Assembly: GCA_028716565.1 (NCBI GenBank)
Contig: JAQUPL010000007.1
Location: 10,819-74,818 of the forward strand
Source: Candidatus Omnitrophota bacterium
GTDB taxonomy: Bacteria > Omnitrophota > Gorgyraeia > Pluralincolimonadales > Pluralincolimonadaceae
Length of the DNA: 64,000 nucleotides
Reading direction: 5' to 3'
Shown: positions 1-64,000 of the stretch, piece after piece
Layout of the letters: the number at the start of each line of letters is the position of its first letter
How positions within the stretch are numbered: the stretch's first letter is position 1
Translations under genes and position numbers: made by a program
Notes under the pieces: model-generated
What the model was told of the DNA's origin: nothing
Seen by the model: only the letters and a program-made list of their open reading frames with translations
Database searches by the model: none

Positions 1-238
1 TACGCCGCCTCTTGGGGTCGGGCGCGAACCTGCCTGCCTGAGGATACGGCGAGATATGCATATTATAGAGAAAAAGCTCGTCATCGTCTATCCTGGCAAA
101 ACTGTCCTTCAGGTTTGCCTTCTTGTCCCTCAGGGACTTCACCTCCGCGCCCTGAAGGGCTATACCCGCCTCGAAGGTCTCGAGGATGTGGTAATTATGA
201 CGGGCTTCCCTATTTGTGGCAACTGTCTCGTCTGCCAT
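1..238 (-). CDS. smpB: SsrA-binding protein SmpB (N-terminal part; gene runs off window start)
   Basis: Minus-strand translation from ATG at 238..236 gives [50 protein letters not shown]..., the canonical SmpB N-terminus. No stop before position 1. Confidence 0.8.
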
Positions 239-323
239 TTTGTTTTTATAATATATCACATCAAGGCGGATAAATCAATCCCGTCTCCCGCCGCCAGTGC
301 GGCGGGACCTTCGACTTTTTAGG

Positions 324-352
324 TTGAAAAAGGCACCGATAATCGGTATAAT
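324..352 (+). promoter_or_regulatory. sigma70-like promoter for the phosphorylase gene (TTGAAA, 17 nt spacer, TATAAT)
   Basis: TTGAAA at 324..329 and TATAAT at 347..352, about 25 nt upstream of the start at 378. Confidence 0.45.
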
Positions 353-377
353 TTATTAAGTTTTTTAAAAAGGCCAT

Positions 378-2390
378 ATGGAAAACTACCTTAAACAATT
401 CTTAGATCTCGTCAAGGTCCACCGGTTCGAGGAGTTATATTCGAAAGATATAACCGCTGAAAACTACTTCGGCTTCCCCCTGCGGAGCATTGTCGAGGCG
501 GAGAAGAGGCTGCTCTCCGCGGAAGAACCGTCAGTGGCCTATTTCTCGATGGAATACGGCCTCGGGACCAGCATCTACAATACATTTATCCCGGCGAAAC
601 CTGTTTCAGAATCCAATATCCTCCCCAGACAGAACATATTTTCGAATATGAGGATACGGGATTATTACTTCAGTTTCAAGGTGGATCACAGGATAATGGA
701 CCTGCCTATCTACAGCGGCGGCCTCGGCGTCCTCGCCGGCGATACGCTCAAATCCTCGGCGGATTTAAACACATCCCTGTCGGCGATCGGGATACTATGG
801 CGCAAGGGCTATTTCAAGCAGAACTTCTGGTACAAGGACGGGCAGGTGCCGGAAGCGCTAAACTGGGACCCGTATTCGTACCCGGGCCTCATCCCCCTCG
901 ATACGGTCGTTAAGATACCGCTAAACGGCGGCGACCTGCTGCTCCGGCTCTGGAAATATTACGTATACAGTTTCGACAAGAATCACGTCATACCGCTTAC
1001 CCTCCTTGATTCCGACGTCGAGGGGAATAACCCGGAATTCAGGAGGCTCACCGACCAGCTCTACAGGAGCGATAATTCCTATATAAAGATCGTTCAGCGG
1101 GTGATACTCGGTATAGGCGGGATAAAAGCGCTCGAGGCTCTCGGCTACTCGATAAAGAAATACCACCTAAATGAGGGGCACGCGGCTCTCGCGCTCGTCC
1201 AGAAGGCGGACGCGTTGCAAAAAGACGGCCTGGCCTCGCTCGAAAAAGATTTTATTTACACATGCCATACGCCGGTCGCGGCCGGCCATGACCGTTTCCC
1301 GATAAAAGAACTTGAGAAGATCCTTCCCCGGGAGAATATCGATTTCATAAGAAATAACGGCCTCGAGGGAGACGACACCGCGAATTTCACGCAGCTCCTC
1401 CTTAATTGCTGCGACCATGTGAATGCGGTCGCGAAAAAACACGGCGAGGTAACCCGGCTGCAATTCCCGCAGCACGCGGATAAGATACAAACGATAACCA
1501 ACGGCATCCACATCCCGACATGGATATCCGGCAGTTTCTCCGATCTGTTGAAAAAATACGGGAACGATATCGGCCAATGCGCCTCCGGGCACGCGGAACC
1601 TGCCGACCTCGAGAAACTCAGGAACAATAGCGAGTTCAGGCTTGATCTCTGGAAAGCTCACCAGGAGAACAAGCGCAACCTGCAGTCGATATTCGAGAGC
1701 TGGGACATCAGGGAGAACGTCTTTACGGTATGCTGGGCGCGAAGGATAGCCGCTTACAAGAGGCCGAGCCTGATATTCCAGGATCCCCGGCGCCTGGTCG
1801 ATATAGCGAACAGGGTCGGCCCGGTCCAGGTGATCATCGCCGGGAAGGCGCATCCCAACGACAACCTCGTCGGGACATTCATAAATAACATAATGAACAC
1901 AATAGACGCGCTGGGGACACAGGGCTCGTCCATCAGGATAATAATGCTCGAGAATTACGACATATTTTTCGGGAAGATCCTCAGCAACTCGGTCGATGTC
2001 TGGCTTAATAATCCCCTCCCCCCGTTCGAGGCCTCCGGCACGAGCGGTATGAAGGCTATACTAAACGGCGTCGTCCAGCTCTCCACGCTCGACGGGTGGG
2101 TCGTGGAAGCCGCGGACGCGGGTATGGGCGAGATATTCGGGTACCGGCACAAGACAGGCGAGCCGATAGGCAATGAACTTGACCTTCGCCTTGACGCCGA
2201 TTCCGGCGAACTCTATAACGCGTTGGAGAAGCTGGTAAAACTCTATTACGAGACAAACCGGAACGGCAACGCCAATGCGGGTTCCAAATGGATCGATATT
2301 ATGATAAACTGTATGATACAAAGCCATTACTTCAACACCTGCAGGATGGTCAAGGAATACCGCGACAGGATGTGGTTCGATAAGAATTAG
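378..2390 (+). CDS. glgP: alpha-glucan (glycogen/maltodextrin) phosphorylase family protein
   Basis: 670 aa; FSMEYGLG and GGLGVLAGD motifs typical of the alpha-glucan phosphorylase (GT35-related) family. Confidence 0.8.
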   Translation: MENYLKQFLDLVKVHRFEELYSKDITAENYFGFPLRSIVEAEKRLLSAEEPSVAYFSMEYGLGTSIYNTFIPAKPVSESNILPRQNIFSNMRIRDYYFSFKVDHRIMDLPIYSGGLGVLAGDTLKSSADLNTSLSAIGILWRKGYFKQNFWYKDGQVPEALNWDPYSYPGLIPLDTVVKIPLNGGDLLLRLWKYYVYSFDKNHVIPLTLLDSDVEGNNPEFRRLTDQLYRSDNSYIKIVQRVILGIGGIKALEALGYSIKKYHLNEGHAALALVQKADALQKDGLASLEKDFIYTCHTPVAAGHDRFPIKELEKILPRENIDFIRNNGLEGDDTANFTQLLLNCCDHVNAVAKKHGEVTRLQFPQHADKIQTITNGIHIPTWISGSFSDLLKKYGNDIGQCASGHAEPADLEKLRNNSEFRLDLWKAHQENKRNLQSIFESWDIRENVFTVCWARRIAAYKRPSLIFQDPRRLVDIANRVGPVQVIIAGKAHPNDNLVGTFINNIMNTIDALGTQGSSIRIIMLENYDIFFGKILSNSVDVWLNNPLPPFEASGTSGMKAILNGVVQLSTLDGWVVEAADAGMGEIFGYRHKTGEPIGNELDLRLDADSGELYNALEKLVKLYYETNRNGNANAGSKWIDIMINCMIQSHYFNTCRMVKEYRDRMWFDKN

Positions 2391-2394
2391 ACGG

Positions 2395-2481
2395 GCCGAA
2401 GTGGCGGAACTGGCATACGCGCTGCGTTCAGGGCGCAGTGACCGTAAGGTCTTGAGAGTTCAAATCTCTCCTTCGGCACCA
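2395..2481 (+). tRNA. tRNA-Leu (anticodon CAG), 87 nt including CCA
   Basis: 7-bp acceptor stem GCCGAAG/CTTCGGC; anticodon stem CTGCG/CGCAG with loop TTCAGGG (anticodon CAG); long variable arm; T-loop GTTCAAATC; 3' ACCA. Confidence 0.85.
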
Positions 2482-2496
2482 TTTGATCTAACCTGA

Positions 2497-2985
2497 ATGA
2501 AAGGAGGCATGGAGATGGCGATAGCGGCGAAGTTAAAGAAATACCTGGACTCGAACAAGGTCAAATACAAGGCGCTAAAGCACAAACTCGCCTACACCGC
2601 CCAGGAGATAGCGGCCGCGCAGGAAGTGCCGGGCAAACAGGTCGTAAAATCGGTTCTGGTAAAAGCCGGCGACAGGTTCGTCCTCGCTGTCCTGCCCGCG
2701 ATACACCTCATCGACGCGAAGAAGCTCAAGGCCGTCCTGAAGTGCAAGTCCATAAAGATCGCCACTGAAAAGGATATCAAGAAGGTCATCCCGGATTACA
2801 AGCCCGGCGCGATGCCGCCGTTCGGGAACCTCTTCGGCCTCGAGACCTGCGCAGACAAGATGCTTAAGGAAGATGTAGAGATCGTATTTAACGGCGGGAC
2901 TCACACCGATACGGTGAAGATGAAATACGCGGATTTTGAAAAACTGGCGAAACCGAAGATCTCGGATTTCGGCAAACACGTCTAG
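2497..2985 (+). CDS. YbaK/ProX-like aminoacyl-tRNA deacylase domain protein
   Basis: 162 aa; size and sequence pattern resemble YbaK/EbsC trans-editing domain proteins. Start may be an internal Met. Confidence 0.55.
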   Translation: MKGGMEMAIAAKLKKYLDSNKVKYKALKHKLAYTAQEIAAAQEVPGKQVVKSVLVKAGDRFVLAVLPAIHLIDAKKLKAVLKCKSIKIATEKDIKKVIPDYKPGAMPPFGNLFGLETCADKMLKEDVEIVFNGGTHTDTVKMKYADFEKLAKPKISDFGKHV

Positions 2986-2993
2986 ATAATCTC

Positions 2994-3041
2994 GGTGACA
3001 GTATACTTATTTCCCGGACAATAATTAAGTATACTGTCACC
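2994..3041. repeat. REP/MITE-like palindromic element copy 1 (GGTGACAGTATACTTA ... TAAGTATACTGTCACC)
   Basis: Perfect 16-bp inverted repeat with a 16-nt loop containing TTCCCGG, between convergent genes. A near-identical copy lies at 44886..44935. Confidence 0.8.
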
Positions 3042-3050
3042 ATAATTATT

Positions 3051-3530
3051 TCAGAAACCCAGATTCCTGTCCAAGCTCCTGTAATTTATCGCCTCGGAGA
3101 TGTGTTCTGCAGATATTGTCTCTGCTCCCGCGAGGTCGGCTACCGTCCTCGCAATCTTGAGCACCTTATCATAGCCCCTCGCGCTCAGGCCTAGCTCCAG
3201 GATCGCCAGTTTCAAAAGTTCGGCCGCTTCTTTATCTATGCGGCAGAATTGCTCGAGGTATTTCGGGGAGAGATGGGCATTACAGAATATACTCAGCCCT
3301 TTGTACCTTTCCCCCTGCATCTTCCTCGCCTTATCCACCCTTTCTTTTATATCCGCCGAACTTTCTCCCCTGCTCTTGTTGGAGAGCTCCTTATACCTCA
3401 ATGACGGGACTTCGAGATGTATATCTATCCTGTCCAATAGCGGGCCCGAGACTTTAGAAAGGTAACGTTGGATCGCCGGCGGCGCGCAGTGGCATTCCTT
3501 CTTCGGGTCGGTAAAATATCCGCACGGGCA
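3051..3530 (-). pseudogene. comM: comM (YifB/Mg-chelatase-like ATPase) C-terminal fragment, separated from its N-terminal part by the island
   Basis: CPCGYFTDPKKECHC ... LSARGYDKVLKIARTVADLAG ... ISAEHISEAINYRSL matches the ComM/YifB C-terminus and resumes exactly after the NPCP that ends the fragment at 18092..19156. Confidence 0.85.
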
Positions 3531-5074
3531 CCCGTGTCGCTTGAATCCACACACAAGCCTGAATCTTGAGCACGGCTGATGATTTTAGGCGGAATTTGAA
3601 TAGAATAATCGACGAAATGCTTATCAATTTTGATTTCAGAGAGCAGATTGCGAAGCAATTCCTTCCTGTCTGGCATATCTAGCTCATCAAACACCTCTTT
3701 CATATCCTGACAAAGCCCAATGGTCGAATCTATATCATAATAATCAATATCGAGACTAGTAGGCTTGTCCCTCAATACTCCCAGCCTTTTGGCTATACCC
3801 GCTTCTTCAACGTCAACTAATTGCTTCCTCTCAAGGAACTCTGACTTGGTTATATTGCCACTTTCATAAAGCTCAAAAATCCTTTGCCTTTTTGCCATAG
3901 CTTTGTCCAACTGCGCCTGTAAGACTCTTACTTGCTCCCTTGTAGCTTCCGCTCCTTTATCATTCGAGATTACTGTCTCTTCCAAGGATTTCTTCACACG
4001 GTTAGAATCAATCGAGAGATTCTTAAGATTTCCGGTTATCAAGCTCTCAAGGCTATCTGCCCTTATGGAGCTTCCGCTGCATTGGGCATTGCCTTTCTGT
4101 GTGTGACCTGAGCATTTATAATAAGCGTATTTTGCCCCGTTAGGTTTGGTATACAGCATTCCGTGCATCCGGACTCCGCACCTGCTGCAGTAAACTAATC
4201 CAGTCAAGAGGTACTTTGCATTCGCCTTGGGCGCTATCTTAGACTGCTGCCTAACGATATCTCGTACCTTGTCAAATAGTTCCCGTGTTATCAAAGGCTG
4301 GTGTGCTCCCGCCCCCCTTATGTATCTTTCCACAGGGTTGTGTCTCAATTCGCCCCTGTAAGTGTGGCTCCTCTTGTTATAAACCACTTCGCCGTAGTAA
4401 CAGGGATTCGTCAAAATCCTCCTGACGGAAGTCGGGGCCCACATTCCGCCTTTCCTTGTCTTAATCCCATCTTCGTTTAGCTTATGCGTGACATACAGGA
4501 TTGACCTGTGCTCAAGATAAAAACTGAAAATTTCCCTAACTATGTCGGCCTCCAAAGAATTCACCCTAAGAGACTTGTTCTCGGACAAAAAACCGTATGG
4601 GGCAATGCCGCCGTTATACTTTCCCTGCTCTGCCCTTGAACACATCACATCCTTGACTCGTTCTGCCGTGGTTTCCCTCTCGAACTGGGAAAAAGCGGCC
4701 CTCATTGTGGAAAACACCCTCCCTGCTGGGGTGGAAGTGTCTATGTTGCCTTCCAAGCAGACGAACATTACGTTCTTTCTTTCAAAATTCTCAGTTGTAT
4801 CCAGAAAGTCTTTCGTGTTCCTAAAGAGACGGTCTAACTTGGTACAAAGGATTACGTCAAGCCTACCTGCTTCGATATCATCCATCATCCTGATGAACTC
4901 TGGCCTATTGGTGTTCTTTGCGGAGATTCCAGCATCCTTATACATAGCCACAACAGACCAGTCTTCTTTCGAGGTGACATAGGCTTCCAAACGCTTAAGT
5001 TGCACATCTAGCGACTCGCCCCGCTCCCTCTGCATATCAGTCGAAACCCTGATATATAAGCCACATCTCATCAT
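3425..5074 (-). CDS. large serine recombinase (integrase)
   Basis: N-terminal resolvase domain with GLYIRVSTDMQ (Ser nucleophile), a recombinase domain and a zinc ribbon (CSRCGVRMHG ... YYKC). The C-terminal Arg-rich tail (about 35 aa) is encoded across the island/comM junction. Confidence 0.9.
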   Translation of the reverse strand: MMRCGLYIRVSTDMQRERGESLDVQLKRLEAYVTSKEDWSVVAMYKDAGISAKNTNRPEFIRMMDDIEAGRLDVILCTKLDRLFRNTKDFLDTTENFERKNVMFVCLEGNIDTSTPAGRVFSTMRAAFSQFERETTAERVKDVMCSRAEQGKYNGGIAPYGFLSENKSLRVNSLEADIVREIFSFYLEHRSILYVTHKLNEDGIKTRKGGMWAPTSVRRILTNPCYYGEVVYNKRSHTYRGELRHNPVERYIRGAGAHQPLITRELFDKVRDIVRQQSKIAPKANAKYLLTGLVYCSRCGVRMHGMLYTKPNGAKYAYYKCSGHTQKGNAQCSGSSIRADSLESLITGNLKNLSIDSNRVKKSLEETVISNDKGAEATREQVRVLQAQLDKAMAKRQRIFELYESGNITKSEFLERKQLVDVEEAGIAKRLGVLRDKPTSLDIDYYDIDSTIGLCQDMKEVFDELDMPDRKELLRNLLSEIKIDKHFVDYSIQIPPKIISRAQDSGLCVDSSDTGARADILPTRRRNATARRRRSNVTFLKSRARYWTG

Positions 5075-5088
5075 TTTCTCTTTATCCC

Positions 5089-5250
5089 TATCAGTTTCTT
5101 AATGTGGTAAGCCTGAATTTTGTTTGGCTTTTGATGCCCATTAAACCATCGGTTAACCGTGACGAAACCGACACCCAATATTTCCGCCAGTTTTTCTTGG
5201 GTTATTCTCCGCTCCAACCTATATTCTTCCAGCTTTTTTATTAAGTCCAT
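5089..5250 (-). CDS. small XRE/Xis-like HTH protein (53 aa), translationally coupled to the recombinase
   Basis: Manual translation: MDLIKKLEEYRLERRITQEKLAEILGVGFVTVNRWFNGHQKPNKIQAYHIKKLIGIKRK. Its stop TGA overlaps the recombinase ATGATG. Below the ORF-track size cutoff. Confidence 0.55.
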
Positions 5251-5402
5251 ATATACTATTATATCGTTTTATATCTACTTGTCAAGTCATTTTAAACAGG
5301 CCCAGGATTTCGCCTATTATGCTATACAAGAGCCTCTGCTTCTTCTTTTGGTTTGCCTTAAGAATAAACCGAATCAATGCTTTTTCTTGGAATTCGGGTT
5401 CA

Positions 5403-6101
5403 TTATGGTCTTTTATCGGAGCTTCCATCTTGGGCCCTTAATGACCTTGTCTTAATCTCATTTGCTAATCTTCCGAAAATATTCTTGCGAATTTGCGCAT
5501 CTTTAACCTCGAATTTTATTATCTCGATGAGATTAATTATATTCTGTCTCATATCCTTGGCTTTGGCTTCAATATCCACCCCTCCCGAAAACACTAATTT
5601 AAGCGCATCTTCTCCGGCAAGTCCAAACCTATCCCAAATCTCAAGCATCGTAAGGAGCTGCTGCTTAAAAATAACGAGGTACCGCTGCTGTGTGCCGTGA
5701 ATTGCTAGAAGATTCCTTGACAATCCGGTTACCTCTGAAATACTGGCCGGCTTTGTATCTGAACCTGCCCTATTCGACTCTTGCACTTGCCTTAATATGG
5801 CTATTGATGTGGCCGAGAGTTTTTCAAGCTCATTGTATTTTCTCCAGGCTTCCTCTATTTGTAAATCCAGCTGCATAGTCAGCATTATCATATGGTTAAT
5901 AATTTTATTATTGATTCTGAGGTCTTTTTTGATTTCATTTAAGACATCTTCTTTGGCCGCATTAACATAATTATAGACCTGGCTTTTATGGCAGCCTAAA
6001 GACCGAGCTATTTCCTCCACGCCCCTGCGTAGGATACAATACTGCCTGACTGCCTCTTTCTTTCGTTCCTGCCTAGTCAATTTATTTCCAATGTTTTCCA
6101 T
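5403..6101 (-). CDS. HTH-domain protein (sigma-70 region 4 / terminase-small-subunit-like N-terminus), function unknown
   Basis: 232 aa; N-terminal RQYCILRRGVEEIARSLGCHKSQVYNYV resembles an HTH, with a coiled-coil rest. No confident family. Confidence 0.4.
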   Translation of the reverse strand: MENIGNKLTRQERKKEAVRQYCILRRGVEEIARSLGCHKSQVYNYVNAAKEDVLNEIKKDLRINNKIINHMIMLTMQLDLQIEEAWRKYNELEKLSATSIAILRQVQESNRAGSDTKPASISEVTGLSRNLLAIHGTQQRYLVIFKQQLLTMLEIWDRFGLAGEDALKLVFSGGVDIEAKAKDMRQNIINLIEIIKFEVKDAQIRKNIFGRLANEIKTRSLRAQDGSSDKRP

Positions 6102-6176
6102 TTTTCATCTCCGCTTTAATATTGACCGCCGATATCGCCTTCTTGACACCCCTTTTTCCGCCGGAGTCCCAAGATA

Positions 6177-6212
6177 CTATCTATATATAATTAGATATAT
6201 AGTTATATATCT
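6177..6212. promoter_or_regulatory. AT-rich overlapping palindromes (AGATATATAG|TTATATATCT) upstream of the 5403..6101 gene; candidate operator
   Basis: Near-perfect 20-bp palindrome at 6193..6212, overlapped by CTATATATAATTAGATATATAG, lying in the 5' region of the minus-strand HTH gene. Confidence 0.35.
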
Positions 6213-6342
6213 CAGTCTCTAGCCTTACTCTTTATTCCTACCAGCATATCTCTATTAATAAAGCTAAGCTCCTGTATGCTGTATAGGCCATCGTTGAGAG
6301 AGTAAGAGCTCAGAGCGATAGAAATAAACAGGAGCTCAGCCA

Positions 6343-6648
6343 TTATTCGGCCTTCCTAACGAAATATTCGGTCTTACTCTTTTCACCCGTCCTTTTTATG
6401 CAAATGAATTCCCCGTCTGATATCTTGGCCATCTGTTTTGCTAAGGACCTTGAGCTTCTATCCCAGTATTGCTCAACGCCGTTTACTTCCAAATGATATC
6501 TGATAAGAATTGTCTTTCCGCCGTCAAAGTTATTAGGCACTTCTTCGGCATAAAGATACTTCACTTTCATTTCTTCCCCATCCGGCAAATCAAAATATTT
6601 TGACTTCGATGAGGCAAATCTTTTAAGTACTTCACTGCTGTTACCCAT
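6343..6648 (-). CDS. hypothetical protein (island cargo)
   Basis: 101-aa ORF in an AT-rich region, no recognisable motif. Confidence 0.35.
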   Translation of the reverse strand: MGNSSEVLKRFASSKSKYFDLPDGEEMKVKYLYAEEVPNNFDGGKTILIRYHLEVNGVEQYWDRSSRSLAKQMAKISDGEFICIKRTGEKSKTEYFVRKAE

Positions 6649-6997
6649 CTGTCACCTCTTCTTTCTTTTTCTTTACTTTTTCAATTAATTTTAAATAGGT
6701 TGCTGTAACCTGTTTTTCAATATCCTCCGCCACTTGGGAATTTATGGGATGGAAACAGTTTACTCTAAGACCGTTCTTCAAAATCTTGATTGGATAAGAA
6801 AGCCTGAAGCCTTTCCCGCTTAGGAGAGAATACAGCGCAATATCGCCGACATAGAAAGATTTATTTATGACGAAACTGACGAAGGCGAGTAAACCATTTC
6901 GGGGTTTAATTGGGATGATTTCTATTTCAGAGAGAATAATTTCCATTTTCTTGATTGACTCTTTCATTATCTTCAAATTAATAGTTGTATAGAACAA
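6641..6997 (-). CDS. hypothetical protein (island cargo; start probably the internal Met MKESIKK)
   Basis: 118-aa ORF whose listed start is TTG; an ATG lies 10 codons downstream. Confidence 0.35.
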   Translation of the reverse strand: MFYTTINLKIMKESIKKMEIILSEIEIIPIKPRNGLLAFVSFVINKSFYVGDIALYSLLSGKGFRLSYPIKILKNGLRVNCFHPINSQVAEDIEKQVTATYLKLIEKVKKKKEEVTDG

Positions 6998-7037
6998 AAA
7001 ACGACATCCCGATAACCTTGTGGTTACCAGAATGTCG
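6996..7037 (-). terminator. Rho-independent terminator-like hairpin with U-run (minus strand)
   Basis: Minus strand has an imperfect 16-bp stem (CGACATTCTGGTAACC ... GGTTATCGGGATGTCG) followed by TTTTTTGTTCT. Confidence 0.4.
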
Positions 7038-7217
7038 CCAAATTTTCCCGTGTTTAGGCGGGTTTGTAATTACTGCTTTCGCAACGACGACTAATAAATT
7101 TTCAAAGACAGTTTTAGTTTATCACATTCTGATATTATGTCAAGTAGTATTTTCATAACCCTTTGTTGTGCCTAGTGTTATATATTATAATATATTATAT
7201 TAGGTTTGTTGATAACT

Positions 7218-8324
7218 TCAGAAGCCGGAAACACCCTTTAATTTTGCCCCTGTCACATCTGCTGTTCCTGACATAAGAGGCACGGCCTGAAACTTCCATA
7301 TGCTATTAGGTTCAAGATTATTTATACTATCTAATGCTGTGCCAACGTGGTTGCCGTCTTTATCATAAAGATTGAATTCTATTTGCACGTAAGAGTATCG
7401 CTTATTTGAATTATTTTTGACCTTGCCTGCTATGTTTTTATTTCCTACTGTGTAAGTCTTTCCACCGACACTTGCTTTATATGTAACCCAATCCCAATCC
7501 AGCACGGTAAAAGAATCGGTTTTGGGCATTGCTGGAACCACGCTTTGTTTAACGCTTGGGATAGGTTGATGTTCTATCCTGTAGTAACCTATAAGACACA
7601 TTATTACAAAAATCGCTATTGCTATGCCTACCCCTCCGGCAATCCTGAAAATGCTTTTCTTGTCGAAGCCGGATACCTTATCGAGTTCTTTACCGCTTCT
7701 CATTAAGTTCCCATATGATTTTAACCCAAAGGGCCCTTTTTGTTGCGATTGACCTGCCTGATGTTTCATACTGTTTTTCCGCCTTATATCCATAATAATG
7801 CCGATAATCATCCCGATTAAAGCAAATCCCCAGAAAGGCAGGCTAAATACTGACTGGAAAACAGATTCAGTTGGGAATAAAAAATTAAATAACAAGATGC
7901 CACCTATAAACCCTAATAGGCTATAAAAAGGAAAAAGCCCCCCTGTCTTGCCACAGTGAGGACAGGTAGTCGCATCTATACTCATCATTTTCTTACAGGA
8001 AAGGCACTGGATATATACCGCTCCCTTTTGGCCGTCATCAAATACCTCTCTGATTGTTTTTATCTGTATAGGATTTTTAGAAGCCAGTATTTCTGCCGCC
8101 TCTTCAACATTCTTGGCCTCTACGGTATCGGCGAAGCTTCCTTTCCAAGTCACCCATTCGCACTCATACTTCTTTGAGCCTGTTTTAGCCCCTTGTTTAT
8201 CAAGCATTTCTCCGCAATGCTTGCACTTAATAGCATCGTCTTGTATTTCTTCGGCACAGTAAGGACATTTTTTCATTTTAGCCCCCTTTTTCGTAAAATG
8301 AAGTATCTGTATAGATTGTATCAC
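7218..8324 (-). CDS. membrane protein with two N-terminal zinc ribbons (likely start MKKCPYC at 8276)
   Basis: [13 protein letters not shown] and CLSCKK..CPHCG ribbons, then hydrophobic helices and a C-terminal extracytoplasmic domain. No family assignment. Confidence 0.55.
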
Positions 8325-8372
8325 CCACTATCGTGGGTGTCAAGGTAAGGATACTTATGGGAGAATTAAGGC

Positions 8373-8588
8373 GTGGAAAACATTAATATAAGATTCGGAA
8401 ATAGGCTGAGGCAACTACGGAAGAGGAAGAAACTGACTCAGGAAAAACTTGCCGGTGCGACTGGTCTAGAATACAAATACATCCAGAGACTGGAAGGCAA
8501 GAAACCGTCGTCTCCTACCTTAAATACGTTAGAAAAACTCGCCAAAGCCTTTAACATCAGCGTATCTAAACTATTAAACTTCAAATAA
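8373..8588 (+). CDS. XRE-family HTH transcriptional regulator
   Basis: 71 aa; LRKRKKLTQEKLAGATGLEYKYIQRLEGKKPSSPTLNTLEKLAKAFNISVSKL is a classic HTH_XRE. Divergent from the zinc-ribbon membrane protein gene. Confidence 0.75.
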   Translation: MENINIRFGNRLRQLRKRKKLTQEKLAGATGLEYKYIQRLEGKKPSSPTLNTLEKLAKAFNISVSKLLNFK

Positions 8589-8590
8589 GA

Positions 8591-9514
8591 TTAGAGAACG
8601 CTTGCTTTTATTCTGTTGACTAATTTAATATGCAAATCTTCAGCATCTTTCCATAAAATATGGTTATATTGCCGAGTGTCAAAATGTAACTCATCCTTTT
8701 CGCTATCCTTACAAATCCAAATTACTTTAATTCCTAATCCTAATGCAAAACCTGCTTCAAAATAAACATTCTGTCGTTGCCCAGTAAAATCGGCTATTAG
8801 CAATCGTGATGTTTTAATTTCAGCAATAATTTCATCGCAAATTTTCTCATTATGCTCTATTAAATCAATCCTTACGGCACTCAAGCCACAATCTTCGCAA
8901 GCCTTTGCTATCGCCGCTTTGAAAATATCTTTCAAAGCGGCATCTTTAAAACTCATTGCTATAAAAACCTTTCTACTATGAATATTTGGTTCTTTAATAT
9001 GCTCGTATTCTTGCCAACCCCTGACTGTCAATCGTATTATGGAATATTGTCTACCAGCAGTAGTAAAATCTACGAAACCATTGTCTTTAAGATAGATAGC
9101 CAGGTTTTTTAATTCCTCTGGGTTTTTACAGAAAAATTTCGTGAATTCAGTAGAATACTCTACTGTGAATTCTTGTCCAATATAGTCTGAACGCCGTGCA
9201 AAATAAGATATAAGCATATCAAGTTTATCTTTAACTGCCAACCTCTTGTAATAAGCCACTTTCTCTGGAATTTGCATTATATCAGAAGACAGTAATCGCA
9301 AGATAATTCCTTGTTCGGCATTCTCTCTTATATATCCTGAAAATAGAATTTTATCTTCCTTAGATATGCTATCAATTATCTTATCGGATAATGCCTCATA
9401 TGAAACAATATAACTCACGCATAAAGGACAAGTAATCCTTTTGGCTTGACGCTCTGGCATATCGGTTATTTCTTTGGGTTGGCTACCACATATTATACAG
9501 ACTTCTTCTTGCAT
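8591..9514 (-). CDS. zinc-ribbon protein with C-terminal nucleoside 2-deoxyribosyltransferase-like (SLOG superfamily) domain
   Basis: N-terminal CIICG ... CPLC. The C-terminus KVFIAMSF ... LLIADFTGQRQNVYFEAGFALGLGIKVIWI matches the D-x-[ST]-G ... E-x-G-x-A ... GK-x-V signature of the Nuc_deoxyrib_tr / DNPH1-like fold. Confidence 0.5.
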   Translation of the reverse strand: MQEEVCIICGSQPKEITDMPERQAKRITCPLCVSYIVSYEALSDKIIDSISKEDKILFSGYIRENAEQGIILRLLSSDIMQIPEKVAYYKRLAVKDKLDMLISYFARRSDYIGQEFTVEYSTEFTKFFCKNPEELKNLAIYLKDNGFVDFTTAGRQYSIIRLTVRGWQEYEHIKEPNIHSRKVFIAMSFKDAALKDIFKAAIAKACEDCGLSAVRIDLIEHNEKICDEIIAEIKTSRLLIADFTGQRQNVYFEAGFALGLGIKVIWICKDSEKDELHFDTRQYNHILWKDAEDLHIKLVNRIKASVL

Positions 9515-9619
9515 ATAGCCCCCTACTATATAATAAGTTGTCCCGCCTTTACAGGTGTAGGCTCATATTCAAAGAATACTTCTAACGGCTTGTCTTTTGG
9601 ATTTATTTTCTTCATATTG

Positions 9620-10369
9620 CTATTCTGTTGAATTAACATCACACCTATCTATTATCCGCAATAAATAATTAGCGAAGAGTATAATCTCTGCCGCTTCATT
9701 TGGGTCACTTAAATTAACCTTGCGATGGCTTGATGGATTTTTAAACAACCCTATGCTACCAGCAAAGAGGTCAGAAGTCGCTTGTCGTTCTGCAGGAAGA
9801 GAGTCCACATCTGTCAGCCTGCCGTTGTCTGGATTGAACGCTGTTCTCATTAAGTTGACGCCTAATAAATCATCTGGTAAGCCCGCTTTTTCTCTCACCC
9901 TCACTTCAACTTCCTTATAGGCTCTAAAGACCGCCGTGTCATAGTCGCCTCGTATAAATAAGTTATAAACATTGTCAAAAAGATTACCATCTAATGCCTC
10001 TTTATGGAGTAAGTAATTTTTTTTGTAAGTGTCTAAGTCGACCTTTTTGCGATACTTGAAACCTTTCTTGGTTACATATCGCCAATCACTGCCTGACATA
10101 TTCGGGGTAGGGGCAATCATTCCCTCTTTTTCAAGCCAACACCACGCTTCCATAATCGCTTTTCCGACTTCATTTGTTTTGTCACCAGCATATCTTGAAA
10201 TGTTTTCATTTAGCGTAAAATTATGTCTATTCAGATGTCCTCTTTGCTGTTCCACGCTACCACAAAGGTAGTCCAATAGAAAAGCGGCGATTTCTTCTGG
10301 TTCAAGAAGCAACAACTCATCTGGAGGAAGTAATACGTCTTTAAGTTCGCTTGACATTCTAAACCTCAC
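9620..10369 (-). CDS. HEPN-domain protein of the Ymh (TIGR02391) family; putative toxin of a HEPN/MNT pair
   Basis: C-terminal YDTAVFRAYKEVEVRVREKAG ... GVNLMRTAF ... LFAGSIGLFKNPSSHRKV ... EAAEIILFANYLLRII fits the Ymh HEPN pattern, with an [R/K]NxxxH catalytic-type motif. Its start overlaps the MNT stop (ATGA). Confidence 0.65.
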   Translation of the reverse strand: MRFRMSSELKDVLLPPDELLLLEPEEIAAFLLDYLCGSVEQQRGHLNRHNFTLNENISRYAGDKTNEVGKAIMEAWCWLEKEGMIAPTPNMSGSDWRYVTKKGFKYRKKVDLDTYKKNYLLHKEALDGNLFDNVYNLFIRGDYDTAVFRAYKEVEVRVREKAGLPDDLLGVNLMRTAFNPDNGRLTDVDSLPAERQATSDLFAGSIGLFKNPSSHRKVNLSDPNEAAEIILFANYLLRIIDRCDVNSTE

Positions 10370-10701
10370 CCTTTTTCATAAATCACAATATTGCCGACGT
10401 CCAATCCCTTTTTAACGGTAGGGGTTTCTTCCGCATCATACCATTCCAAATCTACTTGATAATTCAACAGTTCGGTCAATTGCCCTTGCAACTTACTTCC
10501 TTGAGAGCACCAATAGCCAAATGCAGTATCCCCTTCTTTATCCTCTATTTCGATGGCTATATCAATATCGCTTGGACACCCGATTCTTCCTGCTGCGTAA
10601 GAACCGAACAGATAAATTCTTGTAATGCGTGGGTGACGAGTAACCCACTCTAAAAGTATTTTTTTTACTGAATCAATATCTGGAATTTTAATTATATTCA
10701 T
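10366..10701 (-). CDS. minimal nucleotidyltransferase (MNT, Pol-beta superfamily); putative antitoxin
   Basis: YLFGSYAAGRIGCPSDIDIAIEI is the GS-x(n)-DxD nucleotidyltransferase motif. Located immediately upstream of, and overlapping, the HEPN gene. Confidence 0.8.
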   Translation of the reverse strand: MNIIKIPDIDSVKKILLEWVTRHPRITRIYLFGSYAAGRIGCPSDIDIAIEIEDKEGDTAFGYWCSQGSKLQGQLTELLNYQVDLEWYDAEETPTVKKGLDVGNIVIYEKG

Positions 10702-10766
10702 CTGTCCCGACGCTTGGCTAACTATTTAATATCGGCTTCAATACAGAAATGGCGAGTCCTTTAGTT

Positions 10767-11261
10767 TTAGTATAGAACACCTCCTCCGAAAATTGCTATA
10801 AATAATATGCCGAAGAAAAAAGACCATTGGTGTATTGGAAGGATAACTACTATGACATCATTTATTATCTTAAATCTCTTATTTGCTTTTTTAATTACAC
10901 AATCATCGTGTTTCAATATGTCCTTAACTTTAGTCTTTTTCCCTCCCCTTTCTATCTCCTCTTCGGGATTGTTATTGCTTAGACCGCTAATTTCACTTTT
11001 TGCTCTTAAATCTATTAGTTCATAATACAGGGCATCGATTCGTAATCTCACAAATATAACTCCAGTAATAATATTGAGGACTAAAAAGCCTAATCCATAA
11101 ATTAATATGGAATTCAAATATTGGGGCGTTTCAGGCTTTATGAATCTAACTGAAAAAACAATTGCTCCTGTAGATAAGCCTATCATCCATTTAGATAAAT
11201 TTATATATTCTCTATTGGTTTCTTCGACAAGTCTATTTTCTATATTATCTTCGTTATTCAT
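10767..11261 (-). CDS. small membrane protein (about 3 TM), unknown function
   Basis: Hydrophobic helices; no motif. Confidence 0.4.
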   Translation of the reverse strand: MNNEDNIENRLVEETNREYINLSKWMIGLSTGAIVFSVRFIKPETPQYLNSILIYGLGFLVLNIITGVIFVRLRIDALYYELIDLRAKSEISGLSNNNPEEEIERGGKKTKVKDILKHDDCVIKKANKRFKIINDVIVVILPIHQWSFFFGILFIAIFGGGVLY

Positions 11262-11572
11262 CGACTACTCCTTCTGCTATTTTCTTTCCACCCTTTAACC
11301 CTACCGTCCTTCATATAAAAAGTAATCGTGTCTCCCCGCTCTTTGGACGTCCAATTGCTGAAGGTAATCCATTCGTCTGTGCCTTCTTTGTGGTAGCCCA
11401 TCTGGAGGTATTCGGTATAGCCAGCCTTCGCCAAGTCCTCTTTGGGCATACCGACATAGACCACACCATATTCGGGCAGCTTCTCGGCTCTTTTGAGATA
11501 TTCTGGGTCATACTCCCTGCTAGAGCAACCAAATATAATAAATATTAGCACGACTGGAATCAGATATTTCAT
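11258..11572 (-). CDS. lipoprotein (signal peptide plus lipobox IFGCSS)
   Basis: MKYLIPVVLIFIIFGCSS lipobox; start overlaps the upstream gene stop. Confidence 0.5.
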   Translation of the reverse strand: MKYLIPVVLIFIIFGCSSREYDPEYLKRAEKLPEYGVVYVGMPKEDLAKAGYTEYLQMGYHKEGTDEWITFSNWTSKERGDTITFYMKDGRVKGWKENSRRSSR

Positions 11573-11754
11573 ATGCGTTTCTTTTTAGGTTGCCCGCCGT
11601 CAATCGAGTCAGTCAATGCCTTCAACTTGACTTGAAGGTGTTCGGGATTGCAACAGATTGCCTTTTTCAGGGTTCTGTGGGACAGGAAATAGCAGATTCT
11701 TCCGTTTTTTCTACCCCAGCCAACCAGTATCCTTTTAGATTCGCCTATTTTCAC
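11569..11754 (-). CDS. small hypothetical protein (61 aa)
   Basis: Co-directional and overlapping start/stop with neighbours; no motif. Confidence 0.3.
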   Translation of the reverse strand: MKIGESKRILVGWGRKNGRICYFLSHRTLKKAICCNPEHLQVKLKALTDSIDGGQPKKKRI

Positions 11755-11785
11755 AATACTCTCCTTTTTAAAAACTCTCGGTCGT

Positions 11786-12673
11786 TTATTTTAGAAATTT
11801 TCTTTGCTTTATTAATTGCTCTTCTTCTACTGTCCAGTTAGGTTCATAAACGTTTGGAATATCGAAATCTGTGTCCCTATCCCAGTCACCCTTCATCTCA
11901 AGTTTAATTATCTGAAAGGCTATTATAGACACCTGGTCTTCTTTACCATCAGGCAAAGGAATCTTCTGAATCGTTGGGGTTCCGATAGATGCATATTTTG
12001 ATGTGAAACTATACCAATAAGTTTTAGTGGTTGCATTTTCTTTTTCTCTATAACCCTCGTAAGCAATAACTACGTTGAAATAAATTCGTTCTGCCACAGA
12101 TGAACAATCAGCACCATAATTAAACTTTAAGTTTTCTTGCTTTGGAAATACGATAGTCGGATAGGGGTAAGAACCCAGATTGTCAATAAAATACTTCGGA
12201 GTATCAAGATTCCTTTTATCGGCACTGGTAGTTACAAAATATGAAACCTTGGTAACAACTGCTGGTATGATTCCCTCGTTCTTAAATTTAACTTCGGCTA
12301 TAACCATATAATAAGTTGAAATTTTGCCTGTTTTGGTATCAACCTCTATGCGTGGTTTAATGGAGACATTTTCAATCTCAACATATATATATGGTCTCTT
12401 ACCAAGACTTAACTCTTTTATCTGAATGTCTACGCTGTCTTTTTGTGCCAAAACCGAGTTTCTTAATATCCGTGCCTGCCAAAACATAAATCCTGCCATC
12501 AAGAATGTTGCGATAGCAAGAAATAGTGTAACTACGGTAAGGGCAAATTGAACTTGAAGATGTTTCTCATCTACCCATTTAAGGAATGTTTTCCAAATGT
12601 TCAAGTTATGCTCCATAAATAAAAAAAGCGTTATCCTACACTTCAAGCCTGACGCTTGCGACTTTTTGAGCAA
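11786..12673 (-). CDS. membrane-anchored protein with about 230-aa extracytoplasmic domain, unknown function
   Basis: One N-terminal TM helix (LFLAIATFLMAGFMFW) followed by a beta-rich domain. Confidence 0.45.
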   Translation of the reverse strand: MLKKSQASGLKCRITLFLFMEHNLNIWKTFLKWVDEKHLQVQFALTVVTLFLAIATFLMAGFMFWQARILRNSVLAQKDSVDIQIKELSLGKRPYIYVEIENVSIKPRIEVDTKTGKISTYYMVIAEVKFKNEGIIPAVVTKVSYFVTTSADKRNLDTPKYFIDNLGSYPYPTIVFPKQENLKFNYGADCSSVAERIYFNVVIAYEGYREKENATTKTYWYSFTSKYASIGTPTIQKIPLPDGKEDQVSIIAFQIIKLEMKGDWDRDTDFDIPNVYEPNWTVEEEQLIKQRKFLK

Positions 12674-12859
12674 ATTTCCACAACGTCTTTTTCCTTCGCT
12701 TACTTAGACTTTTTAATCTTTTGAACTATTGCAGTATTTTTCTGGCTTTTGGCTCTTGCTACTGACATAAACTTTCCTGTTATAGCACTTCTACCGATTT
12801 TAAATGTCTTGCCCATTCATTACCTCCTTTTGTAATGTTGCCTAATTCATATTCCTGGA

Positions 12860-13228
12860 TTAGTAAGTCTGTAGTTTGATAGTAATCAAAATAGCAATAA
12901 TAAAAACTGTCATTGATGCAACAAATAAAACAATAAATGTCCAATAAAGTCGTTCAGCCCATATTCCCCATCTGCTATTCCTAAAGTCGTAATTTTTAAT
13001 TTTCCCGTCTATCACAAGCTCATAATGCTTGGAGGAGCAGATGCTACTAACAAGATGAACACCTATTGTCAAGATAAACCCTAAAAGTGTTATTAAATAC
13101 CAACTTTGAATTCCATATTTATCACATATGATAAAAATTGATGCGAGAACGGTCAAGGAGAGGGTTATTACCCTATTGCTTATTTCTGAATTTATTTTCT
13201 TATATTCTTCAATTAACTGATTACTCAA
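12860..13228 (-). CDS. small membrane protein (3 TM), unknown
   Basis: Hydrophobic helices; TTG start overlaps the stop of a 51-aa basic ORF upstream. Confidence 0.4.
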   Translation of the reverse strand: MSNQLIEEYKKINSEISNRVITLSLTVLASIFIICDKYGIQSWYLITLLGFILTIGVHLVSSICSSKHYELVIDGKIKNYDFRNSRWGIWAERLYWTFIVLFVASMTVFIIAILITIKLQTY

Positions 13229-13380
13229 CGTGCCCTCCTCGGGGGTCTGGGTGCTGTAAATTTACCTCCCCTGCTGCTACGCCCAGACATTTTCCCACGA
13301 CATTGCCCAGTTTGTTTATCAATGTAGTATAAATAACCTTTTCGACGTTTAATCTCTTTCTTCATTATCTTTTTCTTCAT
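13225..13380 (-). CDS. possible small basic protein (51 aa; below ORF-track cutoff)
   Basis: Manual translation MKKKIMKKEIKRRKGYLYYIDKQTGQCRGKMSGRSSRGGKFTAPRPPRRAR; its stop overlaps the TTG start of 12860..13228. Confidence 0.25.
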   Translation of the reverse strand: MKKKIMKKEIKRRKGYLYYIDKQTGQCRGKMSGRSSRGGKFTAPRPPRRAR

Positions 13381-13626
13381 ACTATCTCTCCCTCAATGCC
13401 CACTATGCATCCTTATTCAATTCCTTTTTATGTTCTATAATATTATCGAGTTTGTTACTAATGTCGTTGAGGTATTTATTTGTAGAGTCGACATTGTTAA
13501 CGAGTTTTTCTATATTAAGCCCGATTAGTATTAGGGCTACAATTGCAATCACTCCTATAGCAATCATATTCACCTCATTTCTTCAATACAGTTTTAATGC
13601 CCAAGCAACTATTAATTGTTTTTTAT

Positions 13627-14061
13627 TCATTTGTCTACTTCTTGCCCACAATTAGAGCAAGCATCCTGAAATACTTTATTTTTCTCATTACAAGAAGGAC
13701 AAGTCCAATATCCATCCTTAGAAGACACCTTTAGAATTTCATTTTTCTTCAAATTCTCATTAGGTATCATATTAGCTGGAGGTTCTCGTTTATTTATCTT
13801 TTTATATTCCTTATACCAAATTATTCCTATCGCTATTGCGAGGATAACTTCGAGAGTATCTGTAAAATCACGAGATATGTCAGGGATGGAGTTAAGAAAA
13901 CTAAACAATTTTTTGAATAGCACAGCCAATACTATTACGGTTAAAAATTTTATTAAATACATTTTGGTTTCTTTAAGTTTCCTCCAGTTACAATGTTTTC
14001 CATAAAGAAATATCCCCATAAAAAATAATACAGCTGATGGGACGCTTCCAAAGTAAATCAT
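13627..14061 (-). CDS. small membrane protein with C-terminal zinc ribbon
   Basis: Two or three TM helices, then CPSCNEKNKVFQDACSNCG. Confidence 0.45.
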   Translation of the reverse strand: MIYFGSVPSAVLFFMGIFLYGKHCNWRKLKETKMYLIKFLTVIVLAVLFKKLFSFLNSIPDISRDFTDTLEVILAIAIGIIWYKEYKKINKREPPANMIPNENLKKNEILKVSSKDGYWTCPSCNEKNKVFQDACSNCGQEVDK

Positions 14062-14447
14062 TTATTGTCCTCCAGGGTCATCTTTTTACGATAATTATTC
14101 AACCTATGTCCAATTACTGCACTCATAATATAAATAGCGGAGACTAGTGATAAAATTCCCACTAATCCTCCTTTTACTGAATTCGGCTCACCGTCCTCAT
14201 TAGTTCCTAATGTCCAAGACTCGGGAATAAAAAAGAACGCTCTATCCAATCCAATATATAAGATTAACAACAATGAAATACCCGCTCCAATAATAATCGC
14301 AAAAGTGATTCTTCCTCGTCCATAACCACACTCGTCATAATCTAACCGCTCGGGCTTGAATATCAAATTCCAAACAAATATAAGAGACGACAGATAGAGA
14401 AAAATATAACACACGGTTATAGCGATATTTACAACAAGTTCCATCAT
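14058..14447 (-). CDS. small membrane protein (3 TM), unknown
   Basis: Hydrophobic; start/stop overlap with neighbours. Confidence 0.45.
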   Translation of the reverse strand: MMELVVNIAITVCYIFLYLSSLIFVWNLIFKPERLDYDECGYGRGRITFAIIIGAGISLLLILYIGLDRAFFFIPESWTLGTNEDGEPNSVKGGLVGILSLVSAIYIMSAVIGHRLNNYRKKMTLEDNK

Positions 14448-14481
14448 CCCTCCCTAAGAAGGTTGTTAAGTTAATTGAGAA

Positions 14482-14694
14482 TTAGTTTTTCTTTTCTGGA
14501 CGAAGTATGGAATTCAGTTTAACAGCAACCACGAGTCCAATCCAGCCAACGATTGCACACATCCATTGCTTTAGGAAAACTCCCCCGCCTCCCAATAATC
14601 CTGTCCCGAGCAAGTAGAGGGAAACAAAAGCAAGACCGCTAATACATATCATTAGATGTAACTCTAGGAGCTCTTTTTTCGTTGGAAGTCTCAT
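14482..14694 (-). CDS. small membrane protein (2 TM), unknown
   Basis: Hydrophobic 70-aa ORF; overlaps the next gene by 4 bp. Confidence 0.4.
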   Translation of the reverse strand: MRLPTKKELLELHLMICISGLAFVSLYLLGTGLLGGGGVFLKQWMCAIVGWIGLVVAVKLNSILRPEKKN

Positions 14695-14999
14695 CTCTTC
14701 ACCGATTTAATAAAATAAACAATAAAAATGATGCCCCCAATTAAATCTGCAATCCTCCACGCTTCTTTTCCGAAATAAAACTTCATAAATGGATTAAACA
14801 ATAAGGCAACAATCCCTAATACCCAAGCCCAGCCAAATTCCTTTTTTTGGTAAGTCAAATATGCCCCATAAGCTCCTACTCCACACACAAAGAACCTCAA
14901 TAATTGATAATACGAATACGGTAAATCTCCCAATGCTATAAATAACACTATGCCTGCAATTAAAAATATAGGATTTCTTTTCATATAAGCAAACCTCAC
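14691..14999 (-). CDS. small membrane protein (3 TM), unknown
   Basis: Hydrophobic 102-aa ORF. Confidence 0.4.
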   Translation of the reverse strand: MRFAYMKRNPIFLIAGIVLFIALGDLPYSYYQLLRFFVCGVGAYGAYLTYQKKEFGWAWVLGIVALLFNPFMKFYFGKEAWRIADLIGGIIFIVYFIKSVKR

Positions 15000-15006
15000 T
15001 TTTTAA

Positions 15007-15420
15007 CTAAATTTTAAATTGGTTTTGCCATTCTCTTGAAATATTCTTTGTTCTTGCCGAAACTATAAACATAGTTATTATGAGTAGGGGTATAATCAAT
15101 AATTCCCAATCGTTTACTCTGCCTAAAACACCAAGAACGAGGAAAATAATTAAACTAAAGCGTTTATAACCGCAAACCTTAGAACGCTGGTAGCTAACAT
15201 TAAAAATTGAAAAATATAAAGTGAATTGTATTATTATTAACACCCACACAAACCAAAGTGGAGCAGTAGCACGAATAGCATTTAACCATAACGTTACACC
15301 AATATAACCTATAAGAATACTAAGAATGCTAACAACAAACATTCTTCTCTCAATTTTCAAACCTTTTGTTTTAAGAAATTCGCTTAGATTCATTTCCCCT
15401 TCAATGTCCTTATCGCCCAA
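15007..15420 (-). CDS. small membrane protein (4 TM), unknown
   Basis: Hydrophobic 137-aa ORF. Confidence 0.4.
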   Translation of the reverse strand: MGDKDIEGEMNLSEFLKTKGLKIERRMFVVSILSILIGYIGVTLWLNAIRATAPLWFVWVLIIIQFTLYFSIFNVSYQRSKVCGYKRFSLIIFLVLGVLGRVNDWELLIIPLLIITMFIVSARTKNISREWQNQFKI

Positions 15421-15593
15421 ATGACGAAACGAAATACGAGGTAAATAGGATAACCAAAAAAGAACAACATATAGCCTGCATTCGAAGTATTAGCGTTGCT
15501 TCCTGGTATGACCTCAGCCGTCATAATAAACGCTGCTAATATAATCCCTATTAATATTAATCCTTCTCTTGCTACGATTTTCTTAATGTTCAT
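15390..15593 (-). CDS. small membrane protein (2 TM), unknown
   Basis: 67-aa hydrophobic ORF. Confidence 0.35.
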   Translation of the reverse strand: MNIKKIVAREGLILIGIILAAFIMTAEVIPGSNANTSNAGYMLFFFGYPIYLVFRFVIWAIRTLKGK

Positions 15594-15633
15594 TCCTTGC
15601 TCCTGTAGTCATTTACCGAGAATTAAATCAGTA

Positions 15634-15828
15634 TCATCTGAGATATAATATAATAACTGCTATCAACAATATAAATACAAGACAGCCCATACAACCACCA
15701 TCTCCGCTACGATGCAAGCCATTTTCGAGGTCATCTACTTTGCTCTCAAGGCCGTCCACCCTGCTTTCTACGTCATCTATTCTATCTCGTGGCTCATAAT
15801 AATCAGAATCTTCGGTTTCGTCTTTCAT
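15634..15828 (-). CDS. small tail-anchored protein (acidic coiled-coil N-terminus, C-terminal TM)
   Basis: DDVESRVDGLESKVDDLENG followed by CLVFILLIAVIILYL; first gene of the co-directional array. Confidence 0.35.
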   Translation of the reverse strand: MKDETEDSDYYEPRDRIDDVESRVDGLESKVDDLENGLHRSGDGGCMGCLVFILLIAVIILYLR

Positions 15829-15883
15829 ATTATTTCTCCGATTTCTTTTCTTCGTATATTATCCTGCCATCTTCTTAATTAAA

Positions 15884-15913
15884 AAGGTAACCCCCTATTT
15901 AGAGGGTTACCTT
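15884..15913 (-). terminator. perfect 10-bp inverted repeat (AAGGTAACCC / GGGTTACCTT) with U-run on the minus strand; terminator or insulator upstream of the small-membrane-protein operon
   Basis: 10-bp stem, 10-nt loop; the minus-strand sequence continues TTTTAATT. Confidence 0.4.
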
Positions 15914-16301
15914 ACGAATTTAACCTGATTTTGACCTCATAACTGCCCCTTTGCGGTTGGAGTCTCATTATCCTACTAAGAGAGCCTCAATTCAACCCTT
16001 TTTTGGCTGTTCTGGGGCATTTGTAAGCACTCTTGGGTCTTTTTAGGGATAGACAATTTAACTTCGTTTTTTGCTTAATTTTAGGGTATAATTTGTGCTT
16101 GGATACCTTGTTGAACTTCGCATTCTGTATAAATTACGAAACAAAATTCATTTGATTATTTATTAGTTCATACGTATGATGAATAGGGATGACTCTAATG
16201 ACAATTTTTTATTATTAAAAGATGGTAAATATGTTTGATTTCTCAATTGATTAAGAGTATGATAAATTCCAGATTAGTGTTTGTTAAGGGAATATACTTA
16301 A

Positions 16302-17519
16302 ATGGTAAATAAAACAATATTATTATTGCTATTTATTAGCCTTATCTGTGGTTGTAGCTATGCTAGTAATGCTATCTCAGAAAATCCATCCCCCAATCCT
16401 GCAAATAAGAATATTGAGAGCAACAATACGCCTTCGGATATCTCTAACCTTATAGAAGAAAAAATAGATGCGAAAATAGGCAAATTAAAGGATGCATATT
16501 TAGAGAATGGCATTTTATCTAATAAACAATATTTAGATAGCTTAGGTAGAATAGAAAATAATGTTGATACGGATTTAGGCCGAATTTGGAAGCTTTTAAG
16601 TGCGGTCGGAATAGTAATCGCTATCCTGGGAATATTTGGATTTTCTAACTTAGCAGAATTATATAGGTCAATACATAGAGCTAAAGGCGACCTTGACCAA
16701 ACAGGTAAATTGTATAAAACTATGGAAAATAAGCTACGTCAACAATCTCAGGAGTTAGAAGAAAGATACGGATACCTCACCGACCCATCATTAACAACAA
16801 AAATAGCGCCTACATTATTAGATGAAAATAAATTTCTTAATTACGACCACCAGTTATATTTTATGCCCGTGTTTTTACCTATAACAAAAAATTTTAACTT
16901 ATATAAAAATTCTTTACTTAAAATTGGTATTTTCTTCTTATGGCAAGGTAATTATGCGAGAGCTATTTTACGCTTTGAAGAAATAGAAAAATTAACAGAG
17001 ATAGAACACAAAAAATTTATATTAGGTAAAAATATTTTGGGGGATAAAACGGACGTATTTTTAAATGCTTATGGAAATGCTTGTTCATATTATGCTACAG
17101 AAAAATGCACTAAAGGCTCATCTGAATGGAATGAATATATAGTTAAAGCTGAGGATTATTACAAAAAATCAATAAAAATTAATAAATTTTTTCAAAAACC
17201 ATACTATAATCTTGGCTTATTATATGCTGTGGATAAATACAACTTGGATAAAAATAAGGAGAATTGTCAAAAAGCACTTGAATATTATACCCTTGGACTC
17301 AAATATACAAAAGAACCAAACGATGTTTATGCTATTAAATGGAATATGGCTTGCAGTAAGGTTAAATTAGAAGCTCCGATTGAAGAAGTTATGGAACTGC
17401 TTGAATCTATCCCTGTGAACAACCACTTTTGGCCAAAAATACAAGAAGATTCCGTCTTTAATCCAATAAAAAGCACGCCCGAATGGCGTGCTCTTATAAC
17501 TAGAAAAACTTCTAATTAA
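16302..17519 (+). CDS. lipoprotein with helical/TPR-like repeats (island cargo)
   Basis: Signal peptide with LICGCS lipobox; low-complexity N-terminus; Y/N-rich helical repeats. Confidence 0.55.
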   Translation: MVNKTILLLLFISLICGCSYASNAISENPSPNPANKNIESNNTPSDISNLIEEKIDAKIGKLKDAYLENGILSNKQYLDSLGRIENNVDTDLGRIWKLLSAVGIVIAILGIFGFSNLAELYRSIHRAKGDLDQTGKLYKTMENKLRQQSQELEERYGYLTDPSLTTKIAPTLLDENKFLNYDHQLYFMPVFLPITKNFNLYKNSLLKIGIFFLWQGNYARAILRFEEIEKLTEIEHKKFILGKNILGDKTDVFLNAYGNACSYYATEKCTKGSSEWNEYIVKAEDYYKKSIKINKFFQKPYYNLGLLYAVDKYNLDKNKENCQKALEYYTLGLKYTKEPNDVYAIKWNMACSKVKLEAPIEEVMELLESIPVNNHFWPKIQEDSVFNPIKSTPEWRALITRKTSN

Positions 17520-17859
17520 CCCCGTTATACGCTTTTTGTATTCTCGCTATACATTTTAATCACCTTCCTGTACTTAAAGTATATCTCAAAAATTAACTAA
17601 AATCAATGCCTCTATTGTTTTTTAAGGAAGTGTTTTCTCTATAGACAATTATAGCCTCGGTCAATACCAAGGCTAATTTTTAAGATTTTTAGGATATAAA
17701 TATAGTTTTTTGGCAAAGCTTGCTTTCCCATAAGTGCTTTCTATTTTACTAACCTTAAGATACTCTGTCAAGCGAAATATCATACGAAACTCCTCTTCCC
17801 AATTTTACAATCCCCTTTCTGTCTGCACCTAAAACAGCTCAAACCGACTGTCGTGACAA

Positions 17860-18053
17860 CTAAGACTTTATGCCCAAATACTTTAGTCTGTTTCTATACC
17901 TTTTGACTGGCCTTGTCCTATCTTTCTCCCAATTAACAATAGTCATTTCATCTACTCCGAGTCTCTTTGCAAGGTCTACCTGCCTTAACCCCTTCTCGAG
18001 CCTACACTTGCGTATCTTTTCTCCGGATGTCTTGTCTGAATGACGAGAAACCC
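17860..18053 (-). pseudogene. XRE-type HTH reading frame without a canonical start codon (possible remnant or non-canonical start) at the island right end
   Basis: Minus-strand frame encodes IRKCRLEKGLRQVDLAKRLGVDEMTIVNWEKDRTRPV (HTH_XRE-like). The only ATG is within the HTH (MTIVNW). Confidence 0.3.
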
Positions 18054-18091
18054 TGAACCAAAGCTTGATAGGCTGTGTGTGGAATGAGTGG

Positions 18092-19156
18092 TCACGGGCA
18101 GGGGTTCATCGCGGCGACGAGCATGAATTTGGCCGGGTAACTGAAATTATACGCGGCCCTCGAAACGGTGATAGTCCCGCCTTCAAGCGGCTGGCGCAAA
18201 GCCTCCAAAGCATCGCGATGGAATTCCGGGAGTTCATCCAAAAATAGCACGCCGTTATGCGCGAGGCTTATCTCCCCGGGCTTTAAAACCTTGCCTCCCC
18301 CGACAAGGCCGGCATATGAGACCGTATGGTGCGGCATGCGGAACGGGCGCCGCGAGACCAGGAAGTTCCTGCTGTCGAGCAGCCCCGAGACGCTGTGGAT
18401 CTTTGTCGTCTCGAGCATCTCCCCGAAGGATAGCCCTGGCAATATAGTTACCAGCCGCTGGGCAAGCATCGTCTTGCCGGAGCCGGGCGGGCCGATCATA
18501 AGGACGTTGTGGCCGCCGGCAGCCGCTACCTCGAGGCCGCGCTTTACGTGCCATTGCCCTTTTACGTCGCTGAAATCGATATCAGAACCGCCGGACGACG
18601 GCTTCGGCACCCCGGCAAGATCGACTTTCAGCGGTTCGATCTTCGCGTTGCCCTTCAGGAAATTCACCACTTCGCCGAGGTCTCTCGCCGGAAAGACCGA
18701 GATCCCGCTGACGATGGCCGCCTCCCTGGCGTTCTCCGACGGCAGGATAAAATCATTCCCCCCGTTCTCCGAAATACATATCGCGATAGGCAGGGCGCCG
18801 TTTATCGGCCTCAGCCTGCCATCAAGCGATAACTCGCCGCAAAATACTTTTCCGTCCACATGGCCCTGCTCCAGGTCCCCGGCGGAGACGAGCAAGCCCA
18901 ACGCTATGGCCAGGTCAAAAGAAGCCCCTTCTTTCCGCAGATCCGCCGGCGCCAGGTTTATCGTTATCTTTTTCGGATGCAATTTAAAACCGGAATTTTT
19001 TATCGCCGAGATGACCCTGTCCCTGCTTTCCCTGACCGCGGTATCCGGGAGGCCGACTATCGTAAAACCCGGCAGGCCTCCACTGGTATCCACCTCAACA
19101 TCCACTTTTTTCGCTTCTATCCCCAACACTGTCCTGCTCTCTATTTTCGCAAGCAT
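18092..19156 (-). pseudogene. comM: comM N-terminal fragment (Lon-like N domain plus AAA+ Walker A GPPGSGKT), truncated after AAMNPCP by the island
   Basis: [48 protein letters not shown] ... [14 protein letters not shown] ... [11 protein letters not shown] then stop. The continuation (CGYFTD ...) is at 3051..3530. Confidence 0.85.
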
Positions 19157-19157
19157 T

Positions 19158-19526
19158 TTAGCTCCAGAATGCGTCCTTTATGATTTCAGTATCCTTTATA
19201 TTGCCCTTTTTGTCGAAGACCACCGAAACACAGTCAAATCTTGAATCATGGTCCGAAAGACCATATTTCATCTGAAAGGCGGCCGCGACCCGCCTAATAT
19301 GCTGTCTCTTGGTATGGTTTATCGTCTCGTACGGAAGCCCGTACCCGTCATCCGACCTGGAGCGGACCTCTATAAATACAAGCGTCCCCCGGTCCATCGC
19401 GATTATATCTATCTCCCCGAACCTGCAGCGGAACTTCCGCGCGATTATGCTGTAGCCTTTTAAGGCGAGGGACCTCGCCGCGTGCGTCTCGCCGAGGTCC
19501 CCCAGTTCCTTATTCCCCACTTCCAA
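19158..19526 (-). CDS. yraN: YraN-family (UPF0102) endonuclease
   Basis: [21 protein letters not shown] matches the YraN signature. Confidence 0.8.
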
Positions 19527-19773
19527 AGGCTTCCATCACAACCTTATCGATCTCTTTCTTGGCTTCGTCATTTAACGGGTAGGCCGTAGGGTACCATTTG
19601 CCGTCGTTACCGGCCTGCTGGGGGCCGGATACGAATAATCCGTTCTTACCCTCAACCACCCTGAACCCCTTCACCAGAAACTCCTCGCCGATGGCGACGT
19701 CCGCGAACGCCTTGAGCGAGCCTTCTCCGTCGAACCTGTACAGCCTCTTTACGCTGAAATTGAGCATCTGCAT
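19510..19773 (-). CDS. spoVG: SpoVG-family protein
   Basis: AFADVAIGEEFLVKGFRVVEGKNGLFVSGP ... [19 protein letters not shown] is the SpoVG pattern. Confidence 0.8.
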   Translation of the reverse strand: MQMLNFSVKRLYRFDGEGSLKAFADVAIGEEFLVKGFRVVEGKNGLFVSGPQQAGNDGKWYPTAYPLNDEAKKEIDKVVMEAFGSGE

Positions 19774-19863
19774 GCCCTCCTTTCAGCTATATAGACGTAA
19801 GTTTTGGGTAAATTCTTTCAATTATTTTTGAAATATTTTCGGAAGGCGGAAAAAGAAGTTACG

Positions 19864-20892
19864 CTAGAACCTGCAATAAAGCCCCAGGGAGGTGATGGAG
19901 CCGGAGTATTTCTGGGTAGGGTTATTAGAGAGGTTTTGCCTGTATGAATAGCTGAGGCCTAAAGTCGCATTCTTGTAAATATCGTAAAAAACCGACGCGG
20001 ACGAGACCCAGGTCCTGTCTTTCTCCGCGTAAGTGGGATCTCCCGGGATAGTCCTGCCCGAATAATTCCTGAATTGCCTGTAATATGAAAAAGAGGCGCT
20101 CATCTTTCCGGTCAGGAGGTATACCATAGAGGAGCCTAACCTCAGGGATTCATAATCGTAATAATCGAGGAAACTGTCGTTGGAGTCGTTGTAGTAATAT
20201 TCGCCGAAGACCTTGAACATCGTCTTTTTCAAATAGACGCCCAGGTCGTAGTAGACGGTGTTCCTGCTGTCCTGCCTCTTATGGTCGGATATCATGCCCG
20301 AGGCGTCGAACGTCCTCATGTCGGAATAATGCCTGTAGAAATACTCATAATTGAACGAATGGAAAAAATTATTCGGCAGCTTCTGTTTCAGCACCAGCCC
20401 GACCTTGTCGCCGAGGTAATTGCCGTCGGCGTTCGCCTGGTATTCGACCAATTCGACGTCATTGTAGGCCGTAAGCGTCATGCCGCCCGGGAGTTTCCCG
20501 TCGAAACCGAATTTTAAGTCCACATCCGTAAGGTTGGCGTCGGTCTCCTTCCAGTAAGTTATGTTATGCGCCGATATCCCGCCGGTGACATCCCACCTGC
20601 CGCTTAACGGATATGAGACGCCGGCGTCGACGATGGCCTCTGAGAACGTGTCCTGGGCCCTGCGCGGGTCAAGGAAGACGTTATTATCGTATCCCTGGAT
20701 CGCCGCGGCCAGCAATTTCGTCCGGTATCTCTGCCCCTCTTTTACTGCCTCGACCTTCTTGTAGGCCTTCTCTTCCGACTTTCCGAGGTATTTTTCGGTC
20801 GTCTGCTCTTCCTTCATGTCAGCCGCATTTACAGGAAAAGGGAATATCAATACTAAAAACAGCGCGAAAAGAAACATTGATAACTTATTCAT
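19864..20892 (-). CDS. outer-membrane beta-barrel protein (putative; C-terminal F)
   Basis: Signal peptide from MNKLSMFLFALFLVLIFPFPVNA, alternating beta-strand pattern, terminal ...LYCRF. The ORF-track start at 20961 is likely too far upstream. Confidence 0.55.
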   Translation of the reverse strand: MNKLSMFLFALFLVLIFPFPVNAADMKEEQTTEKYLGKSEEKAYKKVEAVKEGQRYRTKLLAAAIQGYDNNVFLDPRRAQDTFSEAIVDAGVSYPLSGRWDVTGGISAHNITYWKETDANLTDVDLKFGFDGKLPGGMTLTAYNDVELVEYQANADGNYLGDKVGLVLKQKLPNNFFHSFNYEYFYRHYSDMRTFDASGMISDHKRQDSRNTVYYDLGVYLKKTMFKVFGEYYYNDSNDSFLDYYDYESLRLGSSMVYLLTGKMSASFSYYRQFRNYSGRTIPGDPTYAEKDRTWVSSASVFYDIYKNATLGLSYSYRQNLSNNPTQKYSGSITSLGLYCRF

Positions 20893-20920
20893 TATCTCCC
20901 TATGCGGCATTATGGATATG

Positions 20921-21757
20921 TTAATAATGCGGGCCTCCGACTTGACCGCCGCCGCCTCCAACCGTCCCCTCTTGCCGGATCCTGTCGTTTATTATCTTTT
21001 TATCTTCCGTTTCCCGGAGGTCCTGCTTAAAATCGTCCCGTTTTTCGGTCGCCGCTTCTAACGCCTGGATATCATTAAATTCGCCGGACCTGTCTATTTC
21101 TTTTTCGCCGCCGGGCTGCAGGCGGTCGTTCAGGTCGTCGCGCCATGAGTTCCAGTCCTGCTTGTCCCTATCCGCCAGCTCAATGAGTTCGCCGGGCGCC
21201 TGGAACCTGTCTATCATCACCTCCCACCCTTCCCTGACCAGGATCTCTTTTATTAATCTACCGTCCTGGTCGTAAGCCTGGACGAATATCTCATCCTCAA
21301 AGGCCTTGACGTTATCCCTTTTTTCGGAAGCGGAGACATCCCATCCGCTTCCCCTTGCCCCGGCGATGATGGTGGGTGTTTTTATCTCAAAGGAAGTCTC
21401 TTTATCAAGCTTTTTGACCAGCGAGCGTATCCTGCCCTGGGGCAATTCGATCTGTTTAAGCATCTTTCCGCGCAGGACAAGTGTCGAGCTCTCCTCAAGC
21501 CTGACCAGGTTCTTGTTCTCGCTATCAAAAGAGATCTCTATGGCCGCGCCCTTTCCTGTCTTGGCGGTATCGCCGGCGGCTAGAAGCATGTCTTTTTTCG
21601 CGGAGACCCATTCGGCCTTGCCGGCCCTCTGGACTTTAGCGTCGCCTTTGGCAAAGATCACCCTCGCTTCCCTTTCCAGCTCCTTGGCGCAAAGGGACAA
21701 GGGGCTAAAGAACAGGAAACTGAACAACAAAAAATATACCGGAAATTTAAGCCTCAT
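20921..21757 (-). CDS. FecR-domain secreted protein
   Basis: Signal peptide plus FecR-like region (VQRAGKAEWVSAKKDMLLAAGDTAKTGKGAAIEISF ... VLRGK). Confidence 0.55.
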   Translation of the reverse strand: MRLKFPVYFLLFSFLFFSPLSLCAKELEREARVIFAKGDAKVQRAGKAEWVSAKKDMLLAAGDTAKTGKGAAIEISFDSENKNLVRLEESSTLVLRGKMLKQIELPQGRIRSLVKKLDKETSFEIKTPTIIAGARGSGWDVSASEKRDNVKAFEDEIFVQAYDQDGRLIKEILVREGWEVMIDRFQAPGELIELADRDKQDWNSWRDDLNDRLQPGGEKEIDRSGEFNDIQALEAATEKRDDFKQDLRETEDKKIINDRIRQEGTVGGGGGQVGGPHY

Positions 21758-21775
21758 ATCCTTCCTCTTCTGTTA

Positions 21776-22435
21776 TTACTTCTTGGGACCGGACTTTGGC
21801 GGGACTTCCTTGCCTTTCATGAGAAGCTTCCAGGGATTCCGCTTCACTTCGTCGCTGAATTCCTTTAAGTTCTCGGAAGAGTCCTTGAGGTTTGCGGATG
21901 AATCCTTGAGGTTCATTATCGTAGCCCTAATATCGTCCTTATTTTCTACGAGGACGGTGTCGGCATCGCCCATAAGCTTCTGCAAATCCTGCACCGCGGA
22001 ATCCACTTTAGCTATGAGCTCTTCCATAACGAACGGGTCGATCCCTGTCAATGTCTTGCCTTTTTCGACGACTGGCGAACCTTTTTTCCCGCCGGTTATC
22101 TCGATGTATTTCTCCCCTATCAGCCCGGTCGTGCTTATCATTATCTTTGAATCTTCCCTGACTTTGGTACCGCCGTTGAGGGTGAGCTGGACAAGAACCT
22201 TCGTCTCGTCATTATCATAGATATGCGCGACCTTATTCACCTCTCCCACGTTTACGCCCGCAAGTTTTACCGGTGCCTTATCTTCAAGGCCGTTTACGTA
22301 ATTGAATATGACATTAAGGTCGTAGCCCCCGACAACCTTCTTCCCGCCGCCCATCATCGCGGAGATATACATAAACACTAATACCGCGGCCACGACGACT
22401 ATGCCTGTCTTTATCTCGTTATTGAATTTAGCCAT
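21776..22435 (-). CDS. mlaD: MlaD (MCE-domain) lipid-transport protein
   Basis: N-terminal TM plus MCE domain (VKLAGVNVGEVNKV ... ), downstream of mlaFE. Confidence 0.75.
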   Translation of the reverse strand: MAKFNNEIKTGIVVVAAVLVFMYISAMMGGGKKVVGGYDLNVIFNYVNGLEDKAPVKLAGVNVGEVNKVAHIYDNDETKVLVQLTLNGGTKVREDSKIMISTTGLIGEKYIEITGGKKGSPVVEKGKTLTGIDPFVMEELIAKVDSAVQDLQKLMGDADTVLVENKDDIRATIMNLKDSSANLKDSSENLKEFSDEVKRNPWKLLMKGKEVPPKSGPKK

Positions 22436-22447
22436 GTCATTGCTCCT

Positions 22448-23251
22448 TTATTTTGTCAACTCTTCGAGGTATCCTTCATCAGGCGCAAAGAACTGCATCG
22501 GGCCTTCTATGGTCCCGTTTATGAACTGCTGGATATATTCGTTCTTGGAATTCCTTATCTCGTCTTTCGTCCCGATCTGCAGGACCTTGCCTTTATACAG
22601 CATCACTATCCTGTCGGCTATCCTGAAGACGGAATTCATGTCATGGGTGACCACGACAGACGTGATAGATAACGCGCCGCCGAGGTCGACTATCAGCTTG
22701 TCGACGACCGCGGTAACGACCGGGTCGAGCCCGGCTGACGGCTCATCATAGAATATAATTTCAGGGTCTAATGCTATGGCGCGGGCGAGGCCGACACGCT
22801 TCCTCATGCCGCCGGAAAGCTGCGACGGCATAAGATGGCCGAAACCGCGAAGCCCTACCTGGTTCAATTTCATCTTTACCATTATCTTTATGATATGCTC
22901 GTCGAGTTTGGTATGCTCCCTGAGCGGGAGGGCAATGTTCTCCTCAACGGTAAGAGAATCGAACAGCGCGGCCGACTGGAAGAGCATGCCGAAACGCTTC
23001 TTCAGCCGGTCCATCTGGTTCTCCTTCAGGCGGGTTATATCCTCTCCGAAGAGGTGGATCTTCCCGGAGTCGGGCTTCAACTGCCCTATTATATGGCGCA
23101 GCAGGGTAGATTTGCCGCAGCCGGACCCTCCGACGATGACCAAAGTCTCACTTTTACAGACCTCGAGGCTTACGTCGTCCAGGACGCGGCGCCCGTCGAA
23201 CGCTTTCACGAGGTTCTCGATCTTTATGACTGTTTCCATCTTATCCGCCAT
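22448..23251 (-). CDS. mlaF: ABC transporter ATP-binding protein MlaF
   Basis: Walker A GGSGCGKST, signature LSGGMRKRVGLARA, Walker B IIFYDEPSAGLD. Confidence 0.85.
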   Translation of the reverse strand: MADKMETVIKIENLVKAFDGRRVLDDVSLEVCKSETLVIVGGSGCGKSTLLRHIIGQLKPDSGKIHLFGEDITRLKENQMDRLKKRFGMLFQSAALFDSLTVEENIALPLREHTKLDEHIIKIMVKMKLNQVGLRGFGHLMPSQLSGGMRKRVGLARAIALDPEIIFYDEPSAGLDPVVTAVVDKLIVDLGGALSITSVVVTHDMNSVFRIADRIVMLYKGKVLQIGTKDEIRNSKNEYIQQFINGTIEGPMQFFAPDEGYLEELTK

Positions 23252-23252
23252 T

Positions 23253-24047
23253 TTACACGTTCGCGAAATAGAATATACCGGTCAATATCGCGTCGGCCAG
23301 GATTATGAGTATAAAACTAATGACGACGCTCAGGGTGGTCGAGCGCCCGACACCCTCGGCGCCGCCTTTAGTATTAAGGCCCTGGTAGCACCCGATTATC
23401 GATATTATTATGGCGAAGACGACGCTCTTTAAAAGGCCGGTCATCACATCCTTCGCCACGAGGAATTCAAAATTTGTCTTTATATAAAGGCCCGGGCTTA
23501 TCTTGAGGTTATAGACGCCGACCAGATACCCTCCGAACATCCCTACCAGGTCGCCCATTATCGTAAGGGCGGGAAGCATGACGAGGAGGGCTAAAAATCT
23601 CGGCACGACCAAAAACCTTACCGGGTTGAGGGCCATCGTCTCCAGCGCCTCTATCTGCTCGGTCACTTTCATGGTACCTAGTTCCGCCGCTATCGCGGAA
23701 CCAACTCTCCCTGCAACCACGAGCGCTATCAGCACCGGCCCCATCTCACGGCACATGGAGACGCTGATAAGGGCCGCCACGAACCTCACCGCGCCGAGCT
23801 TATCCAACTGGTACGCGCCCTGCATCGCGAGGACTATTCCTATGAACAACGTGACAAAAAATACTATCAGGATGGACTGAACGCCGACGAAGACCATCTG
23901 TTGGAAGATGTACCGCCTCCCGATAAATTTGCCTATAAAAGGCGCGAATAACAGCCAGTAGAGGGTGTTAAAAAATAACGCGAACACGTCCCATATGGCC
24001 GTACCCGCGCTCAGGGTAGCCCTGCCTATAGCTTGCAATATGTTCAT
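23253..24047 (-). CDS. mlaE: ABC transporter permease MlaE
   Basis: Typical MlaE/TTG2 permease (264 aa, multi-TM), in an operon with mlaF and mlaD. Confidence 0.85.
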   Translation of the reverse strand: MNILQAIGRATLSAGTAIWDVFALFFNTLYWLLFAPFIGKFIGRRYIFQQMVFVGVQSILIVFFVTLFIGIVLAMQGAYQLDKLGAVRFVAALISVSMCREMGPVLIALVVAGRVGSAIAAELGTMKVTEQIEALETMALNPVRFLVVPRFLALLVMLPALTIMGDLVGMFGGYLVGVYNLKISPGLYIKTNFEFLVAKDVMTGLLKSVVFAIIISIIGCYQGLNTKGGAEGVGRSTTLSVVISFILIILADAILTGIFYFANV

Positions 24048-24063
24048 ATAGCCTTCATCCTCT

Positions 24064-24396
24064 TTAAGCGGACTTTAAGGCATCCTCTTCTGTGGCGTAT
24101 ATCTCGAAAAGTTTCTCTAATTTGGTTATTTCAAACAAGCTCTTCACCTTAGGAGTGAGGCTGGCGAGCTTAAGCTTGCCGCCTATGCTCTTTATCTTCT
24201 GGTGCGCCTCGACGAGCGTTGCCAGTCCGGACGAGTCGACATAAGCCACTCCGGCGAGGTTTATGACGGCTTTCTGCGCCTTCGAATCCAGGACCTTAAT
24301 AAAGGCCTTCCTGAAATCCGGGGATGAGCTGAAATTTATCTCGCCCTCTACTTCCAGCACGACCGCGTCTCCGACCTTCCTATCTTTTACTACCAT
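24064..24396 (-). CDS. STAS-domain anti-sigma-factor antagonist (RsbV/MlaB-like)
   Basis: 110 aa; STAS pattern (AVVLEVEGEINFSSSPDFRKAF ... VDSSGLATLVEA). Confidence 0.7.
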   Translation of the reverse strand: MVVKDRKVGDAVVLEVEGEINFSSSPDFRKAFIKVLDSKAQKAVINLAGVAYVDSSGLATLVEAHQKIKSIGGKLKLASLTPKVKSLFEITKLEKLFEIYATEEDALKSA

Positions 24397-24808
24397 GGGC
24401 TTTACCTCCGCTTATAAATTTTATCATTTTTATCTCGTTTCCGCTATCATTATATCTGACCTCGTCCATGAGGTTATTTATCAAAAAAATGCCGCGGCCG
24501 CCGTGCTTGAGTATATTCGCGTCGGAGCGAGGGTCAGGCGTGGCCTTGTAATCGAAACCCGCGCCCTGGTCGCGGACGGTTATCTCGATCTTCCCCCCGG
24601 AAAACGCGTAGCTGATAACGACCGGCAGCCTGTCGTCGAGCTTGTTGCCGTATTTTATGGCGTTTATGACCGCCTCTTCCAGGCAAAGCCTTATGTCGAA
24701 GAGCGTCTCCTTGTCCAGCTTGAGTTCCCTGAGCGCGCGGAGCAGTTTGGCTGAAGCGCGTTTTATATACTTAGGATCACTCGGTATCTCGAAGACGAGA
24801 TCTTTCAT
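24380..24808 (-). CDS. anti-sigma regulatory factor serine kinase (RsbW-like HATPase_c)
   Basis: [12 protein letters not shown] ... DQGAGFD ... [15 protein letters not shown]. Confidence 0.7.
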
Positions 24809-25764
24809 TCCGTTGAGAACGCTCCTATCTTCCTGTATTTTTCGTATCTGGCTTCTATGAGAACAGCCGGCGCCAGGGCCGAAAGGTCTTTAAGATATCT
24901 TTTTATGGCTTCTTTTATCGCGGCCGCTGTCATGGCCGGGTCGCGGTGGGCGCCGCCCAGAGGTTCGTGCACTATTTCATCGATAAGCCCGAGCCCCAAA
25001 AGGTCCTGCGCGGTCAATTTTAGGGCCTTCGCCGCGTCCGGGGCCCTTGCCCTGTCCTTCCAGAGTATTGCGGCACAGCCTTCGGGCGAGATCACGGAAT
25101 AATACGCGTTCTCAAGGACGCATATCCTGTCACCTACACCTATTCCCAACGCGCCGCCTGAACCGCCCTCGCCGATGATGAAACAGATGATCGGCACCTT
25201 TATGCGCGCCATCTCCATGAGGTTCAACGCTATCGCCTCGGCTTGTCCCCTCTCTTCCGCGCCGATGCCGGGATAAGCGCCGGGCGTATCTATGAAGATT
25301 ATCACAGGCAGCTTGAACTTCTCACCCATCTTCATCACCCTCATAGCCTTCCTGTACCCTTCCGGATGCGCGGAACCGAAGTTCCTCATTAGGTTCTCTT
25401 TGGTATCGCGGCCCTTCTGGTGGCCCATGACGATGGCCTTCTGTCCGTCTATCTTCGCAAAGCCGCATATAAGGGCCTTATCATCGCCGAAGACCCTGTC
25501 CCCGTGTATCTCGGAAAAATCGGTCATGATAAGCCCTACGTAATCTAAAGTATAAGGCCTTTTGGGATGGCGGGCGATCTGGACCCTCTGCCAGGGAGTG
25601 AGCCCTTCGAAGACCTCTTTTTTTACCTTGTCGAGCTTGTCCTCGAGTTTCTTTATCTCCGTGGAGAGGTCTATGTTCTCCGAGGAAGTGAATTTCTTGA
25701 GCTCTTCGATCTTGCGTTCGAGCTCAAGTATGGGTTTTTCGAAATCCAGGCCGATTCCGTTCAT
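24805..25764 (-). CDS. accA: acetyl-CoA carboxylase carboxyltransferase alpha subunit
   Basis: Full-length AccA pattern ([17 protein letters not shown] ... [25 protein letters not shown]). Confidence 0.9.
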
Positions 25765-25773
25765 ATGGGCTCT

Positions 25774-26676
25774 TTAGTCGACTATCGTGACTTCTGTGCC
25801 TTCCGGCAATATACCGTAAAGTTCCTCGACTTCGCTGTTAAGCATCCTTACGCAGCCGGCCGTCACCTGTTTTCCGAGGGAGGACGGATCGGTCGTGCCG
25901 TGAATACCGTATCCTTCCTTGGAAATGCCCATCCAGCGCGTCCCCAGTATATTCTCCGGGCTTCCCGGAGGGACGGCCGCGCCCGTCTTATACCAGACCG
26001 GGTCGACCAGTTTCGTCGTTATCTTGAAAGTGCCTACGGGCGTGCAGTTATTCAGGCCGGTGGCGACCTTGTAGGTCTTCATCACGTTATCGTTCTGCTT
26101 GAGCATGAGTATATTCTGCGATTTATCGACTACTACGCTGAACCTCGAGGTCACGACCTTCAGCCTCTGCCCCTGCCTTATGTTATCGCCGGTAAGGTTA
26201 TTGGACTTTCTGATAAGGTCGACGGTCGTACCGAAGACCCTCGCTATCTTGACCAGCGTATCGCCGGCCTGGACGGTATATTCCTTGCTGTCGCTGTCCA
26301 CGATCGGAGAGAAGAGTATCTTCATGCTGAGCTCTTCCGCCTTCGGCTTCGCGGTATTCACTATTCCCGGGTCTGGATATGACTCGTATGCCTTCCTGTA
26401 GGAGTCCCTCGCCTCGGAGAGCTTGCCTTGTTTCTCGTAGAGCGCAGCGAGCGAGATGAGCGCATCCCCGGACTTCTTGCTGTCGGGGTATGCGGCGATG
26501 ACCTTTTCGAGCTCCTTTATGGCCTCTTCGGACCTGCCTTCCTTATCAAGCGCCCGCGCCCCGCTTATCAGGGCCCCTTCCTTGGAGCCGAGCTGCATCT
26601 TCGGCAGGAATATCACTAACAGTCCTATTATGGCTACCGTGATAACTACCGCGGGCAAAAAAGCTTTGATCTTCAT
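25774..26676 (-). CDS. L,D-transpeptidase (YkuD) with LysM domain and N-terminal TPR-like region
   Basis: LysM YTVQAGDTLVKIARVFG; YkuD catalytic GYGIHGT ... AGCVRM. Confidence 0.8.
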   Translation of the reverse strand: MKIKAFLPAVVITVAIIGLLVIFLPKMQLGSKEGALISGARALDKEGRSEEAIKELEKVIAAYPDSKKSGDALISLAALYEKQGKLSEARDSYRKAYESYPDPGIVNTAKPKAEELSMKILFSPIVDSDSKEYTVQAGDTLVKIARVFGTTVDLIRKSNNLTGDNIRQGQRLKVVTSRFSVVVDKSQNILMLKQNDNVMKTYKVATGLNNCTPVGTFKITTKLVDPVWYKTGAAVPPGSPENILGTRWMGISKEGYGIHGTTDPSSLGKQVTAGCVRMLNSEVEELYGILPEGTEVTIVD

Positions 26677-26695
26677 GTTACAGCGTCTCCCCTTT

Positions 26696-27145
26696 CTACA
26701 GCATTATGATTGCGGCGATCACTATCCCTATCAACGAACCTACAAATACTTCAAAAGGCGTGTGCCCGATGAGTTCCTTGAGCCTGCTTTCCTGTATCTT
26801 ACGGCGCCAGTAGATGTCATCCATAATCTTGTTGAGGATCTCGGCCTGCTGGCCTGTGGCGCGCCTGACACCCTGCGCGTCGAAGGCTATGACAACGGCG
26901 AAGACCAGAGTGGCGACAAAAAGCGCCGAATCGAATCCCTGCTGGATGCCGACGGCGGTAGCCAGGGCCATCACTCCCGAAGAGTGGGCGCTGGGCATTC
27001 CGCCGGTGCTCACCACCCAGCGGAAGTTAAATTTCTTCTCCCTGATGCTGTTTATGACTATCTTTATGGTTTGGGCGGTCACCCAGCCAAGGAGCGTGGC
27101 CAAAAAAACCTTGTTCTGGAAGACCAGGAAGACTGAGTTATTCAT
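26696..27145 (-). CDS. divergent PAP2-family membrane protein (YuiD-like)
   Basis: STGGMPSAHSSGVMALATAVG ... FDAQGVRRATGQQAEILNKI ... LKELIGHTPFEV closely parallels B. subtilis YuiD. Confidence 0.65.
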   Translation of the reverse strand: MNNSVFLVFQNKVFLATLLGWVTAQTIKIVINSIREKKFNFRWVVSTGGMPSAHSSGVMALATAVGIQQGFDSALFVATLVFAVVIAFDAQGVRRATGQQAEILNKIMDDIYWRRKIQESRLKELIGHTPFEVFVGSLIGIVIAAIIML

Positions 27146-27193
27146 ATTTGGTATGTATTATACTATATTTTTGCCGGGCTTGATAATAAAAAA

Positions 27194-27751
27194 TCACGAT
27201 TTCATCAGGGAGAGCGCCTCGGAGCGCGTCTTTTCGTTGGAGCGGAATACGCCCCTGACCGCGCTCGTGACGGTCGATATCCCGGGTTTCTTCAGGCCCC
27301 TCATCGACATGCAGAGGTGTTCCGCCTCTATCACGACCATGCATCCGCGCGGCTTGAGCTCGTGCATTATCACCTCGGCGATCTGGGTCGTAAGCCTCTC
27401 CTGCACCTGCGGCCTCTTGGCGAGTATATCGATCGCCCTTCCCAGCTTGCTTAATCCGGTCACCCTGCCCTCTTTGGGGATATAGGCGATATGGGCCCTC
27501 CCCAGGAACGGCAGCAAATGGTGTTCGCACACGGAATAAAGAGGAATATTCTTAAGGAGGATTATCTCCTCGTGTTTCTGGTCGAGGACGACCTCGAGTT
27601 CCCTGGCCGGGTCCTGCCTTATTCCGGCGAATATCTCCTCATACATCTCCGCGACCCTGCGCGGGGTCTCCTGCAAATCCTTGCGTTTAGGGTTTTCGCC
27701 GACAGCCTCGAGTATCATAGTCACGGCCTTCATTATCTTCTTCTTGTCCAT
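27194..27751 (-). CDS. folE: GTP cyclohydrolase I
   Basis: [21 protein letters not shown] active-site region. Confidence 0.9.
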
Positions 27752-27778
27752 GTCGTTTCCCGGCCTTTCCTTTCTGTC

Positions 27779-29164
27779 TTATTTTCCGATACAAAATTGC
27801 GAGAATACTTTATCGAGTATATCGTCGGTCACGGTCTCTCCGACCATCTCGCCTATGCAATCCAGCGATTCCCTGAGCTCTATCGCTATCAATTCGGGCG
27901 AGAGTCTTCCGTCTACCGCTTTGATCGCCTCCGTCAGCGATTCGTACGAGCGCCTCAGCGCGTCCTTCTGCCTGGCGTTTGCGACTATTGCGCCCTCAGG
28001 CGCGCGCACCCCGCCGCCGAAGACCTTTTCAGACATCTTCTTCTCAAGCCCGTCTATCCCCTCGCCTGACTTCGCCGATACCTCCGCGACCGTTTCATTC
28101 CGGGGGGCAGCCAATGATATCTTCCTCGGGAGGTCGATCTTGTTCAAGACTATTATCCTCTCCCTGCCTTCCGTATCCTCGAGCAATACCCTGTCCTCGT
28201 CCGTAAGGCGGGAACTCGCGTCGAGGACGAGCAGGACCAGGTCGGCGGCCTCGATATGTTCGCGGCTCCTCAGCACGCCCTCCCTTTCCACTATGTCCTC
28301 GGTAGGGGTGATGCCGGCCGTATCCGCCAGTTTGAAAGGGATCCCCAAGATACTAATGAATTCCTCGATGGTATCCCTCGTCGTGCCGGGTATGTGAGTG
28401 ACTATGGCCCTCTCCCTGCCGATCAGCGCATTAAGGATGCTTGATTTCCCGACGTTCGGTTTGCCGCATATGACGCAGGATATCCCCTCCCTGAGCATGA
28501 TCCCTTTCTCCGCCGTCTCCAGCAGCCGCAGGACCTCCCGTTTTACGGATCCAAGGCGCGCGCCTATCTTCGCCTCTGATATTATCTCTATATCCTCACC
28601 GGGAAAATCTATGGAGGCCTCGATGTTCGCCGATATCGAGATGAGTTCGTCCCTTATTTTGTTAAGTCCGGACGATAGCCTGCCGTCGAGCTGGCCCAAC
28701 GCAGCCCTGAGAGAGGCGTCGGTCTTGGCCCTTATTATATCGAGGACCGCCTCGGCCTGCGTGAGATCGAGCCTGCCGTTGATAAAAGCGCGCCTTGTGA
28801 ATTCGCCGGGTTCGGCGAGCCGCGATCCGCGTTCCAGCACGAGCGCCAGCGACCTCCTCAACGGCATAACGCCGCCGTGGCAGCTTATCTCTACCGTATC
28901 TTCCCTGGTATAACTGTTAGGGGCGCGCATCACGGTCAATAAAGCCTCGTCGATGACCGTATCCTTATCATGGACATGGCCGAAATGCGAAGTGAAAGAA
29001 CGGAAGCTCGACGGAAGTTTGCCTTTTTTTGAACGGAATACGTCGTCGGCTATTTTGACGGCGTCCTTGCCGCTCAGGCGTATTATCCCGATAGCGCCTT
29101 CCCCTAACGGCGTCGAAACAGCCGCTATGGTATCTTCGGTATCTACCCTATGCTGTTTTTTCAT
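27779..29164 (-). CDS. mnmE: tRNA modification GTPase MnmE
   Basis: G-domain GKPNVGKSS, C-terminal CIGK motif. Confidence 0.9.
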   Translation of the reverse strand: MKKQHRVDTEDTIAAVSTPLGEGAIGIIRLSGKDAVKIADDVFRSKKGKLPSSFRSFTSHFGHVHDKDTVIDEALLTVMRAPNSYTREDTVEISCHGGVMPLRRSLALVLERGSRLAEPGEFTRRAFINGRLDLTQAEAVLDIIRAKTDASLRAALGQLDGRLSSGLNKIRDELISISANIEASIDFPGEDIEIISEAKIGARLGSVKREVLRLLETAEKGIMLREGISCVICGKPNVGKSSILNALIGRERAIVTHIPGTTRDTIEEFISILGIPFKLADTAGITPTEDIVEREGVLRSREHIEAADLVLLVLDASSRLTDEDRVLLEDTEGRERIIVLNKIDLPRKISLAAPRNETVAEVSAKSGEGIDGLEKKMSEKVFGGGVRAPEGAIVANARQKDALRRSYESLTEAIKAVDGRLSPELIAIELRESLDCIGEMVGETVTDDILDKVFSQFCIGK

Positions 29165-30500
29165 ACGGCACGCCCTTCCTGCCTAAACATCTCAATGCCT
29201 CGCCTGCCACGAACAGCGAACCTGTGACAAGTATAAGGTCTTCCTCTCCCGCGTGGCGCCGGGCCAGTTCCACGGCTTCCTTCACGTTGAATGTCGCGAC
29301 CGACCTCTTCTCGTAATCAGGGAAACCTTTCCTGATCTTATCGGGTGATATGGCCCGCGGCGTATCGGCTTTTGTGAAAAATATCTCATCCGCGAGAGGA
29401 AAAAGGTTGCGAGCCATCCCCTTTATATCTTTACCCGACGATACGCCGAAGACCAGGTAGAGTTTCTTGTAAGCAAATATGCCGCCCAGCGCTTCCTTCA
29501 GCGCCCGCGCCGACGCCTCGTTCTGCGCGCCGTCGAGTATTATCCACGGCGCTCTTGAGACGACCTGGAGCCTGCCCGGCCAATTGACGTTCCTTATGCC
29601 GCCGGTTATATTATGCGAACATATCGTTATGCCGCGCGCCCTCAGGGATTCTATCAGCCCGATGGCGGCTGCGGCATTCGCGGCCTGATGCCTCCCCAGG
29701 AGAGGAGTTGTCAGTAAAGCGTATTCGCCGTATAGGCCGCGGACATTGAAAGTCTGTTCCTCCGGGCTCGCCGTAAGCGTCTCGTAAGATATATCCTTGC
29801 CCACGAGGTAAAGTTTCGCTTTCCTGTCAGCGGCCGCCTTGCGTATGCAATTCAATACCGCCGGTTCCTGTTCGGCGGAGACGACGGTGGAATTCTCTTT
29901 TATTATGCCGCACTTCTCCTTCGCGATCGCCTCAACGGTCTCTCCGAGCCTGTCCGTATGGTCGAGGCTTACCGGGGATATCCCTACAGCCAGGGGATCG
30001 AGAGTATTCGTGGCGTCGAGCCTGCCTCCCATCCCGACCTCTATCACGGCGATATTCGTTTTCTTTATGCTGAAGAAGAGGAAGGCCAGCGCCGTATAGA
30101 CCTCGAAGAAGGAGGGCGGACCGAACCTGGATGATTTTGAAAAATTGTCGAGGAACTTCTTTATCCTCGCCACGAGGGCCGCGACCTCGGCCTCTTCGAT
30201 ATTCCTCTCTTTCGGGAAGGATATCCTTATGCGTTCCTTGAAATCCAGCAGATGCGGGGATGTATACAGGCCGGCCCTTATCCCGCCCTCTTTCAATATC
30301 GAATATACGAACGCGCAGGTCGAACCCTTGCCCTTGGTCCCGGCTATGTGTATCGACCTGAAATTGCGCTGGGGGTTCCCCAACCCGTCGAGCAGTGCCC
30401 GCATCCTGCCCAGTCTCATCGCGGCGCGGTAATCGAATGCGGCGCGTTTCTCGTAGTCTATAAATGAATCGAGGTATTTTAGCGCTTCCTGATAGGTCAT
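29148..30500 (-). CDS. folC: folylpolyglutamate synthase / dihydrofolate synthase
   Basis: IHIAGTKGKGST P-loop; Mur-ligase family architecture. Confidence 0.85.
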   Translation of the reverse strand: MTYQEALKYLDSFIDYEKRAAFDYRAAMRLGRMRALLDGLGNPQRNFRSIHIAGTKGKGSTCAFVYSILKEGGIRAGLYTSPHLLDFKERIRISFPKERNIEEAEVAALVARIKKFLDNFSKSSRFGPPSFFEVYTALAFLFFSIKKTNIAVIEVGMGGRLDATNTLDPLAVGISPVSLDHTDRLGETVEAIAKEKCGIIKENSTVVSAEQEPAVLNCIRKAAADRKAKLYLVGKDISYETLTASPEEQTFNVRGLYGEYALLTTPLLGRHQAANAAAAIGLIESLRARGITICSHNITGGIRNVNWPGRLQVVSRAPWIILDGAQNEASARALKEALGGIFAYKKLYLVFGVSSGKDIKGMARNLFPLADEIFFTKADTPRAISPDKIRKGFPDYEKRSVATFNVKEAVELARRHAGEEDLILVTGSLFVAGEALRCLGRKGVPYEKTA

Positions 30501-30506
30501 ATGAGG

Positions 30507-32105
30507 TTAATGCCTGAAATGCCTTACACCGGTCGTCACCATCGCGATCCTGGCCTTATCCGCGGCCTTGACCGAATCCTCGTCTTTTATCGAGCCGCCC
30601 GGCTGTATTATAGCGGATATGCCCGCTTTACCGGCTAATTGCACCGAATCCGGCTTCGGGAAGAACCCGTCGGTCGCGAGGCAGGAATCCTTCGCGCTCT
30701 TCCCCGCTTTCCTGATCGCTATCCTCGCCGAATCGACCCTGCTCGGCTGCCCGCCGCCTATACCCACCGTCTTCTCCCCCTTAGCGATGACTATCGCGTT
30801 CGACCTGACATGTTTCGCGACTTTCCATGCAAAGAGCAGGGATCTCACCTGGCTCTCCGACGGGCTTTTTTTCGTCACCGTCTTCAGGTCCGCCTTGGCG
30901 ATCTCTAGCGTATCCTGCTCCTGGAGAAGCATCCCGCCCTCGATCTTCTTTACATCGCATGAATAGACGCCGCGTTCAGGCCCTTTTCCAATATCTTTAT
31001 ATTCGATTATCCGCACGTTCTTCTTCCCGGCCAGGACCTTGAGGGCGCCGGCCTCATAAGAGGGGGCGATCACGCATTCCAGGAACCCCGAATCCGATAT
31101 CGCTTTCGCGGTCTTTACGTCGACCTTCCTGTTGAGGCCCACTATGCCGCCGAACGCCGAAAGGGTATCGCAGGCAAAGGCGTCTTTATACGCCTGGTAG
31201 AGCCTCGGGGATGAAGCGACCCCACAGGGAGAATTATGCTTGACGACGCACGCGGTGGGAGCCGCAAAATCCTTTACTATCTGGACCGCGGAGTGCAGGT
31301 CCAGGAAGTTATTGAACGAGAGTTCCTTGCCATGGAGCTGTTTCATATTCCCGAAACCGTAAGCCGGTTTTACCGCGTCTGCGTAGAAGGCGGCCTTCTG
31401 GTGCGGGTTCTCGCCGTAACGCAGGCCCTGCGCCCTCTCGAAGACAAGATGGAGCAGGTCGGGGAATTTGTCCTTTGTCCGGCCCAAACGTCCGCTTAAA
31501 AAAGCGTATATCGCCGCGTCATACTTCGCCGTATGGCCGAATGCCTCCAACGCGAGCGCCTCGCGCGTGTCATCCGAAAGGGAACAATCGTTCTTCTGCA
31601 ATTCCATCAGCACGCAGAGGTACCTGTCGGGATTGCATAAGACGGCGACATCATCGAAGTTCTTGGCGGCCGAGCGTATCATCGCCGGCCCGCCTATATC
31701 TATCATCTCTACGGCCGCATCGAGCTTGACCCTGGGATTCCTGACCGTATCCTCGAACGGGTAGAGGTTCACGACGACCATGTCGATCAGGCCTATTTTG
31801 TGCTTCCTGGCCTGGGACATGTGTTCTTTGTCGCCGCGCCGCGCGAGTATCCCGCCGTGGATCTTGGGGTGCAGGGTCTTCACGCGCCCGCTCAGCATCT
31901 CGGGAGAACCCGTCACGTCCGAGATGGCGCGGATCTTTATCCTGTTCTCTTTCAGGACCTTCGCGGTCCCGCCTGTCGAGATGATCTCCACACCGAGCTT
32001 CTCAAGCCCCCTGGCAAAATCAATGATGCCCTTTTTGTCGGAAACGCTGATAAGCGCCCTCTTTATCCTGGTCATTTTCAACCTTTCTGATGTGTACCCC
32101 TGCAA
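30507..32105 (-). CDS. purH: bifunctional AICAR transformylase / IMP cyclohydrolase
   Basis: MGS-like N-terminus (ALISVSDKKGIIDFARGL ...) plus AICARFT domain. True start likely MTRIKRAL at about 32075. Confidence 0.9.
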   Translation of the reverse strand: MQGYTSERLKMTRIKRALISVSDKKGIIDFARGLEKLGVEIISTGGTAKVLKENRIKIRAISDVTGSPEMLSGRVKTLHPKIHGGILARRGDKEHMSQARKHKIGLIDMVVVNLYPFEDTVRNPRVKLDAAVEMIDIGGPAMIRSAAKNFDDVAVLCNPDRYLCVLMELQKNDCSLSDDTREALALEAFGHTAKYDAAIYAFLSGRLGRTKDKFPDLLHLVFERAQGLRYGENPHQKAAFYADAVKPAYGFGNMKQLHGKELSFNNFLDLHSAVQIVKDFAAPTACVVKHNSPCGVASSPRLYQAYKDAFACDTLSAFGGIVGLNRKVDVKTAKAISDSGFLECVIAPSYEAGALKVLAGKKNVRIIEYKDIGKGPERGVYSCDVKKIEGGMLLQEQDTLEIAKADLKTVTKKSPSESQVRSLLFAWKVAKHVRSNAIVIAKGEKTVGIGGGQPSRVDSARIAIRKAGKSAKDSCLATDGFFPKPDSVQLAGKAGISAIIQPGGSIKDEDSVKAADKARIAMVTTGVRHFRH

Positions 32106-32181
32106 CTAAACGCTTCGAAAATTTGAAACAAATTTTCTCGCAGTTGCGGGGTTAATCATATTAAATGTAAAATAGGGATGA

Positions 32182-32769
32182 TTAATATTTTAGCAGGTTT
32201 AGTTCCTGCCTGTAAAGCTGGATTTCGCGGCGGAGGGAGGTTATCTCTTCTTCGAGAAGCGCCAGTTCCTGCTTCGCTTTCTCCACATTGTTCTGCAATT
32301 CGGCTTGTTCCTGCGTCGAGAGGCTTAATTTCTTATTATCGAGCAGCCCCTTCTGGTTTTTTATCGAACTCCTGATGGATGATGCCCTAGCTTCCTTGCC
32401 GGCCAGTTTCACCTTAAGTTCTTCGGCCTTGCTGTTTATCTTCTGCCTCTCGGGGTCAAGGTTGGCGTTAAGGTCGCGGGTCTTCGCGTAAAGGTCCTTC
32501 CTCGCGGCCTTGAGCTCCTCTTCAAGTTCCATTATCTTCGAGTTTATCTCGCCCTGTTTCGCGCGGAATTCGCCGTTCATTGTCTCTATCCCGGAATCTA
32601 CCTGGGCCTTTTTATCGAGGGCAGCCTTGAAAGAGGGGTCGAATTCGAGCAGCGCGGCCTTTATCTCTTCGGGTTTCTGCTGGGGCCCGCAGCCCAGGAA
32701 TAATAACGGCAAGGCGGCGGCCGCGGCGATCGATATGAAGAGTTTTTTTGCGCCCATGCTTATCATCAT
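32182..32769 (-). CDS. coiled-coil lipoprotein (OmpH/Skp-like?)
   Basis: Signal peptide plus LGCG lipobox; heptad-rich K/E/L remainder. Confidence 0.45.
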   Translation of the reverse strand: MMISMGAKKLFISIAAAAALPLLFLGCGPQQKPEEIKAALLEFDPSFKAALDKKAQVDSGIETMNGEFRAKQGEINSKIMELEEELKAARKDLYAKTRDLNANLDPERQKINSKAEELKVKLAGKEARASSIRSSIKNQKGLLDNKKLSLSTQEQAELQNNVEKAKQELALLEEEITSLRREIQLYRQELNLLKY

Positions 32770-34030
32770 GCGGCGGCTGGTTTCGTCTCAGCCGTCTTTA
32801 CGTCCTTCTTGCCCTGAGCCGAGGCGTAGGGCTTCGCGGTTTTTCCCTGATGATTGACCCTTACCACTTCGCCTTCCTCTACAGGCTCATGATAGGTGAA
32901 TATCTGTCCGGCGAAATTCCTCAAGGTAAAGGAGCCTTTTGCCTGCGATATGACGTAGTTCGGCGCCACGGGTATCTTTCCGCCCCCGCCGGGCGCGTCG
33001 ACGACATACGTCGGGACCGCGTAGCCCGATGTATGGCCGCGCATCTTCTCCATTATATTTATCCCGGTCGCTATCGGTGTCCTGAAGTGGCTAATGCCCT
33101 TCGCCGGATCGCACTGGTAAATGTAATACGGCCGCACCCTGGCCTTAAGGAGCTCGTGCATGAGCCTGCGCATCGTAGACGGTCTGTCGTTTACGCCTTT
33201 TAACAGCACCGTCTGGCTCCCGAGCGGCACGCCCGCGTCTGCCAGCATATCGCACGCCTTCCTGCAGCGTTTTGTCAGTTCCTTCGGATGGTTGAAATGG
33301 AGCGATATCCATACCGGGGAATATTTCTTAAGCATCGATACCAGTCTCTCGGTCACCCTCATCGGTACCGTAACCGGCATCCTCGTCCCGATGCGGACGA
33401 ATTCTACGCTCGGGATATCCTTCAAATTCTTAATGATATCGTCCAGCGTCTCGTCCGGGAGCATGAGAGGGTCTCCCCCGGAGATCAGGACGTCGCGTAT
33501 CCTGCGGTTGGACCTTATATATTCATACGCCTTCTCGAAATTCTGCGGGCTTGTCAGGTGCGCCTCCGACCCGACGATCCTCCTCCTCGTGCAATGGCGG
33601 CAATACATCGCGCATTTCTCAGTCGCCAGCAGGAGCACCCTGTCCGGATACCTGTGGACGAGCCCGGGGACAGGCGAGTCCTTGTCCTCCCCGCACGGGT
33701 CCTCCATATCAAAAGCCGAGACATCGAACTCCTCGGCCGTCGGTATCGCCTGTTTCCTGATGGGGCAGGTCGGCCTCATCTCGTCTATAAGCGAAAGCCA
33801 ATATGGCGCTATCGCCATCAGGAGCCGGCCCTTCGACCTTTTGACCCCGATCTCTTCGGACGGGGTGAGCTTAATGACCTCTTTAAGGCCGTCATAGGTC
33901 ATTATCCTGTTCTTTATCTGCCAATGCCAATCCTCCCAGTCGCTTTCAGGCACGTCCTTCCAGTGCTCTGCCAAGGAATTAGAGGCGTTTATCAACGTGA
34001 ACTCCTTTCTTGTAGGGCCAGCTTCTTGTT
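32766..34030 (-). CDS. kamA: lysine 2,3-aminomutase (KamA-family radical SAM)
   Basis: Collinear with B. subtilis KamA from HWKDVPESDWEDWHWQ through CAMYCRHCTRRR (CxxxCxxC), PYYIYQCD and AVPTYVVDAPGGGGKIP. The start is uncertain; the ORF-track start at 34100 is probably too long. Confidence 0.85.
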
Positions 34031-35041
34031 TTTGTTGTGTCTTTCGACAGCAACTTCGAGTATCCTGTTCATCAGGTCCGGATAATTGAGCCCGGCGCAT
34101 TTCGATATATAAGGGAAATTAGAATCTACCGGGTCCAATCCCGGCAGCGGGTTCACTTCCAGGACATACGGGACGCCGTCTTTCCCGAGCATTATATCGA
34201 CGCGGGAAAGGTCGACACAGCCTATGGCGCGGAACGCCTTGAGGGCGGTCTCTTTTACCGTCTTAGCCTCGGCCGCGCTCAAACGCGCCGGACAATGCCA
34301 GTTCGGGGTCAATCCCTTACTCTCCTCTACTTCCTTCTCGAACTCCTTGACCTTCCATGTATAAAAAAATTCGCCCGAGGCCTTGCAGTTCGAGAAATCT
34401 ATCTCTAGTATCGGCATCGCGGCGGCCGGATAATTGCCGAGGATGCCAACGGTCAGCTCTTTACCGTCGATGAATTCCTCGACGAGCGTCTCCTGCTGGT
34501 AGATGCGCGCGGTCCTCTCGGCCTCGCGGATGAGCTCTGTCTTATTCCGGACGACGCTGGCCATAGTTATTCCCTTGCCCGAGCCCTCGCTGTTAGGTTT
34601 CGCTATAAGCGGATATTTAAGCCCTTCGTCGGAGACGGACGCCGGATCCGTCACAAGCCTGTATTTCGGCGTCGGTATCCCCGCTTGCTCGAAAAGTTTT
34701 TTCGTAAGCGTCTTGTTCAGCGAGACGCTTAAAGCCATGACTCCCGAACCCGTATACGGTATCCCGAGAAAATCGAGTATCGCCGGCACCTGCGATTCCC
34801 TCGATTCGCCGTTAAGCCCTTCGGCTATATTGAATACCATGTCTACTTTATTGTTCTGGAACCAGTTCAGCAGCCCCTTGTCCGCCTCGACCAGGAATAC
34901 TTCATTGCCGCCGGAACGGAGTCCGCTTGCTATCGCCTCGATCGTCTCCTTACTGTCAAATTCAGAATAATAATCATCGGGAAGGCCGGTATTGCCGGTC
35001 TTCCTCTTCAGGTTATATGTAAGGGCTACCTTAAGTCCCAT
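33992..35041 (-). CDS. D-alanine--D-alanine ligase family ATP-grasp enzyme (copy 1)
   Basis: FNIAEGLNGESRESQVPAILDFLGIPYTGSGVMALSVSLNK is the Ddl N-domain pattern, followed by an ATP-grasp C-domain (VEEFIDGKELTV ... LEVNPLPGL). Confidence 0.75.
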   Translation of the reverse strand: MGLKVALTYNLKRKTGNTGLPDDYYSEFDSKETIEAIASGLRSGGNEVFLVEADKGLLNWFQNNKVDMVFNIAEGLNGESRESQVPAILDFLGIPYTGSGVMALSVSLNKTLTKKLFEQAGIPTPKYRLVTDPASVSDEGLKYPLIAKPNSEGSGKGITMASVVRNKTELIREAERTARIYQQETLVEEFIDGKELTVGILGNYPAAAMPILEIDFSNCKASGEFFYTWKVKEFEKEVEESKGLTPNWHCPARLSAAEAKTVKETALKAFRAIGCVDLSRVDIMLGKDGVPYVLEVNPLPGLDPVDSNFPYISKCAGLNYPDLMNRILEVAVERHNKNKKLALQERSSR

Positions 35042-35042
35042 C

Positions 35043-36089
35043 TTATCTAATCCCGTACCTTTCCAGCGCGTGATCGAGTATCCTGCTTATTATGCTGTTA
35101 TATGATATCTTCATGTTCCTGGCCACTGTCATGAAGACATCCTCGGTAGAGAGCGACGGCAGCGGGTTTATCTCGAGCACGAACGGGTTGCCGTTCTTAT
35201 CCACCCTTATATCTACCCTGCCGAAATCGCGGCATTCTACCGCCTTATAGGCCTTTAAAGCTACGGCCTTGAGCTTTTTGTCGAGGTCCCTGGTGATCTT
35301 TGCCGGGCATACATAGCTCAACGTGTCCGACTTTATCCTCGAGAAGGTGTAGCAGAGGTCGCCTAGGTTTGTCTTTCCGTCTATGCTGATCTGGACCGTC
35401 GGCAGCACCTCGGGGTTTTCGGTTCCTATGATAGGTACGGTAAATTCCGAGCCGGTAATAAATTTTTCGACGAGCGCCGGCTGTTTATAAGTCCGTATTA
35501 CCCAACCCGCCCGCCTTTTTAGCTCGCGGCGGTTCTTTACGATAGATCTGTCGCTTATCCCCTTGCTCGAGCCTTCCTGCTTCGGCTTGACTATCAGGGG
35601 ATAGTCTATTCCTACGCCGTCGATATCCCTGACATCGGAGACTTCGAAGAACGCGGGCGTAGGCACACCTTCGGAGATGAGGATCTTCTTTGCCATTATC
35701 TTGTCGAGCGTCAGGCCCAGCGTAAGCCCGTCGCCCCCGACGAACGGGATTCCGGCCATCTCCAATATCACGGGCACCTCGGATTCCCTGTTCCGCCCGG
35801 TTACGCCCTCGGCTATATTAAAGACGATGTCGACATCGAGCTTTTTCAACCGGCGAAGAAGGTTACGCACGTTGCCGATCTTCACGACCTTATGGCCGCC
35901 GGATTCTATTGCGTCCTTTATGACTTCGATGGTATCAGGATGGTCAAACTCGGCATTGGCGTCTTCCGGATCGCCTTTCTTTAATACATAGTCGGGCTTG
36001 ACGTCGTAGGTCAACCCCACTATTTTACCCCGCACCTTTGAGGTGCGGGGATTGTGCCCCATTCTGCGTTTCACCGCAACATTTGCCAT
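35043..36089 (-). CDS. D-alanine--D-alanine ligase family ATP-grasp enzyme (copy 2)
   Basis: Paralogous to 33992..35041 (FNIAEGVTGRNRESEVPVILEMAGIPFVGGDGLTLGLTLDK ... LEINPLPSL). Start possibly the internal MGHNP. Confidence 0.75.
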   Translation of the reverse strand: MANVAVKRRMGHNPRTSKVRGKIVGLTYDVKPDYVLKKGDPEDANAEFDHPDTIEVIKDAIESGGHKVVKIGNVRNLLRRLKKLDVDIVFNIAEGVTGRNRESEVPVILEMAGIPFVGGDGLTLGLTLDKIMAKKILISEGVPTPAFFEVSDVRDIDGVGIDYPLIVKPKQEGSSKGISDRSIVKNRRELKRRAGWVIRTYKQPALVEKFITGSEFTVPIIGTENPEVLPTVQISIDGKTNLGDLCYTFSRIKSDTLSYVCPAKITRDLDKKLKAVALKAYKAVECRDFGRVDIRVDKNGNPFVLEINPLPSLSTEDVFMTVARNMKISYNSIISRILDHALERYGIR

Positions 36090-36109
36090 AATTTATCTTC
36101 CCGGGGTAC

Positions 36110-36147
36110 AAAAAAAGAAGGGACTTCCCCGTTTAGAAGTCCCTTCT
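36110..36147 (-). terminator. Rho-independent terminator (12-bp stem AGAAGGGACTTC/GAAGTCCCTTCT, U7 on the minus strand; A/T runs on both sides)
   Basis: Perfect 12-bp stem, 8-nt loop, flanked by AAAAAAA (36110..36116) and TTTTAAAAA. Separates the TM protein gene from the ATP-grasp/KamA operon. Confidence 0.65.
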
Positions 36148-36198
36148 TTTAAAAACCTAGTTGAAATTATCCAACTTTTACTGCTCGTTCCTCCGGAA

Positions 36199-36882
36199 TT
36201 ATCTCTTTTTCCATTTGTCGACAATTTCCGACGTTATCTTGCCGGCAATATCCTTCGAGCCGAGGCCGAACGCCAAGCCCAAAGCTAATCCGGTCGCCGC
36301 CAATGCCACCACTACCACGGTATCCAATATGAACGTCCTGACACCGAGCATCGGGAGGACCGTAAGTACCGTTATGACGATTATGACTACCTGCGCTATC
36401 GATCCGAGGTTCTTTGCTGTCGCTATCCCGGCGTTTGAAGCCATGGTCCTTACTATCGAACCTATCAAAGCAGCAAAGAAAAGACCCAGGACCAGAACAA
36501 AGATCGAAAGTACTACCCTACCGGCGTATTCAACCGCCTGATCGAGGAAACCGGACGTCTTGAGGCCCACTACGTTCAGTGTTATGATCACAAACACCAG
36601 AACCAGCAGCCAATAGACCACCATACCGATCAACTCTGACAGGGTATGCTTGATCTCGCCTTTGGCGAGTATGCTCGCGATACCTGCCTTTTCAGATAAG
36701 ACATCAAAGCGGGCGACCTTAAGTACCTGAACAATGGCCTTCTCGACGATCTTCGTGATGATCAGGAAGATAACGAGAAGTATCAATCCGCCTACGAGAA
36801 GTATCAGGTAATTAGCCAAATTCGACCATACCTGGCTCCAGGTGGTGACGATCAAATTCAATGTCGTCTGCCCTTGACCCAT
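36199..36882 (-). CDS. membrane protein with conserved TM-helix repeats (MscS-associated TM_helix-like)
   Basis: 227 aa, five or six TM helices with repeated (L/I)GSI(A/V)..V pattern. No C-terminal MscS beta domain. Confidence 0.5.
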   Translation of the reverse strand: MGQGQTTLNLIVTTWSQVWSNLANYLILLVGGLILLVIFLIITKIVEKAIVQVLKVARFDVLSEKAGIASILAKGEIKHTLSELIGMVVYWLLVLVFVIITLNVVGLKTSGFLDQAVEYAGRVVLSIFVLVLGLFFAALIGSIVRTMASNAGIATAKNLGSIAQVVIIVITVLTVLPMLGVRTFILDTVVVVALAATGLALGLAFGLGSKDIAGKITSEIVDKWKKR

Positions 36883-37041
36883 CTTACCCCTCCTTTCAGG
36901 TTTTTATTCCCTAAAATGATTCCCTGTTTGATTTAATATTAACATAAAGAAAATAATTGTCAAGCACTTTTTCCAGATTTAGCAATAAATTTCTATTCCG
37001 CGGCCGCGGCATTATGATATAATCATAAAAATTAAACGGAG

Positions 37042-37608
37042 ATGAAGATGAAAAGACTTTTTGATCCCAAAGCGTGGATTTTCGTCACTATTATACTGGT
37101 CTTTTGTAATACGCCGGCTTTTGCGGCCGGCAACAAGAAGGTGGCGCAGCTTTTGACGCAGGCAACCCGGTTTTTAAGCGCCGGTGACTACGATAAAACT
37201 ATAAAAACATGCGATGATATAGCGTCCATGGACCCGAATTGCCCGGCCGCCTATTATCTTCGCGGATTCGCTCACCGCTACAAAGAGGAATATGAGATCG
37301 CCATCATGGATTTTACGCGCGCGCTTCAGATAGACCCTAAATACGCGGCCGCCTATCAAGGGCGCGCGCTGTCATACGCATATACGGGGGATTTCAGGGC
37401 CGCGTTGGCGGATCTTGACACGGCGATCGCCATAGATCCCCGTTATACCGACGCATATATAAACCGCGCGAGGGTATATTATGAGATGGACGAATACGGC
37501 AAGGCGTGGGACGACGTGCATAAGGCGGAATCCCTCGGCGTATCCGACGATATGCTATACAAAGGATTTATCAATAAACTGAAGGAAGCTTCGGGAAGGA
37601 ACCGATAG
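37042..37608 (+). CDS. periplasmic TPR-repeat protein
   Basis: Signal peptide; repeated AxxYxxRGxAxxxxGxYxxAIxDxxxAIxxDP TPR units. Confidence 0.7.
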   Translation: MKMKRLFDPKAWIFVTIILVFCNTPAFAAGNKKVAQLLTQATRFLSAGDYDKTIKTCDDIASMDPNCPAAYYLRGFAHRYKEEYEIAIMDFTRALQIDPKYAAAYQGRALSYAYTGDFRAALADLDTAIAIDPRYTDAYINRARVYYEMDEYGKAWDDVHKAESLGVSDDMLYKGFINKLKEASGRNR

Positions 37609-37642
37609 CGGCGTGCGGGATCCAGGCCCGTCTTTTTTACTT

Positions 37643-37915
37643 TTAGGTCTTTTTCCTGTTGGGGAATAATACCAGTATAGCAAACCCGAAGATGCTTAAA
37701 AGCCCGAGTAATCCCCAGGCGCCTTTGTAGCCTTTGCCTTTTGCGTAATTCCACAGGCCCCATATCAGCAGCAGGAATCCGCCGTAGATAAGGATAGCCG
37801 CGCACCAGAGGACTATCCCGATATGGACATAATAACTTGCCAGAAACCCGATTATCTGCGCCAGTATCCCGAACCCCACTCCGATATTCGTCTTTATCCT
37901 GTACTCCCCTATCAT
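37643..37915 (-). CDS. small membrane protein (90 aa)
   Basis: Three hydrophobic helices; stop/start overlap with the glycosylase gene. Confidence 0.4.
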   Translation of the reverse strand: MIGEYRIKTNIGVGFGILAQIIGFLASYYVHIGIVLWCAAILIYGGFLLLIWGLWNYAKGKGYKGAWGLLGLLSIFGFAILVLFPNRKKT

Positions 37916-38754
37916 GCTTTCCCCCTCCCGTGCCTTAAATAATGATATAAGTATTCCTGCGCGTATCCGGCGTAGGCGCCGAAACGTTCCCGCGCGAACT
38001 CCGCGGCTTTCTTAGGCGCCACGGTCTTCCCGTCAAAATATAACTCCTCGATGCCCCTCTTTATCCACACATCTACCGGAAAGGCCTCATATTTCTTGAA
38101 CGAAAAGAGCAAAACACAATCCGCGACCTTCCCGCCCACGCCCTTAAGCGACATCAGCCTTTCCTTCGCTTCCGTATAGTTTAAATCCTCGAGCGCATCC
38201 AAGTCAAACTTTTTCGAGGAGACCTTCTGCGCGGTATCCTTTATATACGCGGCCCTGAAACCGAGCCCCAATCCCTTGAGGGCCTTTATACCGGCCCCGG
38301 CGATACGCGAGGCAGGAGGAAAGGAATAACCTTCCGTCCCGCCAAAGGAGAGCCTCTTGCCGAACCTTTTCGAAAGGCCTGCTATCATCTTTTTTATGCG
38401 CGGGATATTGGTATACGATGAAAGGATGAACGAGGCGAGGCACTCCCACCGGTCCTGGTTCAATATCCTGAGGCCGCGGTATTTTTTTATGGCCTTTTTG
38501 ATGTGCGGGTCTGCGCCTATTTCCTTATATATGCGTGGCAAGTCCTCATTGAGCCCAAAATAATCGGCTATCTTATCCCTGTTGACGGGGGAACCGGTTT
38601 CTATGGCGAGAGCGCGGCCGTCAAACGCGACTTTGACAAGCGCTTCGCCTATCACACCGGCGTAAAAATCACCGGAGCGCTCCCACCGGAACGCCTGGCC
38701 GCATTCCAACGTATGTTCGAGGTTAAAATCAGAGACGGGTAAGCTTAATCTCAT
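37912..38754 (-). CDS. 8-oxoguanine DNA glycosylase / DNA lyase (Ogg-type HhH-GPD)
   Basis: N-terminal [15 protein letters not shown]; Hh[19 protein letters not shown] ... FPVDVWIKR. Confidence 0.7.
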
Positions 38755-39302
38755 TTTACTTTAGGAAGGACTATCCCCTGTTGCGCCTGGTATTTTCCTT
38801 TTCTGTCCCTGTACGTGACTTCCGGCGCTTCGTCGCATTCGTAAAAGAGGAGCTGCGCGATGCCTTCTTTGGAATAGATCTTTGCGGGATGCGGCGTCGT
38901 ATTGCTTACCGCCATGGTGAGGTAACCCTCCCAGGTCGGTTCGAGCGGACTGATATTCACGATCACCCCGCAACGGCAGTATGTGGACTTGCCGAAGCAG
39001 ATGGCGATCACCCTTTCCGGCATCTTGAAGTATTCCAGCGAACGCGCGAGGACGAACGAGTTCGGTGGGATGACGCACTCTTTTCCCTTAAAGTCGACGA
39101 AAGAGTGCGGGTCGATATGCTTTGGGTCTACTACGGGATTTCCAGTGCCGACGAATACCTTGAATTCGTCATGGACCCTTATGTCATAACCGAAACTCGA
39201 GAGGCCGTAACTTATACCCTCTGAGACCTGATGGTCGATAAAAGGTTCAATCATCCCGGCCTCGAGGGCCATCTTTTTGATCCAGCGGTCAGGTTTGATC
39301 AT
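38751..39302 (-). CDS. dcd: dCTP deaminase
   Basis: [21 protein letters not shown] ... GYDIRV dUTPase-fold Dcd pattern. Confidence 0.85.
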
Positions 39303-41630
39303 TTAACCGCACTTGGAATAGCCGCACGCTTTGCAGACCATACAGCCTTCTACATGCTGGAGCGCGCCGCCGCAATCCGGGCAGACGCCTACGACATTGC
39401 CGAGTTTGCTCTTCGTCTTCACGGCGGGTAATTCTTCGGCCTTTACTTCAGGTTCTGTCTGGCCGGCCTGGGCGGCTTGGGCATCCTGCGCTTTCTTGTT
39501 CAACAGGCGCCTTTCGACGACCTTGGCGATAGCGTCGGCGCAGGAGAATATCCTTCCGCCTTTCTCCCAAGAGGGATTAGGGCATCTTATCCCGCTCAAC
39601 TGCTCTATTATAGAATGAGTATCGAGTCCGCAGCGCAGCGCAAGGGAAACAAGCCTGCTTATCGCCTCGAGCTGGCTTGCCGCGCAGCCGCCGGCCTTGC
39701 CCATCTGCGTGAATACCTCGAACGGCATCCCGTTCTCACCCTCATTTATCGTGATATAAAGGTTACCGCAGCCTGTGAGTATTTTCGTGGTCGTACCCCT
39801 GATGACCTCAGGCCTGGGACGGGGCGAAGTGCGCGCCTTCTCTTCGGGCTTCGCTGCCGTGGCCTCGACCCCTTCGGCGTTCTCCGCGTCAGGTTTCTCT
39901 TTAGTGCGGGCGATATAAAGGACTTGCTCTTCGCGGCTGCCGTCGCGGTATATGGTCACGCCCTTGCATCCCATCTTATAAGCCAACAGGTATACTTCGT
40001 GCACATTGTCCGGCGTCGCGTTATGCGGGAAGTTGACCGTCTTCGAAACGGCGTTATCCGTATACTTTTGGAAAGCTGCCTGCATCCTGATATGCCAGAT
40101 CGGCGTTATGTCATGCGCCGTGACAAATACCCTCTTTATGTCCTCGGGGATCTCCTCTATATCGTGGAGCGTCCCTTTCTCGGCGATCTTCTGCATCAGC
40201 TCTTCGGAATAGAAACCGCGTTCTTTAGCGACGCCCTCGAATAACCTGTTGACCTCGACCAGTTTCGTCTTATCCATTACCTCGCGGTAATAGGATATGG
40301 CGAAGACCGGCTCGATGCCGCTCGAGGTATCGGCGAGTATGGAGAGTGTCCCGGTCGGGGCGATAGTGGTCAGTGTGGCGTTCCTTAAGCTGGGCCCGTC
40401 GGAATAGACGGAACTCGAGAAGTTCGGGAACGGCCCGCGCCTTAACGCGAGCGCGTGGGCTTCCCTCCTCGATTCTTCCTGGATGAACGACATAACCTTT
40501 TCTGCCAATTCTATCGCTTCGTCGGAATTGTACGGGACGCCGAGCTTTATGAGCATCTCGGCGAATCCCATGACGCCGAGGCCGATCTTCCGGTTGGTCT
40601 TGGTCATCGTCTCGATCTGCGGGAGCGGGAACTTGTTCATGTCGATGACGTTATCGAGGAAATGGACCGCGAGTTTCGTCGTCCGGCGCAGCTTCTCCCA
40701 GTCGAGCTGTGGAGAAGCGGCATCCATGTCCACCATCTTAGAGAGGTTTATCGAGCCGAGGTTGCAGCTCTCATAGGGAAGCAGGGGCTGCTCGCCGCAC
40801 GGGTTCGTCGATTCGATCGCGCCGATCTTCGGCGTCGGGTTCGACTTGTTTATCCTGTCGATGAATATTATTCCCGGCTCGCCGTTCTTCCAGGCCCTCT
40901 TGACTATCATTTCGAATACTTCGCGGGCCTTCAGGTGCCCGAAGACTTTCTTGTTGTGCGGGGCAATGAGGTCGTATTCCTCGTCGCGCTCGACCCTCTT
41001 CATGAACTCTTCGGTGATCGCGACCGAGATGTTGAAATTCGTTATGTCCTTGTCCGTCTCTTTGCATTTTATGAAATCGAGGATATCCGGATGGTCGATA
41101 CGCAGTATGCCCATGTTCGCGCCGCGGCGCGTGCCGCCCTGTTTTACGGCGTGGGTGGCAGCGTCGAATACTTTCATGAATGACACCGGGCCGCTCGCGA
41201 TGCCGCCGGTCGTCTTTACCATCGAGTTGGCCGGGCGCAGCCTCGAGAAAGAGAACCCGGTGCCGCCGCCGGAACGATGGATGAGCGCCGTGTTCTTTAT
41301 CGCCTCGAATATCGATTCCATGGAATCTTCCACCGGCAGGACGAAACACGCCGACAGTTGCTGCAGCTCGCGTCCGGCGTTCATCAGGGTCGGTGAATTA
41401 GGCAGGAAGTCCAGGTTGTATATTACGGAGTAAAATTCATCCTCAAGCTTTGCCACCTTATAATCTGGATCATAATATGAGTCCGCTGAAGCTATGTTAT
41501 GCGCTACGCGCCTGAAGAGCTCCTCCGGGGTCTCTATGACGCGGCCTTCCGAGTCCTTCATTAGATAACGTTTTTCCAGGACTTTTTTGGAATTGGCTGA
41601 TAAGCCATTCTTGATACCCGTATCCCCCAT
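39303..41630 (-). CDS. nrdJ: class II (adenosylcobalamin-dependent) ribonucleotide reductase
   Basis: About 775 aa with NrdJ architecture and C-terminal zinc ribbon (CPDCGG ... CMVCKACGYSKCG). The ORF-track start is TTG at 41666; the ATG at about 41630 (MGDTGIK) sits behind SD GGAAAGGAGGG. Confidence 0.9.
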   Translation of the reverse strand: MGDTGIKNGLSANSKKVLEKRYLMKDSEGRVIETPEELFRRVAHNIASADSYYDPDYKVAKLEDEFYSVIYNLDFLPNSPTLMNAGRELQQLSACFVLPVEDSMESIFEAIKNTALIHRSGGGTGFSFSRLRPANSMVKTTGGIASGPVSFMKVFDAATHAVKQGGTRRGANMGILRIDHPDILDFIKCKETDKDITNFNISVAITEEFMKRVERDEEYDLIAPHNKKVFGHLKAREVFEMIVKRAWKNGEPGIIFIDRINKSNPTPKIGAIESTNPCGEQPLLPYESCNLGSINLSKMVDMDAASPQLDWEKLRRTTKLAVHFLDNVIDMNKFPLPQIETMTKTNRKIGLGVMGFAEMLIKLGVPYNSDEAIELAEKVMSFIQEESRREAHALALRRGPFPNFSSSVYSDGPSLRNATLTTIAPTGTLSILADTSSGIEPVFAISYYREVMDKTKLVEVNRLFEGVAKERGFYSEELMQKIAEKGTLHDIEEIPEDIKRVFVTAHDITPIWHIRMQAAFQKYTDNAVSKTVNFPHNATPDNVHEVYLLAYKMGCKGVTIYRDGSREEQVLYIARTKEKPDAENAEGVEATAAKPEEKARTSPRPRPEVIRGTTTKILTGCGNLYITINEGENGMPFEVFTQMGKAGGCAASQLEAISRLVSLALRCGLDTHSIIEQLSGIRCPNPSWEKGGRIFSCADAIAKVVERRLLNKKAQDAQAAQAGQTEPEVKAEELPAVKTKSKLGNVVGVCPDCGGALQHVEGCMVCKACGYSKCG

Positions 41631-41655
41631 AACCAAACCCTCCTTTCCAACCGCC

Positions 41656-41684
41656 AGTATAGTCAACCGCTAGTATCGTGTCAA
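41656..41684 (-). promoter_or_regulatory. sigma70-like promoter for nrdJ (TTGACA, 17 nt spacer, TATACT on the minus strand)
   Basis: RC of 41679..41684 = TTGACA; RC of 41656..41661 = TATACT; SD and ATG follow. Confidence 0.5.
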
Positions 41685-41691
41685 GGAAAAA

Positions 41692-41707
41692 ATACTATAT
41701 ATTGTGT
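41692..41707. promoter_or_regulatory. NrdR-box-like palindrome ATACTATATATTGTGT (14/16 to the ACACTATATATAGTGT consensus)
   Basis: Immediately upstream of the -35 of the nrdJ promoter. No second strong box and no nrdR in the window. Confidence 0.3.
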
Positions 41708-42014
41708 TTTCCGTCGGCAAAAACCCCCTATTTTGTGTTTTTCGCGTTATATAGAGGGCTTCTGCTCCCCGTTTTCACGGGGACAAATTTTACTTGCCCT
41801 TTTAGGGTAGGTTACTTCTTGGGTTTCTTCTTTCCGCAACCGCATGATCCGCACATCGCATCTTCTCCTCTGGTTCGACTTCGCTCACCATCCCTTGAAC
41901 TATCCCGAACGCTCCGAGGGATTTTTAGCCCTTGCGTGTCCGGCCATAATTATACCATCTTTTTTCAATTCCGCAATAATATCTTTTCCCCGCCGCTTCT
42001 TCTTCGCGGGCCTT

Positions 42015-42764
42015 CTATTTTTTGGCTTTGCCCTGGTTGGCGACGGCTTCCATGGCTTTCTTTACTTCTTCAGGATCGCCGAGATAATAATGTTTGATCG
42101 GCTTCAGGTCGTTGTCGAGTTCGTAGACAAGCGGCAGGCCTGTAGGTATATTAAGTGCGACTATGTCCTGGTCAGATACGTTATCGAGGTATTTTACGAG
42201 CGCCCTTAAAGAATTGCCGTGCGCCGCGATAATGACGCGTTTGCCGGATTTCACGACAGGCGCAATCGTTTCGTGCCAGTAAGGAAGGAATCTAGCGACC
42301 GTATCTTTGAGGCACTCGGTCAACGGTATTTCGTTCGGATTTAAGTCTTTGTAGCGCGGGTCTTTCGCCGGGCTGCGAGGGTCGTCTTTTTCTAATGCCG
42401 GAGGCGGCGTATCATAGCTGCGGCGCCACACCAAAACCTGCTCTTCGCCGAACTTCGCAGCCATCTCGGATTTATTGAGGCCTTGTAGCGCGCCGTAATG
42501 CCTCTCGTTTAAGCGCCATGAATTATATACGGGTATCCACATCAGGTCCATCCCGTCGAGGGTTATCCAGAGCGTCCTTATCGCCCTCTTGAGGACCGAT
42601 GTGAACGCGACGTCGAATACGAATCCTTCCTTCTTTAATACCTCTCCTGCCTTCTTCGCTTCGTCGAGGCCTTTCTCGGATAGGTCGACGTCTGTCCAGC
42701 CGGTGAAACGGTTCTCCTTATTCCAGGTACTCTCGCCGTGGCGAAGTAATACGACTTTATACAT
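42015..42764 (-). CDS. gpmA: 2,3-bisphosphoglycerate-dependent phosphoglycerate mutase
   Basis: [27 protein letters not shown] and the rest collinear with GpmA. Confidence 0.9.
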
Positions 42765-42889
42765 TTAATTCTCCTTTATGAAATATGGTCTAGGGTTGCT
42801 GCGGGTGACTGCCGACGGAGCCCTTGGCCCTGTTGCACGAAGCAACAGGGACGAGGTGCTCGGCAGGCAGGACCCGCTCGTACCTTATA

Positions 42890-44875
42890 TTATATCTTAA
42901 ACGCTTCCTCAAATTCAATATCATCTAAACCCTCTCCCGCCCGTTCTACATCCATAAACCGTTCCAGGATACTTCCCTCTTTGAGAAACCGCGAGACCTC
43001 GGTGAATATAGATCCGGTATTGCCGCCGGCATAACTCTTCATCCAGCGGGCAGAGCGGTCTATCGCGGGTTTCAGGAGGACTAAGTTCTCTTTCGCGCGC
43101 GTAGCTGCCACGTAAAACAGGCGGCGCTCCTCTTCTATCGCGTCGTTATCGTCCATGGACTGGTACGACGGCAGATGTCCCTCGGCCACGTATATGACAA
43201 AAACCGTGTGCCACTCGAGCCCCTTCGCCGAGTGTATCGTCGAAAGCGTCATCGCGTGGTCGTGTCTGCCCCGTAAGCCCGCCTCGAGGACGCTCTTCTC
43301 CGGCGGCTCGAGCGCCATGTCGGTCAGGAAAGTCTCGAGCGATTTATACCTCGAGGCGATGCGCTCCAGCGAATTCAAGTCCGGCGCGCGCCTGTGGAAA
43401 TCGTCGTATTTCGCCTTGAGCAGAGGATCGTAATATTTCAGGAATTCTTTCAGGAGTTCAACGGGCGGGTATTTCCCGGGTTTCAATTCTTTCAGCATAT
43501 CGATAAGGTTTACCAGGTCTTCTGATTTTTTTAAAATGTCCTTGTCGACCTCCAGGCCCTTATTTTTTTCTATCATCTGCTCGGTTATCTTCGCGGCGGT
43601 CTTCTGCCCGATGCCGCGCATCAATAACAAGGCCCTGTGCCAGCTCACCTGGTCGTCAGGATTTTGAGCGATACGCAGGTATGAGATGACGTCCTTTATA
43701 TGCGCCGCCTCGACAAACCTCTGCCCGCCGTATTTTACGAACGGGATATCGTGGTTGGCAAGCTCGATCTCAAGGTCGTTCGAATGCCAGCCTGCGCGGA
43801 AGAGCACTGCGATCTCCTTGAGCATGACGCCCTCATCTACCAGTTCGATTATTTTCTGGACGATATACCTGGATTGGGTGTTTTCATCGCGCGCTTCGAC
43901 GAATACCGGGGATTTCCCTTCGCGCTTCTTGGTGAAAAGGACCTTCTCGAACTTCTCCTCGGCGTTCTTTATGACCTCATTGGTCAGGTCGAGTATCTGC
44001 TGGGTCGAACGGTAGTTCTCCTCCAGCATTATCACCTTCGCGCCCCTGAATACCTTCGGGAAGTCTATGATGTTCTTGAAATTCGCGCCGCGGAACGAAT
44101 ATATGCTCTGGGAATCGTCGCCGACAACCATGACATTATCGTGCTCCGATGCCAGCAAGCGCACGATATCCGCCTGCAGCCTGTTCGTGTCCTGGTATTC
44201 ATCGACCATTATATACTGATACTGTTCCGAGAGCCTCGAGCGGACGTCTTTGTGTTCATGGAGCAGCCTTTTTAAAAACACCAGCAGGTCGTCGTAATCC
44301 ATGAGCGACTTCTCGCGCTTGTATTTGATATAGCCCTCTTTTATCTTCTTTATCGCGCTCTCCCATTCGACGAACTGCGGGTATTCGAGCTCGAGGACCT
44401 TTCCGATGTCGTCTGATTTGTTGACGGATTTTGAGATGACGTCAAGGAGCGCCCCTTTGCGCGGGAAGTGCTTCTCGAGATGGTCGAAGCCGAGCTTGAC
44501 GCGCACGATATTTACCGCGTCCTCGGCGTCGGATTCGTCCATTATCGTGAAATTATTGGGATATTCGACCAGCTTCGCGTATTTGCGCAGGACCATATTG
44601 GCGAATGAGTGGAAGGTGCCGCCGGCGACCCTTTCGCAGCGGTCGTCCAGCAATTTCGCGGCGCGGCGGAGCATCTCTTCGGACGCCTTGCGGGTAAAGG
44701 TAAGCAGTAATATCCGGTCGGGCTTGATTCCTTTTTCAACGAGGTAGGCCACGCGGTAGACGAGCGTGCGCGTCTTCCCGCTGCCTGCCCCGGCGATGAC
44801 AAGATGCGGCCCTTCAGTGGACTCGACCGCTTTAAACTGGGCGGGATTTAATTCTCTTTTATAATCTATCTTCAT
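42890..44875 (-). CDS. ATP-dependent DNA helicase (UvrD/PcrA/Rep family)
   Basis: LNPAQFKAVESTEGPHLVIAGAGSGKTRTL ... helicase motifs I through VI. Confidence 0.9.
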   Translation of the reverse strand: MKIDYKRELNPAQFKAVESTEGPHLVIAGAGSGKTRTLVYRVAYLVEKGIKPDRILLLTFTRKASEEMLRRAAKLLDDRCERVAGGTFHSFANMVLRKYAKLVEYPNNFTIMDESDAEDAVNIVRVKLGFDHLEKHFPRKGALLDVISKSVNKSDDIGKVLELEYPQFVEWESAIKKIKEGYIKYKREKSLMDYDDLLVFLKRLLHEHKDVRSRLSEQYQYIMVDEYQDTNRLQADIVRLLASEHDNVMVVGDDSQSIYSFRGANFKNIIDFPKVFRGAKVIMLEENYRSTQQILDLTNEVIKNAEEKFEKVLFTKKREGKSPVFVEARDENTQSRYIVQKIIELVDEGVMLKEIAVLFRAGWHSNDLEIELANHDIPFVKYGGQRFVEAAHIKDVISYLRIAQNPDDQVSWHRALLLMRGIGQKTAAKITEQMIEKNKGLEVDKDILKKSEDLVNLIDMLKELKPGKYPPVELLKEFLKYYDPLLKAKYDDFHRRAPDLNSLERIASRYKSLETFLTDMALEPPEKSVLEAGLRGRHDHAMTLSTIHSAKGLEWHTVFVIYVAEGHLPSYQSMDDNDAIEEERRLFYVAATRAKENLVLLKPAIDRSARWMKSYAGGNTGSIFTEVSRFLKEGSILERFMDVERAGEGLDDIEFEEAFKI

Positions 44876-44885
44876 CCCTAATTAT

Positions 44886-44935
44886 GGTGACAGTATACTT
44901 AATTCCCGGTTATCCATAATTAAGTATACTGTCAC
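44886..44935. repeat. REP/MITE-like palindromic element copy 2 (GGTGACAGTATACTTAATT ... AATTAAGTATACTGTCAC)
   Basis: 18-bp stem, 13-nt loop with TTCCCGG. Same core as 2994..3041. Overlaps the NUDIX stop codon and precedes the helicase gene. Confidence 0.8.
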
Positions 44936-45366
44936 TGAATTTCCTTTCGGGCTTTTTCGACCATCTGGCGTTCGGAGGGATAAGTCATTATCTTTAAGGC
45001 CTCTTCTACCGGCATCCAGCGGACTTCTTCGGCGTCCGTGTCGTGGTCCGCGGTGTTCCCCGATTCGAATCTTACGAGGTAGAAATATACCGTCTTGTGG
45101 ACGCGGGCCTTGTCCTCATCCGAGTAGAACCAGTAATTTATCTTCCCGAGTTCCTTCCCGATGGAGCCGGTAAGGCCTGTCTCTTCCTTGATCTCGCGGA
45201 GGGCCGCCTGCTGGGGGGTCTCGAGTCTCTCTATCTTTCCTTTGGGAAGGCAGAATATCTTTCCTTCGCCGCGGGTCAGGACAATGACCTCCGTTTCGGC
45301 GCCTGCATTGCGGTATACTACGCCGCCCGCAGAAAATTGTAATTTAGTATTCATATGTCCGCTCAT
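44932..45366 (-). CDS. NUDIX hydrolase
   Basis: NUDIX box GKIERLETPQQAALREIKEETG. Confidence 0.8.
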   Translation of the reverse strand: MSGHMNTKLQFSAGGVVYRNAGAETEVIVLTRGEGKIFCLPKGKIERLETPQQAALREIKEETGLTGSIGKELGKINYWFYSDEDKARVHKTVYFYLVRFESGNTADHDTDAEEVRWMPVEEALKIMTYPSERQMVEKARKEIQ

Positions 45367-45390
45367 GGTTGTCCCCCCGGGACAACCATG
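45364..45390 (-). promoter_or_regulatory. perfect 12-bp hairpin (CATGGTTGTCCC ccc GGGACAACCATG) sequestering the NUDIX start codon and putative SD
   Basis: On the mRNA: CAUGGUUGUCCCGGGGGGACAACC-AUG. The AUG and the G-rich SD are inside the stem-loop. Confidence 0.45.
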
Positions 45391-45415
45391 TCGTCATAAC
45401 TTCCATAAAGGGGAC

Positions 45416-45533
45416 TCCAAAAAAAAGGCCTCCTTCATTACCTCTGAGGTGAGCCGACATACAGCACCACCGGGCAGCTTGAAACCGCCCAACCGTCGAC
45501 ATTCTAGTCGAAGGCAATGAAGGAGGTCCGGGG
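45416..45533 (-). terminator. structured RNA-like element closed by an 11-bp long-range helix and followed by U8 (minus strand); terminator or small ncRNA
   Basis: Minus strand: CCUCCUUCAUU (45526..45516) pairs with AAUGAAGGAGG (45439..45429) enclosing 76 nt with internal hairpins (UCGACUAGAAUGUCGA; GGGCGGUUUCAAGCUGCCC). UUUUUUUU then follows (45426..45419). Confidence 0.35.
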
Positions 45534-45540
45534 AGACTTA

Positions 45541-45747
45541 TTATTGCTTCTCTTTCTTCTCTTCCAGGGAGTCTTTTATCTCGCCGATCCCCGCGAAGAC
45601 CGCGAGCAACCCGCCGAGTAAAAGTATTATGACCAGCCCGGATTTGAGGAAGCCTACTATATAATCTTCCCACCAATTTATCAGGCCAACCACTCCGAGG
45701 ACGATGGCGATCAGTCCGCCGATTATTGAGAGATATTTGCTCACCAT
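45541..45747 (-). CDS. small membrane protein (68 aa, 2 TM)
   Basis: Two hydrophobic helices, K/E-rich tail. Confidence 0.4.
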   Translation of the reverse strand: MVSKYLSIIGGLIAIVLGVVGLINWWEDYIVGFLKSGLVIILLLGGLLAVFAGIGEIKDSLEEKKEKQ

Positions 45748-45809
45748 CTGCCTCCTAAAACGTCCATTTCAAAAGAACCATTAGAATTATATCACCCAAA
45801 AAAGCTTTG

Positions 45810-46295
45810 TCAAGGGATTTTATAACCGATTTTTCTTAAGAGGTCCTTCCGCCATTTGATCCCGGCTTCGTCCTCTATCCCCTTCGGTTTCGCGCCGTCT
45901 ATCACGCCGAGGATGCCCCTGCCGTTCTCCGATTCGGCGATGATAAGCTCGACCGGATTGGCCGTCGCGCAATAGATCCCGCATACCTCCGGGATATTTT
46001 TTATCGCGTTGAGCACGTTTATCGGATAGGAATCCTTCATTATTATAATAAAGCAGTGCCCCGCGCCGATCGCGAGCGCGTTCTTCTCTGCGAGCCTCTT
46101 TAGCTCCTCATCCGTGCCTGTGGACCTGACAAGGCACGCGCCGGAGGATTCGCAGAAAGCCATGCCGAATTTTATTCCCGGCACAGCGCCGGCCATCGCC
46201 TCGTGGATATCCTCGACCGTCTTTATGAAATGCGACTGGCCGATTATGATGTTATATTCCGCGGGTTTCTCTATTTTTACGGTCTTCGTTTCCAT
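45810..46295 (-). CDS. adenosine-specific-kinase-like family protein (tentative)
   Basis: 161 aa; the overall pattern (VKIEKPAEYNIIIGQSHFIKTVEDIHEA ... ) recalls the archaeal/bacterial adenosine-specific kinase family. Assignment from memory only. Confidence 0.4.
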   Translation of the reverse strand: METKTVKIEKPAEYNIIIGQSHFIKTVEDIHEAMAGAVPGIKFGMAFCESSGACLVRSTGTDEELKRLAEKNALAIGAGHCFIIIMKDSYPINVLNAIKNIPEVCGIYCATANPVELIIAESENGRGILGVIDGAKPKGIEDEAGIKWRKDLLRKIGYKIP

Positions 46296-46305
46296 AGGTC
46301 CCTCC

Positions 46306-46761
46306 TTACCCTAATTTCGCGAGCTCTTCGGCGACCATCTGGCTGAGCATCTTGCCGTCAGCGGCGCCCTTTGCTTCCTCCATCGCGGCCTTCATGACCT
46401 TGCCCATGTCGGCGCGGCCCTTCGCCTCTACTGACGCGATCGCGTTCTTGACGATCGGTTTTAGCTCATCAGCAGACAGCATCTTGGGCATATACGATTC
46501 GAGTATCTTAAGTTCTGCCGCCTCTTTTTCAACGAGGTCCTGCCTGTTCCCCTTCGTGAAACCGTCGATGGAATCCTTATGCTGTTTTATCTGCTTAGAT
46601 ATGATGCCCGTCACGTCCTTGTCCTCGAGCTTTTCTGCCTTCTTCTCTATCTCGAGGTTCTTTATCCCCGCTTTGAGCATACGCAGGGTCGAGAGCCTTA
46701 TCCCGTCCTTGGCCTTCATCGCTTCCTTTATGTCAGTGTCGATCTTTTCCGCAAGAGTCAT
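46306..46761 (-). CDS. GatB/YqeY-domain protein
   Basis: MTLAEKIDTDIKEAMKAKDGIRLSTLRMLKAGIKN parallels YqeY. Confidence 0.8.
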   Translation of the reverse strand: MTLAEKIDTDIKEAMKAKDGIRLSTLRMLKAGIKNLEIEKKAEKLEDKDVTGIISKQIKQHKDSIDGFTKGNRQDLVEKEAAELKILESYMPKMLSADELKPIVKNAIASVEAKGRADMGKVMKAAMEEAKGAADGKMLSQMVAEELAKLG

Positions 46762-47471
46762 TTCTTGTCCCCCTTTTTATATACGAGTTTCGATATCCAA
46801 ATGGAAAGTTCATACAAAACCAGCATCGGCACCGCCATCAGGCACTGGGTGAACGCGTCCGGCGTCGGCGTTATTACCGCGGCGGCTATGAATATTACGA
46901 TTACCGCGAACTTCCTGTTCCTGTTCAGGAATGAAGGAGTGACTATCCCGAGTTTTGACAGTATCATCACAACGACAGGCAGTTCAAATGCTATCCCGAA
47001 GGAGAGAAGCATCATTATCACGAAAGACAGGTATTCCGATATCGAAAGTATCGGAAATACATTATGGTCGGGGAAATTGATAAGGAACCGCAGGGCCCAC
47101 GGAACGACAAAACTATACGCAAACACGACGCCGCCTAAAAAAAGCGTGGCGGAAAACGGGAGCGCGAACATCACTACCTTTTTTTCTTTTTCATTAAGAC
47201 CGGCCGAGACAAAGGCCCAGAGCTGGTAAAGTACGACCGGTGACGCCAAAAAAAGCCCCGCAATAAACGCCAGCTTGCAGTATTCCAGGAAGGCTTCGGC
47301 AGGAGAAAAGAAATTCAAGTGGTCTACCGATGGGAACATGAGCAATGACAGGATAAGCCGGACTTTCCAGAAAGCCAGTGCCGAGCAAATTACCACAGCC
47401 GCCGCCGATACCAATATGCGCCGGCGGAGCTCATCGAGATGCTCCACGAGTGTCATCTTGCTGTCAGCCAT
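46758..47471 (-). CDS. tatC: twin-arginine translocase subunit TatC
   Basis: LVEHLDELRRRIL ... six TM helices; TatC family. Confidence 0.9.
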   Translation of the reverse strand: MADSKMTLVEHLDELRRRILVSAAAVVICSALAFWKVRLILSLLMFPSVDHLNFFSPAEAFLEYCKLAFIAGLFLASPVVLYQLWAFVSAGLNEKEKKVVMFALPFSATLFLGGVVFAYSFVVPWALRFLINFPDHNVFPILSISEYLSFVIMMLLSFGIAFELPVVVMILSKLGIVTPSFLNRNRKFAVIVIFIAAAVITPTPDAFTQCLMAVPMLVLYELSIWISKLVYKKGDKK

Positions 47472-47483
47472 TTTAAAGGAGGG

Positions 47484-47648
47484 TTATTCTTTTTTGGATG
47501 ACTGGGAATCGTCGTCTTTCATCGCCTTCTTAAACTCATTGATGGCCTTGCCTAATGAGCGGGCGATCTCGGGAAGACGCGCCGCCCCGAAGACGAGGAG
47601 GACGATGATAAGGATGATGATCAATTCCGGGAAACCGATATTGAACAT
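47484..47648 (-). CDS. tatA: twin-arginine translocase subunit TatA/E (54 aa; below ORF-track cutoff)
   Basis: Manual translation [54 protein letters not shown], with the canonical F-G hinge and amphipathic helix. Immediately upstream of tatC. Confidence 0.8.
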
Positions 47649-47661
47649 TTATACCTCCGTG

Positions 47662-48915
47662 TTATCTACGGAGATTATAACACAAGGACAAAAGCGAGGC
47701 AAGGAATAGAAAGACCGTTGGAGGTTCCGGGACGAGGCCGTTCATCGCTTCCGCGTTAGACATTATGATGCCTATGGTAGAGGCGTCGGCCGGATAGAAT
47801 ACCCCGAACCCGTCGTTATGGCCCGAGCCGTCGGCTTCCAACATCCAAAAATTAGAGCCGGCCATAGAACTCCCCCTGGCAGCGGCCTCATAGACCGCGG
47901 CGAGATACGCCCGGTACCATGTATCCCTTACGTCTGCGGGCAGCTGTTTGCCGAACTCCTCGAAGATGAGCGGCTTATTCAGGATGTCGGCGTCGGAGAC
48001 GTGCTGCTCTATCCAGGCAAGGGCCTGCTGCATATCCCAGTTCCAGAAATCGGAATATACATGGAGCGTCGCGAAATCTATATTGGCGAGATTATGGTCC
48101 CCCACGAAATCCCCTCCTGTCGAACCGTTCTGGTACCACTGCGATCCCCTGTCCTTATAGAACCCTTCCACGCCGGTCGTGACGAGATGGTTCGCGTCGT
48201 TGGCCTTTACATAAGAGCTCATCTCGTCGAGCCAGTTGCGCAGTTTCGCGCCGGTAGGGTCTGATTCCGCCCTCGCCTCGTTAGCCAATTCCCACGCCAT
48301 GATGGTCGGGTCGTCTTTATAGACCCTGCCGTTATAAGTATTCGTCCTGTTCATGACGGTAGTGACGTAATCCTTATACCACTGCCTGGTAGCAGGATCG
48401 GTATAAAAATCATCATGGCTTGCGGCGGACGGACTGAAGCTGTTATACCAGTTCATCCCGCCGTAATCGTCCCAGTTGTTGACGAGGGTGGGAAGGACGC
48501 GTATGCCGTAGCTCTCGGCCTTATACAGGACATAATCAAGGCCCTTGAAGGCGCTCTCATTGTATACGCCCGGGGCTGTCTGGTAAGCCCACGAAACCGG
48601 ATAACCGTCCCTGTTCGCGCCGCCGTCATTAAAGGCCCATGTCCTGATGACGCTCAGCCCCATCTCCTTGGCCGACGACAGGACCCGGTCTACCATCGGC
48701 CGGTAAGTTTCGTCCTCGGCGAAATAGCTCAGGTAAAAATTGTTCGTGCCCGTGTAATAGAACGGCTGGCCGCCCGAATAGAACTGGCTACCGCTTCTCG
48801 TGACAAAGCTGTCTATCTCTGCCCGGCAGGAATAAGCCGTTATCAGGCTGATTATAACCGCGAAGTAAAATAGTATACTCTGGTATATCTTTACTGGGCA
48901 TTTTTTTAGCAACAT
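47662..48915 (-). CDS. glycoside hydrolase family 5 (beta-mannanase/cellulase-like), secreted
   Basis: Signal peptide; IRTWAFNDGG and catalytic WELANEAR (NE acid/base). Confidence 0.75.
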   Translation of the reverse strand: MLLKKCPVKIYQSILFYFAVIISLITAYSCRAEIDSFVTRSGSQFYSGGQPFYYTGTNNFYLSYFAEDETYRPMVDRVLSSAKEMGLSVIRTWAFNDGGANRDGYPVSWAYQTAPGVYNESAFKGLDYVLYKAESYGIRVLPTLVNNWDDYGGMNWYNSFSPSAASHDDFYTDPATRQWYKDYVTTVMNRTNTYNGRVYKDDPTIMAWELANEARAESDPTGAKLRNWLDEMSSYVKANDANHLVTTGVEGFYKDRGSQWYQNGSTGGDFVGDHNLANIDFATLHVYSDFWNWDMQQALAWIEQHVSDADILNKPLIFEEFGKQLPADVRDTWYRAYLAAVYEAAARGSSMAGSNFWMLEADGSGHNDGFGVFYPADASTIGIIMSNAEAMNGLVPEPPTVFLFLASLLSLCYNLRR

Positions 48916-49056
48916 TACTATCTCCTGGTTACATTAAGGAAGGAACTGCGGGATGCTGCCGATATAGCCGGCTTCCAACCCGCGAAGATTATACCATAAA
49001 AATCAAATACGGCAATTAAAATTATTTGCTTTTTTGTAGGAAATTTTATTGTTATA

Positions 49057-51339
49057 ATGCTGTCTATGAGACGACCCTTATATCTTGCGGTCTTTATCTT
49101 CGGTTTCGCGGCAATGGCAGTCCAGATCCTGCTGATGCGGGAACTCCTGGTGGTCTTCTACGGCAACGAGCTATCCGCGGGAATAATGCTCGCCTCGTGG
49201 CTCTTCTGGGTCGCGGCGGGAAGTTTCGCGGCGAGATTTAAAAAATTCCGGGAAGGGATATTCCACTTACTCCTCCTCTCCGTCGCTGTGATCGTACCCG
49301 CGACGATATACCTTATAAGGGACATGAGGAACATCCTCGGCGTATCCGCCGGCGAGCTGATCGGGCTTGCGCCGATGGCTCTCTCCGTCTTCATCCTGCT
49401 CGCGCCGGCGTGCTTCGTCTTCGGTTCCCTTTTTGCCGTAAGCTGCCTTCTCGCCTCGCCGGAACCGGGCTCGGCGCCGTCAGCCGCGGGAAAAATATAC
49501 ATGATCGAATCGCTCGGCGCTGTCGCGGGAGGCATCGCCTTCAACCTGCTTTTGATCTATATCTTCGGCCCTTTACAGATAGCTTTATTTTGCGGTTTAT
49601 TAAGCATCATCGCCGCTCTCATCATGGCTGACAGGAGGAAAGCTCCGGTAAGATGGGCCGCGACAGCCGTCTTCATGTATTCCGTTGCCATCTATATCCT
49701 CTTCCCTTCGGGACTGGCCGATTTCCGCATGAGGGAGATGCAATGGAAGGGCCTCGAGTTGATCTCCGTAAAAGATTCCAAATACGGGAATATCGCGCTC
49801 ACCAGGCTCGGGCCCCAGTTCAACCTGTTTGAGAACGGCCTCCTTACCGCGGCGACCGGCGATCTTCTGACCGCCGAGGAGTCGGTCCATTACGCGATGC
49901 TTGAACATCCCGCGCCCAAAAAGGTCCTGCTTATAGGCGGGGCGCTGAACGGGGCGCTCGACGAAGTTTTAAGGCATCCCGTCGAGTCGGTCGATTGCGT
50001 CGAGCTTGATCCCGAATCGGTGGAGATGGCAAAAGAAAGATATGGGGACACCCTGTCCAAAGGCGGAGTGTACCCTTTACTGGCTTGCCTCTCCGACCCC
50101 AGGGTAAAGATGCATTATCTTGATGCCAGGCTCTTTGTAAAGGAAAGAGCCCTGGCACTGGACGCGCCTTCCTCGCGATACGACGTAATAATACTTACCC
50201 TCCCGAACCCTTACACGGCGCAGATAAACAGGTTCTACTCCTTCGAGTTCTACGGCGAAGCAAAACGCATCCTCGATGAGAAAGGGATATTTTCCTTCGG
50301 GGTCTCTTCCTCCGCGGATTACATCAGCGCCGACCTGGCGCGTTTTTTGAAGTGCCTCGTCCTTACCCTTTCAAAACATTTTTCCGATATAAAGATAATT
50401 CCCGGGGAGAACGATTATTTTCTCGCCTCTACGGCCGCGGGGATACTGACATATGACTATAAGACGCTTATCGCCAGGGCCAAGGAGAGGGGTCTCAACC
50501 TGAAATACGTAAATGAACATTACCTGCCGGATAAGCTGGACCCGATGCGCGTAGAATACCTTGAGGCCGCGATAAAAGGCGCGAGGGGCGCGAAGATCAA
50601 CTTCGACCTGCGGCCCGTCGGATATTATTATGACATGGTCCTCTGGTCGGAGCGGGTCGACCCGCGGCTCAAGTCCTTCTTCCGGGGATTGAGTACCTTC
50701 AATTGGGGGATAATGCTGGGCATCGCGGGTTTTGCCTTCATCGGGCTGGCGCTTCTGCGCGGGAGGAACGCCTCTTTAAAACGAATGCCGTATTTCGTCT
50801 CTATCGGGACGTCCGGTTTCTCGACAATGCTGCTGCAGGTAGTCCTGATACTCGCCTTCCAGTCGGCATACGGCTATGTATATTATAAAATAGGGCTTAT
50901 ATTCGCCTCGTTCATGCTGGGGCTTGCCGGCGGCAGCTTTATAGGCACGAATTTGATAAAAAATGACGGGCGGCTCGCGAGGCAGTACTTCAATATCCAG
51001 GCCGGCCTATGCGCATACTGCCTGCTCCTTCCCGTCGTATTCCGGCTGGGCTGGATATCTGAGGGCCTCTTCCTGCTGTTGCCGGCGGCCGCGGGACTTC
51101 TGGGAGGGCTGCAGTTCACTATGGCGAACAGGATATGTTCCGGCGGCAGCAACGGGAATGCGGCGCCGGCGATCTACGCGGTCGATCTCCTGGGCGCGTG
51201 CGCCGGCTCGCTGATAACCGCCGCGATAATGATACCTGTCAAGGGGATCGAGTTCGCGTGCATCTCTGCGGGATTCGTGAATCTTGCGGTATTGGTATTA
51301 CTCGCGGGCGGGGATCAACTCTTCCGCTCCAGGACATAA
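49057..51339 (+). CDS. polytopic membrane protein fused to a spermidine-synthase-like (aminopropyltransferase/methyltransferase-fold) domain
   Basis: About 8 N-terminal and about 6 C-terminal TM helices flanking VLLIGGALNGALDEVLRHPVESVDCVELDPESVEMAKERYG ... VIILTLPNPYTAQINRFYSFEFY. Confidence 0.7.
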   Translation: MLSMRRPLYLAVFIFGFAAMAVQILLMRELLVVFYGNELSAGIMLASWLFWVAAGSFAARFKKFREGIFHLLLLSVAVIVPATIYLIRDMRNILGVSAGELIGLAPMALSVFILLAPACFVFGSLFAVSCLLASPEPGSAPSAAGKIYMIESLGAVAGGIAFNLLLIYIFGPLQIALFCGLLSIIAALIMADRRKAPVRWAATAVFMYSVAIYILFPSGLADFRMREMQWKGLELISVKDSKYGNIALTRLGPQFNLFENGLLTAATGDLLTAEESVHYAMLEHPAPKKVLLIGGALNGALDEVLRHPVESVDCVELDPESVEMAKERYGDTLSKGGVYPLLACLSDPRVKMHYLDARLFVKERALALDAPSSRYDVIILTLPNPYTAQINRFYSFEFYGEAKRILDEKGIFSFGVSSSADYISADLARFLKCLVLTLSKHFSDIKIIPGENDYFLASTAAGILTYDYKTLIARAKERGLNLKYVNEHYLPDKLDPMRVEYLEAAIKGARGAKINFDLRPVGYYYDMVLWSERVDPRLKSFFRGLSTFNWGIMLGIAGFAFIGLALLRGRNASLKRMPYFVSIGTSGFSTMLLQVVLILAFQSAYGYVYYKIGLIFASFMLGLAGGSFIGTNLIKNDGRLARQYFNIQAGLCAYCLLLPVVFRLGWISEGLFLLLPAAAGLLGGLQFTMANRICSGGSNGNAAPAIYAVDLLGACAGSLITAAIMIPVKGIEFACISAGFVNLAVLVLLAGGDQLFRSRT

Positions 51340-52295
51340 TCGGCGATCTCACAAAAGGTCTTCCGGAGCATGCCGTCGCCGTCGGCGAGCTTCTTCTTGG
51401 CCAGCTTCACGTAATCCGACGCTATGCCCTTTGAACGCGATATCGCCCCGGAGCTCAACGCCTTCTCCCTCAGTATACGGTGGGAAGATTTTCCGCCCGA
51501 AGTGATGAGTTCGACTATACCCATCCTGCCCTTCCTGCCGGCGTTCTTTAATAGGAATATTATGGGCAGGGTGAGTTTTCCCTTCTCCATGTCCTGCCAG
51601 ACGGTTTTCCCGAGCTGGCTCTCCTCCCCGACGAGGTCAAGGCAGTCGTCCGTTATCTGGAACGCCACGCCCAGATAAAGCCCGTAAGCCGCGAGCCGGT
51701 TTATCTTATCCTCGCTGAGGCGCCCGAGCATGCCGCCGGCTGCGCAGCAGTCCGAGATGAGGTACGCGCTCTTCCTTTTTATTATATCGAGATAATCGTC
51801 TTCGGTAATATCGAAATTATAGGTGTTCGCCAGCTGGGCAAGCTCCCCCTCGCACATCCTGGCGGCCGTCTTGGAGAACACGGTCATTATCCCCGGCTCG
51901 TCGAGCTTCGAGACTATGTCGAAGGCACGCGCCAAAAGATAATCACCGGCTATCACTGAGACGGCGTTGCCCCACTTGCTGTTTATCGTCCGCTGGCTGC
52001 GCCTTAATACCGCCTCATCTATTATATCGTCGTGCACGAGGCTCGCGGCATGTATAAGCTCTATCGCCACGCCGAGCGATACGGCCTTCTCCATATCGCC
52101 TTCGCCCAATTTGGCCGAAAGCAGCACGAGCGTAGGCCTGAAGAATTTGCCGTGCGCCTTCGACAGGTAACTTCCTATCCCCCGTATCGGCTCGGATTGC
52201 CATTTGAGCTGGTGCGAGTAATTGCTCTTCACCGCGGCGAGTTCCGCGGCGACGGGCCTTATTATCCTCTCAAGTTCTTTCGCGCTGTCTTTCAT
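51315..52295 (-). CDS. ispB: long-chain polyprenyl diphosphate synthase
   Basis: First DDxxD LVHDDIIDEA and second FQITDDCLD aspartate-rich motifs. Confidence 0.85.
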   Translation of the reverse strand: MKDSAKELERIIRPVAAELAAVKSNYSHQLKWQSEPIRGIGSYLSKAHGKFFRPTLVLLSAKLGEGDMEKAVSLGVAIELIHAASLVHDDIIDEAVLRRSQRTINSKWGNAVSVIAGDYLLARAFDIVSKLDEPGIMTVFSKTAARMCEGELAQLANTYNFDITEDDYLDIIKRKSAYLISDCCAAGGMLGRLSEDKINRLAAYGLYLGVAFQITDDCLDLVGEESQLGKTVWQDMEKGKLTLPIIFLLKNAGRKGRMGIVELITSGGKSSHRILREKALSSGAISRSKGIASDYVKLAKKKLADGDGMLRKTFCEIADYVLERKS

Positions 52296-52477
52296 CAGCC
52301 GGCCAATCTCCTGTAATAACGGCCTTCTTTATCCGAGACATTGCTGCCGTCCGCCTTGCTCTTAAAAACACCGGCAAACGCTTTTAGCGGCGAGCCGAAC
52401 AAGGCCAGCGCGGCAATGATCAATATGTTCCTTTTCAGGAATTCCCTCCTGGTCATCCCTTCTTTGCGCGTATCCAT
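52295..52477 (-). CDS. small Tat-signal protein (likely start MDTRKEGMTRREFLK)
   Basis: Twin-arginine motif RREFLK plus hydrophobic region and AFA cleavage site. The upstream part of the ORF-track call overlaps the radical SAM gene. Confidence 0.4.
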   Translation of the reverse strand: MDTRKEGMTRREFLKRNILIIAALALFGSPLKAFAGVFKSKADGSNVSDKEGRYYRRLAG

Positions 52478-52490
52478 CTTTCCTCCTTTG

Positions 52491-53474
52491 TCACTGCCAG
52501 ACTCCCGGGATCGCCTCATTGCAAGAGGAACATCTTCCGTTTGCGACATTATTTTCCAGCACATCGTAGCCGATGCGCTTTATTAAAAGCTTCCCGCACT
52601 TGGGACAATAGGTATTATTCCCGTCGTGTGAGGGGATATTCCCGACATAGGCGTAACGGACGCCCCTATTTTTTGCCATCTTCCACGCCGCGTCAAGCGT
52701 CTCTTCCGGGGTCGGCGGCAGGTTCTTTAACTGGTACTGCGGCCAGAATTTGGAAAAATGCAGCGGGACATCGGCACCCACATTCTCGACCGTCCAGTCG
52801 ATAAGGCGGGCCAGATCATCTTTTTTGTCGTTTAGCGTCGGGACTATCAGGTTGACCAGCTCCATCCAGACCCTGCGTTCTTTGATCGCCTTTATCGTGT
52901 CGAGGACCGGTCGAAGCCTACCAAAAGAGACCTTATTGTAAAATTCTTCAGTTATCCCCTTGAAATCCACCTTTATCGCATCGACCGCCGAGCAGAGGTC
53001 ATCAAGCGGCTTAGGGTTGATATATCCGGCGGTAATAAATACGCTTTTGATGCCCGCTTTCCGGCCGATCTTCGCGGTATCCAGGACATATTCCAAATAT
53101 ATGACGGGATCATTATAAGTATACGCTATCGACCTGCAGTTATACGCAGCCGCCCTTCGCGCCAATTCCCCCGGTGGGAGGTCGATATTGTCGGTCTCTT
53201 CCGGATCCGACTGCGAGATGTCCCAGTTCTGGCAGTATTTGCAGTGCAGGTTACATCCGGCCGTTCCTATCGAGAACGCGGATGAGGCGGGAAGAAAATG
53301 GTAGAGGGGCTTCTTTTCGATGGGGTCCACGTGGACGGCGCACGGCTTTCCGTAGACGAGGCTTATTACCTTGCCGCCTCTGTTCGACCTCGCCCTGCAG
53401 TTACCCTTTTGTCCTTCATCGAGGACGCATCCGTTGGGGCATAACTCGCATTGTACGAGATCTCCCTTTGCCAT
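52491..53474 (-). CDS. AmmeMemoRadiSam-system radical SAM enzyme (PflA-like activase family)
   Basis: N-terminal CELCPNGCVL ... GNCRAR cluster plus CNLHCKYCQNWDIS (CxxxCxxC). Confidence 0.8.
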   Translation of the reverse strand: MAKGDLVQCELCPNGCVLDEGQKGNCRARSNRGGKVISLVYGKPCAVHVDPIEKKPLYHFLPASSAFSIGTAGCNLHCKYCQNWDISQSDPEETDNIDLPPGELARRAAAYNCRSIAYTYNDPVIYLEYVLDTAKIGRKAGIKSVFITAGYINPKPLDDLCSAVDAIKVDFKGITEEFYNKVSFGRLRPVLDTIKAIKERRVWMELVNLIVPTLNDKKDDLARLIDWTVENVGADVPLHFSKFWPQYQLKNLPPTPEETLDAAWKMAKNRGVRYAYVGNIPSHDGNNTYCPKCGKLLIKRIGYDVLENNVANGRCSSCNEAIPGVWQ

Positions 53475-53492
53475 ACTGACCCCTTTACCGGC

Positions 53493-54887
53493 TTATTCTT
53501 CGTCGGAGACAAAAAGCTCGGGGAGGAACTTCTTAACTTTCCTCAGCATCTCCTGGTTAGAGATTACGGTCGTCCGGCCTTTGGCGTATTCGGAATCGAC
53601 CCACTCCTTTATCTTGATGACCCCGGGGTTATCTTTCGTGACCTGCTCATCCTTGCCCAAGTTCAAATAAAGGTTAAGCCACTTGGCTATCCCGGCTACG
53701 CCGGATTTGTCGTTTATCGCGACCGTGACCTTCTTCTTGAGGATCTTCTCGGTATTAAATACGTTGTAGATCTCCTCGTCCTTCATCAGGCCGTCGGCGT
53801 GGATACCCGCGCTCGTCATATTGAAACTCCTGCCGACGAACGGCTGGTTATGCGGGATCTCGTAGCCTATCTCTTTAGTGAAATATTCGGCGATATCGGT
53901 GATGGCGGTCGTATCTATGCCGTCCTTGACGCCGCGGAGGGCGAGGTACTCCATCACGAGGCCCTCGATAGGGGTGTTGCCGGTCCTCTCGCCTATGCCC
54001 AGCATAGCGCCGTTAGCAGCGCAGCAGCCGTAAAGCCAGGACGTGGTCGCGTTGATAAGCCCGTGATAGAAATCGTTGTGGCCGTGCCACTCGAGCTGCT
54101 CCGAGGGGACTTCGGCGAGGTTCACCAGCCCGTAGATTATCCCTTTGACGCTCCTCGGGAGCGCGGTGCCGGGATAAGTCACGCCGTAGCCCATGGTATC
54201 GCAGGCCCTTATCTTTATCGGGATCTTCGCCTCCTTGGAAAGCTCCATCAGCTCCTGGACGAACGGGACGACAAAGCCGTAAAAATCGGCGCGGGTTATA
54301 TCCTCGAGGTGGCACCTCGGGATGATCCCCATGTCGAGCGCGGACTTGACGATGCCCAGGTACATGTCCATCGCCTGTTTCCTCGTCTTCTTGAGCTTGA
54401 GGAATATGTGGTAGTCGGACGCGGAGGTAAGTATCCCGGTCTCTTTAAGGCCCATCTCCTTGACGAGCTTGAAATCTTCTTTTACCGGCCTTATCCATCC
54501 TGTAACATGGGGAAATTTATAGCCGAGCTCCTGGCACTTCCTCACCGCATCCTTGTCCTTATCGGTATAAAGGAAGAACTCGCATTGCCTTATGAGCCCC
54601 TGCGAACCGCCGAGCCTGTGCAGCATCCCGTAGAGGTCGACTATCTGCTTTACCGTGAACGGCGGGAGGGACTGCTGGCCGTCCCTGAATGTCGTATCCG
54701 TGATCCAGATATCGTCGGGCGGGTTCATGGGGACTATCCGGTGATTGAACACGATCTTCGGGACATCGGTATAATTGAATATCTCCCTGAAGAGGTTCGG
54801 GTCATCGATATCCTGGAGCTCGTACCTGTAATACTCTTCCTCGAGGGTGTTCGTCTTCTTATTAAATTTTATCTCGCCTTTTCTCAT
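53493..54887 (-). CDS. HMGL-like (DRE-TIM) acyl-CoA:2-oxoacid condensing enzyme of the LeuA/homocitrate/Re-citrate synthase family
   Basis: ITDTTFRDGQQS and HGHNDFYHGLINATTSWLYGCCAANGAMLGIGERTGNTPIEGLV. Carries an N-terminal extension absent from typical LeuA. Confidence 0.7.
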   Translation of the reverse strand: MRKGEIKFNKKTNTLEEEYYRYELQDIDDPNLFREIFNYTDVPKIVFNHRIVPMNPPDDIWITDTTFRDGQQSLPPFTVKQIVDLYGMLHRLGGSQGLIRQCEFFLYTDKDKDAVRKCQELGYKFPHVTGWIRPVKEDFKLVKEMGLKETGILTSASDYHIFLKLKKTRKQAMDMYLGIVKSALDMGIIPRCHLEDITRADFYGFVVPFVQELMELSKEAKIPIKIRACDTMGYGVTYPGTALPRSVKGIIYGLVNLAEVPSEQLEWHGHNDFYHGLINATTSWLYGCCAANGAMLGIGERTGNTPIEGLVMEYLALRGVKDGIDTTAITDIAEYFTKEIGYEIPHNQPFVGRSFNMTSAGIHADGLMKDEEIYNVFNTEKILKKKVTVAINDKSGVAGIAKWLNLYLNLGKDEQVTKDNPGVIKIKEWVDSEYAKGRTTVISNQEMLRKVKKFLPELFVSDEE

Positions 54888-54904
54888 CGTCTTGCCTCTT
54901 CCCG

Positions 54905-55846
54905 TTAAACCAGACCGGATTTTTTTAGGTAACTTATCCCTTCCCTGACCTGTTCAGCAGACCAGCGGAGCGCCGCCAGTTCCTTGTCCGAAAGTTTCAA
55001 TTCCACCGTTTCTTCGACGCCGTCCTCCCCTATCCTGGCAGGGACGCCGCAATAAAGGTCCTTGATCCCGTATTGCCCGTCCAGATAGGCGCTTACCGGG
55101 AACATCTCGTTCTTATCCTTGATGACCGCCTCGAGCATTTCGCAGACCGCGCTCGACGGAGCGTAAAAAGCGCTTCCCGTTTTAAGGAGCGAGACGATCT
55201 CTGCGCCGCCGTCGCGCGTCCTTTGTATTATGGCCTTAAGTTCGCCTTCGGGTATCAATTCTGAGACCGGCCCGCCTTTCACCTTGGTGTATTCGACAAG
55301 CGGGACCATCGAATCGCCGTGGCCTCCGAGGACCATAGCCTCCACTTCCGACGGCAATACGCCGAGCTTTTCCGCTATGAAATATTTGAACCTCGCCGTA
55401 TCGAGCACCCCGGCCATCCCGAAGACCCTCCTGCTCTCAAAACCGGAGACCTTGTAAGCCAGGTATGCCATTATATCCAGCGGGTTCGTCACCATTATTA
55501 TAATAGATCCCGGGCAATATTTGCGTATATTCTCAGCCGCCTCCTTGACGATTGCCGCGTTCTTGACGAGGAGGTCCTCGCGCGTCATCCCGGGTTTGCG
55601 GGCCAGGCCGGCGGTCACGATGACCGCGCCCGAGCCTTTTATGAGCGAATAGTCCGAGCCCCCCTCTATCTTAAAATTATACTCTTCCGTCGAGGCCGCC
55701 TGGCCGAGATCTAAGGCCTTGCCCTTCGCCAGCCCTTCGGCGATATCGACGAGCACGACATCGGCGAGTTTCCTCTCCACTATCCTCTGCGCGCATGTCC
55801 CGCCGACCTGTCCGGCGCCTATGACAGCGACCTTGAGATTATTCAA
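54905..55846 (-). CDS. mdh: L-lactate/malate dehydrogenase family (likely malate dehydrogenase)
   Basis: Rossmann VAVIGAGQVGG; LDH-like MDH pattern (IIIMVTNPLD, GGHGDSMVP). Confidence 0.8.
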   Translation of the reverse strand: MNNLKVAVIGAGQVGGTCAQRIVERKLADVVLVDIAEGLAKGKALDLGQAASTEEYNFKIEGGSDYSLIKGSGAVIVTAGLARKPGMTREDLLVKNAAIVKEAAENIRKYCPGSIIIMVTNPLDIMAYLAYKVSGFESRRVFGMAGVLDTARFKYFIAEKLGVLPSEVEAMVLGGHGDSMVPLVEYTKVKGGPVSELIPEGELKAIIQRTRDGGAEIVSLLKTGSAFYAPSSAVCEMLEAVIKDKNEMFPVSAYLDGQYGIKDLYCGVPARIGEDGVEETVELKLSDKELAALRWSAEQVREGISYLKKSGLV

Positions 55847-56339
55847 TCTTGAAATCCCCGTGTTTCTTTATATGGTCTACGAGCCCGCCGTCCCCGAGTA
55901 TCTGCGTCATCGCTTTCGGGAGTGGCGCGAATTTCAGGTCGATCTTATTTGTCACATCCCTTATCACGCCCTTCTCAAGGTTCACCTCGAGTTCGTCACC
56001 GGCGGAAATTTTATCGGTATCGCACTCTATTGCCGGCAGTCCTATGTTTATCGCGTTCCTGAAGAATATCCTCGCGAACGATTTTGCGAGCACGCACGAA
56101 ACGCCCGCCAATTTTATAATGGTAGGGGCGTGTTCTCTCGACGAACCTAGGCCAAAGTTCCTACCCCCTACCACTAGATCGCCCTTCGCGACCTTCGAGG
56201 CGAACTGCGGGTCCGCGTCCTCGAGGACGTGTTTCGCGAGCTCGTTAAGGTCAGACCTGAGGTGGAAATATCTTCCCGGGGCGATAAGGTCGGTAGATAT
56301 ATCGTTGCCGAACTTCCACGCCTTTCCGCGTAATATCAT
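55839..56339 (-). CDS. LeuD-type small subunit of aconitase-family dehydratase
   Basis: MILRGKAWKFGNDISTDLIAPGRYF ... archaeal-type small subunit. Its ATG overlaps the large-subunit stop (TAATG). The ORF-track call (to 56705) is an upstream over-extension. Confidence 0.8.
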   Translation of the reverse strand: MILRGKAWKFGNDISTDLIAPGRYFHLRSDLNELAKHVLEDADPQFASKVAKGDLVVGGRNFGLGSSREHAPTIIKLAGVSCVLAKSFARIFFRNAINIGLPAIECDTDKISAGDELEVNLEKGVIRDVTNKIDLKFAPLPKAMTQILGDGGLVDHIKKHGDFKIE

Positions 56340-57592
56340 TATAGATACTCCCTGGGGTCGGTTACCTCGCCCTTGATCGCCGAGGCGGCCGCAGTTGCCG
56401 GCGAAGCGAGATATATGGAACTCTTGGGATTGCCCATCCTGCCGAGAAAATTCCTGTTGGATGTGGAGATACAATTCTCGCCGTCTCCCAGTATGCCGCC
56501 GTGCACCCCGACGCACGCGCCGCAGCCCGGGGTAGTCACCGTCGCCCCGAACTCTATGAATGTCTCGAGCAGCCCTTCCTTGGCCGCCATAAGGTATACG
56601 TCCTTCGACGCCGGCGTCACGATGACGCGCGTATCCGGATCGCGCTTGCGGCCTTTCCATATCGCCGCGACCAATTTCAGGTCCTCTATCCTGCCGTTCG
56701 TGCACGAGCCGATAAAGACCTGGTGTATCTTTACCTTCCCGATCTTATCTATAGGCTTGGCATTATCGACCGTATGCGGAAGGGAGACCATAGGCACCAG
56801 TTTATCGACTTCGATATTTATCACTTTCTCGAATTTCGCGTCCTTGTCCGATTTCATCTCGCGGTACTTCTCTTCCCTGCCGTGCTGTTTAAGATATGCC
56901 TTGGTTACCTTATCGGAGGCGAATATGCCGGCCTTGGCCCCGGCCTCGACAGCCATATTAGATACTACCAGCCGCTCCGACATCGGGAGTGATACCATCG
57001 CCTCGCCGGTAAACTCGAGGGCCTTATAAGTGGCCCCCTCGGCACCGAGCGTGCCGATAAGATACAACATGAAATCTTTTGCGTATACGCCGGGCTTGAA
57101 TTTACCGCTGACCGCTATCTTTATCGTCTGAGGGACGCGGAACCACGTCTTGCCGAGGCCCATGGCGACGGCCACATCTGTAGATCCCATCCCTGTCGCG
57201 AAAGCGCCCAATGCCCCGCCGGTGCAGGTATGGGAATCGGCGCCGACAAGGACGTTGCCCGGCGAGGTGAAAAGCTCGCTCATTATCTGGTGGCATACCC
57301 CCTCGCCTATCTCGAACAGGTAACAGCCCGTCTTCCTCGCGAAATTCCTCAACGTTATGTGGTCGTTCGAAAGCTCTTTCCTGGGCGACGGCGCCGCGTG
57401 GTCGAGAAATACGGCAATGCCCTGCGGGTTGACGACTTTTTTTATCCCCAACTGCTCGAGCTGCTTTACCGCGAGCGGCCCGGTGCCGTCCTGCAGGAGG
57501 CAAAGGTCCACCTTGGCAATGACAAAATCGTCCGCCTTTACGTCCTTCCCGGAATGCTCGGACAATATCTTTTCGGAAATTGTTTTTCCCAT
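56339..57592 (-). CDS. LeuC-type large subunit of aconitase-family dehydratase (3-isopropylmalate dehydratase / homoaconitase / aconitase)
   Basis: 417 aa; archaeal-type LeuC/HACN pattern with Fe-S cysteines (GSCTNGR, PGCGACVG). Confidence 0.85.
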   Translation of the reverse strand: MGKTISEKILSEHSGKDVKADDFVIAKVDLCLLQDGTGPLAVKQLEQLGIKKVVNPQGIAVFLDHAAPSPRKELSNDHITLRNFARKTGCYLFEIGEGVCHQIMSELFTSPGNVLVGADSHTCTGGALGAFATGMGSTDVAVAMGLGKTWFRVPQTIKIAVSGKFKPGVYAKDFMLYLIGTLGAEGATYKALEFTGEAMVSLPMSERLVVSNMAVEAGAKAGIFASDKVTKAYLKQHGREEKYREMKSDKDAKFEKVINIEVDKLVPMVSLPHTVDNAKPIDKIGKVKIHQVFIGSCTNGRIEDLKLVAAIWKGRKRDPDTRVIVTPASKDVYLMAAKEGLLETFIEFGATVTTPGCGACVGVHGGILGDGENCISTSNRNFLGRMGNPKSSIYLASPATAAASAIKGEVTDPREYL

Positions 57593-57665
57593 ATGTGTCT
57601 TATTAGGTATAAAGCCCGGGGGATTCGAAGGTCCCGGGCTTTATTTGAGATTCAAAGAAATGCTT

Positions 57666-58034
57666 TTATTTCTTTTCGGCTGGCCAGGATTCCTCTACGG
57701 ACTTTCCGGGCATCTCTGCCGTACCCACGACCCCGGTCTTTACCGTATCTGCCGTCCCGGTAACGGGAGTTGTAAGTATCTTTTCAGGCGCGCCTTTCTC
57801 GCCTGTTAACGTCCCGCCTACAGCTTTCCCTTCGTCCGCCACGGTCCCGACGGCCTTCATACCCGTATCTCCAACGACCTGGGCGGAATCCTTAGCGGCA
57901 TTGAACGGCCAGTGGAACACGCCGCGCCAGAACTTCACAAAACCGTTCTCCTGCTGCTCTGCCGCGCATGCCGAACCGGCTACCATGCACGTTACGACCA
58001 TTACCGCCAATACCAACAATGCTAACTTCTTCAT
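57666..58034 (-). CDS. secreted hypothetical protein
   Basis: Signal peptide MKKLALLVLAVMVVTCMVAGSACA; G/T-rich repeats. Confidence 0.4.
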   Translation of the reverse strand: MKKLALLVLAVMVVTCMVAGSACAAEQQENGFVKFWRGVFHWPFNAAKDSAQVVGDTGMKAVGTVADEGKAVGGTLTGEKGAPEKILTTPVTGTADTVKTGVVGTAEMPGKSVEESWPAEKK

Positions 58035-58104
58035 CTACTTCCCCCTTTTAATGAGCCCGACGATCGGGGCGAATTATGTCCGCCAAGATATTTGGCGGAC
58101 TTCC

Positions 58105-58293
58105 TTACTCTTCTATCGAGATAGCTTCAACAGGACAGCTATCCTTGGCTTCTTTGCAGGTTTCCTCGGCTGCTTGTGGTACCGGATTGACTTTCACGGA
58201 AGCGATATCACTTTTCATCTCGAAAACTTCCGGGCATATATTAGTGCAGAGCTCGCATCCGGTGCAGAGATTCGGATCTACCTTCGCTTTCAT
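58105..58293 (-). CDS. 4Fe-4S ferredoxin
   Basis: CTGCELCTNICP plus a second Cys cluster CKEAKDSCP. Confidence 0.7.
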   Translation of the reverse strand: MKAKVDPNLCTGCELCTNICPEVFEMKSDIASVKVNPVPQAAEETCKEAKDSCPVEAISIEE

Positions 58294-58985
58294 CTGGTCA
58301 CCTCCTCCATACCCTCCATAAGCAACTCTTCGGCTAAACGCCCTTCTTTATCCGTAATCTGTCCTTCGAGGAATTCAGCCTGTAATTGTTTAGAGAGGCG
58401 GTTTATGAATATATTTAAAGCATTATTATACGACCATTTACGCCAAACGTCAAGTGGCAAACTGACCTCGCCCTGGTGCAATACGACCCCGAACCTGCGC
58501 CTCTGGGCCGCACCGGCTATCTTCTTGCCGCGAGAGACTACATCCGACCTGACAGGCAGGGCAAAACACGAACCGAACGCTTTGGCCGGGACCGAAACAG
58601 GGACATAAAGCTCGGCCTCAAGGCCCAATTGTTTCACCGCGGCGGCGACGCCTTCGTGTATATGGCGGTATGACGCGGCGGTCCCTTCCGGCATCACGCC
58701 TGAGCGCTCGCCGAAGACCAGGGAATACGTGATCCCTAGCTCGTCATGGTATACCGAACCGCCGCCGGTTGGCCGCCGGACGATCGGGACGCTGCTCTTA
58801 AGGAACGGGCTATCGTCAAGCCGCTGGAATTTCCCGATAGAGACGCATGGGTATGTCCAACGGTATACTCTCAGGGTGGGTGCTGACGGTTCTTCCGCCA
58901 TAGACTGCATGATCGCCTCGTCGAGGGCCATGTTGGGCCCCGGCTCGCGGGCGCCGTCTATTATCAGGCGCCAGATTTTTTCCAT
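58290..58985 (-). CDS. lipoate/octanoate-protein ligase (BPL_LplA_LipB family)
   Basis: 231 aa; LplA/LipB catalytic-domain pattern. Adjacent to gcv genes whose H-protein needs lipoylation. Confidence 0.65.
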
Positions 58986-60418
58986 CTTAAGTTAAGCTCC
59001 CTTGCGGCGAGGACTTCATCGAGCCTGCGGACAGGGGTTATATGCGGCGCCCCGGTCAAGAGCGAAGCGTCAGACCTGGCTTCCGCGGCTATCTTTATCA
59101 TCGTTTCGGCGAAGGCGTCGAGCGTCTCTTTCGACTCGGTCTCGGTCGGCTCTATCATTATCGCCTCCTCGACTATAAGCGGGAAATATACCGTCGGCGC
59201 GTGGAACCCGTAATCCAGGAGGCGTTTCGCGATATCGAGCGTCTTTACGCCGAACTCCTTCTTATCCTTCCCTGTTAGGACAAATTCGTGCATGCACGGT
59301 TCGTCTTCGACGGCGAGCTGATAGTCGTTCTTGAGTTTCGCTTTCAGGTAATTCGCGTTAAGGACCGCCTCGAACGTGGCATCCTTCAGGCCGTCCGAGC
59401 CGAGAGACTTCATATAACAATATGCCCTTATTATCACGCCCGTGTTCCCATAAAAGGCGCGGACCTTGCCGATCGACCTCTTCTGGTCGTAATCGAGCGA
59501 GAGCTTGTTTCTCTTCTGTTTTATCCTGGGAATGGGAAGGAAATCGGCCAGATGGGCCTTTACGCCGACCGGCCCGGACCCCGGCCCGCCGCCGCCGTGC
59601 GGCGTGGAGAAAGTTTTATGAAGGTTCACATGGCATACATCGAATCCCATGTCCCCGGGCCTGGCCACGCCGAGAAGCGCGTTCAGGTTCGCGCCGTCCA
59701 GGTAAAGGAGCGCGCCGGCCTTATGGACTATATCGGCTATCTCTTTGACGTTCTTCTCGAAGAGGCCGAGCGTATTCGGGTTTGTAAGCATCAGGACCGC
59801 GACCTCATTGTCCATCGCGGCCTTCAGCGAGTCAATGTCTATGCGGCCCGCCTTATCGGACCTTACCGTGACTACCTCATATCCACATAACGCCGCGGAC
59901 GCCGGGTTGGTCCCGTGCGCCGAATCGGGTATCACGACTTTCTTGCGGGGACTGCCTTTTGAAGTATGGTATGCCCTGACGATGAGCATGCCGGTAAGCT
60001 CTCCGTGCGCGCCGGCCGCGGGCTGGAGAGTGAAAGCATCCATCCCGCAGATCTTGCAAAGGGCCTGTTCCGTCTCATAAAGCACCTCCAGCATCCCCTG
60101 CACGCTCGTTTCCGGCTGGTACGGGTGTAGCCCTGTAAATTGCGGCAACCCGGCCATCTTATCGTTTATCTTCGGATTATATTTCATCGTGCATGAACCG
60201 AGCGGATAGAAATTCGTATCGATGGAATAATTCAGCTGCGACAACCGCGTAAAATGCCGCACGCAGTCGAGCTCGCTGACCTCGGGAAGGTCCGGCCCGT
60301 CCTTACGCAGGCATTCCTGCGGGATAAACGATTTTATATCGGCGTCCGGCACGTCAAGTTTCGGGAGAGTATATCCCTTCCTGCCGGGGCTGCTTATTTC
60401 GAATATAAGTTTTTCCAT
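58964..60418 (-). CDS. gcvPB: glycine dehydrogenase (decarboxylating) subunit 2
   Basis: PLP-dependent GcvPB pattern ([19 protein letters not shown]). Confidence 0.9.
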
Positions 60419-61752
60419 CAGTGTTTCCCCAGGAGTTCCGCGAACCTGTCGAGGTCATCCTTCGACTTAGTCTCGGTCACGCAGATAAGCATACAATTCT
60501 TCATATCGGCGCGGAACCTGCCGAGCGGCAGGCCGCCTATCATGCCGTGCTTGAGCAGATCGCCTATTATCTTATCCGTCTCTTTGCCGCACCTCACCAC
60601 AAATTCGTTGAAGAACGGCGCGTCGAACATCAGCTCGAACCCGCTCAATTTAAGTATCTTATCCTTAAGGTAATGGCTCTTTAGGACATTCTGTCGCGCG
60701 ACTTCCTTTATCCCTTCCTTGCCTAACAGCGAGAGATGGATGCACGCGGCCAGGGCCATGAGCCCTTCATTGGAGCAGATATTCGATGTCGCCTTCTCCC
60801 TGCGTATATGCTGTTCGCGCGCCTGCATAGTCAGGACGAAACCGCGCTTTCCCTCTATATCTTTCGTCATGCCGGCGACCCTGCCCGGCATCTTGCGCAT
60901 ATGTTTTTCTTTCACCGCGAAGAAACCCAGGTATGGCCCGCCGAAACTCATCGGTATCCCCAGCGGCTGTCCTTCGCCGACTGCGATATCAGCGTTATAC
61001 CCGCCCGGAGCTTTTAATATGCCGAGCGATACCGGATTTACGCAGGCGATCAGGAGAGCGCCGCAGGAATGGCAGATGGATTCAACCTCGTCGACCTTCT
61101 CGATGCAGCCGAAGAAATTCGGGTTCTGGACGATCACGCAGGCAGTGGAATCGTTCGCTTCTTTTTTTAACGCCGTTTCGTCGAAGAGGCCGCCTGCATG
61201 CGGTATCTCGACAAATTCTATCTTATACCCTTCAAGGTATGTCTTTATTACCTGCCTGTACTCGGGATGCAGGGAGCTTGAGAATATGACACGGCTCCTG
61301 CCGGTCTCTTTTACGGCGAGAATGACGGCCTCGGCCAAAGCTGATGCGCCGTCGTACATCGAGGCGTTGGCAACGTCCATTCCGGTCAATTCGCAGATAA
61401 GGCTTTGGTATTCGTATATCGCCTGAAGTGTTCCCTGGCTCGCCTCGGCTTGGTACGGCGTATACGCGGTAAGAAATTCCCCCCTTGAGATCAGCGATTC
61501 GACGGCCTGCGGGATATAATGCTCGTACGCGCCGCCGCCAAGGAAGGAAACCAGTTTCTGGGTAGAATAATCCTTCCCTGCCTTATCAAGCATGAGCTTT
61601 TTCAGCTCAAGTTCGGAGATGCCTTCGGCCAGATCGAGCTTCTGCAGGCGAAACTCTTTGGGGATGGCGCTGAAAAGATCTTCTGAGGATGCCGCTCCTA
61701 TAACGCCGAGCATCTCTTTCTTATCTTTATCGGTATGGGGCGAGTACTTCAA
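60418..61752 (-). CDS. gcvPA: glycine dehydrogenase (decarboxylating) subunit 1
   Basis: GcvPA pattern; stop overlaps the gcvPB start. Confidence 0.9.
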
Positions 61753-61753
61753 A

Positions 61754-62143
61754 TCAATGCGCTCCGGTCTTTATGAATTCCAGGTAATCCTTTTGCGTCA
61801 TCAGTGAATCTGCCTCGGACTTGTCCTTTATCTCGATCGCGAAGAACCAGCCCTCTTCATAGGGCGACTTGTTGACCAGAGAAGGGTCCTTTTCGACCGC
61901 ATCGTTCGCTTTTATTATCTTCCCGGACACCGGGGCGTATATCGAGAAGGCGGCCTTTACCGATTCCACTACCGCGGCTTCGCCTGCCTTCGCAACTTCT
62001 TTACCGATTTTAGGAAGTTCGACGAAGACAACGTCGGTTATCTCTTTCTGGGCGTGGTCTGTTATGCCTACGTAACCGGTGTTGCCCTCGACCCTAAGCC
62101 ATTCATGCGTCTTCGTAAAACGCAGTTTCTCCAGATCGACCAT
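61754..62143 (-). CDS. gcvH: glycine cleavage system H protein
   Basis: Lipoyl-lysine context ESVKAAFSIYAPVSG; 129 aa. Confidence 0.9.
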   Translation of the reverse strand: MVDLEKLRFTKTHEWLRVEGNTGYVGITDHAQKEITDVVFVELPKIGKEVAKAGEAAVVESVKAAFSIYAPVSGKIIKANDAVEKDPSLVNKSPYEEGWFFAIEIKDKSEADSLMTQKDYLEFIKTGAH

Positions 62144-62169
62144 TATTTCTTCCTCCTGCTTGTCCCGCG

Positions 62170-63270
62170 CTAATTTTTGGCGCGGCGATAAAATGGCGTC
62201 TCAACAACTACGGCCTTCTTCTTTTCGCCGTGGACTATCACATCGAAAGTCCCGCCGGTCTTGGAATCTTCCGGCGCGACATAAGCAAAACCTATATTTT
62301 CTTTCAAGGTGGGCGAATAAGTCCCGCTCGTAACTATGCCGGCACTCTTCCCGCCCTTTTCTATGGCATATCCGGTGCGAGGAATGGCTTTGTCGAGCAT
62401 CTTAAATCCCACCAATACCTCTTTAATCCCCTTCGCCTTCCTCTCGAGTATAGCTTTTTTGCCGATGAAATCCTTGCTGAGGTCGAGAGTCCTCTCCAGC
62501 CCCGACTCTAACGGCGTCTTTGATTCGTCGGTATCGACGCCATAAAGCGGGCATCCCGCCTCGAGCCTTAAGGTGTCCCTCGAGCCCAGCCCGGCCGGGA
62601 TGAGGCCATATCCTTTCCCGGAGGCCAGGATATCGTTCCAGACCTTTATGCACTTGCCTGCCGGTATGAACATCTCGAACCCGTCCTCGCCTGTGTATCC
62701 GCTCCTCGAAAGGAGCGCGTAAGAACCGTAGACTTCGGTCTCGACAAAATGGCGGTGTTTGAGCTGGTCGATGTAGGCTTTACAAAAGTGAGACAATATC
62801 TGCTGCGAGGCCGGCCCCTGGATAGCTATCCCTCCGAGCGAATCGTTTATATCTTTTATATCGACCCCTTCCGTTTTATGGGACCGTATCCACGCGAGGT
62901 CTTTTTCGAAGGTCGAGGCGTTCACGATAAGGATATACCTGTCTTTACCCGCGTTATATATGAAGGCGTCATCAAGGGTCCCGCCGTTATCGTTACATAA
63001 CGGGGAATAGACTATACCTCCCGGGAGGGCCTTTTCTATATTGTTAGTGAAGATCTTCTGAAGGAATTCTTTCGAGGACTTTCCGGAGACTTCGAGCTTT
63101 CCGAGGTGGGAGATATCAAAAAGCCCGGCTTTTGTGCGGGTGGCGTTATGCTCCTCAATAATGCTCGTATACTGGATGGGTAAAAGCCAGCCGTGGAAAG
63201 AAACGATCTTCGCGTTAAGACCCTTGTGCGCCTCGTAGAGGGGGGTCTTCCTGTCTTCAGTGGAAGTCAT
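62170..63270 (-). CDS. gcvT: glycine cleavage system aminomethyltransferase T
   Basis: TPLYEAH ... GWLLPIQY ... DISHLGKLEV GcvT pattern. Confidence 0.9.
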   Translation of the reverse strand: MTSTEDRKTPLYEAHKGLNAKIVSFHGWLLPIQYTSIIEEHNATRTKAGLFDISHLGKLEVSGKSSKEFLQKIFTNNIEKALPGGIVYSPLCNDNGGTLDDAFIYNAGKDRYILIVNASTFEKDLAWIRSHKTEGVDIKDINDSLGGIAIQGPASQQILSHFCKAYIDQLKHRHFVETEVYGSYALLSRSGYTGEDGFEMFIPAGKCIKVWNDILASGKGYGLIPAGLGSRDTLRLEAGCPLYGVDTDESKTPLESGLERTLDLSKDFIGKKAILERKAKGIKEVLVGFKMLDKAIPRTGYAIEKGGKSAGIVTSGTYSPTLKENIGFAYVAPEDSKTGGTFDVIVHGEKKKAVVVETPFYRRAKN

Positions 63271-63273
63271 CTA

Positions 63274-64000
63274 TTATTCTTCTAGCTCTATGCTTATCCT
63301 GGCGTCTATCGCCATGCTTCCGCCTTTCCCTTCAGCCGGGAAGACCTTAAGCGGGTTTATGTCGAGCTCTTTTATCATGGGGAAATCCGTGACCAGTTGC
63401 GAAAGCCTGAGCAGCCCTTCTTTTATCGAATCTATATCCGCGGGTTTCTCGCCGCGGGCGCCTTTAAGGAGCGCGGCCGATTTTATCGAATCTACCATTT
63501 CAGCAGCCTCGCGCGGCAGTATCGGGGCTATCCTGAAAGACACGTCCTTGAGCACCTCGACGTAGATGCCGCCGAGCCCGAACATAAGCATCGGCCCGAA
63601 TTGCGCGTCTTTCGACATGCCCAGTATGACCTCTTTCCCTCCCGAGACCATCTCCTGGACGAGGACGCCGAGGATATTCGCGTTCGGCACCGCAGCCTTG
63701 GACTTCTCTATTATCTCATCAAACGCCGCTTCGACTTCCTTCGCATCCTTGAGCCCGACCTTGACCCCTCCCACGTCCGATTTATGAAGTATATCAGGCG
63801 AGGATATCTTCATCACGACCGGAAAACCGGTCTTCTCGGCCGCGGAGCGCGCCTCGGCCGCAGTCTTAGCAAGGGTACTCTTAGGCAGCCTGAACCCGTA
63901 ACTTTCTATGATATCGCGCGCGGTATATTCGGGAATCTCTTTCTGCCCGGACTTGGCTGCCGCGTCGAGGATCTTTTTTACCCTGTCCTTGTCGACCTTG
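63274..64000 (-). CDS. acyl-CoA synthetase (NDP-forming) / acetate--CoA ligase (ADP-forming) family protein, C-terminal part (gene continues beyond the window end)
   Basis: ATP-grasp_5-like ... MKISSPDILHKSDVGGVKVGL ... Frame stays open to position 64000 (KVDKDRVKKILDAA ...). Confidence 0.55.
   Translation of the reverse strand, partial: KVDKDRVKKILDAAAKSGQKEIPEYTARDIIESYGFRLPKSTLAKTAAEARSAAEKTGFPVVMKISSPDILHKSDVGGVKVGLKDAKEVEAAFDEIIEKSKAAVPNANILGVLVQEMVSGGKEVILGMSKDAQFGPMLMFGLGGIYVEVLKDVSFRIAPILPREAAEMVDSIKSAALLKGARGEKPADIDSIKEGLLRLSQLVTDFPMIKELDINPLKVFPAEGKGGSMAIDARISIELEE

What the first reader, a model, noticed from the sequence alone, without database searches (positions are those of the whole stretch)
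3523..18100. About 14.6 kb AT-rich integrative island splits comM at its conserved NPCP|CG motif
The N-terminal comM fragment (18092..19156) ends ...AAMNPCP* and the C-terminal fragment (3051..3530) resumes ...CPCGYFTD. Intact ComM/YifB carries MNPCPCG, so a single insertion explains both fragments. The junctions share CACGGGCA (3523..3530 and 18093..18100). Inside them lie imperfect inverted repeats CCACACACAAGCC and GGCTGTGTGTGG. A large serine recombinase gene sits at the left end. The interior (about 5100..17900) is visibly far more AT-rich than the flanks. comM is a known hotspot for genomic islands (for example AbaR-type islands in Acinetobacter). Here the integrase is a serine, not tyrosine, recombinase and the cargo is entirely uncharacterised. 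Disruption should also inactivate ComM-dependent natural transformation.
Basis: partly seen in the sequence, partly recalled or inferred. Interest (0 to 1): 0.75.

Follow-up and report, generated by a model that had tools for sequence, protein, structure and literature searches.

The report
Integrase gene split by its own insertion
A 14.6-kb mobile island has inserted into the competence gene comM of an Omnitrophota bacterium using a large serine recombinase (a common pairing), but the recombination site lies inside the recombinase gene itself, so insertion cuts off the enzyme's DNA-binding tail and only excision restores it.

Summary
comM is split at MNPCP|CG by a 14,570-bp, 37% GC island (flanks 52-53%). 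A MAG 88-92% identical in DNA has the intact 510-aa gene, with the alignment breaking exactly at the shared core. The integrase is a canonical large serine recombinase (LSR). The "8-bp repeat" is a 2-bp crossover dinucleotide (CA on the + strand) plus 6 bp of half-site similarity. LSR insertion into comM is already known: Mg-chelatase/comM genes are reported as the target of 12.4% of site-specific LSRs.

In the reconstructed circle it continues in frame into the right end, giving a 594-aa LSR with a C-terminal Cro/C1-type HTH. Integration leaves that HTH orphaned and without a start codon. The same split appears in at least 18 independent metagenomic junctions in both orientations, with polarity following the central dinucleotide. 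The unsplit gene occurs on a related circular 11.2-kb contig and in three cultured phages (CP51, Harrison, Paisley). Orphan tails evolve under purifying selection. The role of the tail is unproven. My best guess is an integration-state switch of recombinase directionality or regulation.

The parts
3051..3530 (-). comM 3' fragment (ComM residues about 353-510, Mg_chelatase_C domain)
   Evidence: Translation gives CPCGYFTD...DRNLGF*. Collinear with intact comM of L010 and L008.
3501..3559 (.). attL: B' half-site (to 3528), crossover dinucleotide CA (3529-3530), P half-site (3531-3559, ending in the distal repeat CCACACACAAGCC)
   Evidence: The crossover is assigned from the symmetry here and pinned by a mismatch next to CA in a second element.
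3425..5074 (-). Large serine recombinase gene, integrated-state isoform (549 aa). Residues 1 to about 514 are island-encoded. The last 35 or so residues are read from comM in a +1 frame.
   Evidence: Pfam Resolvase 1.6e-39, Recombinase 3e-25, Zn_ribbon_recom 4.9e-15. Aligns to SPbeta integrase 9dxh over residues 9-483. Identical to P0001, an NCBI Omnitrophica MAG protein.
5071..5250 (-). Small XRE-type HTH gene whose stop overlaps the LSR start (ATGA). It is a paralogue of the LSR tail and a candidate regulator or directionality factor.
   Evidence: HTH_3 8.1e-10. 34% identical to the tail. 67-76% identical copies lie upstream of the LSR in L003, L005 and L007.
5258..5285 (-). Perfect sigma-70 consensus promoter (TTGACA-16-TATAAT) upstream of the small-HTH/LSR operon
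   Evidence: 12 of 12 match. A consensus match only; function not shown.
5403..17519 (.). Variable cargo of about 23 ORFs, mostly small membrane proteins. Includes an XRE HTH (8373-8588 +), a TIR-like effector (8591-9514 -), a HEPN protein (9620-10369 -), a nucleotidyltransferase (10366-10701 -), a SpoVG-like protein (6641-6997 -), DUF6804 (14691-14999 -) and a 405-aa lipoprotein-like ORF (16302-17519 +).
   Evidence: Pfam, PHROGs, PADLOC. None of the cargo is shared with related elements. No capsid, relaxase, T4SS or replication hits.
15884..15913 (-). Strong intrinsic-terminator-like hairpin (13-bp stem) upstream of the minus-strand cargo array
   Evidence: A pattern match only.
17860..18098 (-). 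Orphaned 3' part of the LSR gene: linker, beta strand and Cro/C1-type HTH (78 codons plus the TAG stop). It is in frame with the LSR only across the reconstituted attP. In the integrated state it has a stop 3 codons upstream (18106-18108) and no ATG, GTG or TTG before the HTH.
   Evidence: HTH_3 1.9e-07, above the Pfam cut-off. PDB profile hits to P22 C2 and 434 repressors. Homologous tails are fused to the LSR in P0003, P0005, P0033, P0034 and P0059.
18071..18128 (.). attR: P' half-site (18071-18098, starting with the distal repeat GGCTGTGTGTGG), crossover dinucleotide CA (18099-18100), B half-site (18101-18128)
18092..19156 (-). comM 5' fragment (ComM residues 1-354, ChlI plus AAA+ domains), terminated by a TGA created at the junction
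   Evidence: Identical to P0151, annotated 'YifB family Mg chelatase-like AAA ATPase, partial'.

Best explanation
The region is a 14.57-kb integrative island in a Candidatus Omnitrophota genome. It inserted into comM by conservative site-specific recombination, catalysed by its own large serine recombinase.

Shown:
- The crossover is at the 2-bp dinucleotide TG (comM sense strand), which forms the first two bases of the first Cys codon in MNPCPCG.
- attP is a symmetric site of about 60 bp (29 + 2 + 29), and attB lies inside comM.
- Precise excision would restore comM without a scar.
- attP sits inside the recombinase ORF, in a linker predicted to be disordered, between the complete LSR core (residues 1 to about 497) and a C-terminal module made of one beta strand plus a Cro/C1-type HTH.
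- The free circular element therefore encodes a 594-aa LSR-HTH protein. The integrated element encodes a 549-aa LSR whose tail is replaced by out-of-frame comM sequence. The HTH coding segment is stranded 14.5 kb away at the other end, without a start codon.
- This split is a conserved property of a large LSR clade, and insertion orientation follows the central dinucleotide (TG or CA).

Inferred:
- The two isoforms differ functionally. The full-length form is the integration-state enzyme. Loss of the tail on integration changes recombinase directionality and/or its own regulation.
- One route would be exposure of the DBD2/coiled-coil surface where directionality factors bind. Another would be removal of an HTH that binds operator or accessory DNA.
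- The small paralogous HTH protein encoded just upstream is the best candidate trans-acting partner.
- The cargo (a TIR-like effector, a HEPN/NTase pair and membrane proteins) is accessory and probably defence- or addiction-related.
- comM disruption probably lowers transformation-mediated curing of the element.
For: Integration:
- Empty site in L010, L008 and L009, with the break exactly at the core.
- The joined flanks give an intact ComM.
- GC step from 0.37 to 0.52-0.53.
- LSR domains and PDB homology.

Crossover dinucleotide:
- Both distal repeats lie 16 nt from CA.
- In contig Ga0265297_10002534 (L091 plus L005), attL reads GGG-CA and attR reads GGA-CA, so exchange is confined to CA.

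Split gene:
- The reconstructed attP joins the LSR and the HTH in frame, both in the window and in the 17.1-kb element of Ga0265297_10002534.
- Single-ORF LSR-HTH proteins exist at 65%, 59% and 37% identity: P0003, P0005 and P0033/34.
- P0005 lies on an 11,246-bp contig with a 55-bp terminal overlap, which indicates a circle, and with no comM.
- Orphan tails abut comM fragments at residue 354 in 13 orientation-B loci and 4 orientation-A loci, plus L121. All are open from the junction to the HTH.
- LSR-side junctions with comM occur in at least 20 further genomes across many phyla.
- About 45 of the 120 best LSR homologues end in the antisense-comM peptide ...RGSW/LRRPA*.
- Orientation tracks the dinucleotide. 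The window and L134/136/138 carry TG on the LSR strand. L001, L002, L005 and L141 carry CA.

Selection on the tail: pN 0.14-0.35 against pS 0.65-0.74, omega about 0.06-0.29 among orphan tails.

Structure: the AF2 model is confident up to about residue 496. Residues 499-522 have pLDDT below 50, and this is the attP-encoded linker. A strand follows at 526-533, and the HTH at 540-589 has pLDDT 85-92.

Cultured phages: the CP51 integrase is 655 aa with the same tail. Its 99%-identical proviruses break in the linker. The Harrison integrase is 695 aa with the tail and an upstream HTH gene.

Plausibility of a directionality role:
- RDFs bind DBD2 and the coiled-coil hinge, and SPbeta Int F532 near the C-terminus matters for directionality (PMC11722253).
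- C-terminal extensions have been proposed to block the RDF site (PMC12286644).
- C-terminal Int-RDF fusions reprogram direction (PMC5737554, title and abstract as listed; I did not open the paper).
Against: - No experiment or read-level data show that this particular island excises.
- Its means of cell-to-cell transfer is unknown. No capsid, relaxase, T4SS or replication gene was detected.
- The functional difference between the two isoforms is entirely inferred.
- Synonymous sites are saturated, so omega values are approximate.
- Intact LSR-HTH genes also occur inside two Myxococcota chromosomes (L027, L059). More distant members (L019, L020, L022) have no comM-like core in the linker. A fused gene therefore does not always mean an excised element.
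- About 50 of the 80 tail loci are not next to comM. I read these as using other target sites, but did not prove it.
Confidence: 0.8

Rival explanations
1. The element is an ordinary LSR island, and the in-frame continuation into the HTH has no function. attP merely overlaps the 3' end of int next to a separate regulator gene.
For: attP sites commonly lie close to int genes. The linker is predicted to be disordered. Integrated-state LSRs retain every canonical domain.
Against: - The fusion is kept in relatives from 65% down to about 26% identity and in different target-site classes.
- No member has a stop codon or a conserved start between the LSR and the HTH.
- The linker/strand motif SFHxQP..L.FRISRYPxxTLG is conserved at the protein level, and the tails show pN much lower than pS.
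Confidence: 0.15
2. The tail HTH is a cis-tethered directionality factor, a natural Int-RDF fusion. The full-length protein would then be the excisive or bidirectional enzyme rather than the integrative one.
For: Engineered C-terminal Int-RDF fusions work as excisionases (PMC5737554, title and abstract as listed, paper not opened; PMC12286644). The tail is paralogous to the small upstream HTH protein, which occupies a position typical of an Xis or RDF.
Against: The full-length protein can only be made after excision, when the required reaction is attP x attB. An excisive enzyme in that state would block reintegration. The tail is a standard Cro/C1 DNA-binding fold.
Confidence: 0.1
3. The island is a decayed prophage or satellite remnant that is now fixed in place. 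comM is permanently inactivated.
For: No structural, replication or transfer genes were detected. The element occurs on a single contig in the protein database.
Against: - The LSR ORF, both att half-sites, the 8-bp core and the orphan tail are all intact and in register.
- MAGs 88-92% identical in DNA lack the island, so acquisition is recent.
- A related element was assembled as a free circle.
Confidence: 0.15
4. The junctions are an assembly or binning chimera that joins an AT-rich mobile element to an Omnitrophota contig.
For: The sequence comes from a metagenome-assembled genome. There is a sharp GC step.
Against: - Both junctions fall at the same 2-bp position of one codon, and together they reconstitute an intact gene.
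- The same junction architecture recurs in dozens of independent assemblies from different studies.
Confidence: 0.02

Closest known systems
comM / Mg-chelatase-targeting large serine recombinases (Durrant et al. 2022, PMC10083194; Wolbachia sr1WO prophages, PMC9203015)
   Same: An LSR inserts an element into the conserved Mg-chelatase-like comM/yifB gene, leaving gene halves on both flanks. The target class accounts for 12.4% of predicted site-specific LSRs. sr1WO prophages carry the recombinase at one end and single-domain HTH_XRE genes at the other.
   Different: In what I could read, those papers do not describe attP lying inside the LSR ORF or an LSR-HTH fusion restored on excision. I did not test whether sr1WO follows the same rule. 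The window element is a small non-phage island in Omnitrophota.
Myxococcus phage Mx8 IntP/IntX (attP inside the int coding sequence; PMC6070905, citing Tojo 1996 and Magrini 1999)
   Same: attP lies within the integrase gene. Integration creates a recombinant gene with a new 3' end. The prophage-encoded integrase remains active but has altered properties.
   Different: Mx8 Int is a tyrosine recombinase and the lost segment is not an HTH domain. Here the enzyme is a serine recombinase, and a complete, separately folding DNA-binding domain is removed.
Integration-dependent immunity of mycobacteriophages such as BPs and Brujita, and of M. abscessus prophages (PMC8092301, PMC9934374, PMC4557955)
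   Same: attP lies inside an ORF encoding an HTH regulator. The virus-encoded and prophage-encoded products therefore differ at the C-terminus, and the 3' remnant is stranded at the other att site. Integration state is read out through protein structure.
   Different: All described systems use tyrosine integrases and split a separate repressor gene. There the truncated, attL-encoded repressor is the active product. Here the split ORF is the integrase itself, and the HTH is the part that is lost and silenced.
SSV1-type archaeal integrases (int gene partitioned on integration; cited from my own knowledge)
   Same: The integrase gene contains attP and is divided into two fragments in the provirus.
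   Different: These are archaeal tyrosine recombinases, and the split inactivates the int gene. Here the catalytic and DNA-binding core stays intact.
Engineered integrase-RDF C-terminal fusions (PMC5737554, title and abstract only, as listed; PMC12286644; SPbeta Int-RDF structures 9dxd, PMC11722253)
   Same: A small domain attached through a flexible linker to the C-terminus of an LSR, near DBD2 and the coiled-coil hinge, reprograms directionality.
   Different: These fusions are synthetic and the fused partner is a known RDF. In the natural case the fused domain is a Cro/C1 HTH, is present only in the excised state, and has an unknown effect.
AbaR/AbGRI islands in Acinetobacter comM (PMC11472951)
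   Same: The same target gene. comM-inserted elements often carry defence genes. The same suggested benefit applies: reduced curing of the element by transformation.
   Different: AbaR elements are Tn7-like transposons (TniABC and related genes), not site-specific recombinase elements, and they use a different insertion point and mechanism.

Membership tests
Large serine recombinase (LSR / serine integrase) | N-terminal resolvase catalytic domain with the conserved Ser nucleophile motif | tested here: met
   PF00239 1.6e-39 over residues 6-153. Y7-I8-R9-V10-S11 are invariant across 23 relatives.
Large serine recombinase (LSR / serine integrase) | Recombinase domain (DBD1) plus zinc-ribbon domain (DBD2) with an inserted coiled coil | tested here: met
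   PF07508 3e-25 and PF13408 4.9e-15. The AF2 model has long helices at 357-404 and 410-435 between the zinc-ribbon strands. Aligns to SPbeta integrase over residues 9-483.
Large serine recombinase (LSR / serine integrase) | Short att sites with a non-palindromic 2-bp crossover dinucleotide that sets polarity; attP an imperfect inverted repeat of about 50-60 bp; no long direct repeats | tested here: met
   Symmetric attP of 29 + 2 + 29 bp. The crossover is confined to CA by a flanking mismatch in a second element. Elements with TG and with CA insert in opposite orientations at the same comM codon.
Large serine recombinase (LSR / serine integrase) | A cognate recombination directionality factor controls excision | not testable with these tools
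   The candidate is the 59-aa HTH protein at 5071-5250, which is conserved upstream of the LSR. No multimer modelling or assay was available.
Temperate phage / prophage | Capsid, terminase, portal, tail and lysis genes | tested here: not met
   PHROGs and Pfam scans of the larger ORFs found none. ORFs shorter than about 100 aa were not all scanned. Some relatives of the LSR module are true phages (CP51, Harrison).
Integrative conjugative or mobilisable element | Relaxase, coupling protein, T4SS or oriT | tested here: not met
   No such Pfam hits in the window island. A distant relative, L002, does carry TraG/TrwB and a Replic_Relax relaxase.
AbaR / Tn7-like comM islands | TnsABC/TniABC-type transposition genes and a target-site duplication | tested here: not met
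   No transposase or ATPase module was found. The only weak hit is an N-terminal HTH to phrog_151. The junctions are conservative, with no duplication beyond the 2-bp core.
Integration-dependent switch, BPs type | attP inside an ORF, so that free and integrated forms encode different C-termini | tested here: met
Integration-dependent switch, BPs type | Tyrosine integrase, with a separate repressor gene that becomes active when truncated | tested here: not met
   The integrase is a serine recombinase. The split ORF is the integrase itself, and the HTH part is left without a start codon.
Anti-phage defence island cargo | Recognised defence-system proteins | tested here: inconclusive
   TIR-like effector, PADLOC PDLC00733 2.4e-11. 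HEPN, Aga_HEPN 3e-05. NTase, PDC-S09 2.9e-08. Hypoth_Ymh (HEPN) 1.4e-25 and Polbeta NTase 4.2e-11. No complete named system was identified.

The most novel reading that the evidence does not exclude
A large and widespread clade of serine integrases is built as a self-splitting gene. It includes much of the comM-targeting class and the integrases of cultured Clostridium and Paenibacillus phages. attP lies in the linker between the recombinase core and a C-terminal strand-plus-HTH module. The excised element therefore makes a full-length, integration-state enzyme, and the integrated element makes a tail-less enzyme.

The tail would gate directionality, by occupying the DBD2/coiled-coil hinge or by binding accessory DNA, and/or would autoregulate the operon. 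The element would then reset its own recombinase each time it changes state.

One corollary follows. LSR sequences mined from integrated prophages would be prophage isoforms carrying host-derived junk tails, not the native integrating enzymes.
Probability: 0.35. Interest if true: 0.8.

Novelty: new variant of a known kind. Interest (0 to 1): 0.62.

Why it matters
The island itself is one more example of a known pairing, an LSR inserting into comM. The gene architecture is the interesting part.

- **A built-in state sensor.** A serine integrase whose own att site divides it from a DNA-binding tail would sense integration state through its own structure. The closest known natural cases involve tyrosine recombinases (Mx8 IntP/IntX, BPs-type immunity). 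For serine integrases, state-dependent control of directionality has so far been achieved by engineering.
- **A route to an open question.** If the tail affects directionality or expression, it bears on how serine-integrase elements avoid re-excision or re-integration at the wrong time.
- **Practical consequences for genome engineering.** Catalogues of LSRs taken from integrated elements would list truncated enzymes with spurious C-termini for this clade.
- **Testability.** The same module occurs in the cultured phages CP51 (C. perfringens) and Harrison and Paisley (P. larvae), so the idea can be tested directly.
- **The target gene.** The repeated use of one comM codon across many phyla, in both orientations, fits the view that mobile elements benefit from disabling ComM.

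Tried and rejected
- **Prophage.** PHROGs and Pfam found no structural genes.
- **ICE or IME.** No relaxase or T4SS was found in the window.
- **AbaR or Tn7-like element.** No transposition module was found.
- **RNA genes.** Rfam returned no hits in 1-24000, and the tRNA scan found only a host tRNA-Leu at 2395-2481. The island is therefore not tRNA-associated.
- **Shared backbone genes.** Apart from the small HTH, the LSR and the tail, nothing is shared with related elements.
- **Far junctions.** L003, L005 and L007 did not reach the far junction within 10 kb. A metagenome scan with the tail profile solved this.
- **Independent translation of the orphan HTH.** It is not in the comM frame. The junction GTG opens a third frame. 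There is no ATG, GTG or TTG before helix 1 (and my own reading of the sequence).
- **Operator-like repeats for the HTH.** The repeat finder gave only short matches compatible with chance, for example AAGCCTGAATCTTG at 3555 and 5109.
- **Tail docking.** I could not get the AF2 coordinates, so whether the tail strand docks on DBD2 remains untested.
- **Literature.** I found no description of an LSR with attP inside its ORF or with a C-terminal HTH removed on integration. That absence covers only the open-access library searched.
- **The 2019 'binary counter' paper (PMC6511857).** It looked like a synthetic precedent, but it does not place an att site inside the integrase ORF.

Full report
**1. 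The observation**

- On the minus strand, an ORF at 18092..19156 encodes ComM residues 1-354 and ends ...AAMNPCP*.
- The minus-strand frame at about 3530..3051 resumes ...CPCGYFTD and runs to the normal ComM C-terminus.
- CACGGGCA occurs at 3523..3530 and at 18093..18100.
- Joining the flanks across one copy gives an uninterrupted 510-aa protein with the ChlI, Mg_chelatase and Mg_chelatase_C domains.
- The island is 37.4% GC (cargo 36.4%, integrase gene 45.7%). The left flank is 52% and the right flank 53.4%, and the rest of the window is uniform.
- The ORF at the left end has the three Pfam domains of a large serine recombinase (LSR). It aligns with the SPbeta integrase structure over residues 9-483.

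**2. The empty site**

A search with the reconstructed ComM found intact 510-aa homologues at 90-93% identity in other Omnitrophota assemblies. Their contigs keep the window's gene order: FecR, a 342/365-aa ORF, SpoVG, UPF0102, comM, tRNA-editing protein, phosphorylase.

At the DNA level, L010 (GCA_028706795.1) aligns to window 24000..18093 and then directly to 3531..2347, at 88-92% identity. The two alignments overlap by 9 nt in the query (L010 7053-7061), which covers the 8-bp core. The segment 3531..18092 is an insertion.

**3. Anatomy of the att sites**

On the plus strand the left junction reads CCGCACGGG-CA-CCCGTGTCGCTTGAAT-CCACACACAAGCC. The right junction reads GGCTGTGTGTGG-AATGAGTGGTCACGGG-CA-GGGGTTCAT.

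They are the outer parts of a 25-nt terminal inverted repeat. The reconstituted attP is therefore a symmetric site of about 60 bp. Its centre is CACGGG-TG-CCCGTG on the comM-sense strand.

The 8-bp "direct repeat" is the 2-bp crossover plus 6 bp that the attP and attB half-sites happen to share.

A second complete element pins the crossover. In contig Ga0265297_10002534 (L091 plus L005, about 17.1 kb), one junction reads GGG-CA and the other GGA-CA, and the sequences diverge immediately after CA. Exchange can only have occurred within CA.

This is the standard signature of a serine integrase. The crossover falls on the TG of the first Cys codon of MNPCPCG.

**4.

The LSR ORF (3425..5074) does not stop inside the island. 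It runs across attL and ends 105 nt into comM, in a +1 frame, which gives an Arg-rich tail of about 35 residues.

When the circular form is reconstructed, the ORF instead continues in frame into the right end of the island (18098 down to 17863). The result is a 594-aa protein. Its last 55 or so residues match HTH_3 above the Pfam cut-off and resemble the P22 C2 and 434 repressor DNA-binding domains.

In the integrated state this 78-codon segment has a stop three codons upstream and no ATG, GTG or TTG before the first HTH helix. It is also not in the comM frame. It is therefore an untranslatable orphan.

**5. The split is a family trait, not an accident**

*Unsplit genes exist.* A protein search with the 594-aa reconstruction found single-ORF LSR-HTH proteins at 65%, 59% and 37% identity (P0003, P0005, P0033/34), plus P0059. 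P0005 sits on an 11,246-bp contig (L001) with element genes on both sides and no comM. The contig has a 55-bp terminal overlap, the mark of a circular assembly. Its linker carries GGCGACACGGG-CA-AGCGTGACC flanked by inverted repeats.

*Split genes recur.*
- Most close homologues are 514-520 aa and end in ...TGRGSW/LRRPA*. That peptide is encoded by the antisense strand of comM's AAMNP codons. About 45 of the best 120 hits have this tail.
- In genome contigs, LSR relatives at 26-61% identity abut a comM fragment broken at residue 354. They come from Omnitrophota, Methylomirabilota, Uhrbacteria, Desulfatiglandales, Desulfobacterales, Solidesulfovibrio, Verrucomicrobiota, Nitrospirota and Clostridia.
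- A metagenome scan with a profile of the tail found orphan tails directly against a comM fragment in 18 loci. Thirteen are against the antisense C-terminal fragment, four against the sense N-terminal fragment as in the window, and one more is L121. In the 17 loci analysed (L121 was not), the frame is open from the junction to the HTH.
- Four further loci carry the fused gene (L134, L136, L138, L141).

*Orientation follows the central dinucleotide.* Elements whose attP reads CA on the LSR strand sit with the LSR converging on the comM N-terminal fragment. Elements reading TG, including the window, sit the other way round. This is what serine-integrase chemistry predicts.

**6. The tail is a protein under selection**
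- The segment after the crossover, SFHxQP(I/L)KLxFR(I/V)SRYPxKTLG followed by the HTH, is conserved among distant members.
- Among 14 orphan tails, non-synonymous differences are 0.14-0.35 per site. Synonymous sites are saturated at 0.65-0.74. Omega is roughly 0.06-0.29.
- Sequence that cannot be translated in the integrated state is therefore being kept as coding sequence. This implies regular passage through the excised state.
- The AlphaFold2 model of the 594-aa protein has a confident core to about residue 496. Residues 499-522 have pLDDT below 50, and this is exactly the attP-encoded stretch. A beta strand follows at 526-533, and the HTH at 540-589 has pLDDT 85-92. The dual-coding DNA thus maps to a flexible linker.
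- DSSP a strand and the tail has no other strand. It is probably paired with a strand of the core.

**7. The conserved module and the cargo**

Only three things are shared between the window island and its relatives: the 59-aa HTH gene overlapping the LSR start (67-76% identical in L003, L005 and L007), the LSR, and the tail. The small HTH is 34% identical to the tail. A perfect TTGACA-16-TATAAT promoter match precedes it.

The cargo is unique to this island:
- a TIR-like protein with an N-terminal zinc ribbon (PADLOC TIR effector 2.4e-11; phrog_16139 1.9e-49), next to a divergent XRE gene;
- an overlapping HEPN (Hypoth_Ymh) and nucleotidyltransferase pair;
- a SpoVG-like protein and a DUF6804 protein;
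- many small membrane proteins.

No capsid, replication, relaxase or T4SS genes were detected. How the island moves between cells is unknown.

**8. Reach beyond comM**
- In the phage collection, the integrase of Clostridium perfringens phage vB_CpeS-CP51 is a 655-aa LSR with the same C-terminal HTH.
- IMG/VR proviruses 99% identical to it diverge from the phage sequence inside the linker. The phage reads ...GCATGTCCAG|CATGAATAAA and the provirus reads ...GCATGTCCAG|TATCTAA. The provirus LSR stops there. The host gene at that junction is a GIDA-family FAD protein, not comM.
- The integrases of Paenibacillus larvae phages Harrison and Paisley (695 aa in Harrison, the only one measured) carry the tail. 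In Harrison, an overlapping HTH gene precedes the integrase.
- About 50 of the 80 metagenomic tail loci are orphan tails next to other, unrelated genes. I take these to be other target sites.
- The architecture is therefore older and wider than the comM-targeting group.

**9. How it most likely works**

*Shown.* The LSR-HTH encoded by the circle carries its own attP in the linker. Recombination with comM attB at the TG/CA dinucleotide inserts the element, truncates ComM after residue 354, and separates the LSR core from its tail.

*Established for the family.* Integration by an LSR needs only the enzyme and the two sites. Excision needs a directionality factor that binds DBD2 and the coiled-coil hinge (PMC11722253, PMC12286644).

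*Inferred.* The tail makes the two states biochemically different. Two facts make a directionality role plausible.
- The extreme C-terminus of SPbeta integrase (F532) contacts the RDF and affects directionality (PMC11722253).
- C-terminal extensions in SCCmec recombinases have been proposed to block the RDF site (PMC12286644).

A regulatory role is equally possible. The Cro/C1 fold could bind an operator or accessory site only in the free state. The small paralogous HTH protein is the obvious candidate partner.

I put about 0.9 on the split-gene architecture being real and conserved. I put about 0.35-0.4 on the specific idea that it gates directionality or autoregulation.

**10. Comparison with what is known**
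- LSR insertion into comM/Mg-chelatase genes is well documented. It accounts for 12.4% of predicted site-specific LSRs (PMC10083194) and is used by Wolbachia sr1WO prophages (PMC9203015). On that point the finding is not new.
- comM is also hit by other mobile elements that often carry defence genes. The suggested benefit is reduced curing of the element by transformation (PMC11472951).
- attP inside an integrase gene, with a new 3' end after integration, is known for the tyrosine integrase of phage Mx8 (PMC6070905).
- attP inside an HTH repressor gene underlies integration-dependent immunity, always with tyrosine integrases (PMC8092301, PMC9934374).
- I found no report of the serine-integrase version, but my searches covered only an open-access library.

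I therefore class the island as a new member of a known kind, and the self-splitting LSR-HTH gene as a new variant of a known kind.

**11. Open points**
- Intact LSR-HTH genes lie inside two Myxococcota chromosomes, among helicase and nuclease genes (L027, L059). More distant fused members lack a comM-like core in the linker.
- No data show that this particular island excises.
- Omega estimates rest on saturated synonymous sites.
- Loss of transformation is an inference.

Noticed in passing
L171 3010-4977 (Clostridium phage vB_CpeS-CP51, NC_021325.1); L173, L174 and L177: The integrase of this cultured phage is a 655-aa LSR with the same C-terminal HTH. Proviruses 99% identical to it break inside the linker and stop there. 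The host gene at the junction is a GIDA-family FAD protein rather than comM.
   Followed up: partly
L207 286-2713 (Paenibacillus phage Harrison, NC_028746.1): The integrase HARRISON_44 (695 aa) carries the tail-like HTH at its C-terminus. An overlapping HTH gene (HARRISON_45) precedes it, the same module as in the window. Phage Paisley has the same match.
   Followed up: partly
L027 9827-12010 and L059 (Myxococcota chromosomes CAXXHC010000001.1 and OY782497.1): Intact LSR-HTH genes lie inside multi-megabase chromosomes. In L027 the gene is flanked by RecD2-like helicase, Lar and PD-(D/E)XK nuclease genes on one side, and by helicase and PLD-nuclease genes on the other. The split-on-integration rule does not explain these.
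   Followed up: partly
L108, L112/L124, L120, L123/L125, L154 and about 45 further loci of L091-L170: Orphan tail segments (NYKNSxPLVITLRLSxYP... plus HTH) lie 150-300 nt downstream of unrelated intact genes, with no comM or LSR nearby. They are probably far ends of elements that use other attB sites.
   Followed up: partly
L002 (ENA ERZ27297473 k141_2197923, 94-kb contig), LSR at 10001-11917: A plasmid- or ICE-like region with TraG/TrwB, a Replic_Relax relaxase, an E2-CBASS/JAB/ThiF trio, Eco57I/XhoI restriction-modification genes and a radical SAM gene. It carries a 638-aa LSR-HTH whose linker holds a near-perfect palindromic attP, TTTGTAGCTTACGACCGCACGGT-CA-ACCATGCGGCTACAAA.
   Followed up: partly
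P0093 (646 aa; NCBI, 1.95-Mb contig): An LSR ORF that reads in frame into the ComM C-terminal domains (Pfam Mg_chelatase and Mg_chelatase_C). Integration has produced an LSR-ComM chimeric protein.
   Followed up: no
window 5258-5285 (-): A 12-of-12 match to the sigma-70 consensus (TTGACA, 16 nt, TATAAT) lies immediately upstream of the small-HTH/LSR operon, in a phylum whose promoters are poorly characterised.
   Followed up: no
window 3523-3536 (-): The attL core CACGGGTGCCCGTG followed by CGGATATTTT scores as an intrinsic-terminator-like hairpin inside the integrated-state LSR ORF.
   Followed up: no
window 6641-6997 (-) and 19510-19773 (-): The island carries a divergent SpoVG-like ORF (118 aa, PF04026 1.6e-08). 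The host's own spoVG lies two genes upstream of comM.
   Followed up: no
window 2395-2481 (+): tRNA-Leu(CAG) lies between the phosphorylase and tRNA-editing genes. It is the only tRNA in 1-24000 and is not associated with the island.
   Followed up: yes
L008 7585-8166 and L009 2418-2999: A 193-aa ORF with no Pfam hit lies between comM and the tRNA-editing gene in two relatives. It is absent from the window and from L010, a small indel polymorphism next to the attB gene.
   Followed up: no
L028 4797-5333 and 6891-7025: Two separate matches to the ComM C-terminal fragment lie downstream of an orientation-A LSR in an Omnitrophota MAG. This may be a partial duplication or a second, decayed insertion.
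   Followed up: no

Follow-up and report, generated by a model that had tools for sequence, protein, structure and literature searches.

A zinc-ribbon and winged-helix protein with an NDT/DNPH1-like, TIR-bordering domain as a candidate stand-alone immune protein on a mobile island of an Omnitrophota bacterium

What does a 307-residue zinc-ribbon protein encoded on a mobile island of a Candidatus Omnitrophota bacterium do, and does it act alone or together with the genes that surround it? The window analysed here, a 64,000-nucleotide stretch of a metagenome-assembled genome, contains a 14.5 kb serine-recombinase island that carries the gene and splits comM, with the large serine recombinase at 3425..5074 and the comM/yifB fragments, separated by the element, at 18092..19156 and 3051..3554. 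GC content over about 3-18 kb is 0.31-0.47, compared with 0.50-0.58 outside, in agreement with the mobile island proposed in a preliminary description of this DNA. The open reading frame of the protein lies at 8591..9514 on the minus strand, begins with ATG and has exactly the coordinates given in that description, while a Shine-Dalgarno-like AGGGGG, read from the sequence, stands 5 nt upstream of the start codon (9519..9524, minus strand). An identical protein is recorded at NCBI (MDD5546874.1, from a Ca. Omnitrophota MAG) and 3,254 homologues were found at E<=1e-3, indicating that the gene is real. Taken together, the reading frame, its homologues and an AF2 model of the 307-aa protein (mean pLDDT 89.6) divide the whole gene (8591..9514, minus strand) into a zinc ribbon, a helical part, a winged helix and an NDT/DrHyd-TIR-like domain.

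The first 176 residues comprise three modules. Residues 1-40 (9395..9514, minus strand) form a four-Cys zinc ribbon, recognised by alignment and model. The CxxC...CPLC pattern noted earlier at the N-terminus was located as CIIC at 6-9 and CPLC at 29-32, and C6, C9, C29 and C32 are all invariant in a 34-sequence alignment; in a 55-sequence alignment this holds for C29 and C32, with C6 and C9 conserved at >=90%. In the model, the ribbon consists of three short beta-strands with pLDDT values of 85-97. It is followed by a helical linker or domain (residues 41-112; 9179..9394, minus strand), modelled at pLDDT >95 and bearing the conserved residues S59 and R63 in an LFSGYxR motif, for which a structure search gave no specific match. 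Residues 113-176 (8987..9178, minus strand) form a winged helix-turn-helix with conserved L162, G166 and W167 in the wing, identified from the order of secondary structure elements in the model (beta-H-H-beta-beta-H) and from Foldseek matches to MarR, the CodY C-terminal domain, AF1382 and ORC (TM on target about 0.5-0.6, E>=4e-3). This winged helix, between the zinc ribbon and the catalytic domain, had been missed in the preliminary description. When only the N-terminal 182 residues were used for a fold search, nothing below E=4e-3 was returned and the matches were generic winged helices, with no relation to the DNA-binding lobe of the retron effector or to the AUX domain of Swarozyc. As no informative structural relative was found, the label 'sensor' used below for the N-terminal module is assigned by elimination.

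Residues 181-307 (8594..8974, minus strand) make up an N-(deoxy)ribosyltransferase/DNPH1-like (DrHyd)/TIR-like Rossmannoid domain, predicted to be catalytic on the evidence of Foldseek, profiles and conservation. When the AF2 model was compared with the PDB, the top matches were the NDT 8qc0, BcmB (4jen) and DNPH1, as expected from the earlier assignment of the C-terminal ~125 residues to an NDT/DNPH1-like Rossmannoid fold, and not the unrelated fold that had been considered as its refutation. These matches reached a probability of 1.00 and a TM on target of 0.56-0.75, with a modest best E of 6.5e-4 and sequence identities to the NDT/DNPH1/BcmB structures of 8-19%. They support a model in which the C-domain adopts the three-layer Rossmannoid fold common to NDT and DNPH1, and the TIR domain of SARM1 also appeared, at Foldseek ranks 28 and 48. 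In profile searches, the window protein scored 21.1 bits against PF05014 (Nuc_deoxyrib_tr), below the gathering threshold of 28.8 (E=3.6e-4, profile positions 46-102 of 117), and 51 of 55 relatives matched the same profile at E<=0.01 (2e-7 at best). Several relatives carry a precomputed PF05014 annotation. This indicates membership at the level of the superfamily rather than the family. The strongest profile match of the C-domain is not PF05014 but the TIR-labelled effector model PDLC00733 ('Effector TIR') of PADLOC, which was matched by the window protein at E=2.4e-11 and by all 55 relatives (best E=4.1e-16) over residues ~195-293. The match of the window protein to PF10137 covered 16 residues at 13.7 bits, against a cut-off of 24.7.

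The placement of the C-domain in SLOG made in the preliminary description was not upheld. No SLOG, LOG or DprA family occurred among the Pfam, NCBIfam and PADLOC matches of the protein and its relatives at E<=1, and the 50 top-ranked PDB structures from Foldseek contained none either. The published TIR-DrHyd-SLOG scheme assigns NDT and DNPH1 to DrHyd and treats SLOG as a sister branch of TIR and DrHyd (PMC9503650). The fold of the C-domain is that of the NDT/'DrHyd' branch, bordering on TIR-like domains.

The C-terminal motifs reported earlier are present as DFTG (242-245), EAGFA (253-257) and GIKV (261-264), and the ordered pattern D-x-T-G...E-x-G-x-A...G-x-K-V occurred in 0 of 200,000 composition-preserving shuffles; the K of G-x-K-V, however, is not conserved in the family, where the consensus reads GLGxxVIWTC. 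The predicted catalytic nucleophile, identified by alignment, is Glu253 (codon at 8756..8758, minus strand) in the motif VYFEAGFA. This residue is invariant in 55 sequences. Its counterpart in the alignment with Rcl/DNPH1 is the Glu within GVGYELG, which we take to be the DNPH1 nucleophile (rat E93, human E104), and its position agrees with that of the catalytic Glu of the PF05014 superfamily, which lies in a GxxxExG motif in the helix after strand 3/4. PDB sequence searches, whether started from the protein itself or from a profile of 55 sequences, reached Rcl/DNPH1 at E~1-2 only, which is not significant and served for residue mapping. A second conserved element lies in the region of residues 274-281 (8672..8695, minus strand), with the family-specific motif HFDTRQYNH (278-285), in which F278, D279, R281, Q282 and Y283 are invariant and T280, N284 and H285 are conserved at >=90% across the 55 sequences, and which may be a phosphate- or substrate-binding loop. 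Neither this motif nor EHNEK, which is also family-specific, aligned to anything in the NDT/DNPH1/BcmB relatives.

Across related loci, the gene stands alone, without a conserved partner. No neighbour family was shared by more than 4 of 75 loci, and a tightly coupled small ORF was present upstream in 4 of 62 loci and downstream in 6 of 62, all from unrelated families; a hidden small partner such as an antitoxin was considered and rejected on these counts. The commonest immediate neighbours are R-M families, and genes six or more positions away are housekeeping. R-M genes lie within +-4 genes in 9 of the 75 loci, and copies recur beside or inside type I/III R-M operons. For example, two copies sit inside type I operons between hsdM and hsdS/hsdR (L025 and L029) and a third directly follows hsdR (L015). 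Other neighbours include a DRT UG9-like reverse transcriptase (RT; E=2.9e-71), bSEFIR (E=2.4e-100), a DrmD-like (DISARM-like) helicase (E=3.3e-102) and genes of toxin-antitoxin type (ParE/Phd, Fic). The enrichment of defence neighbours is real, in small numbers (9 of 75 loci; N6_Mtase matches five in the near set vs three in the far set) and without phylogenetic correction. A link to retrons, raised by a homologue that follows an RT (P0079), was rejected, as this RT is the DRT UG9-like one (L004) and only a single lineage shows the association. The copies in type I R-M loci recall the placement of prrC inside the EcoprrI operon, where it is a suicide effector backing up restriction. In sequence, however, PrrC, an anticodon nuclease containing an ABC-ATPase-like domain, is unrelated, and most copies of the family lie outside R-M operons.

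As the gene travels alone on mobile islands beside known anti-phage systems, it most likely encodes an undescribed single-gene immune protein. That it is a horizontally mobile anti-phage or anti-MGE protein acting as a single-protein sensor-effector of the abortive-infection type has, in our judgement, an even chance of being correct, and we infer for it the role of a nucleotide-targeting effector that had been suggested at the outset. The sensor-effector pattern is indicated by the conservation of the C-domain (mean pairwise identity 59.5%) vs the variability of the N-terminal modules (about 29-30%), and by certain relatives in which the C-domain is joined to other N-termini, such as a 1,125-aa fusion (L066).

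In the mechanism that we infer, from trigger and oligomerisation through enzymatic activity and substrate to the defence phenotype, the zinc ribbon, helical part and winged helix (1-176) would form a specificity or sensor module, divergent from one lineage to the next, whose ligand is most likely a nucleic acid or an invader protein, while the C-domain (181-307) would be an N-glycosidase of the NDT/DNPH1 (DrHyd)-TIR-like class. Activation would probably proceed through oligomerisation, as it does in effectors of the TIR, retron-NDT and DUF4062 types, whereupon Glu253 would attack the anomeric carbon of a nucleotide substrate, and depletion of an essential metabolite would abort the infection. 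The substrate would most likely be NAD+, with (d)NMPs or adenine nucleotides as alternatives; counting against NAD+, the nearest structural matches are enzymes whose substrates are dNMP, CMP or nucleosides.

Related parts have been combined in other ways in known defence systems. For example, NDT-like effectors are combined with a winged helix in type II retrons (PMC7736814), and E106 of the Ec86 effector is required for defence (10.1101/2023.08.16.553469). These retron effectors (Retron-Eco1/Ec86, Sen2 RcaT), which are latent anti-phage toxic effectors acting on nucleotides, resemble the window protein in having an NDT-like Rossmannoid domain with a catalytic Glu, a winged helix and a size of about 300-320 aa. 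In contrast, they place the NDT domain N-terminally and the winged helix C-terminally, the reverse of the order found here, and lack a zinc ribbon. They also obligately accompany a retron RT and ncRNA, unlike the stand-alone family described here. No PADLOC retron model was matched by the protein or its 55 relatives, no Ec86 effector chain was returned by PDB sequence searches at E<=10, and no RT recurs as a neighbour, the sole one (L004) not being a retron RT.

The best profile match of the C-domain is to the TIR-like effector domain of CBASS and Pycsar (PF10137 CAP12/PycTIR; PDLC00733), whose members are NAD+-degrading abortive-infection effectors, and TIR domains of the PF10137 type presumably share with it an Asp, a long loop and an NV-x-x-E-x-G arrangement. 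Unlike these effectors, which carry SAVED, STING or cNMP-binding domains, the window protein has an N-terminal zinc ribbon and winged helix. No cyclic-nucleotide sensor domain was found in it, and a cyclase or CD-NTase was neither a conserved neighbour in the 75 loci nor among the top neighbour families. By analogy, the closest functional counterpart for the proposed mechanism would be Swarozyc, a DUF4062 TIR-like NADase with an HTH/winged auxiliary domain that is activated by phage portal (10.64898/2026.05.01.722283). Both would be single-protein defences located in defence islands, with a TIR/NDT-related domain bearing a catalytic Glu and an HTH/winged recognition module, although the domain order of Swarozyc is the opposite (DUF4062 N-terminal, AUX C-terminal) and it has no zinc ribbon. 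DUF4062 is a different Pfam family and gave a weak match in only 1 of 55 members (E=0.0046).

In keeping with the earlier remark that the domain combination was not recognised from described defence systems, none with this architecture was found in PADLOC 2023 or in the papers searched, and in PADLOC the window protein matched a domain-level effector model but none of the complete system models. The literature searched, which included few subscription journals and in which absence is not proof, contained no described stand-alone NDT-like or zinc-ribbon TIR-like defence gene and no report of experimental phage protection by the family. If the abortive-infection reading is true, a very abundant family (about 4,400 clusters), found in archaea, in many uncultivated phyla and on plasmids of Bacillus and Leptospira, would shed its misleading metabolic annotation and join the anti-phage repertoire as a compact one-gene system. 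The family would also offer a tractable case for the kinship of NDT/DNPH1-type and TIR-type N-glycosidases and for their immune substrates, that of the retron NDT effector being still debated, as well as for how small nucleic-acid-binding modules might gate a toxic enzyme without a partner protein. Since TIR, retron II and Swarozyc systems already exemplify both this class of effector and its coupling to a sensor, the advance would be incremental rather than conceptual.

An unlikely alternative is an unrecognised single-gene immune system in which the zinc-ribbon/winged-helix module directly recognises invader nucleic acid or, where the gene is embedded in R-M operons, an anti-restriction factor, and in which a substrate other than NAD+ is cleaved, for example modified (d)NMP or DNA bases. 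This would represent new chemistry and sensing logic for nucleotide-depletion immunity and would link metabolic NDT/DNPH1 to immune TIR. A little less likely is a DNA-directed glycosylase, still with a function in conflict, whose zinc ribbon and winged helix would tether the NDT-like domain to DNA for the excision of bases, either modified phage bases or those of the host. Such an enzyme would account for the two DNA-binding-type modules ahead of the catalytic domain and for the repeated presence of the gene in or beside R-M operons, which are also DNA-acting, and it would accord with the recognition of modified pyrimidine nucleotides, such as hmdUMP and hmCMP, by DNPH1 and BcmB/MilB-type relatives (8rps, 4jen) and with a BFVD match named 'CMP/hydroxymethyl CMP hydrolase'. 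However, no polymer-DNA glycosylase was present among the NDT/DNPH1/TIR-type matches retrieved, and the R281/Q282/Y283 loop would more easily be taken for a clamp on the phosphate of a mononucleotide or dinucleotide. Analogous winged helices, moreover, bind msDNA or portal as regulators and not as substrate guides (10.1101/2023.08.16.553469; 10.64898/2026.05.01.722283).

The same modules could instead belong to a transcription factor, with the zinc ribbon and winged helix on an operator and a non-catalytic NDT/TIR-like domain as nucleotide sensor, regulating genes of the mobile element; we rate this as no more probable than the DNA glycosylase. Among the structures matched by the winged helix, transcription regulators such as MarR and CodY predominate, and the TIR-DrHyd-SLOG clade includes inactive sensor versions (PMC9503650). 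Nevertheless, in relatives with an overall identity of only 30-40%, about 30 C-domain positions besides the catalytic Glu are, like it, invariant or conserved at >=90%, which is typical of an active enzyme, no target operon or synteny is conserved, and it is the DNA-binding part that varies, not the 'sensor'.

The distribution of the family bears on the possibility, lower again in our estimate, that the protein is an ordinary nucleotide-salvage or sanitising enzyme, a true NDT or DNPH1-like hydrolase with an accessory nucleic-acid-binding domain. Members of the family are labelled either 'hypothetical' or 'nucleoside 2-deoxyribosyltransferase', the latter a PGAP/IMG name that many of them bear and that derives from their similarity to NDT/DNPH1, and several loci are plainly chromosomal-looking with metabolic neighbours (purB/purL in L001, dCMP deaminase in L010). 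NDT, DNPH1 (Rcl) and the BcmB-MilB CMP N-glycosidases are also the closest solved folds, with the catalytic Glu at the same motif position, and the solved examples are metabolic or antibiotic-biosynthesis enzymes. Their chains, however, have ~120-155 residues and no extra domain, and the 180-residue N-terminal module matches none of the NDT/DNPH1 structures, while the sub-threshold PF05014 score of the window protein and the better fit of the family to the TIR effector model likewise speak against a salvage enzyme. The domain combination, which had been thought unusual, instead defines a large family conserved over its full length, with 4,432 representatives at E<=1e-30 and about 4,400 clusters at 50% identity. 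At least 594 of 185,579 species genomes, from many phyla of bacteria and archaea, carry the family, a lower bound; the loci were retrieved with HFDTRQYNH as the search pattern. This distribution is patchy and without synteny, unlike the widespread non-island chromosomal conservation against which the effector proposal had been set, and copies occur on islands, prophages and plasmids (B. mycoides, Leptospira and others), with immediate neighbours enriched for R-M genes, integrases and transposases, while genes at a distance are housekeeping.

Mobility could also be explained by an enzyme of counter-defence or of benefit to the mobile element itself, which would destroy host immune signals (cADPR isomers, cyclic oligonucleotides, modified nucleotides) or host nucleotide pools, although we consider this quite improbable. 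An integrative element, plasmids and 56 of 2.9 million IMG/VR contigs carry copies, PHROG 16139 was matched at E=1.9e-49, and distant relatives of the C-domain lie in lysogeny modules of streptococcal prophages. The family is nonetheless rare in viral collections relative to cellular genomes. The 50,697 cultured-phage records gave 0 full-length matches and relatives of the C-domain only, in streptococcal and staphylococcal temperate phages, so that the PHROG match has no placement in a characterised phage, and the viral structure library BFVD contained no full-length relative, its matches being confined to the C-domain and leading to viral NDT and CMP hydrolases. Prophage copies occupy lysogeny or moron positions beside integrases and R-M genes, a placement typical of host-protective cargo, and NADase-type domains of the TIR/DrHyd kind are under-represented in viruses (PMC9503650).

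Within the window, the immediate neighbours are arranged as first described. The XRE/HTH_3 gene (8373..8588, plus strand) is convergent and 2 bp away, and upstream on the same strand lie a HEPN gene (Hypoth_Ymh, E=1.4e-25; 9620..10369, minus strand), across a 105 bp gap, and an MNT gene (Polbeta/NTP_transf_2; 10366..10701, minus strand). A promoter and terminator scan of 8200-10900 was uninformative on co-transcription with MNT-HEPN, and no convincing promoter was found in the 105-bp gap with the sigma-70 consensus, the host being an Omnitrophota MAG. The three-gene module proposed in the preliminary description, with the protein as third component or toxin of the HEPN/MNT pair or of the XRE gene that abuts its 3' end, would suit the shared strand, the short spacing and the lack of a clear promoter in the gap, but is very improbable and largely refuted by comparative genomics, as homologues of HEPN, MNT and XRE were found in 0 of 93 related loci (blastp or tblastn; HEPN(Ymh)/MNT cut-off E<=1e-2), coupled small ORFs are scarce and of unrelated families, and MNT and HEPN overlap by 4 bp as a self-sufficient type VII toxin-antitoxin pair.

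The gene at 8591..9514 on the minus strand is certainly real: its ORF opens with an ATG and runs for 307 codons, exactly where the preliminary description had placed it, a Shine-Dalgarno AGGGGG can be read 5 nt 5' of the start codon, a Candidatus Omnitrophota MAG encodes an identical protein (MDD5546874.1), and homology searches at E ≤ 1e-3 yielded 3,254 sequences, with nearly all of the top 120 full-length. The motifs quoted in that description were likewise all found (CIIC at residues 6–9, CPLC at 29–32, DFTG at 242–245, EAGFA at 253–257 and GIKV at 261–264), and the ordered C-terminal pattern arose in none of 200,000 composition-preserving shuffles. From a 55-sequence family alignment (A1) and two AlphaFold models (full-length window protein, mean pLDDT 89.6; residues 1–182, pLDDT 93.8, pTM 0.86), the protein comprises a zinc ribbon (residues 1–40) whose four cysteines are invariant or nearly so across the family alignment, a helical region (41–112) with a conserved LFSGYxR motif, a winged helix-turn-helix (113–176) and a C-terminal Rossmannoid domain (181–307). 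The winged helix, absent from the preliminary description, was recognised from the AlphaFold model and weak Foldseek matches (E ≥ 4e-3), the sole structural matches being MarR, the CodY C-terminal domain, AF1382 and ORC winged helices. Pairwise identity averages 59.5% in the C-terminal domain versus 29–30% in each N-terminal part, and H221, Y251, E253, G255, C268, F278, D279, R281, Q282, Y283 and W288 of the C-terminal domain are invariant in the 55 sequences.

Foldseek searches of the PDB grouped the C-terminal domain with a nucleoside 2'-deoxyribosyltransferase (NDT; 8qc0, E = 6.5e-4), the CMP N-glycosidase BcmB (4jen, TM 0.69–0.74 on target) and numerous entries for DNPH1/Rcl (TM reaching 0.75), with SARM1 TIR domains ranking lower; these E-values are modest owing to the multidomain query. 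A viral structure library agreed, its matches being NDTs and CMP/hmCMP hydrolases. PF05014 was matched individually by 51 of the 55 relatives and scored 21.1 bits on the window protein, under its 28.8-bit threshold, while the strongest profile match was the PADLOC model PDLC00733, ‘Effector - TIR’ (window protein, E = 2.4e-11; 55/55 relatives, best E = 4.1e-16). The domain therefore lies where NDT/DNPH1 (DrHyd) domains border on TIR-like ones; together with SLOG, these two groups form one Rossmannoid clade (PMC9503650). By fold and active site the window protein is a member of the NDT/DrHyd–TIR superfamily, and by the Pfam threshold it falls outside PF05014. The earlier label thus holds as far as an NDT/DNPH1-like domain related to TIR is concerned, while its SLOG component was imprecise and membership of SLOG was rejected, as profile and Foldseek searches of the window protein and its relatives matched neither a family nor a structure of SLOG or LOG type.

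A profile search of the PDB aligned VYFEAGFA of the family to GVGYELG of Rcl, which puts the invariant Glu253, a predicted nucleophile, at the position of the residue that serves DNPH1 as nucleophile (E93 in rat, E104 in human). A candidate phosphate clamp is the HFDTRQYNH loop, which is invariant. As to substrate, the closest solved folds are of enzymes for dNMP, CMP or nucleosides, whereas the closest defence profiles are those of NADases. We regard a DNA glycosylase steered by the DNA-binding modules as unlikely. Equally unlikely is a transcription factor in which the ligand-sensing domain is inactive, a reading opposed by catalytic residues that are extremely conserved and by a target operon that is not.

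An exhaustive HMM search over 1.84 billion cluster representatives returned 4,432 representatives at E ≤ 1e-30 and 21,478 matches at E ≤ 1e-3; the best 150 of the 4,432 are almost all 290–340 aa and match end to end. With one genome per species in GTDB, at least 594 species (at least 0.3%) carry the family, and carriers among the matches listed include Omnitrophota, Planctomycetota, Bacteroidota, Acidobacteriota, Chloroflexota, Proteobacteria, Firmicutes, Patescibacteria and archaea. The domain combination, which the preliminary description did not recognise from described defence systems, is thus not rare, and we found neither a paper describing a stand-alone zinc-ribbon NDT/TIR-like family nor a system model for it in PADLOC 2023. 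Databases annotate many of these proteins as NDT/DNPH1, and a true salvage enzyme is improbable given the patchy distribution, the mobility and the 180 extra residues. In related loci from other genomes, the conserved C-terminal domain also ends ORFs of 1,125 aa (L066, 7070..10447), 660 aa (L086, 6150..8132) and 496 aa (L069, 4783..6273), and several relatives of ~320 aa (e.g. in L065, L073, L076 and the Leptospira locus L096) have only residues ~125–307 in common with the window protein; the effector domain is therefore joined to alternative N-terminal modules.

Restriction–modification (R-M) families were the commonest among 134 immediate (±2) neighbours (N6_Mtase 5, ResIII 5, Eco57I 4, SWI2_SNF2 3, Methylase_S 3, HSDR_N 2), followed by integrases and transposases, whereas 134 control genes at least six positions off in the same loci were mostly housekeeping (SecDF, DnaA, FtsH, SmpB, tRNA synthetase), with R-M represented only by N6_Mtase (3) and Eco57I (2), in samples that are small and ignore kinship between loci. 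R-M genes lay within ±4 genes in at least 9 of 75 loci. For example, in two unrelated MAGs (L025, family gene at 6970..7884; L029, 9851..10771) the gene sits inside a type I R-M operon, with hsdM upstream and hsdS, hsdR and a DUF45-like gene downstream, and in L015 (9980..10897) it directly follows hsdR. This layout resembles that of prrC, which sits inside the EcoprrI locus, and suggests a possible back-up to restriction in some lineages. In one lineage (L004–L007), and limited to it, the homologue P0079 (24 contigs; 6001..6912 in L004) lies 137 bp downstream of a reverse transcriptase (RT), in L004 a 546-aa DRT-type UG9-like protein (PADLOC RT_UG9_small, E = 2.9e-71) with a Schlafen/AlbA_2 gene nearby. 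Other neighbours include a DrmD-like SNF2 helicase (E = 3.3e-102), ParE/Phd, Fic, and ImmA/IrrE with an HTH gene; some loci, such as L001 and L010, have an ordinary, chromosomal look.

Full-length copies adjoin a prophage remnant on Bacillus mycoides conjugative megaplasmids. On the Leptospira interrogans phage-plasmid p4 (L096, 5129..9941), which has a baseplate J gene in the vicinity, the homologue retains only residues 127–307 of the window protein. Its flanking genes encode bSEFIR (E = 2.4e-100) and a methyltransferase of 772 aa; the three share one direction, are spaced about 12–70 bp apart and make up a compact defence islet, here in a pathogen that can be cultivated. Relatives occur on 56 IMG/VR contigs (30 after dereplication), neighbouring R-M genes, integrases and packaging genes. 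Cultured phages carry C-domain relatives only: Streptococcus prophage 315.2 (SpyM3_0974; L094, 4899..5678) and 16 other streptococcal and staphylococcal phages encode distant relatives with the catalytic domain alone (27–39% identity over ~85–120 residues). The genes for these lie between repressor and cro in the lysogeny module, on the strand that also carries integrase and repressor, and the proteins are probably the ‘distinct TIR version of small Firmicutes phages’ of PMC9503650. A counter-defence enzyme of mobile elements is a still slimmer prospect, with rarity in viral data and lysogeny or moron positions against it. Overall, on these small samples with kinship ignored, the context is that of an accessory, horizontally moving gene gathering in defence islets.

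The three-gene module with HEPN/MNT and XRE proposed in the preliminary description is essentially refuted, homologues of those HEPN, MNT and XRE genes being found in 0/93 related loci. Across the 75 GTDB loci, with ORFs called by a simple longest-ORF rule and ±4 neighbours clustered, no neighbour family recurred in more than four loci, and tightly coupled small ORFs were rare, mutually unrelated and never recurrent. The family gene therefore stands alone.

The best-supported reading of the family protein is a one-protein sensor-effector, which unites a conserved N-glycosidase-type domain, its predicted nucleophile intact, with a diversifying front end that is a putative nucleic-acid or protein binder, and which has no partner gene. 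We infer function throughout: by analogy with retron type II effectors and Swarozyc, an invader-derived ligand would bind the zinc-ribbon and winged-helix module, the catalytic domain would thereby be released or assembled, and its hydrolysis of NAD+ or another nucleotide would abort infection.

In retron type II effectors, too, an NDT-like domain is joined to a winged helix (PMC7736814), and their catalytic E106 is needed for defence (10.1101/2023.08.16.553469); however, the family has no RT or ncRNA partner, the reversed domain order and no sequence match, and was not assigned to them. CBASS/Pycsar was rejected for want of both a cyclase and a cyclic-nucleotide sensor, and Swarozyc, a TIR-like NADase of the DUF4062 type that bears an HTH/winged auxiliary domain and responds to the phage portal as activator (10.64898/2026.05.01.722283), because it is a different family with reversed domain order. 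The protein is best rated as known in effector class and logic and new as a very abundant, unannotated architecture. The principle itself would not surprise a specialist; family size, misleading annotation, cultivable Bacillus and Leptospira carriers and the substrate question make it an easily testable, worthwhile candidate.

That the gene travels on a mobile island was borne out by a low-GC element of ~14.5 kb (about 3.5–18.1 kb of the window) that splits comM/yifB, a Mg-chelatase-like gene, into an N-terminal fragment (18092..19156, minus strand, 354 codons) and a C-terminal one (3051..3554, minus strand, 167 codons). The former ends in AAMNPCP and the latter contains CPCGYF, which places the crossover inside NPCPCGY, a conserved stretch. 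The left end is marked by a large serine recombinase (3425..5074; Resolvase, Recombinase and Zn_ribbon_recom), whose ORF extends 130 nt into the comM fragment; a tRNA-Leu(CAG) lies just outside (2395..2481), and no phage structural genes were recognisable within the element. Next to the family gene lies the HEPN gene (9620..10369, minus strand; Hypoth_Ymh/TIGR02391), whose product of 249 aa is extended N-terminally by ~125 aa and weakly matches the PADLOC models Aga_HEPN and PD-Lambda-3_B. It overlaps by 4 bp the MntA-like MNT gene (10366..10701, minus strand; Polbeta/NTP_transf_2), the pair being an independent type VII toxin–antitoxin-like module. Divergent from the XRE gene, 7218..8324 (minus strand) encodes a protein of 368 aa that starts with two zinc ribbons (Zn_ribbon_3, DZR), is predicted to span the membrane and has an FxLYD domain at its C-terminus (NF038353, E = 1.8e-21); the protein also matches phrog_14275 (E = 2.1e-19). 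Half of the island cargo is a run of about ten small minus-strand genes (10767..15420), most of whose products are hydrophobic, without family matches and probably membrane proteins; that of 13627..14061 has a CxxC...CxxC zinc ribbon at its end. Beyond it, 15420..17520 has the lowest GC of the window (0.31–0.35) and a flip in the sign of GC skew, with an ORF-poor gap of ~880 bp followed, on the opposite strand to the run, by a gene (16302..17519, plus strand) for a lipoprotein-like, repeat-rich protein of 405 aa.

Follow-up and report, generated by a model that had tools for sequence, protein, structure and literature searches.

Pairs of a HEPN protein and a minimal nucleotidyltransferase (MNT) are regarded as the most abundant type of toxin-antitoxin system. 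In the type VII HepT/MntA systems (Yao et al. 2020, PMC7641770; Anantharaman et al. 2013, PMC3710099), the MNT antitoxin is defined by the motif GSX10DXD (PMC7641770), and the HepT toxins come from the families DUF86/PF01934, NTase_sub_bind/PF08780 (class I) and HEPN/PF05168 (class II), with PF01934 and PF08780 together accounting for 99% of known HEPN/MNT pairs (PMC7641770). The tyrosine of the HepT motif RX4HXY receives AMPs (PMC7641770), and the known chemistry of HEPN/MNT pairs, i.e., AMPylation of this tyrosine, is tied to two or three HEPN families. The Ymh family was listed in the HEPN census among the 'other families', which are not nucleotidyltransferase-associated, and its Rx4-6H motif was stated to be conserved (PMC3710099, Table 1).

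HEPN proteins without an MNT partner are exemplified by Tha, a tail-activated defence protein of S. aureus prophages. Of its 301 aa, the N-terminal part is uncharacterised and the C-terminal part is a HEPN domain with an RNxxxH site (RNSIMH); Tha is non-toxic until triggered by a phage tail protein (PMC11087260). The combination of one conserved partner with many effectors is known from the hyperpromiscuous antitoxin domain Panacea (PanA) and the combinatorial NetFlax toxin-antitoxin networks (PMC8832971, PMC10440598); NetFlax did not recover HEPN-MNT (PMC10440598).

The pair described here lies in the window (the whole 64,000-nt stretch of DNA that was analysed, from a Candidatus Omnitrophota bacterium), and its MNT is catalytically intact, while its HEPN protein belongs to another family, one without the arginine and the acceptor tyrosine. 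It is probably a real module, toxin-antitoxin-like or defensive, of a kind not yet described. As in type VII systems, an MNT within the size range of about 110-140 aa and with GSX10DXD stands directly 5' of a HEPN-superfamily gene, with matching gene order and tight coupling. The window HEPN protein differs from HepT in being a 245-aa, two-domain PF09509 (Ymh) protein of a normally solo family, with the motif KNPSSHRK. The preliminary description had likened the gene order to that of HepT/MntA-type modules; membership of that group is not supported, since the HEPN protein matched none of DUF86, NTase_sub_bind and PF05168 and lacks RX4HXY, and the MNT scored below the cutoff for MntA.

Structure of the gene pair and its products

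The features of the locus are as follows.

8591..9514, minus strand: zinc-ribbon/TIR-like protein gene, co-directional, 105 nt downstream of the Ymh gene
9620..10357, minus strand: Ymh/TIGR02391-family HEPN gene, 245 aa from ATG (ORF, PF09509 and TIGR02391)
9620..10369, minus strand: mechanical Ymh ORF from GTG, 249 aa
9650..9994, minus strand: C-terminal HEPN (Ymh) domain, aa 126-240 (PF09509 and AF2 domain model)
9722..9742, minus strand: predicted active-site motif K210-N-P-S-S-H215-R216, a K-x4-H-R variant of Rx4-6H with no Tyr at H+2
9995..10357, minus strand: conserved N-terminal domain of the Ymh protein, aa 5-125 (invariant residues and AF2 model)
10355..10372, minus strand: gene junction, with the MNT stop TGA (10366-10368), a Shine-Dalgarno-like GGTGAGG and the probable Ymh ATG (10355-10357)
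10367-10369, minus strand: alternative Ymh start GTG, which would create a 4-bp overlap with the MNT gene
10366..10701, minus strand: MNT gene, 111 aa (ORF, Polbeta and NTP_transf_2 matches)
10561..10605, minus strand: MNT catalytic signature G33-S34-X10-D45-I-D47 (GSYAAGRIGCPSDID), an exact GSX10DXD read from the sequence

Both genes are real, and both proteins carry identical annotation in an NCBI Candidatus Omnitrophica MAG. The ORFs bore out the MNT-first, HEPN-second order that had been proposed: the two genes share a strand, with an 8-nt spacer (or a 4-nt overlap) between them, and a scan of the minus strand found no terminator-like site in the interval. The 4-bp overlap with a 249-aa protein, claimed initially, applies to the mechanical GTG start only. 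The ATG at 10357 is the likelier start, giving 245 aa and the 8-nt spacer, because alignments of Ymh homologues begin at M5 of the 249-aa version, the NCBI annotation gives 245 aa, and the Shine-Dalgarno-like GGTGAGG lies 6 nt upstream of this ATG. A spacer of 8 nt is in line with those of two related loci, L086 (9 nt) and L177 (12 nt). A promoter-like site at 10720-10691 was discarded as its -10 box falls within the MNT ORF.

The identification of the first gene as a minimal nucleotidyltransferase with a GS..DID motif was confirmed by matches to Pfam Polbeta (E 4.2e-11, 43.3 bits, cutoff 26.9) and NTP_transf_2 (E 5.3e-8, 33.6 bits, cutoff 21), together with the exact signature. D84 supplies a further acidic residue and lies in YQVDL, a region that aligns with the VDL region of MntA; the three catalytic carboxylates are D45, D47 and D84. 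G33, S34, D45 and D47 were invariant in all eight members of the MNT clade compared. Against the NCBIfam equivalog MntA_antitoxin (NF047752) the window MNT scored 41.4 bits, under the cutoff of 60, and among solved structures the clade profile matched Shewanella MntA best (5yep, E 5.4e-5); judged from these scores, the window MNT is related to MntA at the superfamily level only.

The second protein matched Pfam Hypoth_Ymh (PF09509) over aa 126-240 (E 1.4e-25, 89.9 bits, cutoff 25) and TIGR02391 at 63 bits (cutoff 39.45), as anticipated for its C-terminal part; PF09509 was the sole Pfam model matched at E<=0.1. It therefore resembles the census Ymh family in scoring well above both cutoffs, and the two share solo and restriction-modification (R-M)-linked contexts; the window subfamily differs in having K for R and in having a few members behind an MNT. 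In an AF2 model the C-terminal domain formed an all-helical bundle (pLDDT 92, pTM 0.87), in which helix 72-89 (numbered within the domain) ends in the K-x4-H motif, the usual place of a HEPN site. The top two Foldseek matches of this domain were the HEPN proteins Csm6 and AbiV, both non-significant (E 0.79 and 2.2, TM ~0.3), and PDB sequence searches with the protein and the family profile returned nothing meaningful; it is thus the Pfam family and the 2013 census that support the assignment of a HEPN fold. PADLOC matches of the protein were Aga_HEPN (3.1e-5) and PD-Lambda-3_B (2.7e-4).

KNPSSH occupies aa 210-215 (nt 9725..9742), where an RNxxxH-type site had been reported; the position stands, and the site is K-x4-H with no R. 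The histidine and the position of Rx4-6H are kept, the arginine being replaced by an invariant lysine. Conservation among 70 family members was 70/70 for K210, S214 and H215, and 69/70 for N, P and R216. Position 217 (H+2) is variable, K in the window protein and Y in 0/70 members. KNPSSHR-type motifs were also present in plasmid homologues at 34-41% identity. The Ymh protein is predicted to be an RNase effector.

The N-terminal extension noted at the outset is present, although at ~125 aa rather than ~100 aa, and is conserved in the family: N50, Y60, E74, W76, W78, L79, T100, G103 and Y115 are invariant among homologues. The AF2 model of this domain (pLDDT 84) has helices at 24-41, 54-81 and 109-120 and strands at 85-87 and 96-99, i.e., helices plus a beta-hairpin in a winged-helix-like arrangement. 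It had no Pfam match at E<=0.1. Foldseek with the whole model gave weak, non-significant matches (E>0.4), with several winged-helix proteins among them (such as Stn1, MarR, GntR and ROQ). We infer that the N-terminal domain is a sensor or regulatory domain.

The Ymh family and the recurrence of the pair

The suggestion that the HEPN protein is unusually long was not upheld. The Ymh-245 family comprises 1,018 representatives (50% identity clusters) at E<=1e-30, nearly all of them 230-260 aa long and aligned over their full length; in a search that returned 564 homologues, more than 120 Ymh clusters spanned 94-98% of the query. The analysis thus assigns two domains to the members of this large, uncharacterised family (at least 1,000 clusters) and points to K-N-P-x-S-H-R as its invariant, testable site. 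Among the 150 best family representatives, the eight longest were read for extra sequence: none carried an MNT-Ymh fusion, and their N-terminal extensions were apparently spurious upstream starts or unrelated sequence.

The Ymh HEPN protein usually occurs solo. An MNT adjoined it in 0 of ~94 Ymh-family loci, among them those of relatives whose identity to the window protein (88%, 79% and 74%) exceeds that of the MNT-linked Ymh of L086; tblastn with the window MNT likewise found no match in 80 genome loci of Ymh homologues. An upstream fragment in one locus (L085) was considered as an MNT C-terminus and rejected. The ~94 loci give no support to the idea that this HEPN protein depends on an antitoxin throughout its family; it therefore needs no such partner generally, and may not be constitutively toxic. 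The settings of the family were R-M operons, plasmids, one temperate phage and defence islands; in one case (L081) the Ymh gene lies 2 nt downstream of a type III res gene. In the family alignment, residues specific to MNT-linked Ymh proteins could not be told from lineage noise.

These observations lend themselves to an explanation in which the Ymh protein works on its own as a one-gene RNase for defence or abortive infection, with N-terminal sensing and an activated HEPN domain as in Tha, and the MNT is a separate defence-island gene that travels with it. The solo habit of the family, its mobile and defensive settings, and the MNT-less state of the closest relatives are all in its favour, as is the match of the window MNT to PADLOC PDC-S09, a single-gene defence candidate. 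Tha offers a functional analogy: solo Ymh-245 proteins likewise have an uncharacterised N-terminal part and a C-terminal HEPN with (R/K)Nxx(x)H, and are found on mobile elements, and the same layout in Tha is non-toxic until triggered. Tha differs in its RNSIMH site and its 301-aa length.

The contexts of the MNT itself point in another direction. Its clade is small and discrete, with 28 clusters at >=134 bits in a clade profile search and the next at 82 bits; contexts were inspected for nine of the ~28 clusters. A co-directional gene lay downstream of the MNT in 9/9, at -14 to +70 nt. The downstream gene encoded a Ymh protein in three contexts, a SIR2-like protein in three, and a RelA/SpoT-like protein, a 252-aa protein and an S24 peptidase in one each. 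The SIR2-like genes overlapped their MNT by 8-14 nt in 3/3 (PADLOC Aga_SIR2, 1.3e-8), the RelA/SpoT-like partner matched RelA_SpoT at E 5.4e-20, the 252-aa protein gave a faint HEPN match, and the remaining MNT was followed by a Peptidase_S24 protein. BLAST found no domain common to the different partners. The Aga_HEPN and Aga_SIR2 matches recall short prokaryotic Argonaute systems, whose effector domains are of these classes; the likeness stops at the domains, and Argonaute and APAZ genes are absent.

L086 holds the closest MNT relative (68% identity), followed after its 9-nt gap by a Ymh protein 61% identical to that of the window; it has no other flanking gene in common with the window. In L177, an MNT of 61% identity has a Ymh-family gene 12 nt behind it, of which only the part for the N-terminus is visible, the contig ending within the gene; the ORF upstream of this MNT had no match elsewhere. 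In the MNT tree, closely related MNTs tend to have the same type of partner: the three SIR2-linked MNTs cluster and the window and L086 are sisters, though the Ymh-linked L177 falls in a different subclade. A Ymh gene thus followed the MNT in 3/9 MNT-clade contexts, whereas an MNT preceded the Ymh gene in 0 of ~94 Ymh loci. As Ymh relatives occur at only 236 places among 185,579 species genomes, three Ymh neighbours in nine MNT contexts are not a matter of chance. The MNT-Ymh pair is supported as a recurring unit.

Autonomous action of the Ymh protein beside an unrelated MNT is accordingly rather unlikely: the pair was seen three times with spacers of 8-12 nt, in surroundings that differ between the window and L086, in each of the nine contexts the clade MNT is tightly linked to the gene behind it, with an overlap in three, and independent genes would not preserve order and spacing at 61-68% protein identity.

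A plasmid search with the window MNT gave no match, a PHROGs search gave none for either window protein, and a scan of viral contigs for the MNT gave just three distant matches. Among the matches listed from a metagenome scan with the MNT profile there were only distant generic MNTs, at most 36% identical over their full length, none of which adjoined a Ymh, SIR2 or RelA homologue, and no further clade context came from them.

Function of the pair

The same MNT clade precedes unrelated effectors, and the MNT would therefore be the conserved regulatory half of an exchangeable-effector cassette. The reading preferred here, in which we have about even confidence, is that the pair is a mobile cassette of two genes, an active MNT and a swappable effector under its control, which is an analogue and not a member of type VII HepT/MntA. 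The pair lies in a mobile island of 31-47% GC (flanks 50-57%) with a large serine recombinase, and the MNT gene and the following Ymh-type HEPN gene would form a small mobile operon carried by this low-GC integrated island. The Ymh protein, with its winged-helix-like N-terminal domain and C-terminal HEPN domain, would be an RNase effector, normally solo, that acts as a trigger-activated sensor-effector. In a rare lineage, a catalytically intact MNT would have been placed 5' of the Ymh gene and co-translated with it. The MNT would most likely serve as a safety catch that keeps the effector inactive, via nucleotidylylation or binding, and the effector would be freed upon loss of the MNT or of ATP, e.g., on phage infection or loss of the element. 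What the data show directly is how the genes are built, which domains and motifs the proteins carry, that the pair recurs and that the MNT changes partners; the RNase activity and toxicity of the Ymh protein, its neutralisation by the MNT, and the MNT chemistry are inferred.

More tentatively, and with considerable doubt, the MNT clade as a whole may be a portable enzymatic safety catch that covalently nucleotidylylates unrelated effectors (a Ymh-HEPN RNase, a SIR2 NADase, a RelA/SpoT-like pyrophosphokinase and others). The acceptor in Ymh would then have to be a non-canonical residue, e.g., the invariant Ser214 beside His215. If true, such a catch would extend type VII chemistry beyond HepT and be an enzymatic counterpart of the hyperpromiscuous antitoxins. 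The likeness to Panacea and NetFlax is that of one conserved upstream partner with many unrelated effectors, including toxSAS (RelA/SpoT-like); the difference is that the upstream partner here is a Pol-beta-type MNT enzyme, not DUF4065. Should the MNT regulate its Ymh, SIR2-like and RelA/SpoT-like partners, nucleotidyltransferase antitoxins would be more versatile than described, and the clade would show how usually solo effectors gain an extra layer of control.

Several observations run against the cassette reading. One MNT fold must act on unrelated effector folds, and the S24 peptidase partner is not an obvious toxin. The HepT acceptor tyrosine is absent from Ymh and the arginine is a lysine; the ~94 Ymh-family loci without an adjacent MNT count against it as well, as does the lack of an MNT-Ymh fusion in the eight long representatives that were read.

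A signalling or sensor pair would account for some of the same features. The MNT would sense infection, or make a nucleotide product that activates the effector, by a CBASS-like or guard-type logic; its catalytic residues are conserved, signalling defence systems likewise exchange their effectors, and the effectors here carry non-catalytic extra domains that are possible ligand binders. However, known nucleotidyltransferases that produce signals are far larger than the 111-aa MNT, whose closest solved relative is the protein-AMPylating antitoxin MntA, and no common sensor domain was detectable among the partners. This arrangement is considered improbable.

It is very improbable that the pair is a non-toxic, two-subunit nucleotidyltransferase of the kanamycin nucleotidyltransferase type, in which a HEPN-like subunit only binds substrate and, with its arginine replaced by lysine, has no RNase activity. 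The altered Rx4-6H motif would fit, and HEPN domains were first seen as substrate-binding partners of MNTs, with fused versions that lack catalytic residues. Yet K-N-P-x-S-H-R is invariant in a family that almost always lacks an MNT, so the motif is kept for a function of its own, and the SIR2 and RelA/SpoT partners of the clade are not HEPN-like.

A three-gene defence module of MNT, Ymh and the zinc-ribbon/TIR-like protein, also raised in the preliminary description, is equally hard to sustain: the third gene is co-directional, has no predicted terminator between it and the Ymh gene and encodes a TIR-like C-terminus (PADLOC TIR effector, 2.4e-11), but none of the 80 Ymh genome loci gave a tblastn match to its product, L086, the other full pair, has DUF4238 in its place, and the protein is independent of the MNT-Ymh pair, belonging to a separate phage-borne family of its own (phrog_16139, E 1.9e-49).

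The gene pair and its junction

Annotated Candidatus Omnitrophica MAG proteins are identical to the products of two co-directional, same-strand ORFs of the window, and the gene pair as observed is real.

10366..10701, minus: minimal nucleotidyltransferase (MNT), 111 aa, ATG start
9620..10369, minus: HEPN-family protein Ymh, 249 aa from GTG (mechanical call)

The minus-strand junction between them reads AAGGGTGAGGTTTAGAATG. The 4-bp overlap of the preliminary description holds for the GTG start, which is probably not the true one: homologues start at the position of M5, the NCBI length is 245 aa, and a Shine-Dalgarno-like GGTGAGG is found 6 nt 5' of the Ymh ATG at 10357. It is therefore likelier that 8 nt separate the MNT stop codon from the Ymh start; the spacers of the other two MNT-Ymh pairs are 9 and 12 nt. 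A scan of the minus strand between MNT, Ymh and the next gene found no terminator-like sites.

The MNT protein matched Pfam Polbeta (4.2e-11) and NTP_transf_2 (5.3e-8), and G33-S34, X10 and D45-I-D47 constitute an exact GSX10DXD, the signature defined for MntA antitoxins (PMC7641770); the minimal nucleotidyltransferase with a GS..DID motif proposed earlier was thereby borne out. A third acidic residue, D84, lies within YQVDL, in a region that aligns to the VDL of Shewanella MntA. Among solved relatives, the 111-aa protein resembles MntA most, and its score against the NCBIfam MntA equivalog was 41 bits, below the cutoff of 60.

The Ymh family and its neighbours

The Ymh protein matched Pfam Hypoth_Ymh (PF09509) over aa 126-240 (E 1.4e-25) and scored above the TIGR02391 cutoff, in agreement with the C-terminal match proposed for it; the 2013 census placed this family in HEPN (PMC3710099). 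It is not unusually long, as had been thought. More than 120 clusters (90% identity) span 94-98% of the protein, and of 1.84 billion representatives searched exhaustively with a profile, 1,018 reached E<=1e-30; almost all of these have 230-260 aa and match end to end. The N-terminal extension is present, albeit as a conserved domain of ~125 aa, not ~100 aa, with many invariant residues and an EAWxWLExEG block. The AlphaFold2 model of this half comprised helices and a beta-hairpin (pLDDT 84), and Foldseek gave only weak matches to the Ymh model, several of them winged-helix proteins; a winged-helix-like fold is tentatively suggested. The C-terminal domain modelled alone was confident (pLDDT 92). 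Its top two PDB matches were the HEPN proteins Csm6 and AbiV, but at non-significant E-values (0.79 and 2.2), so the model neither contradicts a HEPN fold nor cleanly confirms it, and the putative HEPN status of the protein rests on family assignment. Among the 150 best family representatives, the eight longest were read, and no MNT fusion was found in them. One Ymh-245 member, P0279 (420 aa), has an additional ~160-aa C-terminal extension.

The predicted active site, KNPSSH, occupies aa 210-215. The RNxxxH-type site described before has K in place of R, in all 70 family members compared.

Conservation of the predicted active-site motif among 70 family members
Position 210: K, 70/70
Position 211: N, 69/70
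Position 212: P, 69/70
Position 214: S, 70/70
Position 215: H, 70/70
Position 216: R, 69/70

Plasmid homologues at only 34-41% identity likewise carry K-N-P-x-S-H-R, and together with these counts this indicates that in the Ymh-245 subfamily lysine replaces the arginine of HEPN domains. Position H+2 varies and is never tyrosine in the 70 members. The RX4HXY motif, which defines class I HepT toxins and whose tyrosine accepts AMP (PMC7641770), does not occur in the window protein.

With the MNT as query, tblastn gave no match across 80 genome loci of Ymh homologues (39-57% identity). The nearest up- and downstream ORFs there belonged to no recurrent family, and neighbours included R-M subunits, TIR, Schlafen, PemK and housekeeping genes. 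An MNT-clade HMM, which in a control detected generic MNTs of ~30% identity (E 1e-8 to 1e-21), found no adjacent MNT in homologue loci L001-L085, five plasmid/phage loci or six viral contigs. Ymh copies on plasmids and gp29 of Burkholderia phage KS9 likewise stand alone, as do the close relatives of the window protein, none of which has an MNT:

L085, 178-2158: 88%-identical Ymh, the closest homologue, 253 nt 3' of the gene for a 326-aa SIR2-like protein
L081, 1171-4717: 79%-identical Ymh, 2 nt beyond the stop codon of a type III restriction subunit gene (ResIII/SWI2_SNF2)
Flanked by the genes of fumarase and RNase PH: 74%-identical Ymh

The L081 context agrees with the link to R-M that has been reported for the Ymh family; an N6_N4 methylase gene lies ahead of the restriction subunit. 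The L085 context implies that Ymh and SIR2-like effector families co-occur also without an MNT. The SIR2-like protein there shares 45% identity with the SIR2-like partners of sister MNTs.

The MNT clade, its partners and readings of the pair

The clade of the window MNT is small and sharply bounded, with 28 clusters of at least 134 bits in a profile search and the next at 82 bits. Nine distinct contexts were read out of ~28 clusters, and all nine had a downstream co-directional gene, at -14 to +70 nt.

Downstream partners of the MNT clade
Window, L086, L177: Ymh-245; spacing 8, 9, 12 nt
L087, L089, L090/91: SIR2-like, 351-354 aa; overlaps of 8-14 nt; PADLOC Aga_SIR2 1.3e-8
L088: RelA_SpoT protein, 340 aa; 47 nt; Pfam 5.4e-20, PADLOC PDC-S33
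L178-180: 252-aa protein, faint HEPN match only; 70 nt
L181: S24 peptidase, 142 aa; 15 nt

In L086 the MNT is 68% and Ymh 61% identical to those of the window. The L177 pair is a fragment at a contig end, with a 61%-identical MNT and ~66 first Ymh residues visible, an unmistakable family N-terminus. The pairing appears conserved from the MNT side and not from the HEPN side. Relatives of the Ymh family turned up at no more than 236 places across 185,579 species genomes, so its presence in three of nine MNT contexts cannot be coincidence.

The SIR2-linked MNTs group together in a rough NJ tree, where the MNTs of the window and of L086 are sisters. Close relatives have the same partner type, except for the third Ymh-linked MNT (L177), which falls in another subclade. 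No flanking genes are common to the Ymh-type loci, unlike the SIR2-type loci, which share some. Upstream of MNT, L089 and L090/91 encode a DUF4268 protein and L087 a NOV_C protein, both PD-(D/E)XK-like, and some cassettes may comprise three genes, the upstream PD-(D/E)XK-like gene included. This gene often overlaps MNT by 4 nt in SIR2-type loci. The SIR2-like partners carry GAGAS...NFD motifs and a zinc ribbon. In the 252-aa partner of L178 (4401-5159), a 'GFYNASCVLCRTISE' helix and a 'YRNIHSKADKIIHR' segment recall HEPN signatures, with E 0.13 only against Pfam HEPN; a trypsin-like protease gene lies 3' of it, and the whole set is just past a type I R-M operon.

HEPN-MNT modules are already known, as is Ymh as HEPN since 2013. 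That census left Ymh outside the nucleotidyltransferase-associated families (PMC3710099), 99% of pairs in a 2020 census were DUF86/NTase_sub_bind with NTP_transf_2 (PMC7641770), and the NetFlax survey of TA networks did not recover HEPN-MNT at all (PMC10440598). The literature searched yielded no account of an MNT in a pair with a Ymh, SIR2-like or RelA/SpoT-like partner, and the partner swapping of the clade is of more interest than the window's own pair.

The evidence best supports a mobile two-gene cassette, with an MNT of intact catalytic motif recruited 5' of an otherwise solo effector. Its closest analogue is type VII HepT/MntA, whose MNT holds the HEPN RNase off by oligoAMPylation (PMC7641770). 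The MNT-first order agrees with the HepT/MntA-type module proposed earlier, but HEPN family, RX4HXY and MntA equivalog score all speak against membership. For Ymh, the details of the mechanism would have to be different: an alternative acceptor could be the invariant Ser214 or one of the conserved Tyr residues, or the MNT might neutralise Ymh by binding.

The main alternative takes Ymh-245 for a trigger-activated RNase that works by itself, like Tha, the phage-triggered HEPN protein of S. aureus prophages (PMC11087260), and the MNT for a separate defence-island gene. The solo habit of the family and the MNT's match to PADLOC PDC-S09 favour this, and, since close solo relatives exist, a cell probably survives with the Ymh HEPN protein without needing the MNT. 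However, gene order and 8-12-nt spacing are kept across 61-68% protein identity, which argues against independence of the two genes. A signalling role of the MNT is less likely given its likeness to MntA, as is a non-toxic two-subunit transferase, given that K-N-P-x-S-H-R is invariant in proteins that never meet an MNT.

The island and its other genes

The pair lies in a low-GC island (31-47% GC against 50-57% in the flanks) at ~3.0-18.0 kb of the window, which is probably an integrated mobile element.

2395..2481: tRNA-Leu, just outside the island
3425..5074, minus: large serine recombinase (Resolvase, Recombinase, Zn_ribbon_recom), left island end
6641-6997, minus: SpoVG-like protein (Pfam 1.6e-8), inside the island
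7218..8324, minus: zinc-ribbon membrane protein, 368 aa, FxLYD domain, divergent from the HTH_3 gene
8373..8588, plus: HTH_3 protein, 71 aa, resembling PADLOC control-protein and capH-like regulators (~5e-14)
8591..9514, minus: zinc-ribbon and TIR-like protein, 307 aa, next gene after Ymh
18092..19156: ComM/Mg-chelatase-like gene, right of the island

The 307-aa protein combines a CxxC zinc ribbon at the N terminus with a TIR-like/nucleoside-deoxyribosyltransferase-like domain at the C terminus (PADLOC TIR effector 2.4e-11; Pfam Nuc_deoxyrib_tr 3.6e-4, below cutoff). The suggestion that it completes a three-gene defence module was not upheld: in L086, the other complete pair, DUF4238 comes next and the TIR-like gene is absent, and the protein belongs to a phage-borne family of its own (phrog_16139, 1.9e-49). 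It appears to be a separate, phage-borne candidate defence gene.

A YbaK-like gene also lies just outside the island. Directly 5' of MNT are ~ten small ORFs (10767-15420, minus), mostly predicted membrane proteins; those scanned gave no family match. A strong sigma-70-like promoter match (11/12) is located at 8343-8315, and the SpoVG-like gene adjoins a 101-aa ORF and an HTH protein gene (5403..6101).
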